A stretch of DNA of 61,791 nucleotides, counting the filler, from Asterionella formosa (lineage: Eukaryota), in the NCBI GenBank assembly GCA_002256025.1. It is 4 parts of 4 records of this genome, joined end to end, with 100 filler letters (N's around TTAATTAATTAA, not from the genome) between each part and the next. Parts side by side here need not be neighbours in the genome. Positions count along the whole stretch, not along the records: positions 1 to 15,432 come from NKIB01005452.1; positions 15,533 to 30,886 come from NKIB01005473.1; positions 30,987 to 46,340 come from NKIB01005482.1; positions 46,441 to 61,791 come from NKIB01005483.1. The stretch is one strand, 5' to 3'. The notes beneath the pieces are model-generated. The model was not told the DNA's origin, made no database searches, and saw only the letters and a program-made list of their open reading frames with translations. This document shows positions 1-61,791 of the stretch, piece by piece. The position numbers and the translations under genes were made by a program. Position 1 is the stretch's first letter; each line of letters starts with the position of its first letter.

Positions 1-718
1 AGTTAACACAGTCACCAATTTACCAGAAATTTCACATATCAATAATAAGACATCAGAATATATTGCGATGAAATTTAAAAATGATTGGTTGGACGGATAT
101 CTCCGTCCAGAAGGTTGTATACATGACTATGGAGGTCAATTTACTGGTATTCCTTTCATACACATGTAAGTGTTGAATGGAAATAAAATTGGGACCATTA
201 CAGTCAAGAATCCACAAACAAATGCTATCCGTGAACGTTTACATCAATCTATCAGTAAAAATCTATGTACAAGTCATGTTAAAGGCTCATCCTCCAATCA
301 AGGAATTTCAAGTTCAGAATATTGTGGATACCAGTTTGCTGCATCATATGCAGCTCGAGCTACTATTTATAGTACATTGTGTATTTTCACCAGGAACATG
401 GGTTTTCCAACATGATTTGATTACAGATATGTAATTGATATTGGGATATCAATGTCGATAAGTGATAATTGACAAATGACTACGTCGTGATAATTTCCGT
501 CGTCGTTCTTGCGATTACAAGGTTGTTGATGAGGTTTTAATCCTATTGGATAATCCTACTACCTTGGATAACCATGGACGAGATCCTTATTCTATTTATT
601 CAAGTATATGCCAATGGTCCAGTTACTTTTCAACAAACTATGCATACTACGGACTGAATTAATATCCATTACATCAAACCTTTTCAAAGGTAAAAGGTTT
701 TCCCTTGGTGTGGGAGAG
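1..718 (+). mobile_element. Ty3/Gypsy retrotransposon 3' part: degenerate integrase and polypurine tract
   Basis: Frame 2 reads VTNLPEI..INNKTSEYIAMKF..WL..Y.RP..CIHDYGGQFTG..F..M*..G...TVKNPQTNAIRERLHQ, a Gypsy rve core with a stop at 167-169 and later frameshifts. GGTGTGGGAGAG (707-718) directly precedes a TG-starting LTR. Confidence 0.85.
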
Positions 719-915
719 TGAGCGATCTTGCGCATCAATACAGATGTATATAGGGTTAGTGTTATATCATATATGTATAAGAACTCAATAATGAGAGAAC
801 TCGACTAACCCTCATTGTATACTTTGGTGTCGACTTGGAGAACGAGTTACACACAAGGATTAACAAATAAGCTCATATATTCAACAAATACTACTACTTC
901 TAGTTAGATACTTCA
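719..915 (+). repeat. Gypsy 3' LTR (197 bp, TG...CA)
   Basis: Starts TGAGCGATC right after the PPT and ends CTTCA. The same sequence recurs at 46153-46340 with one substitution. Confidence 0.85.
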
Positions 916-939
916 CCAGGTACCTGGCACTAGAAACTA

Positions 940-1345
940 AGAAATGGCTAGATGCAATTTTTGGGGCCAGTGGGTAGACCCTGTAGGAATAGAACTAATA
1001 CCACAAACCCTAAACCTATGGTATATAACATTTTGCGCCTTGATTGGCATCAATGTCATAATCACATCCACCATGTTGTCATTTTTCTGTTGCTTTACCC
1101 AACAATAAAACATCCTCCTGTGCCGCTTCAAAAAGTCTCATTTCCGCCATGACAAGAGCTACAAGTGAACATAGGAAGCGGCACAAGACAACACGATTTG
1201 GTTGATATATGAACTATTTTGTGTTGTTGGGCATGCAGATCCACACCTACATGACCAAGAATGGTTTCACGTGGACAAGCTCTTGAGCTTGATAGTGAGC
1301 AAGCTGGAGCTGACAATGTACATGAATGTCTCAAATATGTTCATA
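940..1345 (-). pseudogene. Degenerate coding remnant of an unidentified repeat-borne protein
   Basis: YLRHSCTLSAP..LSSSR..GHVGVDL...HGG...SGTGGC..NR..W aligns with YLRNPCTVSTP..LSSSR..GHEGVDL...HGG...SGVGGC..NR..W inside the 807-bp repeat (41370-41640), with several synonymous third-position changes. Confidence 0.5.
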
Positions 1346-1711
1346 TAGTATTTACAATGACGATACAACAATGATTTCACACCCATTGCTGTGAAATGGA
1401 CTTTGATTTCATGTTCATAATCATGGATGAACGCAATGACAACAACAAGATTGTGGATGCAAATGTTATTTATAGCTATCGAAAATTATAATTAGGTGTA
1501 AGCTATATTTTGTTGTACTGGTAGCTAGAATTAAGTTGTACTGGTAGCTATGATGGCTCCCAATGCAGTTTCATGATGCAATCAGCTATGCCGGTATGAG
1601 CAATCATGAAGTACAAGCGAGCGAAAGTGAGGAGGGAGAATTAGGACAATATCATAAGCACCGATATAGTGTATGATAAGGCAGAGAATTTGCCTAAGGT
1701 TGTCGCATTTG

Positions 1712-1756
1712 AACCCCTAGCTCGAGGTAGGGTTAAAAAAATAATATTGATTCAGA
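1712..1756. repeat. Hairpin terminus-like motif, copy 1
   Basis: AACCCCTAGCTCGAGGTAGGGTT, an A-run, then TTGATTCAGA. A related copy lies at 11541-11595. Confidence 0.55.
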
Positions 1757-3066
1757 CTAATCAAACACGTTCTTTTCACGTATAAAATAAATATGTATAC
1801 TAACGCTCAACGGAGCTTTCTCCAATAGGCATCCTTTTCATATGCAAACATACAGTCTTCTGTCAAAGTGGGAGTGTAGGCACACACTAAATATCGTCAG
1901 TATATAGGATCTGGCCAGAAACTGCAGAAAGGAACTTTAAATTTTTTAACTATGCTACCAAGATTCAAGACTTGCTGCAGATTCTTTCAGAAACAGGATT
2001 CGAATCCCCTTTGAGATTTTCGATTACATCTGCAGGGACGCACTATTACAGTGAAGCTGATACCAGGAAACAAAGGTGAGAGAAAGGAACAAGAGTCATA
2101 TGATTTTCATATCGTTATTTTAATAGCGACAATTCGAGCTCTGGAAAAGGATGTGCGTATCGTCTTTCATTCCCTTGAGAAACTCGCTCACTGGAATACA
2201 AAGAATAAATATGGGGATTTTCTTTCATGGATTCGTTATGTGGATGAGCTTGAAACAGAACAAATGGATAATGTTTCCTGAATATTTGAAACCATTGCAG
2301 GTAGTTTTTATATGTTGGTCATTCTAAGCAAATTGAGGATTTAACATACAAATGCATATACAGTTCCATAACTATTGGTCTATTAGAATATCATTGCATA
2401 TTTGGTGTGATGATACAAAATAGGCACATACAAACATTTGATGTGACGATGAGATTATGGTTCCAGTGAATAAACCATTTGATTAACATATTTCTTTCCG
2501 TCCAGCGGAATATGCTTTGCGTCATTGTGATTCCTTCAAAAATCGCGTATATTTCACTTTTAAAAGAGTGATCTAAAGTTGTTTTAATCATTATTAGCTT
2601 GCTGGGTTGAGCTCCTAGTCTTGGAAAGGTGATGAAATGAAGCCCGAAGCTCCATCGTGAACAACCTTTTCTAGACATTTATTAAGTCTGGGTGAGCGTA
2701 CCAGGGTACCACAGGTCATTACAAACTGGTATACCCCGGTATGTAAATGGACGACCCCCCCCATCATTTCTCGTCCTCAAAAGTTGGAGATGATTTAGCG
2801 GATTAGCATACAAATGTCTAACCTAGATAATTTGAAAACGTGCTGTAAGTGCCCCGGCATCTGAATCCGACATCTCTGCACTACATATGAGTGCTCCAAC
2901 TCGGCTTCGTGTTCGTCATCACAATATCACGGCGCGAAGAAACGTCATAGGACCCCGTTCTCAATTACTCCGAGTACCTGGCACCTGGCACCTGGCACCA
3001 CTGCTAAATGAATACCGGTAGCACAGAAGAGGCTCCGTTCAGCCTTGCTTGAAGCAATGCTAAAGG

Positions 3067-3750
3067 ATGAGTCGTCTTCTATCAAGCAGCAAAGCAATAC
3101 TTGTGATACTTTCCTTGGCGTCGATGTCAATCCATGCGTTCTCGCCATTCTCATGCGCTGCTCATAATGTGATTGTCCGAAAATCTGATTTCGACCCACA
3201 TGCTGGAGAGGAGCCGGAACTTTCAAGGACTGACAGGAGATCTCTGTTCAGACATAGCCTTGCTACAGTATTCGTACTGGCTTTTGCTCCCCCTGCATCA
3301 ATGGCAGTTGTTATGGACAATAGTTCCAAGGAGGCGCAAGTATTTGTTATTGGTCAAGATATGCCACTAGCTGACGCCAAGGCTCGATTTCTTTTGGCAA
3401 AACAAGATTTGAATTACTTGGTGGCACACTACGATTCCATCATTACTCAAGGGGGCGGAGACAACGTTAGACGTTATTTAGGTACAGTCGGGATGACATC
3501 CAACATGTATGGCATTATGAAAGTACTAAAACGATTGCAAGAAGAAGCTGATGATATTGTTGAATATACTGAAACTATGAATGAATTTGATTACTCGCTC
3601 CGGGCAGCTGATACTGCCTGCTATTCTGCCAACTTTGTAGAATTTTCGGCAGCCAAAACCAAACCAGAAAAGTTCTTTGAAGATGCTCTGCTAGAGACTG
3701 AACGAATGTTGGTGGGTTTTGAGGTCATGACGAGGGAATTGAAGCTATAG
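3067..3750 (+). CDS. Plastid thylakoid-lumen protein of unknown function (helical, possibly PsbQ-like fold)
   Basis: 227-aa intronless ORF. Signal peptide ending SIHA-FSP (diatom ASAFAP-type), then twin-arginine DRRSLF, a hydrophobic stretch and SMA (lumenal TAT signal), then a helical mature domain containing GGGDNVRRYLGTVG. Confidence 0.8.
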   Translation: MSRLLSSSKAILVILSLASMSIHAFSPFSCAAHNVIVRKSDFDPHAGEEPELSRTDRRSLFRHSLATVFVLAFAPPASMAVVMDNSSKEAQVFVIGQDMPLADAKARFLLAKQDLNYLVAHYDSIITQGGGDNVRRYLGTVGMTSNMYGIMKVLKRLQEEADDIVEYTETMNEFDYSLRAADTACYSANFVEFSAAKTKPEKFFEDALLETERMLVGFEVMTRELKL

Positions 3751-3851
3751 GCTTTTGTCGATGGTGCCATACTTCACTTCAATGCACGACATTAAGTTAG
3801 GCTTGCATAGGAGGCGGTAAAACATGTATATTATGTTCAGCATGAATAAAA

Positions 3852-6364
3852 TTAGGAGCGGATGGTATGGTCTTCAATATCGCTTATCTCCTGCATCAAA
3901 TAGAAACTTTTACTTTTGTATTTCGCACGCTCCTCTGCCACCAGCTTTTTCGCCCAGAATTCATCATATTCTCCATGACGCCCAGTCCAACGTTCATAGT
4001 TCGTAAGGTGCTCTTTCTTATTTAGCAAACCCTGGTACTTCTCCGGTCGATCTTCAAGAAAAAGCTCCAACTGAGCATCGTGTTCTGCCAAGGACACATG
4101 AGTTAAATCGCAAGAAAATACCCAGGTAAATAGGAGCCCCATCAGACACGTGGATGCTGTCACCGCAAAGATTTTTTTCGTGTCCAAGAACCCAAACGCA
4201 ATCGTTGCCAAAAGTGCCCCGGTCTTACCGGCAAATGCGGATATACCATGACAAGTGCTTCGAAGTTCAGTAGGATACGTCTCCGCAGCCATTACATATG
4301 TCGTTACGTTTGCACCAAAGTTGCCAAAGAATGAGCTGGCAAAGAACAAGAACATGATAACTCCTGACTGTGCTGAATCAAAAATAATGGATGTAATGAA
4401 AAACAAGGCGGCACACATAAAGAAGGAAAACATTTGCAATCGTACGCGTCCCACACTCTCTCTATCAATGACCTTGGCTGCAGCATAGTAACCTAACAAG
4501 GAACAAAAGTTGTTAAAAAGGAGCCTAGAAAATTGAAACGTGAGGGATGTGAGTGACAAAATTTGTTTCAGCACTAGCTGGTTTAAAGGTGAAATGATTT
4601 TTACAAGGTACATACCATCCATTTGTCTTTTTAAACATTGGAAGTAAAGGTGCAGTAGGTGAGTCTAAGGATATGGAAAAACACAAGACAAATACAAGAA
4701 TGAAGATGAACATACCACAATAAGATTTCCCTCGGGATTGATAGCTTGAAATATGGGACCAGAGAATAGCTTCAATCCATAAAATCCAACATCTGAAAAA
4801 AAGTTCGGTGTAGAATGGAGGATATGCAGATTGTGAGAGGACGGATGACACCGATGCAATACACGGTCATTCAAGTGACATACCCCATAAAAACCAGCAA
4901 CCAGCCGTGCCCATCTGAAAAAGGAAAGGAAGTAAGAAGGGATTAGACTTGGAGTACAGAAAAATTACAACCTCAGATAATGGGGAAACTAAAATACGTA
5001 CCAATCGTGGTCCGTAAAACCAAATTGTTTCAAATGTAGTCTTTGTTTTCAACAAATTCCTTCTCTGTGCTCTTTTCTTTTGACGCTCCTGTACGTCTTT
5101 AAAGGACTTTAGAAACAAAATGATGGTCAGATGAGAAGGGAACTACTTCAACTTTCTGGAACTTTAAGGATTCCATGCTACTCACACTTGTTTCCTCGAC
5201 AATGAGAAAACGATAGCCGACCAGCAAGAATATCATCAAGAACCCGACGAAATAAAACGATCGCCAAATCCCATTAAGTGCATCAGAATTATTGCCAGTT
5301 GGGTTGTTCCCAGGATTATCGCAAGCAATACTGCCTTGGTTTCCAAAGTAAATGAGAGCTAGCAACACGGCGGAACCCAAAAATGCCCCAAGCCCCTGCA
5401 TTGCAAAAACTAACGATATAGTCTCTCCTCGTCGTACTGTCATAACGTGGTCGATCTCTGTTCGTTTCTTGCGTTTTTCGAAGCTGTCAAGTTTCGCCAT
5501 ATCGACCCATTCAAACTGTTTCTCGGCAGCACCCGATGCGGTAAGTGGGTATTCTCCTCCAACACCAAAGCCAAATACGGCAAAGAAAGTTGACCATATC
5601 GCAAACTGAGTGTTGATATCGTCGTTCTTTATAAATGTCATGACGCTAATGCCGAGAAACATGAGCGAGCTGGTGATCACTCCTGCATTTTTTCGACCAA
5701 TCAAATCGCATGAGAAACCTATGACTAACATGCCACCCATAATTCCAGCAAACTCGGCATATGAAACTGCATGCAAGTTTCTTGGTGAACACAAGACTGA
5801 ACTTGGGTATTTTCCCTCAGTAGTGCAGACACCAAGGTCTGGAACAAGGCCTATCGGAGTGTTTGGGAAGTGACAGCAACAATCAATGCTATTTGGACAG
5901 TTTTGATCTTCACCGGGAATCCAGCATTCAGGGTATTGACTGTGCCAGATAGTCTTGATCTGACCAGTAGTAATGACAATATATGCCTCCACGAACATCC
6001 CGACTCCGGCAATACATAGCGTCGCAAACCAAGTGAGCACTGATTTAACACTTCCAGCTTTGTATCTATCGGGAAGATGCATTGTCGAATATCGATCTTC
6101 TTCTGACTCATCTCTCACGAGGTCCCGGACAACGGAAAGGGACGATTTAAAGTCAATACCAGCTCTGGCAAACCCCCCACGTTTCACGGAACGTCCTGGT
6201 TCAAAGCGTTCAATGGCTTCGTCCACTTCCACCTCTCCACTGGTGAGAAGCACTGAATGAACAGTCTGACTCTCTTCGGGCCGCCTGCTGTGCCTTGATC
6301 GCAGACCAATATACTCTTCGACTGATGGCGAGATTTCTTCGCTGATGCTTGTCACTGAAGCCAT
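3852..6364 (-). CDS. MFS phosphate:H+ symporter, PHT1/Pho84-like; 6 exons
   Basis: Motifs G..CDLIGRK, GFGVGGEYPL, RRG..ISLVFAMQG, WDVGFYG, AETYPTELRSTCHGISA..GK.GA. Predicted exons 6364-5186, 5106-5002, 4914-4884, 4792-4716, 4626-4616, 4524-3852. All introns are GT-AG, 79-91 bp, and splice in frame. Confidence 0.9.
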
Positions 6365-6605
6365 GGTTTTCCAGTTTTGTTGTGAGTACACTCATCGCAA
6401 GGTGAGTTCACACAGAGTGAAATTGGTTCGTCCCATAATTATTATACCAGTGAGAAATCATAAATACAACGTGAGGGTTGACATCAGGCTTCTCGATCTG
6501 TATCGCGATATCCATGTGCACATGAAACATATATTCATGCATGAGTATGTACAATTGATGTCAACGAACCATTTTGCTTCACATATACGTGAGCGGCATT
6601 TTGAT

Positions 6606-7140
6606 TACCTGGTACCAGGAACCAGTACATACCAGCATGATGAAATGACCACTGTTATTTTAGAGTTTACTATGGACCTACCGGTCCTGCATTCTGGTAT
6701 ATCCCTGATCCCTGAGACTACCGGAACCTGGTACCTGGTAGTCTTTTCGAGCTTTCTACTGGTATGGTGGTACCTGGTACACACGGTCACATGATTGATT
6801 TTACGGTACCTGGTACCAGGTATGTACTACTGGTTGTAGTCTACCGTAGGTGTCATGGACACAACGAACGATGCTGTACGTAACAGGGTACCTGGTACTT
6901 GGTACCAGTACAGCAGACTACCAGGTACCAGTACAGCAGAATGCCAGGGACCAGGTACCATTTTTGCCTGCTACCACGTAAAATGAATTCGTGCAGTTGG
7001 CTTGCGCAACAAATAAAAAGAATATCGGTGGCATTCTTCTCGTCAATTTCTCCGAATTCTTTGCTAAAGTTGGAGTCGCGTCTCCATCAATTCTAGACAC
7101 CACCAGCATATTTATATTCTATTCATAGCTACCGGTACCG
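6606..7140. repeat. Cluster of TA-CCWGG-TA / TA-CCGG-TA palindromes
   Basis: More than 10 chained copies (e.g. GGTACCTGGTACCAGGTA at 6805-6822) upstream of the transporter. Confidence 0.85.
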
Positions 7141-7411
7141 TAGTTCATTAGAATTAGCGTTTGTACTGGATTTCTCCGGTTTTCTTGGATTATATATACA
7201 ATAGAGACATCAAATTATACACAGTTACATGCAACGGACAGTTCTTGAGCAGCTTCAATTTTTGTTCACTTTGTTTGATTCCACAATTGCTGTTCAGCCT
7301 ACATCAGCTTTGCATTGCAATTTTCACATATAATACTTGTGCACTAATAGAGGCACCTGTTAGTAGAATAAAAATTATTATTATACATTCGCAAATGCAA
7401 CATGACGACAG

Positions 7412-10400
7412 CTACACAATCTCGTAGCGATCATCAAGGCGCATCTGATCATCCTCCATCATGTTGAGGTCGTCGTAAAGAGGTCCAAGTCTCAACACCG
7501 GCAGTTTTGTCGTCCACGAATCACAACGGGCTTGATATTTATCAATCAGCTTTCCAAAGCACCTAGGCCTGGCGAAGGACCCATCTTCCAAAATGATTGG
7601 TTTTGTGTAGGTACGAAGCAGCAGCGACGATGTTACTACTGATACGCTGGAAAATGCCATCATGAGACCCGCAAACTCGGGTGGAAGTCTCCAACTTAAA
7701 AAGGGGTATAACGCACCCGCCGCAAAAGGGAGGGCCAGCAGGTTATATCCCATGGCCCAAACAAAATTGATTCGAATGCGGCGGAAGACGACTCGAGAAA
7801 GATGAAGTGCAACAACCACGTCATGTAGTGACGATCGAACCAAGACCATGTCGGCTGCTTCGACTGCAACTTCGGTTCCAGCACCAAGGGCAATTCCAAC
7901 GTCAGCTCTTGCCAGCGCTATGGCGTCGTTGATGCCGTCGCCCACCATAGCAACGCGACCATTTTGGTGCTTATGTTTGCTTCGGTTATTAACGGAACGT
8001 CTTTTTTGAAGTCTCGTGACCAAATCTGCCTTTCCTTCCGGTTTGACACCAGCACAGACGTTGGCTTCATCAATACCAACTTGTTTGGCAACGGCCAATG
8101 CTGTAACTTCATCGTCTCCGGTGCACATCCACACGTCAATTCCAATTTTTTGCAAAGCGAGAACAGTGGTTTTGGCTTCTTGTTCAATGGGATCAGCAAT
8201 ACCCAGGACACCAATAACACGACGACAATGGGGCTTGCCAGAACAGTCCACTCGTTCCAAGTACTGTTTTTCAGGAAGTATACTCACATAAACTCCAACT
8301 TTTCCACTCTGTCTCATATCTTGAATGTCAGCATCGCCAACGCTTTCTGTTATAATCTCATTGCTTGTTAACAGAGACTCATTAACCCACGATCGATTTC
8401 CTACTCGAACTCGCCATTCTCCCCAATACGGCTTACGGATTAAGCATTCGACTCCAGATCCAATGGAAACGTAAAAGTCACTGACTTCAACGCTGTCATG
8501 AGAGCATGTCACATCACCACCCCACAAAGCCTTGGCACCGTTGACAATTGCTTTGGCGAGAGGATGTTCTGATTGTTTTTCGGCACAGGCAGCCAACCAC
8601 AACGCCACATGCTCGCGAGGTACGTTTGAGGGCAAGTATCGCAAAATATCATCGTTGGGGGAAATAAGATCCTTGACATGCTTCAACACTGCCTTTCCGG
8701 TTGTCAATGTACCTGTTTTGTCTAGAACAACAGTATTAATACCATGGGCACCCTCCAAGACGGCTCCACCCTTGATCAAGAGTCCATGAGTGGCTCCGAC
8801 ACCAGTTCCAACCATGACAGCAGTTGGTGTAGCCAATCCAAGGGCACAGGGGCATGCCACTACTATGACACTAATTGAGCTCATGATAGCCAAAAAGAAT
8901 CGATTTTCTCCATGATTAAAAACCAGCCAGCCAATGAAAGTAAGTACGGAAAGAAAAAGAACTGTTGGAGCAAAGACACAAGCAATCTTGTCTGCTTGAG
9001 CTTGAATTGGAGCCTTTTGTGATTGAGCTTGCTCCATCAATTGTACAATCTTAGCTAAGACAGTGGCATTTCCTGATGCTGTCACCCTGACAAGTAATGT
9101 ACTCAACTGGTTGACTGTCGCTCCAAAGAGTGGTTCATTAATCCGTTTGGCAATGGGGAAGGGCTCCCCAGATAGGGCTGATTCGTCCACATAGGCGCTC
9201 ATACTGTCATCACTTGTTGCGATCAAAATACCATCAGCCGGGATACGGGAACCTGGCAAAACATATAAATAATCTCCGGCCCGTACATCGGCAGCCGACA
9301 CATCCACGGTTTCTAGTGAGGTCAAGTCCACTGAGCTGTCCAAATCTCCAACAATCCCCACGACTTTCAGAGCAGCATGAGGTTGAAGTTCCATCAACAT
9401 TTGCAATGCCGATGCAGTCTTGCCCTTGGCATATGCTTCCATAAATTTCCCCAAAGTGACAAAGGTAAAGAGCATAGCCCCTGTTGCAAAGGTTGGTGAC
9501 ATTGTTGCGGTGACATTACCCAGACATTGAGATCCAAAGATAACAATGGAATATAGATAACTTGCTGTTGTTCCCATGACTACCAAAAAGTCCATGCCAA
9601 GGAAACGTCCATTGGTCCATCCCTTGTAGGCTGCCTTGTAATATCGTGCTCCAACTCCAAATTGGACCGGCGTTGCCAATATCAACATGAGCCATTCTTG
9701 CAATGGAGGTGTTGTTTTCGTATTCATGAGGATCGGGAAGGTGTGATGATGAAGAATAACTAGTGGGATTGTCAAGGCACAGGATATCAGAAACAACCTT
9801 TGCCACATGTGCAATTCCGCCTTTCGTGATTCTTCTAGTTGAGCTGCATTTTGTCCCAACGAGGATGATGAATGTGCTCCACCACCCAACTGTAAAATGG
9901 AACAATCATATCCACCGTTTATAACGGCATTACAGCACATGGTGGCAATGGCTTCGACACTTGTAACAGTATCATGATGGCTGTCCAAGACCTTAACTTG
10001 TGCTCGATGTGTAGTCAACATGACAGATGCACCTACTACACCAGGTACTTGTGATAGCAATCCTTCAACACGACCCACACAAATGGCACATGACATTCCT
10101 CCAACATGAAATACTATTATTCCAGTCGCTTCAGTAATAATACTAGTTTCATCCAGGTCGTCATCCAAAGTTTCTTCTGATGTCGTAGTACTGCTACTCC
10201 AGGTTGTGTGCTTTTGTAGGTGCTCTGCAAGTTCCTGTTGTGACTGCATAATTGATGCATCAAACCCAACACATTCGATCGCTTCCTTGGCGTCGTTTTG
10301 AAATTGTTCCAAGCAGTGTCGATAGTCTGAAAGAGTATGGACAGTGACACTGGCGTACGATTGTGCAAATGATGCAGTCGCTTGTACGACTCCTGGTAGT

Positions 10401-10869
10401 GCGTTCAAGGCATTTTCGACTGTCGTCGCGCAGCTTTTTTGACACATCATGCCGGTAACTTTGAAGTGTATGGTAATGGGTCGTTCCTTGAGTACAGTAG
10501 CATCGAATCCGACGCACTCAATAACATTCTTGGCATCGTCCTCCAATGTGTCCGTCATGGAACAACACGTGACGGACGCATACTGATCGGCATACGAAAC
10601 ATCTGCGTGCATGTATCCTGGCAAGCCCTGTAAGGCATTCTTCACCGTTGAGGCTGTTGTTTATTGGAATTATTGTTGTCATGAGAGAGAGAGAGAGAAA
10701 GGAACGCCGTGTCAATGAGGAAAGTTTCAAGAACGAACAACAATTTGTACACAGCACTACTACAACAGCTCGTACCGCAATTCATTTGACACATCATTCC
10801 AGTTACATGCAGATGAACCGTTTGTTCAGTTGCTGCCGTTGCAACTATTGTAGTATCGCCCATCACCAT
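7412..10869 (-). CDS. P1B-type Cu(I)-transporting ATPase (ATP7/HMA5/CopA-like); 2 exons
   Basis: Three N-terminal HMA domains (GMMCQMNC, GMMCQKSC, GMSCAIC), DESALSGE, ACPCALGLATP, DKTGTLT, SEHPLA, GDGINDA, YN and MAFSS Cu-site residues. Exon 1 10869-10776, GT-AG intron 10775-10654, exon 2 10653-7412. Confidence 0.95.
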
Positions 10870-11002
10870 GATGCAGTCGTACCGGTTGTCGAAGCAGTTC
10901 GTTCGTTATTGTTGTTCAAATTTTTTTTAAATGAATCGATGTTCTGGTAGTTGCAAATGTCTGTTTGCATTTTTCATCTGAAGATTCCTTCTTGTGCGGA
11001 TG

Positions 11003-11632
11003 TACCTGGTCGTTACCAGGTACTCGGAGTACCAGGTACCTGTGTGATCATAGAATACGTGTATATCGCTTGCTTGCTTAGTTACCGGTAGTAATACATA
11101 GAAGATGCACACAAGAATGTGTCAACCATGATTATTGCTCCGAGTCGCCGTTCCAGAATAATAACAATATACTGGTAGTGCGCATCACACTCAGGTACAA
11201 CCACGGGACCATACATAAGCATTAATCACTGGAATCGCTCAGGCACTTTTAGCCTCCTAGTCGTGGGCATGATGACTAAGTGTGATACCCCACCTTACCA
11301 TCAGGTACCTGGTAACTTTTACTAATGCATTGCGTTTGTGGTCCCTGGTACCTGGTATGAAGAAGCTACAAACGATGTATGCACTGCAGAGTCTACCGGT
11401 ACTCGAATAGTAAGTAAGCAACAAGCTGAACATCTGATAAATGTCCGTTGTCGTCTTTTGTTGTCTTGTGCATCTTACCATCAGTCATTTTTACCTGAGA
11501 GTCATCTTTAATAATTCATGCAAGGTTCCAGTTACCTGTAGAACCCCTACCCCTAGCTCGACCTAGGGTTTAAAAACCACAGGGATTGATTCAGAGTACC
11601 TGGTACCGGTACCTGGTATGGTAACAGGTACC
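11003..11632. repeat. Cluster of TA-CCWGG-TA / TA-CCGG-TA palindromes upstream of the Cu-ATPase
   Basis: TACCTGGTACCGGTACCTGGTA at 11597-11618, plus TACCGGTA at 11083 and 11394. Confidence 0.85.
11541..11595. repeat. Hairpin terminus-like motif, copy 2
   Basis: CCCTAG-CTCGAC-CTAGGG stem, an A-run, then TTGATTCAGA; matches 1712-1756. Confidence 0.55.
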
Positions 11633-24752: not shown

Positions 24753-24919
24753 TGTTGAGGGGAACCTTATCGTGAATAAAGGTGAACTACAATATTATGA
24801 CTATTCTATTGCTGTTCCAAGTACATCGTTGTTAGCACTCACACATGTACCTAATCTGGTGGCTGCGCCGGTTTGGTTCGTACGGCGCATGTATGGAGCA
24901 TCATATGCAGATATTAACA
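24753..24919 (-). repeat. Copia 1 5' LTR (167 bp)
   Basis: Direct repeat of 19374-19546, upstream of gag on the minus strand. Confidence 0.95.
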
Positions 24920-27504
24920 GTTATGACTCGGAGTCAAACGAGTCAAACGATTCGAATGAGTCATCTTTGATGTACCAAGCTCTCATCAACCACACATTAT
25001 ACCTTGTTACTCCGCCTATAATGAGCCGGACGACCAGTGGAGTGTTAAAACGCTTGCTCTGGCGAAGAAGGCAAGAGGATTCCGAACGATGTACTCCAAG
25101 AACCGCAACCCGTGTTCTGACAAAGAGTACAAAGTCGAGACAGACAAAGGAGTCAGGGCTATCTACGAGGCCAACGACAAGGCGTACCAGTTGCTCATCA
25201 TGAGCTGCACCGGAATCGCCTTCGGACTCGTAAACCAAGCCAAAACGAAAAATTTGATCGATGGCGATGCATACATGGCGTGGAAGAACCTCGAAGCGAG
25301 GTATGACCCCCATTCTGTGTCGGACCTGATCCAGCTGGCAAGCGATTTCAACAAATGCAAGCTGAACGATAGCTCCTCTGATCCAGACGAATGGTTCATT
25401 GAGCTCGATCTAATACAAAGCAAGATGATGGCGATCGACCCGTCATTTGAGAAGAAAGAAATGGAAGTGATTGCGAACATTATCGACAAGCTTCCAGTGG
25501 AATACAGCGAGGTTGTTACAGTCGTCGAGGGCATGACAACAATCAGCCTCAACGAATTGAAAGGAAAGATCTACAAACGAAAGCTAAAGGGCACGAAGAG
25601 CACAAAGGAGATCGCCCTATTCACGCAGAAATACAAAGGTATCTGCAAGAACTGCGGCAAACAAGGGCACAAGGCCGACGTGTGCCGATCGAAAACGAAC
25701 ACAAGCGGAATGAATGCAAACGGTACAAACGAAAAAAATGAGATAAAGTGCTATAATTGCAATAAATATGTCGGGCATATTGCAAGAGACTGCCCGGAAC
25801 CAAAACGCGCACAACGCGGCGAGAAGAAAAAAGAAACCGGCATGTACGTCTGAATGTGCGAGGAGATTACCGGTATGGAGGCGTTTGATGCTATCCCTGT
25901 TATGGACGTCACGCAGAAAACTACCGAGACTCCTGCTGAAGAACTCCTATGCGTGTGTTTTGTTCCTACAATGGAAGACGAGTGGTACGAAGACCAATAC
26001 TGCGCATCAAGCAATGGAACAGAGCGCCGGCTCGCGGACACTGGGGCTACCACACACATCACTATGACTGACGAATACATGACAAACGTCGAAAATGTCA
26101 ACGTCTAGGTCATTGTCAGTGATGGTAAAGAGGTGGTATGCACGAAACGAGGTGATATTCTGATTACCAATAAAACGTGCTCCATGTTACTACGCAAGGT
26201 ACTCTACACTCCACACTTCCATAAGAATATCGTCAGCATCTAGGTCATTGTCGGTGATGGTAAAGAGGTGGTACGCATGAAGGGGTCTGAGTTGAGTCTA
26301 CATAAGGAAGGGTACGACAACAAACTAACCTTTTCTTGTGAGGATCAAGGCGTCCTTTACTACTTCAAGGGGAAACGTACCCTACAATCCGAAACGGCCT
26401 TGTCTATCCACGACTCGACAACAAGCCATACACCCTATCCTACTCCAACGATTACCAAGAAACCAACGCAAATTGACATCAACGAGGCCCACGACAAATA
26501 CGGCCACATCAGCGAGGCATCCCTTCGCGCAACGCTAAAGTCCCTCGGTATTGAACCTACGGGCAAGATTCAGTCGTGTGAAGGCAGCGCACTGCCTAGC
26601 TAAGGCAAAGGCCAAAGCGGTACCTAAAGTCACGACCCTCAAGGCCTCTACTCCTGCTGAACGATTGTACGTGGACATTTCAGGTCCCTACAAGAAATCT
26701 CTAACTGGAAGCAACTACTGGATTCTATTTGTGGATCAGTACACAGGCAAGGCATGGAGTTATTTTGTTAACAAGAAGAGTCTTTTGGCGAACCTCGCGG
26801 ATGCCCTACTGACTACACTCAAGTCAGCTGGCTATGTAGTACAATTCCTACGCTGCGGCAACGCCGGTGAAAACGTGACCAGTCTAAGTATCGTCTGCAC
26901 CACGCAGGGTATTCAGATTGAGTATACTGCCCCCCATACTCCTCAACAGAACGGAGTCATGGAACGAAAATTTGTGACGATACAAGACCGAGCATGTGCC
27001 CCATGTTCAGCGCAAAACTGTCAGACGAATACCAGGGGCTACTGTGGGCCAAGAGTGTCCACATGCACACGCGACTAACGAACTCTGTTGCTAACTCGAA
27101 TACGGGAAAATGCCCCGATTGGCTTTTCTACGGCTTTCAGCCTAAGATTTATCCTCACCTGATTCAGTTTGACAGGGTGGGGTGGGCCACGATTCGGACG
27201 CCAAGGCAGAAACTAACCCCAAAAAGTGTCAAATGTGTCATGCTTGGATACAGCCATGACCACGCCCGTGATACCTACCGCATGTACAACGTTGCAACGA
27301 AAAAGGTCTTCAACACAAGAGACCTTAAATGGGCCGACTGGCATGGAAAGAATGCCAAACCCACTGCGGACATGGACGAATTCACCACAGACGGATCCGG
27401 CATAGATGAGGAATTTGACACTTCTACTAAACCTTCCAACGCAATACCTCCTGACGAACAAGGGGCTGATATGACACTACCAACGAAACCAGACGATCCA
27501 AGTA

Positions 27505-29480
27505 GGTTGCATGCATGAGCAACTACTCCGGTATAAATTATGATCTTTAATCAATGAATTTAGATTCGTTTATCCTATAACTTTGATCATAACATATTGA
27601 TCATATGATGAACGGTGTCGTTGATGAGAAAATGAACCAATCAACATTTATTTTCAAGAATCAGGATTGATTTATCTTAAAAAAAATGATCAAATGATCC
27701 TAAACACATGAGCATATTCAGTTTTCCGCTGCACTATTGTGGTATTTCCATGATGGAAGTAATTACCAGCAATTATACAGTACTACCAGTAGGCCATATG
27801 AATTTTGGTCAATATGTCTATATACATAAATGTATGATTTCGACCATTTGAAAAATTGGTGATGACTCCCGTTTATTAGTAAGGGGCTTAATTAAATCAG
27901 CCAATGACTTGTAGGTACAAGAATTGACACAAAAAAATTGAAAAAACTCAACAGGTCGTGGAAAACTATGAACTCATCATGCATTGTATATATTTGAATT
28001 ATGTATAATCAAAATTGATGAAAGTAAACACAGGATGTGCCGTATTATGAGGGTATTTCAAACTATGCAAATGTTCAACTATGTATACATTTAAACTTCT
28101 TACAAATCTTTATATATCATATGTATTCATGGCTGAAACATTTGAAATCATGTTTTCATGTGGTTCCTTGTCATGCATACACTTTGCTCCTGAATTGAAG
28201 GATTAACACAGATGATGACGCGGAAAACGAAAGTATAATAAAGCACAATGAGCGATACTTGCGGCTTAGAAGAGAAGGGCGGAATCAATTGATGGTAAGT
28301 CAAGAGCAGATGCCTTTCATGTTCCTTGTCATGCTGCATCCACTTCCTCAAATGAAGGATCTCAAGCAACACATGATGCGAAAAACTGAGGTGACAATAC
28401 AGCACGATAAGAATGAGAGAATATGATGGAGAAGGGCGGAATCAACAAGCTGTGCATAGCATCACGGTTTGTCAAGAGCAAATGCCAAGATGATCAATTG
28501 CTGGGATTACAAATACGGAATGAATCGTCTCCTTTCAGTGATTCAATAGCTCCTTTTCGATTTGGTGGCTGGCCAAACATCAATGTGGACAAAAGAAATC
28601 GGTAAGTGCTGCCTATCAGCCATCTTTGGATCAATCCACAACTGTTAGAAAAACTGACACATAGTAGTATGTGTTGCTTCTTTCAGGATAATGGTAGACA
28701 AACAGTATTTGTAAGTTACAAACAGCAGTGTTGGAGCCCATTTATTGATCGATACCTTGCTTCTCATTCAATCTTCGACTGACACATTCTTCTACAGAAA
28801 TATGCATCAGTTACTTCCTCAATTTGTGGTAAGTGAAGGCAGATAGAAGCGAAATGAATGTTGTTGTGAAAGCAAAACATGAACAGCTAACAATGAATTG
28901 CTTCTCTTTGTTAGTATGGCTGATTGGAACAACGAAACGGATTCAATAGTAATAGGAAAATGCGTGAATGCAAACTCAGATCTGTCAGGAGTAAATGGAA
29001 CAAAGCAAGCAGGGGAACAACGGCAAGGCAACCAGTACAACAACCTTCAGAATTGGATTGGGGGAGGGGGAGGTGGAAGTGAAAGCGGCACCAACAATCA
29101 TTGCGATGAGAGCATTGTAGAACATTATGTAGCCACTTAAGATATGATAGAATCATAGAACCATTCTTAGCTAATTATAGTTCTAAATTTCGATCAATTT
29201 CATCCTATTTTAGACAGTGATATCGATGAGAATTACGATCATGCTAAGATAGATGTATGACAAAAGTATACACATCATATGACCATGTTTAAATAATTAT
29301 ATGATGCAATGGTATTATAACTATGATAGTCTCATCGTACTTCAAGCTCGGTAAAAGTTTACTGCATGATCATAATTATATGATACATTGATCAAAAACT
29401 ATCATGTATGTGAAAATCCTGTGCCACTTAGCGTACGATACCCTTGATCATATTTTCATGATATTTTTTATTTACAGACG
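27505..29480 (+). mobile_element. Non-autonomous DNA transposon (family A) inserted between IN and RT of Copia 2
   Basis: AT-rich 1976-bp block flanked by TA/TA. Removing it with one TA restores the in-frame pol linker PDDPS-TPKGVSF. Right end TTTTTATTTACAGACG; homologous to ~57900-59459. Confidence 0.85.
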
Positions 29481-30371
29481 TACTCCCAAGGGAGTGAGCT
29501 TTGCAGATTTCGTCTCAGGTGGTATGAATACGAACAAGAATCGTTCAAATTATGCTGCGAAATCTACAAAGCTAGATCGAGAAATGAATAGGCTATCTAC
29601 ATACTTTGTGACCTCACTTACTCCTACTCGTGCAGGCACACGTCAGCAATCATCCACAGCACGCACGCTAATATTGGATGATAACACCAACGAAGATACC
29701 AACGAAAACCTCGAAGAGCACCAACCTAGTGAGGAAGCACACTCAACAAGCCTAACTTCTGACCCACTGGAACCCAAGAGCTACAAGCAGGCACTATTAA
29801 GTAACGAAAAAGACGAATGGACCAAGGCAATCAAAGCAGAGATTGAAAACTTCTACTCTCGCAAAGTGTGGAAACTACATCCTCGTAAGAATCTAAATGG
29901 ACGAAAGCCACTTGGAGCAAAATGGGTATTTAAAAAAAAAGAACGAGCACGACAACACTACGCGCTACAAGGGCCGTATTGTGGTAAAAGGCTACGTGCA
30001 GATACCAGGTGTCGACTTCACAGATTCATTCGCACCTGTTGTTACGTATACTGGCCTACGTATTGTGTTTTCAATCACCCTACACAGAAAAGATTTTGTA
30101 TGTGAAATTGTGGACATCGAAGCGGCATTCCTCGAAGCCGACCTCGACGAAGAAATCTACATAGAATGGCCAGATGGAATCGCTGACTTCCACTACGAAA
30201 TTGAAAGGTCTATGACTGACAACTGTATCCGACTGGATAAGGCAATGTACGGCACGGTACAAGCTGCACGGCCATGGTTCAAGAAACTCCGAGACTGCCT
30301 ACTTGATATGGGACTCAAGCAAAGCCGTTTCGACCCCTGCGTGTTCTACGAAAAACGAGAAGGCATCCTTA

Positions 30372-30886
30372 GGGTCGTTCTTATCATTCCGAATTTGCTG
30401 TGTCATTTCCGGGTTGCGGGCAAAAAGTGACGGTTGGTATCAAAACACGGTATCAGCAACGGTAACTTGATGGTATCAATTTTGTATCAAATACAAAATT
30501 GATACCTTTTTGGCCCCCTCCAAAAACGGTATCAGTGATACTGACGTTTTCACACGGGTATCATTTCCGTTGTCACTAATAAAATAACCGAAAATAAGCC
30601 TGCAAGGCAAGGCACCAGTGATAATATAAATGGCATATACTATTCCTTCAATTTTATGCTGGCTGCGTACATTGTCCAAGCAACACCATTGATACAATTA
30701 TACAGCACCAGACAGAAAGTTATACTTTGCGATCTTATAACTCCCAAGTGTTTTTGTGTATTTGTTACTACAGATCAGTCATTTGAATCTCCCTGAAGAT
30801 ACTACAAGCAAGGCAAATGGAACCGCATAGTATGGAACCAGTCACACAAACGCAAACAACAACTGTTGATGTGGAGACCACTGTAT
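30372..30886. mobile_element. End of a further insertion truncating the Copia 2 RT (possibly PIF/Harbinger-like)
   Basis: RT homology stops at TTA|GGGTCGTTC, followed by multiple GGTATCA/TGATAC subterminal repeats. The other end is lost in the gap. Confidence 0.45.
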
Positions 30887-30986
30887 NNNNNNNNNNNNNN
30901 NNNNNNNNNNNNNNNNNNNNNNNNNNNNNNTTAATTAATTAANNNNNNNNNNNNNNNNNNNNNNNNNNNNNNNNNNNNNNNNNNNN
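30887..30986. other. Assembly gap / contig spacer
   Basis: 44 N + TTAATTAATTAA + 44 N. Confidence 0.98.
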
Positions 30987-31839
30987 TACATGACTCCTAC
31001 TGGTGTATACAATGCGGAAATGATGACCACCAGACTACCAATCCTATAGGTCCTGTAGAATTATCGCAACATGGCTGCATATCTAATGAAAGGGCGGGAG
31101 GAGTCATCCATGCACCTGTATAGTATGAAATATGGAAATGATCAAATATAGCTAGTCTACAAAAGGAGCAGTGCATCATATATGCCCTGTTATTTTAATT
31201 CCTATGAAATCTCGCTCTTGATGTGTTCTGCGCTTTTTCGCCACAATTGTTTTCATTGGCTGTTTCACTGGACAGCATTCGAATTGATTGTGCTTTGAAC
31301 AAAACAATGATCAAAGTCCACCCCATTGGAGAATGGTGAGTCTCACAACTAACTATCAGCCAGTCATGGACTGTCTTTTGTGCACCCTCGCTCGTTGTGT
31401 TTGTACTTGACTTGGCAGCTGTCAGCCAAGAGCAGCCATGGCATGTCACTATTTATTGTCTATACAAGTTTCGAATGCGTTCAGCTATGATATCTTTTGC
31501 TCCCCCCTCCTAAACACTATCTCACCACCCTTGTCGTAGATTTTTCTTTATCCTTCGGCTTCACAGGCCCAGATTACTCAATGCCTTCATCTGCAAGGAT
31601 TTCAGCCAAGCAGATCCACGTTGGCGTCAAGAAAACCTCAACCCCGATTTTCCTCACATGCTCCACCCATTGACTTCTTCATTGGTGAAGTCGATGTAGC
31701 TATACTGACGAAATCAGGTGGCGCAGGCTTGTGTATAGATTGATGATGATGAAAGCAATGTTTCCTTTCCCGTAGGTACCTATTTGTCAACATTGTTTGG
31801 GTCAATCTATTCTTGTTCCCGTAAGACCAGCAGAAGCAA

Positions 31840-32035
31840 TTATCCCTTTACTTCTCCTCCCAAGAACCTTCATTTCTCTTTCACTTTTACCAAGCTTGAA
31901 GTATGATGATACTATCATAGTTATAATACGACCATTGCATCATATAATTAGTTAAACATGGTCATATGATGTGTATACTTTTGTCATACCTTATCCCTTT
32001 ACTTCTCCTTCCAAGAACCTTCATTTCTCTTTCAC
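31840..32035. repeat. 45-bp direct repeat flanking a 106-bp captured fragment of family A
   Basis: 31840-31884 equals 31991-32035 (1 mismatch). The insert 31885-31990 is the reverse complement of ~29256-29358. Confidence 0.9.
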
Positions 32036-32599
32036 AATTGTCCTGATGATGTTTGCAGAGCACCATTTTTAGTTCCCTTTTGAGATTTCTGGAGGTCTCG
32101 GTCATTGGCAACATAAAGCAACAATCAACAGATCATGGCGGCTGTTCTACATTTTCTGTAGCAAGTGACATTCAAGAAGGGACTGGGATCATTGGGAAGA
32201 AAAATTAGTAGGATTCTCTGTGTTTGCCCCCGCCCGTTTGGCAGCCATTTTACCATTGCTTCCTCTCAATCAATACTAGTATAGCTAATGAAAACCGTAA
32301 TTAGATGAAATGTGACTTCCGGTTTCTAATATTTTACATTGTTGCACTACTGAAACTTGAATCCATAAATGGGCATTCAACTTGTGCTCCTTGCATTTTT
32401 GCAGTATAGACTGGCTGGCTGGTGGGCGATAGGCCAAGCAAAGTGTCTCGCTTTTCATGAACATCTACAAGGTACTAGTGCTTTTGTCGAGGTTTGTGTC
32501 TAAATCCAACTGCTGCCATCCATTGAAATATTCCAGATACATCAAAGAATACGCTCCTGTCTTCAAAGGTAAGTAACTAGTACGACGACAAAGGAAATC

Positions 32600-33288
32600 T
32601 GATGAGACATGAAAATTACGAATCCAGAATCACTCTGTTACTATAAATAGACAGTCTCATGCTTCTTTGTGCATATCGCCTGCTATGCTGTGTTTCAATT
32701 CTAGATGTATTACGTTCTTGTTAGAGAGACGATGTTATGGAGAAGTAGATTATGCTGTTCTATAATGGATGTTGTTTACTAGCTATGATTGAGGTTGTAA
32801 CACTGACCGATGCTCCAGTGACAGACCAGCCGGAAATATTCGTCTTGTGTGATGAGCCATTTCGTTTTCATTGGATTTCTTTTCAAGCTCTTAACGGATT
32901 GCATAGTACGAACATACTGTGCAATGTAGATGATGATTCATCGAACACATATGATGACTTGAACGACAAATGAAGATTTTATCACAAAATCTCGATCCTC
33001 TCGACATGGCTGCTTTGTCGTTGTTGCAAGAATCAGAGTGAGGACTGGAGAGGATGATGAGCCAAACCACATTACTTTCACTGGTACATTCTCCTACCAA
33101 GAAATTTAAATAAAGGAACCTAAAAGAAACAATACATATAATAACTAAATTTCCATAGTCAAAAGGGTAACTATTTAAATTACGAGGGCATTTATCAAAA
33201 TTGATAGATGATAAAACGAAAAATTATGATCAGATGATCATAATCCTATGATGCATCATGGAAATATGATGGTTTTTATTTGCAGACG
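32600..33288 (+). mobile_element. Diverged family B right arm ending ...TTTTTATTTGCAGACG
   Basis: Direct, diverged copy of ~15690-16370; left boundary approximate. Confidence 0.7.
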
Positions 33289-33306
33289 ACAGTTACGGAT
33301 ACCCTC

Positions 33307-34340
33307 ATCATCTAATAATTTTGATAAATGCCTTTGTAATTTAAATAGTAACCCTTTTGACTACATATATTTAATTATTATATGCATTGTTTCTATTTGA
33401 TTCCTGTCTTCGAATTTCTTGGTAGGATAATGTACCAGTTCAAGTAATGTAATTTTGCTCGTCATTTCCATCCGTCATCACTCCGATTTTTGCAACAACA
33501 ACGAAATACTAGCGATGACAAGTGGAATGAATGTTTGCGATAACGTCTTCAATTTGTTGGTCAAGTGATCATTATATTATATCTTCGAGTAATTGTCATG
33601 TGCAGTGAACCTTTGTTCATAATCATTAAATTAAGAGTTTACAGGAGAGAAGAAACCATTTGAACTCGCAATGTTTCCGCACACAGCGCACAAAGTATAT
33701 CCGTTTCGTCCACTTCAGCATGACAATCTCGCAAATCAACCCATAAACAAACACATTCTACTTCTTCTAGTTGACATTTTCAATTCTCACATGATACTGC
33801 ATCTACTATTGAGATTCAGCATAGAAGGAGATACGAAAATGTGCCTAACAGACTACTGTCCACATAGCTAGCTATAGTTATAGAATGATCCTGATTAAAA
33901 TGAATTTCATTTTCATATCGCTCGCTCGTTTCTGCATTTGGAATACTGTACTTGAATTTACTATTGAACTTGTCCGCATCTTTGATACCATCAAGAGAGC
34001 GAAAGCAAGTGGCTCTTTTCATTGTTGTTTGCTCGTAGGAAGAATTTGATATCTGTATCGTCATTTGCTTGTTGGAATTGTCCGTTGCCTCAAACTTGCT
34101 TGGCCTCTGCTGTACATGCACACACTGTCGACTTGTTTTCAATGGTATGTTGTTCTTGTATTCACTGTTGAACTTGTCCGCATCTATGTTATCATCAATA
34201 GAGCGACAAGTGGGTTTCTTCATTGTTGTTTGCTCCTGAAAAAGTCGGTGTCTGTGTCATCCTCATGGAAAAATTGGTACTGTATCATCATTCGCTCGTT
34301 CGAACCACTGTCCATTGCCTCAAACCTGATTAGCGTGTGA
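33307..34340 (-). mobile_element. Inverted family B arm lacking the last ~80 bp; internal ~200-bp tandem duplication
   Basis: Reverse complement of 15533-16291; the DADKFNS.YK block appears twice in ORF 33816-34223. Confidence 0.75.
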
Positions 34341-34664
34341 GTACCGGTATGTGCTCTGTCGACTCTAGTACATTACAGGCGGTTTGACTTGTTAGCTACT
34401 AAATTGCGTGATATAATAATATACCCTGTAGCACGATGCAGAATACAGTTGCTTCCCAATCATCTCATCATGATTGATAAGATGATCCTGTGATATCATG
34501 ATAGAGTTACATCGATGGTTTCATCGATACATACATCACCAAAGTATGATACGTAATATTGAATAAAGTACATGACATAGCTATGATGCAGCAATCATAG
34601 AACTGTGATGATTTTTTAAAATGTTTATCAAAACATTTTGATCAAAATATGATTATGTAAAAAT

Positions 34665-35471
34665 ACCAAAATGGACTGATGGAGTCGGCTGACTTTCTAA
34701 CCAATGATTGTTTCTTAAGTAAATTCAAATTATAACCGTAATTACGAAAAGGCAATAGCTGCTAAACCGAGCCAACTTACAGTGAGCAGTTTTTTGGCGA
34801 TGAGTAAATGCTCTGAGCAAGCAATGAGCAAATGCTCGGAGCAACGAGCAAAATTTTCGGGTAGTGAGCAAAAAAGTTCGGATAGAGCAAAAGTGATAAG
34901 GTAAGAGCAGAAGCAAAAAGTCATGGGCAAAAAATTTAACCTCGTAATTTTTAATTTAGGCTGAAACAATTTCGTCTTCATTTGTCGGAATTAGAGCAAC
35001 AATTAAATACCGGTGGTAAATTCTATGCAATACCGGTCATTGAGAAATTTTAATTATTCCACCATTATTTACTTGAATGACGGGCCATGAGGTAGACCCG
35101 GTAGGCCTAGTATTAGCAAAAGCCTGACTCTATGTATGTATTTATTGGTAATGTTTTGTCCCTAAAAACTCTTGTTACTAAAATCACATTGACCATGTCG
35201 GTATTATTCGTCTGTTGGTTAACTCATCAATTTTACAACCTCCCACGCCGCTTGATTTATCAACATAGCCGCCATGATCAGCATATTCAGTAAACGCATC
35301 GGCCAAGCAGCGCGGGAGCACACAATTTCGTTCATATACGTCCTGTTTAGTGTTGAGCATGGCAAATCCACGCCTTCATGACCATCCAAATCACGTCCAA
35401 AACCTCTTGAGCTTGACAGTAGGATACCTGGAGTCGAAACTGTACAGGGATTCCTCAAATAGGATGCTACA
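34665..35471 (-). repeat. 807-bp inverted repeat, left arm
   Basis: Reverse complement of 41361-42167; about 8 substitutions by eye. Confidence 0.95.
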
Positions 35472-36724
35472 GTGACAATAAAGTTTGATAAAATATGTAC
35501 GCAAGTTTTACCAAGACATCATAGAATATAAATCAAGCAATCATAAATTATGTTAATTAATATATCTGTTTGTCGTTTAATGTATACAGTTAAAGTCAAC
35601 ACTTAATATGATAGTATTATACAGTGGATAGGATCTAAGTATACAGATGCGTTGATATGTACATTACTGCTATAATATGATTTGTGATATGGATTGATGC
35701 ATATCACATACTGGTATCCTCAACAACCAGCCATCACGTTCATTGTCGTGTCGTATTTCATTGGTTTAGCTATATATATGCTGGTATGTGTATTGTGTAA
35801 ACACTACGCTGGCGGAACATGCATATTACACTGCTGTGCTCTGTTCAACAATTACTACACTCGGTTACTACTATCACACCAGTTCCACCTCCACAAGCGC
35901 CGCAATAAGCTCCGCGAAAAGCTCCGCGTTTCCTTTCCACTTTTTTACATCATAGTCTTCTGGCCCTTTGACAACTTTCCAAATGGCATTTCACGGATTT
36001 CATGGAAAGGATCAGTCAAACAAGAAACGAGACTTACTTCCATTGTTTACACTACACGACTTTATGTTTTCGGAAAAGAAGATGAAGAAACTTATGAAAT
36101 CAATCGAAGATTTGCTCCTTTGAATACACTCAAAGATCAAATGAATTTGAACAGATTCATGATACTCCAGAAAATATAATGAAGCAAGTATGCCGATGCA
36201 ATAGTGACAGAAATTGAAAAGAAGGAAAGATTGCTTTCGAAGAGCCAAGGAAACCCAAACAGTTGGTCTTTGTGGATGAAGACTCTTTTCGTACAGAGTC
36301 ACAGTTCCACCATCCAGTGTCGTATTTTACTCCTCATTCTCCCGAAATGGCTGATACTAATGAAGAAGAACTCAGTGTTTCTCATTCATTTGATGAACAA
36401 AATCATGCGATGAATGAAAATATCGGCGGAAATGTGGCAGACATTTCTTCAGAAGTAGAAATGGTTGAAAAGTTGCAAAACCAAGAAATATGTCTCACTA
36501 TTTGTCCAGAACATCAAGATGAACATCATGAAAGCAGAGCAGAGAACTATTGCATTTCTAAAAGAAAAGCAAGATATTCAAGAAAAATTCTGAGCTAGAT
36601 CAAGACCTCGAATTCAAAAAGATCCATGCAGACAGAGATGTAATGATGGCTAAGGCTGTTGATGCTCTGAATAGGGAACGAAGTCAGAAACACAAATTAT
36701 TGGGACCTTGAAACAATTACCTCT

Positions 36725-37300
36725 ATGATCCATTATATAATTCATGAACTTCATCCAAGTGATGTAAAGGTTATATTTGATCTTGATGAGAACCCAGAAA
36801 AGGGTAATATCAATCCATATATATACCAAGGTGATTGTCATCCACTTCATCACAAAATTAACTATGTGCTAATTGTGTATTGCAAAAGATCAGATGAGGA
36901 GGAAAACAATCATTTTGTGCATTATCTTTTTGCTATAAATGATGGATTATGTCAAGTCCATGATCCAGGAAAAGATGCAAGTTTGGATGAACATTATGAT
37001 CAAGTATTTCACCTTGACCGTAAGTACTGCATCATCCCCGGATGCAGAAAAGAATTGGAATTGTTATGCACCGATACAGGATATCTTCCACAAGAATACC
37101 ATACACCTGAAGAAATCGGGTTCTCGGAATCTTTCTATACTAGCACCAAAGAACGGCACCATTGCAGATCATAATGGCCACTGAACATGATTCCATGTTA
37201 TTTCAACCAGAAGATGACAGCGGATGGTCATGTGGACCTTTTACAATTGTGAAAGTATTGGAAACTGTATTGCAATTAGAAAGGAATGGCAAAACCAAAT
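36725..37300 (+). pseudogene. Ulp1/SENP-like (peptidase C48) cysteine protease relic within a transposon-like region
   Basis: NNHFVHYLF (His), VHDP (Asp) and FQPEDDSGWSCGPF (Gln, Cys) in C48 order; frameshift near 37165. Confidence 0.55.
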
Positions 37301-40300
37301 TTCTTGGCAAACGGGCACATTTCCATTTGGAGACTGAGGCCTGGAAAGCTTTAAAACGTCAGGTGGCAGCAACAGATCGAACAGACGATTTCTTATCCAT
37401 TACATCTGACCCACCAACCAAGTCAACATACTTTCATCTTGGAACAGTTTGGCCTCTAAGGACAAAGACAAATTCTCGTGAGGATATGCATGTTTCAGTT
37501 GGAAATAACAGTTCTTCAATTTTGTATCGACAAAATTTTGACATCCTATTTAGAATTAACAATGTTCAACAAAGTATTTGGACGAGTTCATTGCAACTCT
37601 TCTTTAAAAAAGGATATTCTTTGGGAGTGAAAAAGAACAGATAATGGACCATTGGGATTATCCAATGTCATCATTTCTTAGGAAATTGTTGTTTGTGAAA
37701 ACCTCATAATAACCAATTTAGTATGCGAAACTAAACCATTAACGACCAGAGATTCCTGCATCTGAATCATTATTCCATTTCGGATGGCAGTCCATCTGAA
37801 AATAGTAGTTTGGCCGGGAACGTTACTTTCAATTTTAGCATGATAATAAATGTCGAAACAGGCCCAACCCCATCTTCAAGACTTTTTATTCTTGCTATTT
37901 GCATCTATTGCTGAATTCGCAATGCTCTTTACGTAGTTGGCCCCCTTCGGTAGATCAGGATGAACCAATTGAGACAAGGGTGCATCCTTACTCCGTGATA
38001 CATGCCCAATCTTATTAGGGACACCTGCTATAGTCCATAGACCATTTGATGTTGAAGCAGAAAATTGAACTTCAACAGGAAGGGCTGGTGAATGGATTTT
38101 GGTAGGCGATATTCCCAAATTTTCAGGCGACCTACTAGGCAACATCATTGTATCCGGAATCATTCCTTTGAAATCAATTTCTGTTGAAATACCCTAAGTT
38201 ACATTGATGTATATTTTAATCATCTTCTTTTGTTTGTTTTCTGTATGTAATGAATCACTTACAAAAACAATTTTTCGTGCCAATGCAATCTGCCTTGTTT
38301 CATAAGACCTTGTTAAAATGTCATGCTTTAATCGATGTAATTGTCCATTGACACGCTTACTGGGTTGTTTCCATTTGTCTTTCAAAAAAGACTCCAAATA
38401 TCCACCAAAGAAATTAAGAGGAGATCCGAGCGAACTTCCTAATCAGATGAGGGTAATGTTTCATTCCATGAAATTTTGCCATTCGTAAGCCAATTTGAGA
38501 TATCATTTCCCGTTGGGGACCAATCATAATCTTAGTAGCTAATTGACATAAATCTCTTAACCCTTTCCTCTAAATAATCAATACATGTTGATGTATATTG
38601 TGGTATGAATAAAGTGTCATTGATAGATATACATTGCCATAACAGCAATGTGAAATCCTTTTCTAGGTGCATGTTCTCTGAACCCATCATTCCACCCATT
38701 GAAAAAAATTATTAACAGACATAATCCAGGAATTTCTTACCCTGACATTTTCGACAAAGCTGTCATCCCAGCCAGATCCGTATGACAATTTTGGAATATC
38801 ACGATCGCTTTGCCTTTCCAAATGACTATTGATATTTCTAGCACTTTGTTCGAAGTATAGTTTCGAAAATACATTTCTGGTGCTGGTACAAGTGTTGGGT
38901 CTTAAACTTTTGCCGGTGTAGATATTTTTGATAACTGGTGCGTGTGTCCTTTTTGGTCTTTGCCCGTTTCTTCGGTTGCTCTTGATCAAGAAAAGCAGAT
39001 TTAGTTGTTTCAGTGTTACGTTTATGATTGGAGATATTTTCTGGAATATCTGGAGATTTTCTTTCTTTAAAAAAACATGTCCATTCTTTAGGGATAGTTA
39101 GATAATTTTTCAAAGATTCCAAAAGGAGGAAGGGGCATTTCCATTGCATTTTCAGGGAGAAAGCCGGTGCAATCTGAAAATCTGAAAATTGCATTGTTTC
39201 TGAATTCAACCCTTGGAGAGTTTTTAGTCTCAACTGTTCGTCCTCTTGTGACTGAATATTGTTATAAACTGAATCGTCGCTGTCGTCATGAAGTGGATGA
39301 TTGTGGTCACTTGATTCAAGGATAGGACACATAATCTCTTCTTGTCTAATCTCCCTTAATGCTGCAGCAGTTACACTGCCTGCCCTCATTAACTGGATAG
39401 TAGAATGAAAATGAAATAATATATAATAATAAATTGAGCACCACTTTGACCATGCTGTGCTGGAAAATACAGAGTCGTGAAATTATCACTCCACCATAGT
39501 AGTAAAAATGGAGGTATACCGCTACATGTAGTACAGGCGGCACTAATGGTAATAGTAGTATAGAGCAGAATCAATGTTTTCCTATCATCTATGATATGGC
39601 TTGCATTGTAGAAGTCTCACACTAACTATAATTATTATGTAACTACTAAGTATGCATTGGATTCTATTAGATCCATTCAAAATCAACATCGTCATCAATG
39701 TCCCGTTGATTAATGTGGTCATTATAATCAATATTCTTTTCAGGAACATTTGGTTGAATTGATTCAACAAATTGATGCATATCCTCTTTACTTACGTTGG
39801 GAAATGAGAAGTATGAGTGTGGGTAGATGATATTTGTGGTGAGAGTAGCAATTCCACTAGGATTCCTGCCTTCCATATTCAGATCGATTCGCTCTTTTGT
39901 GAAAGTCCAGTGTAGATTTCCTTATAATAAATGAGTAAATCATCAGTCCATTGATCAGTAAGACCATTTGAAACTGAACTTTCTTCCCTTGCTCACACTT
40001 TTTTAATAAGTGGTTTCCCACCAATGTCGACAAAATCGGTAGAATGACAAATTTCGTTCTCTGAAATTTCATGGGTATCTGGATTGAAACCCAAATATAT
40101 TTATTGTAATCGGAATTTTCCTTTCAGCACCAAGAAGCAAAAGGCTTCTGTACTGGCATTGATCAGCGAACCAACAAAACGTGTTTGCCATTTACACTGT
40201 GCCCGAAGACTGAGTTGAAATTTGGTCACACCAGATTTGTCTCCTGTTAAAAATGGCTCTCCACAGCTTGTCCTGCCTATAAAATACACCGGAGAAAGAA

Positions 40301-40929
40301 CATCACTCCAGACTTGGTATCCATGGCTTCCCCTGTCAATGTCCTTTGACTGCGCAAATCGATAAAGCGTTTAAATTGAAACATTTTTGATAAGAATATA
40401 ATCACCAACTCAAAACATCATGCTTTCAGAGGTTTGTCTCTACATTTATTCTACATTTTAGCCGTCCATTTCACAACAGGGGCATCTTTTTTAATGCATC
40501 AGTGAGTTGCGTTGCTGCCTTGTGGCTGGCTAATGCCGGTGTTCTGCTGTCAATTTGACTGCTCCATGAAACAGTTTTATAGCACATGTTTCTTTCTGAT
40601 GTTGCTAGTTCTATTAAATGAATTACTGACACACTGTTCTTTTGTAAATCTTTACAGGTCAATGAAGAAGCCATTTCTAGGACAAGGAGGAAGCCAGTGT
40701 GATACATGATGCCTTTTCAAGAATGAATAATTTTTTCATTCAGAATGAACGGTTTCTGTTTGTCTTGAATTGTCCTGCTTACAGACATCTCATGATGCCT
40801 GCCTTCTCAAGACTGAAGATGCCATTCTGAAAGAACTGCTTTGTTTGATTGCATATCGAGATTAATTTCCCATGTAATGTGAAATACCGGCAGTTGAATT
40901 AGAAATCAACATATTTGATTGTACTTTTA

Positions 40930-41360
40930 AATTACGTAAACAAATTTAATGCATTACGTGAACAATATTATAGAATTACGTGAACAAAATTATAAGGCAA
41001 TGTGAACTAAATTACAGAATAAAGTGAAGTATTTCAAATAATTATGTGAACAAAATTATAAGGCAATGTGAACTAAAACTACAGAATTAAGTGAAGTATT
41101 TCAAATAATTATTTGAAGTATTCCAAATAATTACGTGAAGTATTTCAAATAATTATGTGAAGGTGATCACGTAATTTCGTGATGATCAGGAATGCATGCA
41201 TGATACTCTGATCAAATAATTATCGTGATGTATTCAGATAATATATAGATATATTCAAGTAAGCATTTTGATGTATTCAACTAATTCATGTGATCAATTC
41301 AAAATCAATTAGGCTTATTTACGTGATGGTCACTTCACGTACTAATACACGGCTTAGATG
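40930..41360. repeat. Subterminal-type minisatellite (ATTA[C/T]GTGAA, ~21-bp period) ending at a putative terminus ...CTTAGATG
   Basis: More than 10 GTGAA-core units, including a ~64-bp higher-order duplication; ends exactly where the inverted-repeat arm begins. Confidence 0.7.
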
Positions 41361-42167
41361 TGTAGCATCCTATTTGAGGAATCCCTGTACAGTTTCGACT
41401 CCAGGTATCCTACTGTCAAGCTCAAGAGGTTTTGGACGTGATTTGGATGGTCACGAAGGCGTGGATTTGCCATGCTCAACACTAAACAGGACGTATATGA
41501 ACGAAATTGTGTGCTCCCACGCTGCTTGGCCGATGCGTTTACTGAAAATGCTGATCATGGCGGCTATGTTGATAAATCAAGCGGCGTGGGAGGTTGTAAA
41601 ATTGATGAGTTAACCAACAGACGAATAATACCGACATGGTCAATGTGATTTTAGTAACAAGAGTTTTTAGGCACAAAACATTACCAATAAATACATACAT
41701 AGAGTCAGGCTTTTGCTAATACTAGGCCTACCGGGTCTACCTCATGGCCCGTCATTCAAGTAAATAATGGTGGAATAATTAAAATTTCTCAATGACCGGT
41801 ATTGCATAGAATTTACCACCGGTATTTAATTGTTGCTCTAATTCCGACAAATGAAGACGAAATTGTTTCAGCCTAAATTAAAAATTACGAGGTTAAATTT
41901 TTTGCCCATGACTTTTTGCTTTTGCTCTTACCTTATCACTTTTGCTCTATCCGAACTTTTTTGCTCACCACACGAAAATTTTGCTCGTTGCTCCAAGCAT
42001 TTGCTCATTGCTTGCTCAGAGCATTTACTCATCGCCAAAAAACTGCTCACTGTAAGTTGGCTCGGTTTAGCAGCTATTGCCTTTTCGTAATTACGGTTAT
42101 AATTTGAATTTACTTAAGAAACAATCATTGGTTAGAAAGTCAGCCGACTCCATCAGTCCATTTTGGT
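41361..42167 (+). repeat. 807-bp inverted repeat, right arm
   Basis: Reverse complement of 34665-35471; continues into a GC-rich hairpin at 42162-42198. Confidence 0.95.
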
Positions 42168-42252
42168 TTCGAAGCCCTGCAGGCGGGCTGAAACCAAACG
42201 AGCGCGAAGAAGGCGCAATTATTGCACCTTCCAGTATTCTAATGATAACAGC

Positions 42253-42970
42253 TACCTGGTACCTGGTACAGGCATGTTGAGCTGCACATGATCTATGTAA
42301 CAATACACCTGGTACTGTAGCAGTACAAGTTGCAGGGATGTACTTACAGTTTTATGGATGAATATATACCGGTAAGCAATTTAACGGATAGTAATATACT
42401 ATCTTGCCTACATCATACGGTACCTGGTACTGTCATACGTCGCCATATTCATATGCATACGACCATGTTTCAGTTAGTGGTTTGGTTTGGAGGTAGGGGT
42501 GTTGATCTATGTGAGGCTTTGTCATGATACCTCAGAGTAAAAAATATCTTTAGTTTACCGGTAGTAAGTATTTCATGTGATTTTACTTTGCATACTGAAT
42601 ACGTATGTAAACTGACGACCATATGTTCACAATTTGAACAAAAGTTACCTACCGGTACAACAACGCCATACTGCTACATAATAAACATAATGGTAGGCCA
42701 TTTTTAAGGTTTGCTCATATATGGCTGGTTTGATTATATATTTACGGACAAATATTCGCAATATTCGCAATATTCGGACTTTCCCTGAACTCTCTGACTT
42801 CATTTGTTCAAAATTTGAATATTCGCTGACAACTGACTTCATTTGCTGACTACCTGGTACCTGGTACCGGTACTGACATGAAGTCGCTGCCTGCTAACTT
42901 CAAATTGCTGACGTCACCAAGCAACTACTTTGTACACAGGAAGAGACCAACTACGGTACCGGTACTGGTG
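42253..42970. repeat. Cluster of TA-CCWGG-TA / TA-CCGG-TA palindromes
   Basis: TACCTGGTACCTGGTACCGGTA at 42851-42872, plus TACCGGTA at 42367, 42556, 42650 and 42957. Confidence 0.85.
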
Positions 42971-42989
42971 TACGAATCATGTTTACTTA

Positions 42990-43271
42990 TCATATTTGAA
43001 TAACGATGGACACATGAGCATGGATGTGCGGAGTTTCAACTCCGCAACAGCACCCTTCGTCTGGAGGGCCATGCATCCCATCTTCGTCCAGACAGGGCGA
43101 CAGGAGGTCTGCGGCATCATCGTGTCCGTGAGTTGAGAAGCGGAGTTTGTCTGTATTTCCCTCTAGATGATAAGCTCTGGACGTTCCAGAAGCATCAAAC
43201 AACAGTAGATCAGATCCACTTTCGCAAACAACAGCCAAACAGAGCGCGTTGTTTCCAATGGAGGCACAACC
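42990..43271 (-). pseudogene. His/Cys-rich fragment resembling the N-terminal metal-binding region of diatom Zn/Cd P1B-ATPases
   Basis: LCLAV...DLLLFDASG...FSTHGHDD..LLSPCLDEDG.HG.PDEGCCCGVETPHIHAH. Two in-frame TGA lie upstream and no ATPase core follows. Family assignment is from memory and unverified. Confidence 0.4.
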
Positions 43272-43659
43272 TCATCACAGCGTTTGCGAGGACCTCCATG
43301 GTAATCAACAGACTCTTTGTTGCGACATGCAGCTTAGCAAGACATTTGGTAGGTTTACCTGTTCAGCAACGAAATAAAGTGATGCTTCTCGCTTTCGTGA
43401 TAGGGCAAGAATTAAATAATGTTCTGTGATAGTGGAGACATACCAAGATGATGTCTGTCGCATTTTGGCTTCGAGAAAACCATCATTGCAAATACAGAAT
43501 GTATTGTCTGAAACAAAAATGGTTTTATTATATTCATACATGAATACTATGAATAAGGGAAACGTACAGTATGCAGATGATACCGGTGGATTTCTAGATC
43601 GTATTTTATTATTATTATTATTATTTAGTTTCTCAGCAATGGTTACCACATTTTGATGA

Positions 43660-45807
43660 TCACTGTACCAATGTCACCACAGGACTGGGTATTGGAATCA
43701 CAGCAATTGTTCCTGGGAGAATGGCTGCACCCGGTTTGTCTGGTTCACCTATAGGTTGTTCGCGTTGGGAGCATTTACAGACCTTTTGAACGAAAACACG
43801 CCAGCAAACAAAAACAACACCAACACCAAAAAGCGAAGGGAGAACAATACGTAGTATGATTTTGGTTGAACTGGCTGATGCAATAGGAACTGGACAGAAA
43901 TCAGATGGAATAGTTTCGCCAACTGGGCAGCAGAATCGATCCTATAAGTATACAAGAATATACAGAGGAGCAATTTGAGTGAGTGAGATTCTCTTTGTGA
44001 CACAATCTTCTTGATATATATCATATAACAGCACTTGGACTTGGATTACTTACAAGAAATTTCATGCCAGCAAAAAAGGCATTGATCCACAAATTTTGTG
44101 GATGATCAGAAACCAAAGGGCATTTGGTGGCCTCAACTTGAACAAAGCCACTAGCGTTGCAAGCGTTTGGATCACAAATCCCTTCATCACCAGCAAAGCT
44201 ACCAGCAAAGCTGAGACGACGAAATGATTCCACTTCACAACGAGTCAGGTTCAACGAAGGGCAATTGGCAGTCGATGCTTTCACAATTCGATCAATGGCG
44301 GCTTGTTGATTCCCGGCTTCAGAGCCCAAAGCCTTACTGATAGCAATCAAAGGAAAATTCATGCCAACCACACCCAAGAAAAGAGGAGGATCATGATTAC
44401 GATCGTAGACAGGTGCTGACACTGTGGTACCAACAACACCACCAGTGGCGAAGCTGTAAGGCTCCACCCAAGCTACAGCACCCTTGTTACCAAGTCCAAG
44501 GGCAAATAGTCGATAGTAGGACGTTAGACTCTCGAACAGCTTGCTCTCATCATCAATCTTGGACCAAACGCCCAATTCAGTGGAGCAGGCAAGCTCCTTT
44601 GGGAATTTGTGAACATCTTCATTTGCAGTGCCAATGCTGTAAGTGAAAAAGAGGATGGGCTTGCCACTGGACTGCATGGTTGCGTTGAGTCTGGTTGTAA
44701 CTAGCTCAATGACATCCTGCTCTGTCACATTTGAAGGATCTGTCATTACACCATCAGTCAGGAAAAGAATGGCAGAGTTACAGTTGTTGTGAAGCTCTGC
44801 CGCAATGGTTTTATCCATAGTGTCAAAGGCACTTCCAAGGGCAGCATAGAAGTTGGTACGCCCATCAGCCACAAGACCATTTATGGCGTCGACAAGACTT
44901 GCTTTGTTTGTCGCATTCGCAGTCAGCATGCGACCTTCACTGTCGCCAATCACGCGTGAAGACGAGGCAAAGGGGACAATCGCAACACGATCACCAACTG
45001 TTAATGTCTGAATCACACGAATCGCTGCTTTCTTGAGAAGTACAAATCGCTGACCTTGGCCGAAATTCATTGATGCTGATGTATCAAGAACTAAGACAAT
45101 GTTTTTTGGACCAGAGCTTGCTGCAATAAACCATGGTCGGGATAGCAGGTCAAAGGAGTCGCAATTCTCAAAAGGACGACCGGGAAAGATACGAACCATT
45201 CCTTCTTTTGACCCGAAAAACATTGGAGGAGAGTCTACTCCAAAAGAGCGCCAGTAGTCGGCATCAGTACGACGTTTCTCACTAAAGAAGCTATCAAGTT
45301 GTCTGGTGTAACACACACTTTCAATCACCTACCGGTATATACGAAAGGGAGGGGGGGACGATTACCAATAGGTAAGTACACTCCTGCTGCGACATCAAAC
45401 GAAAGTGTTCTACTAGCAACCAAAAAACACATGTGGTTTACCTGTGGATTCGTTGGGTTGCCGTCTTTGCCGTCGGCAATCTTGCTAGGCAAGATCACAC
45501 TTGAAGAGTTGAAGTCAAACAAGGCACCACAGCTGTCACTGGGACCCGAGCTGCAGTTCGTTACTAGCTCATCGCTTTTATAGCATGTTGCGCTTGAAAA
45601 CTGGGAAACGCAACTATCGTAGTTGTTGTAGCTGCAGTCATTAAGAGCGGTGGTGCATCGATCTTGAAAGGCTTCTTCGACTTGTTCGGCGAGCTCAAGT
45701 ACATCCTTCTCCATCTTGTCAATGAGCTTATCCAGGTCCGCAGTACCCGCTTCAGTGAAATTCAGAAGGAGGAGTATGGTGGACGCTACAATCAAGAATA
45801 AGTTCAT
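43660..45807 (-). CDS. VWA/Cache-domain type I membrane protein (Ca-channel alpha2/delta-like); 3 exons
   Basis: Signal peptide, RPWFIAASSGPKNIVLVLDTSASM (MIDAS DxSxS), GRTN, FLTDG, WVEPY..A....GTTVSAPVY, C-terminal TM helix. Exons 45807-45442, 45328-44054, 43941-43660 with GT-AG introns. Confidence 0.9.
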
Positions 45808-46152
45808 TGTCAAAGGATCTTACAATCTTACTCTCGCAAAGGCATAAAAAGTGTACAATCAGGAAACTTTCGACTTTTTGTTCTAACTTATGAGGTCAGG
45901 TTGGAAAAAGTTGTTTCTTAAGCCCAGCAGTTACACATTACGAGGTCCTTTTCTCTTCAAATGTGTCTGTATATTATGTACAGGCTGTTGCATCATTAAG
46001 GTTGCGGCCCCGGAGTTTCCCATTGCGAGGTCCTTTTTTCCCAAAATTAGACCTCGCCTCTGCTTGATGGACGATGGATGGTAGAGATAACAAGCAAAAC
46101 ACGAATCCATAGCTCTAAAAACAGCAACAGCAAATTCTAAATCAGACCTCGC

Positions 46153-46340
46153 TGAGCGATCTTGCGCATCAATACAGATGTATATAGGGTTAGTGTTATA
46201 TCATGTATGTATAAGAACTCAATAATGAGAGAACTCGACTAACCCTCATTGTATACTTTGGTGTCGACTTGGAGAACGAGTTACACACAAGGATTAACAA
46301 ATAAGCTCATATATTCAACAAATACTACTACTTCTAGTTA
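46153..46340 (+). repeat. Gypsy LTR copy running into the gap
   Basis: 188 bp matching 719-906 with one substitution. Starts TG with no PPT before it, so it is a 5' or solo LTR. Confidence 0.9.
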
Positions 46341-46440
46341 NNNNNNNNNNNNNNNNNNNNNNNNNNNNNNNNNNNNNNNNNNNNTTAATTAATTAANNNN
46401 NNNNNNNNNNNNNNNNNNNNNNNNNNNNNNNNNNNNNNNN
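46341..46440. other. Assembly gap / contig spacer
   Basis: 44 N + TTAATTAATTAA + 44 N. Confidence 0.98.
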
Positions 46441-46441
46441 C

Positions 46442-48016
46442 CAAGATTTCGACGCATTCTCCGCTGTGATTGTTGCCCTCTCGACGCTCCTTCTGCTCAA
46501 TTCCTGGAAATTTATTCAGAATGTGCTAGCACTGGACTTTCCTGGTCCCATTCCATACCCAATGGTTGGAAATATGTTGTCCTTGATATCCAAAGGGAAT
46601 ATTCAAGAATCTATCCGTCACTTGTGCAAGGAGTATGGACCCGTCGTGGAACTGGTCTTCTTAGAGGGAAGAAGAGTTGTGCTAGTCAACGATCCTGTCT
46701 TTTGCAAAACGGTCATGAAATCGATGGACCGAGGCGATCTGGAAGGCCCAGATGATCATCTGACGAGATTTAGACAAAACTTCCTTTGGGTCAAGGTTTT
46801 CCATATGAAGGGATTGGATCTCTTCAATCTGTCCGACACCATTGGAGATTGGAAGACCCGTCGACGACTGCTGCAGCCGGCATTTGACCAAATACATGTA
46901 AGAGCCATGGAAAAGGATATCAATGAAAGTATAAATTCCCTGCTTGCAAAATTATATGGGTTAGCGTGCACTGCGCCTACTGATAGTCAAGACGACGGTG
47001 CTTTTGATTTAAAACCAATTCTACAAGATTTTGCTTTTGAAGTCATTTGCAAAACCTCTTTGGGATTTCAAGCAGACATGGTTCATGATTCAAAATCGAG
47101 ATGGTTGATTGAAGCTATGGACTTATCGACTCGTTTGTTTTCAGAATACCTCTTTGATCCATTTTTGTGGTTCAAAATCAAGCTTTTGGCCCCCATTGGT
47201 TTATTACCTGTTGAAATTCGGCGCCGCAAAGAGGGTATTAAGTTACGTCAGTTTGCCACCTCTCTGTTGGAGAAGGAAAAAGCAAGACAAGTTGAGGAAG
47301 GGTCTCAAAAGGATTATCTTATGAGCATTGTTCTGGCTGCCTCTAGAGAAAAGAAAGTATATGGATATGATGATGACTCTATTCTTGATGATATAATTGC
47401 CTTTATGTTTGCTGGGCACGATACAACATCGGCCACACTTAGTATCTTTTTCCATCATATTGCGACACATCCCGACATCCAGGAGACGTTACATAAATAC
47501 ATTGACAGTGCATTGCAAGAGGGTGGCAAAGATTTTGGGGAGATTCTCAAGAAGCACCCCCTTCCATTTCTCTCGGCCTGCATTCGAGAATCCCAACGAC
47601 TCCAGCCAATTGCTCCTTTGTTGCAGCGACGGGCCCAACAGGATATTTTTATCTCAAAGCACCTGCTTGGAAGCGACAAGGATGTTGTCGTCCCTAAAGG
47701 AAGGCAGGTGCTCATTCCCTGTTTTTTGTTGCACCGAGATGAAAATGTATATCCGAACCCCGAATTGTTTCAACCCGAGCGATGGATCGACAACGTCGGG
47801 CACCTCAAACCAGTCAAGCCTGGGTATTTTTTCGCCTTTGGTGCTGGACCAAAAATGTGCGTTGGAGTACAGTTGGCCGAAAAGGAACTCAAAATGACAG
47901 TCCTGGGCATTTTATCCAAGTTTCGTGTCGATTCAGCTGGGGACGCTGTCACTATTGTTGATGCGTTTATCAGTGGACCTAAAACTGTAAGAGTGAAATT
48001 TACGTTGCGGGGGTGA
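46442..48016 (+). CDS. Cytochrome P450, 5'-partial (start codon in the gap)
   Basis: Frame open from the contig edge. N-terminal membrane anchor, PGP hinge, WxxRR, FAGHDTT, ESQR (ExxR), PERW and FGAGPKMCVG heme motif; intronless. Confidence 0.95.
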   Translation, partial: QDFDAFSAVIVALSTLLLLNSWKFIQNVLALDFPGPIPYPMVGNMLSLISKGNIQESIRHLCKEYGPVVELVFLEGRRVVLVNDPVFCKTVMKSMDRGDLEGPDDHLTRFRQNFLWVKVFHMKGLDLFNLSDTIGDWKTRRRLLQPAFDQIHVRAMEKDINESINSLLAKLYGLACTAPTDSQDDGAFDLKPILQDFAFEVICKTSLGFQADMVHDSKSRWLIEAMDLSTRLFSEYLFDPFLWFKIKLLAPIGLLPVEIRRRKEGIKLRQFATSLLEKEKARQVEEGSQKDYLMSIVLAASREKKVYGYDDDSILDDIIAFMFAGHDTTSATLSIFFHHIATHPDIQETLHKYIDSALQEGGKDFGEILKKHPLPFLSACIRESQRLQPIAPLLQRRAQQDIFISKHLLGSDKDVVVPKGRQVLIPCFLLHRDENVYPNPELFQPERWIDNVGHLKPVKPGYFFAFGAGPKMCVGVQLAEKELKMTVLGILSKFRVDSAGDAVTIVDAFISGPKTVRVKFTLRG

Positions 48017-48424
48017 CTTGAAGGATTGACATGGTGTAAACAGTAGGGAATAACAATCAATCCCTGTCTATAACGTGGTTTTTTGAATTTTCTTGCTTCT
48101 GGTATTCCTCTCTTTGGATGATTGATCCATGATTGTTGCAAAGGCGATGGCTTTAACCTTTCGTTCAGCTTACAAATGTGAGCTGTTGAATTTCATGGTT
48201 GTTGCATCATCATTGCATGGTGTTCATGCAGCAATAACATCGCTAATTGTTATAGCTATTGAGCTTGCCTTCAAGCTTTGCCGGTATGTATGCCTTATTC
48301 ATGATATAGCACATGCTAAGGGATTTCAAAAGTTTTTGCGAAAATGAATTGCAATGCTTTAGAGTCAAAATGTCTCCAAATCAATCGCAAAGCTTTGTTT
48401 TAGCTTCCATTGTATTGCTCCCTA

Positions 48425-48972
48425 TACCGGTATCTCTCTTATGGGTGATACATTGTGACTCTTTGGAGCTATCGTATCAGTGTGGATGAACAAGCATACG
48501 GTATGTCATGCATGACGGACTGGTTGTTTCCAGTATTGTATCAACCTGTTATTAAAGTACGGGTACCAGTACCATGGCACCTGGTACCATTGTCAAACAA
48601 ACCCAAGTACGATATGGTACATGGTACCATACTCCGAGTACCTGGTACTGGTATATTTAGACCGTTATTGCTCAGGAAAATAGAATACCAGTACTCCGAG
48701 TACCTTTTATCAATTGTTTCGTTTGCATTCGTAATACATCACTTTCTCACTTATTCCTTTAATCAATCACTGATTCGTTCGCATTCTTTTGACATCACGC
48801 TGACACTTTTTCCTCCAATCAATTGATTTGTTATCGTTCACCCTCCTCCAACTTGCGAAGCGAACACTAAATTTCCATTGACAATTACTTAACATGATAC
48901 CAGAAATATTCGCGTCTATATAATAACACCAGATGTACAAATTGCGAACCATACTACCTGGTACCCAGTACA
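48425..48972. repeat. Cluster of TA-CCWGG-TA-type palindromes upstream of the LRR gene
   Basis: TACCGGTA at 48425, TACCTGGTACTGGTA at ~48639, TACCTGGTACCCAGTA at ~48955. Confidence 0.8.
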
Positions 48973-49111
48973 TGTGCAGCAGTCTTGATTGACGAATGGC
49001 AATAACAAAAGTGAGGAGATTTGCAAATGTACTTTTGCACTTCAAATCTGCCTCACAAAAAAACAGCGAACATTGTTCAAAACCAGAAAACCAAATGCAC
49101 AACATCAAAAA

Positions 49112-51253
49112 ATGAAGCTCCTTCATGCCATTGTTCACGTTCTTGCCACATCCATTGTGGCAGAATCGTCACTTATCAATTTCAACACAGATGAGGAAAA
49201 AGGTGGGACACAGCCAAATGAGGTTCACCCTTCCTTGCGAGGCTTGCTGGCGACAGTTGCACTATCAGACATATCCTCCTGTCAGTCAGGGTCCTATTTA
49301 GATCAGAATTTTGAATGTACTCAGGCATGCAACAATAACAGGGTGCAGTTGTTTGGAAAGGTCTACTCTTGCAGCCTCACTACCGATTTAACTGTCACAG
49401 GTACTTCATACAGGATTATTCCAAAACGCATTGTTGGATTGACTAGCCTGACCAATTTGGATTTGAGTTCAAACAACCTAAAAGGAATGATTCCTACTGA
49501 ATTGGGAAAGTTGACTGGGTTGAAGAATTTGGACTTGAGTCAAAACAATCTTGAAGGATCAATCCCAAGGGAATTAAGCAAGTTATCTCTCTTGACCGCA
49601 CTCAATTTGAGTCGTAACAAACACTTTGTGGGACGAATTCCTACCGAAATGGGCAAGTTGACAAAGCTGACTGAATTGGATTTGAGTCATAACTATTTTG
49701 ATCCGGAGGCAATCCCTACAGAGCTGGGGAAGCTGAGTCGGCTCACAAGGATTGATTTGAGTAATAATGTCCATTCAGGTATCATTCCTACAGAATTTGG
49801 TAAACTTACCAGTCTGACATTCCTGAGCTTAAGTGGAAACCTCCTTTTTGGATCCATTCCTTCTGAATTGGGTTCTTTGAGTATGTTAGTTTCCCTGCAT
49901 TTGAAGGCAAACATTCTTCAAGGACCCTTTCCAATTGGAATACTTCGCCAGATCAAAAATCTTGCCATCTTGGATTTGAGCCATAACTCTTTCTCAAGAT
50001 TTAATTCTGCATTTCCGTTGTCCTCTTTGGGATACTTGGACTTGAGTCACAACCGCTTTGCTGGTGGTGCACTTCCTATTCATTGGTCAAAGCTGACCTA
50101 CATGGACATGAGTCACAACTTTTGGAACTTGGCAATACCATCAGAATTGGGGCAGCTAACAATGTTGTCGTTCTTGGATTTGAGCAATGCGAACTTTTCA
50201 GGTCGTGTTTCACCCCACCTAGGCAACTTGACCCAACTCACCACCTTGGATTTGAGTGCTAACGTCTTGACGGGAGCACTTCCTCCTGATTTGGAAAAGT
50301 TGACCAAGCTGAAGAGCATTGACTTGGAAGATAACCACTTTCGCGGTGCAATTCCTTTTCAACTAGGAGAATTGACGGATTTGAGCACCATGGATTTGAG
50401 TGGAAACAGGTTTAACTTGAACATTCCAACTACATTTGGCAAATTGGTTAAGCTAACCGCCCTGGATTTGAGTGAAAATCGATTGGCAAGAGGGATTCCT
50501 AGTTCCTTGTCGAATTTGAAAAATTTGGAATTCCTTGATCTTCATTCTAACAGGCTGCTCCATGGAGTTCCAAAATGGTTGTCAAGTTTCACCAATCTGG
50601 TTGCCTTGGACTTGAGTAATAACAATTATCTTGGGGGTACAATTCCTACTGAGATGAAAACATTGTCCCATCTGGTCTCTATGAATTTGGCTAATACTCG
50701 GATTTATGGCTCAATCCCAAGTCAGATTGGTCAACTGTCTCAAATGAACCATTTGGATTTGTCTAACAATGCATTGACTTCCTCCCTTCCTACTGAGTTG
50801 AACAACTTGGTGCAGTTGTCTTATTTGAATCTTGCAAACAACCATATTGCACAAGCGTCAACTTTGTCATTGTACCAGTTGAAAGAGCTAGAATTTTTGG
50901 ATTTGAGTACCAACCAATTTGCAACATCAATGCCTGCCACGCTTGGTAGCTTGACTCATTTGACTTACTTGAGTCTTGCTAACAACGATTTTAAGAAATC
51001 TATTCCGATCACATTGGGCAATCTAGCACTGATTTCCTTTTTGGATTTGAGTAACAACCTTTTGAGCGGAAAGGTTCCTACGCAACTGAGCAAGTTGCTG
51101 GAATTGGAAACCTTGAATTTGCAAGATAATTCTTTGACTGGTTCCATTCCATCCGCCATTTGTTCGATTTCTTCATTGAATGCACTCCACAGAGACTGTG
51201 AGGTGGCATGTAGTTGTTGCCATGACTCTGATCCTAATTTCGAGTGTACATAA
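49112..51253 (+). CDS. Secreted leucine-rich-repeat protein (24 plant-type LRRs, no TM or kinase)
   Basis: ATG at 49112 (MKLLHAIVHVLATSIVA signal peptide), SLRG motif, Cys N-cap, 24 repeats of LxxLxxLDLSxNxLxGxIPxELGx, C-cap DCEVACSCC. Confidence 0.92.
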   Translation: MKLLHAIVHVLATSIVAESSLINFNTDEEKGGTQPNEVHPSLRGLLATVALSDISSCQSGSYLDQNFECTQACNNNRVQLFGKVYSCSLTTDLTVTGTSYRIIPKRIVGLTSLTNLDLSSNNLKGMIPTELGKLTGLKNLDLSQNNLEGSIPRELSKLSLLTALNLSRNKHFVGRIPTEMGKLTKLTELDLSHNYFDPEAIPTELGKLSRLTRIDLSNNVHSGIIPTEFGKLTSLTFLSLSGNLLFGSIPSELGSLSMLVSLHLKANILQGPFPIGILRQIKNLAILDLSHNSFSRFNSAFPLSSLGYLDLSHNRFAGGALPIHWSKLTYMDMSHNFWNLAIPSELGQLTMLSFLDLSNANFSGRVSPHLGNLTQLTTLDLSANVLTGALPPDLEKLTKLKSIDLEDNHFRGAIPFQLGELTDLSTMDLSGNRFNLNIPTTFGKLVKLTALDLSENRLARGIPSSLSNLKNLEFLDLHSNRLLHGVPKWLSSFTNLVALDLSNNNYLGGTIPTEMKTLSHLVSMNLANTRIYGSIPSQIGQLSQMNHLDLSNNALTSSLPTELNNLVQLSYLNLANNHIAQASTLSLYQLKELEFLDLSTNQFATSMPATLGSLTHLTYLSLANNDFKKSIPITLGNLALISFLDLSNNLLSGKVPTQLSKLLELETLNLQDNSLTGSIPSAICSISSLNALHRDCEVACSCCHDSDPNFECT

Positions 51254-52015
51254 GGCAAGGGAGTTTACGGATGACATCAGCGCCCTTTATACACAAATAC
51301 ATTCCTTCTTTGTTAGTTTTTGTGGGATGGACTGGCCTGCCTTAAGTATTGACCACCATCCCAGTACATGATTTATTTCACTTTTCCTTGACCTCTCTAC
51401 ACTCACAGCTGCATTGACTCATGTTTTTGTCTGGAGTGGTGTCCAGTAATTGGAGTTGATAAAGCAAAACAAATAGTAGTATACCGGTATTTTTTTATTT
51501 CAATATACCGTATTTGTCTTTCAAAATAATAGCCAAGCATATAATATCAATGACCTTTGGTATGTACATAATGTTCCTGATAAGAAATACATAGGATCTA
51601 CAGTTTTCTACACAAAATCGAGCATACTCAGTACCATTAGGTCTATGGTGGTGCAATGTGGTTCAGCGACAATATGACGTCAGCAAGGAGTCATTTTGAA
51701 ATTATATTACTGTGGTGGTTCGCTACTATCCTCCGTTTTCTTGAGGCAAACAATCTTGGTATTCTTTCGGGCACCGTAATATACTAGGAGATGGCCTTAT
51801 TTAGTTGAAAATTCATTACCGGTACCTCATTACCGGTACCTCCTTACCGGTACCTGGTAGTAATCTGTGTGATTTAAAATACTTAGAGTAGTTTATTAGT
51901 AGTTTACCGGTGGTAAATCTGTGATGAATGGACCATTATATATATGTACGTGGTAGGCTACGGCCGCTGACTACTACAAAATACAGATCTTACATGAATC
52001 TGATCGTGATCATAT

Positions 52016-55000
52016 CGTCTGTAAATAAAAAACCGTTAGGCCTAACAGTTTTGCTGTAAGACCAACTGCCCCAACAATTCTCAGTATGACGTATCATTTT
52101 TTGATTGATCATTAAATAAAACTGATTGATCATACAGAAATATTGATTGATCATACAAAAAAACTGATTGACATCAACTAACGTTTTGGTGTTCGATCTA
52201 CTAGCTAAAGATGGTAATCCTGAGATCAAATCAGTTATTCATTCGGTCTAACCTTTGGAATGCTAATATCAAATAGAATTTTTAGCTTTCGATCTAATGT
52301 TCATTACTACTGATCTAACTTATTTCTCTCATAGATCATACCTATTATCATGTTCGATCAATGATGAACACAAATCGAATTAAATGGATTGATATTTAAC
52401 ACTCAAATATTCTAGCCTACTTCTGGTCACCATACTTTCCACTGTGCATCCTCTATCAGAATGAGCACACAGTGGTCTTCAATACCTCAATTTTCACTTC
52501 TTCCGGTAGCTATGTTTAGATCATTGCCTCTTCAAAATGAAATGAGAGAGTAAACGAAATTGATGATGCTTTATTCGAACCTCTACCATTGCGAATGGCA
52601 GCAAGTCACATTCTCCAATGTTCTTGTACAACTTTCCTGTCCGAGATAATACCAACAATGTTAGCAAAACTGTTGTTTGTTATGTGGAATAGAATGCATT
52701 ACCGGCATGAGATCTTTTAACAATATCTCAACATTTCCTCTTCTTCAAAAAGTATGTATAACATACATCTCTGTATGTCTTGTAACTTTTTCGAAGGAAC
52801 ATTTAATACCCTACCAGTATGTATGATTAGATAAAATATACAAGACTTAACAGGAATTCGAATACCCGGTACTGTGAAACTGTACCTATTACTACGCTGG
52901 TACTGTGAAACTGTAGGTTTGCCCTACCAGCATTCCCTTCTTCCCCTTGTCTCAATACCCGGTTGGAACATGATGTGGCTACAGTGAAACTGTACCTATT
53001 ACTATGCTGGTACTGTGAAACTGTAGGTTTGCCCTACCAGCATTCCCTTCTTCCCCTTGTCTCAATACCCGGTTGGAACATGACATGGCTAAAGTGAAAC
53101 TGTACCTATGGCTAAAGTGACACTGTACCTATGACTAAGCTGGTCATACTATGAAACTGTAACTTTGCGCTACCAATCTAATGTCTATGACTGAGTATGT
53201 TGGTGCTGCATTGCTTCCGATCCAGCACTTGCCCACTGTATAATCCTATAGTTGACAGACCATTATCCCTTTCTGCTTCCTTGTTCTGTTACAGTCACGT
53301 TTTTCTTGCAACTTGACATTTGCACGCTATCGATAGTGCCATATATCACTTGTTATCTGGAATGGCAAATGTTCCATTTGCTACAAAGAATGGAACGATC
53401 TTGGTTGTGAAGGGGATACCGATCGCAGATTTTTCAATCAGGAAAAACCTGTTTCTATGGAGTTTTTCATGTCTGTTCAAGAGACAATGGAAGAGTAAGG
53501 AACGACTCTTACTGGTTAGATACTTTAATCATGATGACAAAGGCAAGGAGAAGAGGAGACTAGATGACAGTGTCCTGGATTTTGTTCTCAACAAATTCTA
53601 TATGGTCCTAGAGTCTGGCTTGTTTAAAAAAACATTTGAAATTTCAAGGAAATTTCGGAATCATATAGGACCAGCGATGATTTTATGGAAAACTCACTTT
53701 CCATGAGATTTTAGACTACATCAGAAAGAAAACAATATGCCACCAAATGCACCCATGAACTACATCCAGACTGGCGACCATGTCCTGTTTCAATAATTCC
53801 AACTCGTTACTGCTGGATAAATGGGATAAATCATTTTCCTCCTTGACCTGTTCTTTATTTACTTTCCCAATCACTCCTACAATTTCGGAACTCTTTGGTG
53901 ACAAGTCAAGGACTGCTTCTTCCGGATTGGCAGCCATGTCTGGAGTTGCCTTTAATTAACATTTTGTTTTTGCTTTGGAAGGGGGAGATTTTATATCAAG
54001 TCTATCAAATTTGATAGACTCAATTAGACACTCTGAAGAAAGTCTATGGGATTAGGCTGTCCTATATAGTGCCTCTGATGTTGCCGATAAAGAGATTTCT
54101 TAAAACAATGGGATAGTACAATGTTATTAAGCAAAGTTACGATTGTTATTTCGAACCTCCTGCTATTCAAGGTTCATGTAATGCTACTATTTCCTGAATG
54201 AAATGAAGCTACTACTTCCTGATTAGTGCTGATGTTGCGGCTCTAATTCTGCAGCATACAAACGTGCTCGCCAATAGCTAGTCAATGAGAATGGAAGACC
54301 AATGATTAAGGCCATGAGCAACAAACTGCGCCGCCATCTGGTCCATCTTCACTTCGATCCACATATCATCTTGAAGAATAGATTCGAAATACGGATCGAT
54401 GTTCGCAATGGGCGAATTATGATCAAAAGGTACTATCTTCTTGATTTCGGTTGGAATTGGAATTGGGTATGGCCCACAATGCATCGTTCTCCAATTCTGT
54501 CGTATAAATTAACCAAAGCTTTTGATTTCGAGTAACAAACAAACAATCAAACTTCGCCAGCATAATTCCCCAACAATATCGAGACCATATCATTCGTTAT
54601 CAGACTGAGATCATCGTCGTCCTCGCAAGAAGGTAGCTCGTAAGGGATTCAACGAACGCACATGGCTTTTATGAAATTCGATTACTGATATGCGAATGGA
54701 GAGATAAGAATGACAAATAGTACTACCGGTACAAGAATTTGATCAAAGCATGTACCGGTAGAGCATTCAAATCAGAATGGCAACAAGGAACACATCGTTG
54801 TTGCACAGAATTCATTCTGATAGCATCGTTCGGTACAAGGTTTACATACACGTAAGGTGATTTGTGTAAAGTCATAACCTTCGCTAAAACAATAAATGAT
54901 CAAATAACATCAGCTATTGATCAATCAAACAACGTATCAATATATCAAAGCATTTGCTTAGCATATTAGTTTTGATAACTAATATAAATGACTTCTATCT

Positions 55001-55360
55001 ATGCGTAACCTGGCCCTGACGTGTGTAAGAAAGTAATCTGACAAACAAATTTGATTGACCACACCGACACGGTCATTGATATATCAAAATTATCATTAAC
55101 ATATCACAAAATTTGTTCAATATATCAACAATTTTGGTTAACCGATTAGATTTGGTAACTAATATATACGAGTTCTTATATACGCATAACCTAACGTGTG
55201 TATGTTACTGAGCTAATGTACAAATTTGATTGATCATACAGACACTGCCGTTGATACATCAAAATTATCATCAACATGTCAAAATGTTTGAATGATCAAT
55301 CAGTTTTTAAACGTATTCTGAGTAAAACGTTAGATCTACTGGAAAATCTATTCACAGACG
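52016..55360. mobile_element. Complete 3345-bp non-autonomous TIR element with CGTCTG...CAGACG ends
   Basis: Imperfect ~45-bp TIR (CGTCTGTAAATA / CGTCTGTGAATA ... CTAAC-GTTTT), AT on both flanks, TGATTGATCAT subterminal repeats at both ends, no intact ORF. Confidence 0.8.
52868..53165. repeat. Tandem repeat (~113-bp unit with GTGAAACTGTA subunits)
   Basis: Two near-identical units plus partial copies inside the TIR element. Confidence 0.9.
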
Positions 55361-56684
55361 ATGTAGCAAAGACAATATCACTATGGTAGTGCAGGCAGTA
55401 GCACGGATTTTACATAAAGGTAGTCTGATGGTGCAATTTTGGCTTCTCTAAGTAACAGTGATGGAATCGGTGGTGCAATTGTGGTGCAAATGCCAATGGG
55501 CAGTTGAATTTACAAATAGTTCTTCCTGTTTCATCCCGTTTTGGGAAAAGTCCTGGTAGTCTAATTCTGACACTGCCGTAGTCTAATTCTGACACTGCCA
55601 TACTTCCCCGGCCCAATAGAGTGCATTTCAAATTGAAATCCGAAATGGTGGTTGTTGCCTTGTATGGTTTCAAATGTATTGTAAAACAATTTTTATTGCA
55701 CAGAATTATACTTACAAAATTATGAAATAATTATTTTAAATATTCATTGTACATATCAATCGATTCTGACATAATCATCATGACAGACTGGGGATGACGA
55801 CTACGAGAATGGGATCCAGAATATTCTGAAATCATGCAATACTTCCGCGATGGTATGTTTGGCGCCTCTCAGTTTCGTGGTCCTAATCAGCATCCATTAA
55901 ATTCAGAGAGAATCAGGACCTCACAGGATGGATGCTGGGCAGCCAAATTTACTGATGATGCTTTTCGTACCAGCATGGCCAAAATGGTTGACCAACCTCA
56001 GATTGATAACAATTGTTGAGAAGAAATGATAGATATTCATATATGTACATGCATGTACGAGACTACTAGTGTGTGAGTATTGGTACTGTGTATTTGTATC
56101 ATCTGTTATACGGGTACCGATATGCTGCACAGATATTTTTCTATGCAAAAGTATGTATGCGATTGATTTAATTTTAAGGTTTGCAGCCCTGCAGTTACAA
56201 ATCAAGAAGTCTGTTTTTTCCAAAATATTTTTATGATTTACTTCAATCTACATACTGGTAGTATGTACAACTGAATAAGATAGTTCAAGGAAAAATTAGT
56301 TCACCAATACAACCTCTTTTCATATGCTTAGATACAGTCATTGCTCGATTAAGGGGTATTATCTATATTCAAATATGGTAAGGACCTCATTTCCGGAGAA
56401 AAGTGGCAGTTATCTTTCTTGGAATCGTCACTATCCAAAAAAGGGTTACGAAGCTTATAAAAAATCTACGAAGGATAACTGCCACTTCTCTCCTTAATTT
56501 AACTCCTGACATTATAGGGTGCAAGGCTATCTATTTTATTTTTCATCAATATGTCTACATACAGCAACGTAGATATAAAAAACCTTTAGATATATCATTT
56601 TTTAAATGGAACTCTATCAATCTGGAGCCAATTCCTATTTAATTCAAATTTTCAAATGGACACTCGAATCATGGGAATTCCTAG

Positions 56685-57840
56685 AAACAAAATCCTTGTT
56701 TCCTGCCGTTTTAACAACCATAGAGACATTTTCTCCAAACTAGCTAGGGTTAAGCTGGGGCTGAAACCTTAAATCATGCCCGTCATAGAGATACCTATAT
56801 ATGTTGCACAGATATTTTAGCATGTAAACATACATACCAGTATAAAATTGATTTGAATTTAAATCATGTCCATCATAGTGATACTATATATGTTGCAAGG
56901 ATATTTCTTTATGTAAACGCACTATGTATAGTATGATTGATTTGAATTTCAATTATGTCCATCATAGGGATAGGTTTATGGTCGTTCTTAGAGGCAGAGT
57001 GACATTGGTATATCCAAAGGTGATGGAGGGAACGCAAGAACACGTTCTCGTACAAACAGCAAGGTGACATTGTTGGTTTCTATTTGTGATGGAGGGTACG
57101 GAATAACACGTTCTCGTAAAAAAGGTGACATTGGTATCTATTCTTGTCACCTCGTACTTAGGCTAGATCACGTCCTTGTACAAACAAGGTGACATTGGTA
57201 TCTATTTGTGATGGAGGATACGCAATAACATGTTCTCGTACAAACAAAATCCTTGTTTCCTGCCGTTTTAACAACCATAGAGACATTTTCTCCAAACTAG
57301 CTAGGGTTAAGCTGGGGCTGAAACCTTAAATCATGCCCATCATAGAGATACCTATATATGTTGCACAGATATTTTAGCATGCAAACGTACATACCAGTAT
57401 AAAATTGATTTGAATTTAAATCATGTCCATCATAGTGATACTATATTTGTTGCAAGGATATTTCTTTATGTAAACGCACTATGTATAGTATGATTGATTT
57501 GAATTTCAATTATGTCCATCATAGGGATAGGTTTATGGTCGTTCTTAGAGGCAGAGTGACATTGGTATATCCAAAGGTGATGGAGGGAACGCAAGAACAC
57601 GTTCTCGTACAAACAGCAAGGTGACATTGTTGGTTTCTATTTGTGATGGAGGGTACGGAATAACACGTTCTCGTAAAAAAGGTGACATTGGTATCTATTC
57701 TTGTCACCTCGTACTTAGGCTAGATCACGTCCTTGTACAAACAAGGTGACATTGGTATCTATTTGTGATGGAGGATACGCAATAACATGTTCTCGTACAA
57801 ACAAGGTGACATTGGTATCTATTGTCACCTCGTACTTGGT
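56685..57840. repeat. 557-bp tandem duplication built from ~88-bp and ~60-bp sub-repeats
   Basis: 56685-57241 is nearly identical to 57242-57798; AAACAA microhomology at the junction. Confidence 0.95.
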
Positions 57841-57899
57841 TCAAAAGCAAGAACAAACGAGCGAAACATTGTTATCTGTAATCTGATCTATTGGCAATC

Positions 57900-59459
57900 A
57901 TTTCTAACCAGAAAATATGATATGTAATTTTTAAGTAGCAGGATATATATTCATGTTAATAAGGATCAGAAAAGCACAAAATTGTTATTTGTGATCTTAT
58001 TTTATTGGCAATCATTTCTAACCAGAAAATATGATCAGTAATTCATAAAGTTTGATTCGTCTATCCTACACATTTGATCAAAGCAGAAAAACGATGTAAA
58101 TGATATGAGAAAAGGAATCATCTAATTATTTTATTATTTGCACCTTATGAAAATATTGTGTGTCTCGCGCTTATTGAGGGGCTTAATTCAATCACTTACT
58201 TGTAGGGACAAGAATTGATACGGAAAAAATTAAAAAACAGTACATCAGTTGTAAAAAACATTGATATCCTCGTGCATTGTATATATTTGAATTAATAACA
58301 AGCTTAATTGATGATAGTATACACAGTCTGTATTTGTTTATACGTTTAGCCTATACAGCATTTGAAATAATGTTTAGAGGTTCCTTGTTACGCATACTGG
58401 TAACACATGATACTGAAATGAAAGATCACCTCAGCCATCATGAGAAAAGAAAAAATGAAAGAACGACGCTACAACGCAAACAATGATGATAAACCTTACG
58501 GCTTACAAGGATTGAAAAAAGAAAAGAAAAGTAAACTGAATCTAGCCATGGTATGTCAAGAGCACATGCCAAGGTGATCAATTGTTGGGTTCACAGAGGC
58601 TAAACTTTTGCTTTCCTTCCTCCCTAGCAGTTCAACAGCAAATTTGCTTTCGGTGGGACGACATCACCAAGAATGTCGACAAAACAAATTTGGTAAATGC
58701 TCTTGTTGGATCAATGAAAAACTATTAGAATATCACTCAAAACGTTTTGTTGTAATTTATAAATTAATTGGTGGAACGGTTTATTGATGTCAACTTATAC
58801 AATATTCGACTGAACAAATTATTTTACTGAATTATGCGAAAAGTTCATCGACATGCATCTGGTAAGTGAAACATGATAAAATAGGACTGCAGTGGTGAGC
58901 TATAAACAAAATATGGCTTACGAGCGAGTATTTCCTTCTCATTGTTAGTATGATTAGGAAATCAAAATGTATAAAACAGGAACGGAATAGCGCATGCGAA
59001 TTCAGAATCGGATCAAAAGAAAATGGGATTTGCAGCAAGTAGTTAAGTTTCAGAATCAGAATTGAAGGGAGGCGGGGGAGGCATGCATCCTTAAGATCAT
59101 CGAAGGGAGGCAGAGGGGGAGGGGGGGGGGGCTTTGATTCTCAAGACCATTGAAGGGAGGTGGTGGGGCGTTGGGCATGCAGCATAAAAATCAATTCGTG
59201 GTATAACAGTAAAATTACAATCCATTTCAACATATTGTCAACTGCTATTTCGATTAGAGTTACCATCATGTAAGGATAGATATATGATGAAAGAATGTAC
59301 ATCATAGGATAAAGTTTTGATTATTATAAGTATGCTTAACCTGTTCACTTTCACAGTATGCATTTATCATACATATTAATTATTATAGGGAGAAAAATTC
59401 TGTGACAGTTATCGTATGACACCTTATCTTATAAGTGCAATATTTTTTATTTGTAGACA
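57900..59459 (+). mobile_element. Diverged family A copy
   Basis: Collinear matches to 27880-29480 (AGGGGCTTAATT.., GTCAAGAGCA.ATGCCAAG.TGATCAATTG, G-rich tract) and a degenerate end TTTTTATTTGTAGACA. Left boundary approximate. Confidence 0.7.
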
Positions 59460-59627
59460 CGAGTTGCCTTCCTCCAAGCAGTGTGCTGGCTTGCCCATAA
59501 CGCTGCGGCTAAGACGATCACCTTTCGCAAAAGATGGGTGCGGACTCGCCTATGTTGCTTAACAAGACTAGGGAAGCACACAGTCTTGTTGGCAGGCCGT
59601 TGTGCTATGAAATTCTACGTGTACCTG

Positions 59628-59798
59628 CATGGTCTTAGAAAGCGCATTACAAGTTAGTTTCAAATTTTGAAACACTTGTTACTCCATGGTCTTAGAAAGC
59701 GCATTACATGTTAGTTTCAAATTTTTTAAACACGTGTAACTCCATGGTCTTAGAAAGCGCATTACAAGTTGCTTAGTTTCAAATTTTTTAAACACTTG
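59628..59798. repeat. Three ~57-bp tandem units
   Basis: CATGGTCTTAGAAAGCGCATTACA... at 59628, 59685 and 59743. Confidence 0.95.
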
Positions 59799-60085
59799 AT
59801 ATGGAGTGTTGGCAATTTGGGTATTCGCTTCCCTCATATGAAGAATGATCAGGATGGATCAAAAACTACAAGCCCAGGTATGTGTACACAAATCCTGAAG
59901 ACTTGACTGTGTGGCCAATCGCTACTTTGTTTGAGTAAATGCTTGAGTGTTTACCCAGCAGATATTATCCAAAAATCCTGAAGGGCCACTATTTCCAGAT
60001 GTAAATCAAGAGGATTGTTTAGAAAGATTCACAAGCAAACTTTCACAAAGCATGAGGGGAACTTCTCATCATAGCATTTACAAGG
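59799..60085 (+). pseudogene. CryptonS-type tyrosine recombinase relic
   Basis: Across frameshifts: IWSVGNLGIRFPHMKNDQDGSK / KPRYVYTNPEDLTVWPI..LFE* / NPEGPLFP..NQ / GTSHHSIYK. This follows the stramenopile Crypton YR pattern W..D.L...F...K.DQ.G..PRH.YANP...CP...LFPG...GTHS.RKG. Confidence 0.7.
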
Positions 60086-60483
60086 TAAAGGTGGAACACA
60101 GCAGCAGTATCCATACTTGAAACAATTGGTTGTAGGTGCTGCTCAGAACTGACTTATAGTACTGGAATAGTTTGATTTACATTTACGTTTGATATAATAT
60201 TAGGTGGCATGTATGCTTTTGAAACTACCAGCATATAATCATCAGCATACTGGTACATGGTACCTGGTACTCCGCCCTCTGGGCGAAAACAATTGTGTCA
60301 AATGTTCAAATTTATCTGGGGCCATTTTGACTTGTAAGATTTTCTCCGGCTCAATAACCCTAATGAGCACAATTACTACATAAGCTACAGATCCATGTAT
60401 AGTATATCATATGTGGTTGGTTAAAATTTGGCAACTACCGTTATGTATCGAAAAACTTTTTTGAGCTTTTTCGATGTTCACTT

Positions 60484-60816
60484 ATGGCTACTATCTCGAG
60501 AAAAATGCAGGAGATGCATGAGGACCCATTTTTCTTCGAACCATCTACTCTCAGTATACATACAAAGTACGACATAACAGTAGAACCACGGCAACTTGCG
60601 TTCAATTATGGAATACACAACCCCGAAAGAAGTGTTCAGGATGGGAAGGAAGAAAACGACAGTATGCTTGTTTTTGAGGAATGTAACCATAAGATATGCG
60701 GCAGTATGGTCCATCTAAATGTAGCAACTGTAGAAAGTATACCAAACGACAGTTATTCTGTTCACATCATAATTATGATAGTGACAAGTTGTTTTCGGTT
60801 TCCCGCCAATATTTGA
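60484..60816 (+). CDS. Hypothetical 110-aa ORF (possible gene fragment)
   Basis: ATG-initiated ORF with plausible composition and a palindrome cluster upstream (60247-60270); no recognisable domain. Confidence 0.25.
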   Translation: MATISRKMQEMHEDPFFFEPSTLSIHTKYDITVEPRQLAFNYGIHNPERSVQDGKEENDSMLVFEECNHKICGSMVHLNVATVESIPNDSYSVHIIIMIVTSCFRFPANI

Positions 60817-61791
60817 GTGGCCAGCCGATACCATTGCTAGCTACAGTAGAAACAAAGGAGCAATTGGTGCGAACTATATTTCCGGTAGCGGTCGAATGAT
60901 GATATACAGAGTAAAAGGTCCCTAGTACGGTACCAGTATATAATGTCTAGCCGTTTGCTGGACGGAATGTTCATATTGCCTCTTGATGCTTAATGCCTGG
61001 TTATGATAAGAGCTCGAACTCGATTTGACGAAATGGAAGTCGCGCGTATTTTTCAAGAAGTACACGAACTTCATTAAATAACGCGAACTTTGTAAGAGAA
61101 CGCGAACTTCGCAGAAGAACGCGCGACTTGATTTTCGAAAGATATTTGAAAAATAAGCGAGCAGCGAGGTCTTTGCATGATACACACAGGGAATTTTCGA
61201 CGTACCGAGAAAGTACGGCGTTTCCCGTAATGTACCCCCCCGGTAATGTTAGGAGTGGACCGTTTAGACATACGTAAGCTACGTAAATGCCGGCATTCCT
61301 TCTTCCTACAGGAATTGATCCGTGGTTCATACGTTTGAAATACATACCGGTATTCTTTCATTGATGATTACCAGTATGGAATCCACCGTCCGCAGGTGAA
61401 GTTCTTTCCTATCAATACATACATAGATAGAGTTTTAGTACGACTGGTATAAAATAACACTTTTGTGCTTTGTTTTTGCAGTTGCATTTTTGTTTTTTGC
61501 CCCATTTCGCTCTGTGATGGACGAAACGAATCATCTCACAAGAGTTGAAGCATCGCAGTCACCGCCTGTGATCCTCCACAATCTAATATACTTCTACTGC
61601 TACTACTTCAACACTCTACCATGTCTACCAATGGCAGTAGCCAAGACAGCGGAGGACTCTTCAATAATTCGAACTTTCTGATTCTGTTTTGGGTTCTGTC
61701 ATTTTTCTTCTTCTTGGTGGCGCCTTTTTGTATCAGCAAGAGAGGTCGTATGAAATGCATCAAGAGGATCCGAGAGCGACGCTGGAATGTG

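Follow-up and report, generated by a model that had tools for sequence, protein, structure and literature searches.

The window, the whole stretch of 61,791 nucleotides from Asterionella formosa analysed here, consists of four ~15.4-kb pieces joined by linkers of the form N44-TTAATTAATTAA-N44 (15433-15532, 30887-30986, and 46341-46440), so the span 2698-61352, over which pile-ups of short palindromes had been predicted, is not a single contiguous locus. The pieces carry ORFs for an MFS transporter, a copper-type P-ATPase, a P450, and DUF6824, VWA-domain, and LRR proteins, as well as an LTR retrotransposon, and clusters of short palindromic units lie beside the genes (Table 1). We define the unit family as TACCGGTA, TACCWGGTA, TACCAGTA/TACTGGTA, and TACTCSGAGTA, which together make 78 units. 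The original prediction had counted at least 26 copies of TACCGGTA where about 1 was expected; there are exactly 26, at the places listed, whereas 100 dinucleotide-preserving shuffles averaged 0.42 and never exceeded 2. TACCWGGTA also occurs 26 times (mean expectation 0.33), its centre base on the + strand being T in 21 copies and A in 5, and TACCAGTA and TACTGGTA, with 11 copies each, are expected ~2.0 and ~2.6 times, respectively, under an order-3 Markov model. Where the units are densest, over the 350 nt at 6606-6960, a rough count puts the share of sequence occupied by the putative scars discussed below at about a quarter. Clusters 2 and 3 are not an assembly artefact: both are covered, with 0.3-1% differences, by contigs of four runs that come from four studies.

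Table 1. Palindrome clusters, single sites, and the LTR retrotransposon in the window (positions along the whole stretch).
Feature	Position	Strand	Content and setting
Cluster 1	2698-3020		upstream of ORF 3067-3750; TACTCCGAGTA-CCTGG 2966-2983; (ACCTGGC)x3.4 2976-2999; TACCGGTA 3013-3020, 47 nt before ATG
Cluster 2	6606-7142		11 perfect units plus degenerate ones; chain TACGGTACCTGGTACCAGGTA 6802-6822; neighbours MFS transporter ORF 5099-6364 (-) and 3' end of Cu-type P-ATPase ORF 7412-10612 (-)
Cluster 3	11014-11618		11 perfect units; upstream of P-ATPase ORF; chains TA-CCAGG-TA-CTCGGAG-TA-CCAGG-TA 11014-11038 and TACCTGGTACCGGTACCTGGTA 11597-11618
Cluster 4	16609-17196		7 perfect units; TACCAGGTA at 17188 within duplicated segment, paralogue at 19227 = TATCAGGTA
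Cluster 5	19048-19344		TACCGGTA at 19048, 19326, 19337; upstream of DUF6824 ORF 18048-18797 (-)
LTR retrotransposon	19374-24919	-	LTRs 19374-19546 (173 nt) and 24753-24919 (167 nt), each TG...CA
Target duplication of LTR retrotransposon	19369-19373 and 24920-24924		GTTAT, 5 bp
Filled site	19414-19421		TACCGGTA within left LTR
Empty site	24793-24794		lone TA at matching place of right LTR
Cluster 6	42253-42964		10 perfect units; chain TACCTGGTACCTGGTACCGGTA 42851-42872
Single TACCGGTA	45330-45337		107 nt upstream of first ATG of VWA-domain ORF (-)
Cluster 8	48425-48963		8 perfect units; P450 and LRR ORFs on either side; two of the units are copies of the 17/18-mer composite, ACTCCGAGTACCTGGTA at 48631-48647 and a second at 48686-48702
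Cluster 9	51482-51859		downstream of LRR ORF; tandem (TCATTACCGGTACC)x3.1 at 51813-51855
TACCGGTA pair	54724-54760		29 nt apart
Scattered units	60248-61376		TACTGGTA 60248, TACCTGGTA 60261, TACGGTACCAGTA 60926, TACCGGTA 61345, TACCAGTA 61369

TA stands on both sides of 26 of the 116 CCGG, 21 of the 51 CCTGG, and 5 of the 34 CCAGG in the window, and of the 16 flank pairs tested none but TA yields these palindromes as a group: TA-framed CCGG occurs 26 times where 0.63 are expected, CCnGG 28 times against 0.88, and CTCnGAG 4 times against 0.05. As in a transposon footprint, a TA copy flanks a few leftover bases on each side. The bases beyond the TA frame of TACCGGTA are near-random, and a comparison of the cluster regions found nothing in common beyond the chains (the longest common stretch, 23 nt, is all chain sequence), so the clusters are not copies of a longer repeat, and their derivation from decayed copies of one repeat is ruled out. 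The words might instead be the tips of decayed miniature inverted-repeat elements, each consisting of a TA duplication and the initial bases of a TIR like CCAGGTACTCGGAGTA, persisting as solo ends or internally deleted mini-elements. Such tips would suit the 17/18-mer composite TACCAGGTACTCGGAGT, which matches 8 times when up to 3 mismatches are allowed (0.06 expected), and two of them would stand face to face at 11014-11038 in a 21-bp TA-flanked palindrome; 588 bp lie between the members of a candidate pair at 11014/11605. We nevertheless consider this origin very improbable: beyond ~16 nt the copies have nothing in common and lack similarity over a whole element, CTCGGAG continues only 3-4 of the 26 TACCWGGTA, and the random sequence flanking TACCGGTA on either side rules it out as a TIR tip. 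The pair at 11014/11605 was rejected as an element, its ends having only ~12 of 14 nt in common and the depth over 10816-11330 being ~2x baseline, unlike that of a multi-copy element. The recurring composite looks like a copied or functional unit, which counts against an origin of all units purely as excision scars.

One view of how a unit comes or goes is given by the retrotransposon. Its LTRs, the only pair in the window, differ by 7 substitutions in 167 positions and by a single indel, which is exactly CCGGTA at a TA (ACAA-TACCGGTA-TTATG against ACAA-TA-TTATG). A restored 82-nt query aligns to the right LTR at 97.6%, ungapped, and no CCGG that could have served as a slippage template adjoins the indel site. 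Because the LTRs were identical when the element integrated, the difference is later in origin and did not arise by point mutation. The left LTR has the TA site filled and the right LTR has it empty, a CCGGTA block having been gained or lost, and this is the one case of presence against absence of a unit among three unit sites that could be tested against a paralogue.

Chaining of units through shared TAs, as originally predicted, is borne out by the quoted chains, located at 42851-42872 and 11597-11618. Where consecutive units touch, they have a TA in common (a gap of -2, seen 14 times); no gap between 0 and 2 occurs. Placing the same unit numbers on random TAs within each cluster gives 6.95 +/- 2.35 shared TAs in simulation, the right order of magnitude, and placement at any random base would give fewer than 1 (an estimate from unit densities). 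Unlike units are joined in 12 of the 14 touching pairs, with 2 pairs of like units against 3.2 expected under independence; simple slippage is therefore not the main source of the chains, which fit independent events. Tandem growth is seen in addition. Tandem Repeats Finder reports nine period-7 arrays of ACCTGGT-type units, and head-to-tail copies of like units, as in a micro- or minisatellite, are present locally, not overall: (ACCTGGC)x3.4 at 2976-2999, whose copies have one mutation in common and so were made after it, and a 14-mer repeated three times at 51813-51855, which multiplies TACCGGTA. Short tandem repeats of period 6-7 are accordingly a partial likeness, with real tandem copies at 2976-2999 and 42253-42269, but many units here are solitary with unrelated flanks.

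These arrays raise the alternative of a transposon-free palindromic micro-repeat of 6 or 7 bp, spread locally by replication slippage and, in break repair of the polymerase-theta type, by templated insertion, with TA as microhomology and nearby units as templates. A further TACCGG or CCGGTA lies within 300 nt of 21 of the 26 TACCGGTA, and the LTR unit is 75 nt from two copies. Of the 26 copies of TACCWGGTA, 17-19 have GG before them and 17 have C after them; neither these GG/CC flanks nor the 21:5 bias in the centre base is expected from a symmetric scar model, so both speak against pure scars, and both suit copying. Yet like units meet in so few touching pairs, the flanks of TACCGGTA are near random, and the remaining 5 of the 26 have no half-copy within 300 nt (at 25868 the nearest is 1660 nt away and at 45330, 1749 nt). 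Local copying also leaves unexplained why identical words turn up again in each of the four pieces and, if outside contigs joined to the chains are a guide, across the genome. On balance we regard it as unlikely to be the origin of the family.

The units keep to the sides of genes. None of the 78 falls in the 19,641 bases of ORF-supported coding sequence (32% of the window; by our own arithmetic, P about 1e-13 for zero by chance), in line with the original prediction, which had noted none in intact exons, and the predicted clustering beside genes appears as a density of 4.4 per kb within 1 kb of eight host genes, against 0.26 per kb in LTR-retrotransposon bodies and 1.14 per kb in other non-coding DNA. 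This placement would also suit sites of a dimeric transcription factor or a general promoter factor, with half-site GGTA/TACC at a spacing of 0 or 1, in homotypic clusters maintained around gene starts. The CRE site TGACGTCA and AP-1 site TGASTCA are palindromic dimer sites with two spacings that arise by point mutation and selection, and the units resemble them as 8-mer and 9-mer forms of one palindrome enriched near gene starts. Three ORFs have a unit 47-149 nt 5' of the first ATG, and the composite 18-mer lies upstream of three different genes. The variants of the units point both ways. Transitions prevail among neighbours that differ by one change, the CpG change being the commonest (22) and the TA frame having 9 and 5, which speaks for excision scars. 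Position 3 (C>T) variants are not in excess (2 against 1.6) while TA positions are, so that the outer TA varies and the inner C is spared, a pattern that resembles a binding-site profile. The double variant TACTAGTA, a test of degenerate half-sites, occurs 2 times against ~4.6 expected if half-sites were independent, both small numbers. A GTAC core of the SBP/CuRE-like kind near the copper ATPase was considered and dropped, GTAC occurring 289 times against 274 expected.

Several observations fit a binding site poorly, and we doubt that one is the explanation. The units lie anywhere between 47 and 1037 nt from the first ATG, and neither their spacing from gene starts nor their orientation showed a preference; clusters stand on 3' sides too (51482-51859, and 6606-7142 at the 3' side of the ATPase). 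Unlike CRE and AP-1 sites, the units overlap by exactly TA, 14 times where random placement gives an estimated <1, and LTR twins are separated by a clean 6-bp block, one copy having been gained or lost within a retrotransposon. A literature search returned no paper tying such a motif to diatom promoters.

An origin of the units as scars of a cut-and-paste, TA-targeting, Tc1/mariner-like element with CC...GG tips has, on our reading of the sequence, about an even chance of being correct. A TA-duplicating element, behaving as Tc1/mariner/pogo elements do, would insert at a TA in open gene-flanking DNA, with open chromatin as its presumed guide and with tips reading 5'-CC(A)GG...CC(T)GG-3'. Upon later excision, 5' cuts two or three bases within the element and end-joining would retain both TAs and 2+2 or 2+3 tip bases, leaving TA-CCGG-TA or TA-CC(A/T)GG-TA; TACCAGTA and TACTGGTA could then be CpG-deaminated TACCGGTA or four-base leftovers of one end. 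Every scar would supply a new TA, and later events re-using such TAs would build chains of unlike units, while scars would decay through point mutation and tandem duplication would enlarge some arrays.

The leftovers comprise 4 bases in CCGG and CCAG/CTGG, 5 in CCWGG, and 7 in CTCSGAG; the 3+3 class TACCATGGTA has 0 occurrences in the window, and the single-end three-base class TACCATA is not enriched (8 against 13.4 expected). Mariner 5' breaks lie inside the element, by two or three nucleotides, in the available excerpt of PMC2642840, and the Mos1 cut stagger is three bp in that of PMC5481204, so that a leftover of two or three bases at each end agrees with mariner cleavage and supports excision scars. 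Against them, CCWGG and CTCSGAG exceed the 2-4 bp given for Tc1/mariner footprints in the excerpted text of PMC7913693, leftovers here being 4-7 bases. Known footprints of this group (Sleeping Beauty TA-C(A/T)G-TA, Mos1, and ZB) are alike in duplicating TA around a few leftover tip bases, and the filled and empty sites here likewise differ by leftover plus TA. The Sleeping Beauty leftover between TA copies, cag/ctg in the excerpt of PMC5224488, is also an odd-length palindrome with an ambiguous centre, C-W-G there and CC-W-GG here, and the Mos1 5' ITR oligonucleotide in the excerpt of PMC2642840, TA-CCAGGTGTAC, starts TA-CCAGGT, resembling TACCAGGTA. Unlike the units here, which are chained and reach ~4 per kb of gene-flanking DNA, each known footprint records one event, at an experimental or mutant locus. 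In plants, excision scars of Ac/Ds, Mu, and Tam3 alter promoter sequence and can create new alleles; these elements make 8-9-bp target duplications and leave scars of variable sequence. Change of promoters through scars is the likeness to the units here, but the plant scars are not a fixed TA-framed word over-represented as a genome-wide k-mer.

Of the scar interpretation in the original prediction, the TA insertion behaviour, the chains, and the placement stood, whereas the window yielded neither a CC-tipped element nor a transposase. Among 118 candidate TIR pairs in the window no TA-flanked CC-tipped element was found, only chains pairing mutually, and a Pfam scan of 36 window ORFs turned up no DDE transposase. 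Runs X1-X9 contain 0.5-0.95 of the words of the locus. The contigs of runs X2, X4, X8, and X9 have 0-27 gap letters on 1-15432, and one X4 contig spans cluster 3 (9598-11670) with 0 gaps, so no polymorphic scar is seen at that cluster; the best 12 of 55 rows of strain indels all lie within high-copy repeats. A metagenome scan with the P-ATPase gave 13 loci at 26-58% protein identity, without orthologous flanks, and 2 of the 13 contain a single TACCGGTA, which says little because the loci are mostly coding. Viral-contig scans with the 18-mer composite and the retrotransposon protein as queries gave no match, and a bacterial promoter scan and a tRNA scan contributed nothing. A literature search, supplements excluded, covered the unit words, a diatom ACCGGT motif, footprints in diatoms, in promoters, and genome-wide, and diatom mariner TIRs, and found no description of such pile-ups.

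Excision scars are known as rare single events, and DNA transposons of diatoms have, to our knowledge, been little studied. More tentatively than the scar origin itself, we suggest that a TA-targeting transposon family of a freshwater diatom may be nearly confined to open gene-side DNA and may prefer its own scars (GG-TA-CC), leaving several scars per kb of promoter; these would preserve a fossil record of where chromatin was accessible and keep supplying CpG/CWG palindromes for regulation to co-opt. This is possible, though doubtful. If true, it implies a highly active DNA transposon in diatoms, and, at ~4 scars per kb beside genes, promoters would mutate measurably through transposon traffic and not through resident copies alone, with scar density a record of open chromatin over evolutionary time. 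An over-represented k-mer that motif finders could call a promoter element would then be mutational rather than selective in origin, which would usefully caution anyone searching compact protist genomes for motifs.

The window is built from four pieces of about 15.4 kb each rather than from a single locus, and features are not readable across the linkers. All four appear to come from the nuclear genome of a freshwater diatom. The host ORFs are long and nearly intron-free (heavy-metal P-type ATPase, MFS transporter, P450, LRR, VWA, and DUF6824 proteins), copia-type retroelement ORFs are present as well, and the nearest Atlas cluster for one ORF without a Pfam match is Bacillariophyta (score 0.97). 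Positions 2600-12000 are found in contigs of at least 20 runs (0.10-0.95 of sampled words), labeled mostly as freshwater, lake, or algae metagenomes.

Coordinates of the linkers, the complete LTR retrotransposon, and the TA-flanked composite word
Feature	Position	Structure	Remarks
Linkers	15433-15532, 30887-30986, 46341-46440	N44-TTAATTAATTAA-N44
Complete LTR retrotransposon	19374-24919	LTRs of 173 and 167 nt, each TG...CA	target duplication GTTAT, 5 bp, on both sides; only one in window
TACCAGGTACTCGGAGT(A) as TA-flanked palindrome	11014-11038	21 bp	once

The TA-framed palindromes do pile up in the window, as the original prediction had it: TACCGGTA occurs 26 times (mean 0.42, maximum 2 in 100 shuffles) and TACCWGGTA 26 times (0.33 expected), TACCAGTA and TACTGGTA occur 11 times each where about 2-2.6 are expected, and an unbiased listing of TA-X-TA words with palindromic X contains TA-CTC(C/G)GAG-TA (4 against 0.05). 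Pooled, these five types give 78 units. Among 16 flank pairs TA alone yields this set, the remaining hits being the same words re-read or AT-rich words; TA stands on both sides of 26 of the 116 CCGG and 21 of the 51 CCTGG, with runner-up frames one transition from TA. GTAC itself is not enriched in the window (289 against 274 expected), so the signal is TACC...GGTA and not a GTAC core.

No unit falls within the 19,641 coding bases, and the proposed clustering beside genes holds: density is 4.4 units/kb within 1 kb of eight host genes, against 0.26/kb in retrotransposon bodies and 1.14/kb elsewhere. The gene-flanking clusters at 6606-7142 and 11014-11618 are recovered in contigs from four studies and are thus not an assembly artifact, while chains (neighboring units sharing a TA) at 6740, 6822, and 11597 are joined by contigs from other loci, which indicates that the unit words are common elsewhere in the genome. 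Strain contigs diverge from the first piece by about 0.6%, and one contig from run X4 spans the second of these clusters with zero gaps. A single TACCGGTA lies at 25868-25875, inside a second, truncated copia-type element, 15 nt past the gag ORF stop.

The units had been read as scars left on excision by a TA-targeting, Tc1/mariner-like cut-and-paste transposon. The two LTRs of the complete retrotransposon differ by 7 substitutions in 167 positions and a single indel, ACAA-TACCGGTA-TTATG on the left and ACAA-TA-TTATG on the right. In this one case the indel is exactly the change that excision scars predict, a lone TA in one copy and two TAs separated by four bases in the other; it postdates integration of the element and lies inside a retroelement, not a host promoter. 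From these two copies we judge gain in one LTR to be far more likely than loss in the other, because loss needs the word in the ancestral LTR and then a removal exact to the base. No CCGG adjoins the LTR indel as a slippage template, but two further TACCGGTA lie 75-88 nt upstream, so templated repair could still have produced this indel. As a general source of the units, slippage with templated repair, in which no transposon takes part, is unlikely.

Among unit sites with a paralogue in the window, the LTR site is empty in its twin, and at 17188/19227 and 56835/57392 a unit is present in each copy. Four indels of at least 4 nt occur in all paralogous alignments (at least 89% identity) taken together: the LTR unit, GCTA at TAGCTA, ATTA, and one of 9 nt with microhomology. 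The DUF6824 ORF is flanked by a direct duplication of about 170 nt (17104-17271 / 19143-19324, about 89% identical, 6 gaps); both copies of this duplication carry TACGGTA and TACCAGGTA/TATCAGGTA, which makes these units older than the duplication. TAGCTA occurs 31 times (9.4 expected; e.g., 1522, 7126, 33865-33874), mostly in gene-poor, repeat-rich DNA, and in one case two paralogous copies are set apart by GCTA (TAGCTAGCTA versus TAGCTA); the word could be a second unit framed by TA, or simply a product of slippage.

The two chains cited in the original prediction, at 42851 and 11597, were found in place. Consecutive units share a TA (gap -2) in 14 cases, and gaps of 0, 1, or 2 never occur. 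In 12 of the 14 touching pairs the units are unlike, and same-unit pairs number 2 where 3.2 would be expected from unit frequencies under independence, which argues against slippage as the chief source of chains. Tandem Repeats Finder reports nine short period-7 arrays, including (ACCTGGC)x3.4, whose copies share a T-to-C change, and a 14-mer array (x3.1) multiplies TACCGGTA, so tandem duplication does contribute. When the observed number of units was placed on random TAs per cluster, with every event adding one TA, shared TAs numbered 6.95 +/- 2.35 and 0.4% of runs reached 14; TA re-use is of the expected order, yet the excess is about twofold. The recurrent composite TACCAGGTACTCGGAGT(A) accounts for four of the 14 touching pairs.

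Several features do not fit simple scars. Flanks of TACCGGTA are near-random, whereas GG comes before TACCWGGTA in 17-19 of 26 cases and C comes after it in 17, the usual setting being GG-TACCWGG-TACC. Its center on the plus strand is T in 21 cases and A in 5, with a T majority in all seven clusters having the word and no consistent relation to gene direction. With no more than 3 mismatches allowed, TACCAGGTACTCGGAGT(A) matches 8 times (0.06 expected), which suggests a longer copied unit, such as the tip of a transposon, or else a functional site of composite structure. Its copies have no further sequence in common. That the units are decayed MITE tips is very improbable. The class from two independent three-base cuts, TACCATGGTA, is absent from the window, and the single-end three-base leftover, TACCATA, is not enriched (8 against 13.4). 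Among single-change neighbors of TACCGGTA the CpG transition comes first (22), ahead of transitions in the TA frame (9 and 5), with no excess of inner C>T (2 against 1.6). The former look like decay; the missing inner excess looks like the profile of a binding site and favors the units being palindromic factor-binding sites, a reading we nevertheless consider rather doubtful.

The window holds other repeats. Between the arms of an inverted pair (34665-35471 / 41361-42167; 807 nt, 99% identical) lie 5.9 kb with ORFs lacking a Pfam match, and no target duplication is evident. The pair could be a large TIR element or have arisen by inverted duplication, and its right arm ends 86 nt ahead of the unit cluster at 42253-42964. 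A 768-nt repeat (15533-16291 versus 33307-34074; 94.7% identity, inverted) has its copies in two different pieces and includes a palindromic MITE-like unit of about 490 nt (33014-33505; arms of 199 nt, 82% complementary). Very high-copy repeats occupy 1-2060, 11632-12360, and 13906-15432, with summed contig depth in run X2 up to about 900x single-copy; ARAGORN made no call at a tRNA-like stretch near 15018-15090. Within a high-copy repeat, high-depth contigs of all four runs omit 90 nt with GT..AG ends at 165-256, which may be a repeat deletion variant or an intron-less copy. Telomere-like TAGGGTTA occurs 9 times (1.2 expected; 751, 1728, 21623-21672, 46185, 56745, 57302, 60355), counting those in short GGTTAG/GGTAGG arrays at 21602-21669 within the LTR retrotransposon.

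The nearest known system is the Tc1/mariner excision footprint, a resemblance and not proof of membership. Excerpts of published work describe a three-bp stagger for Mos1, with the 5' cut within the inverted repeat (PMC5481204), mariner 5' breaks that in vivo lie two or three nucleotides into the element, together with a Mos1 5' ITR oligonucleotide TA-CCAGGTGTAC (PMC2642840), and cag or ctg remaining between TA copies for Sleeping Beauty (PMC5224488). Some leftovers here, of five and seven bases, exceed the usual 2-4 bp footprint given in the excerpted account of PMC7913693. An element with tips CCAGG...CCTGG would leave TA-CC+GG-TA where 2+2 bases are kept and TA-CC(A/T)GG-TA where 2+3 are kept. 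We found no description of genome-wide scar pile-ups, or of the motif in diatoms, in open-access text. Among 118 TA-flanked inverted-repeat pairs in the window the CC-tipped ones are chains pairing mutually, none of 36 window ORFs scanned against Pfam is a DDE transposase, a metagenome scan returned distant ATPase relatives only, and viral-contig scans with the 18-mer composite and the retrotransposon protein gave no matches. The pile-up described in the original prediction is confirmed and its interpretation stands in part, upheld by the filled and empty LTR sites and the chains of unlike units, with neither a donor nor a transposase turning up in the window; that the units are scars from excision of a TA-targeting element has, in our view, about an even chance. 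These readings can combine, with scars seeding the words, slippage extending them, and some having since been co-opted.
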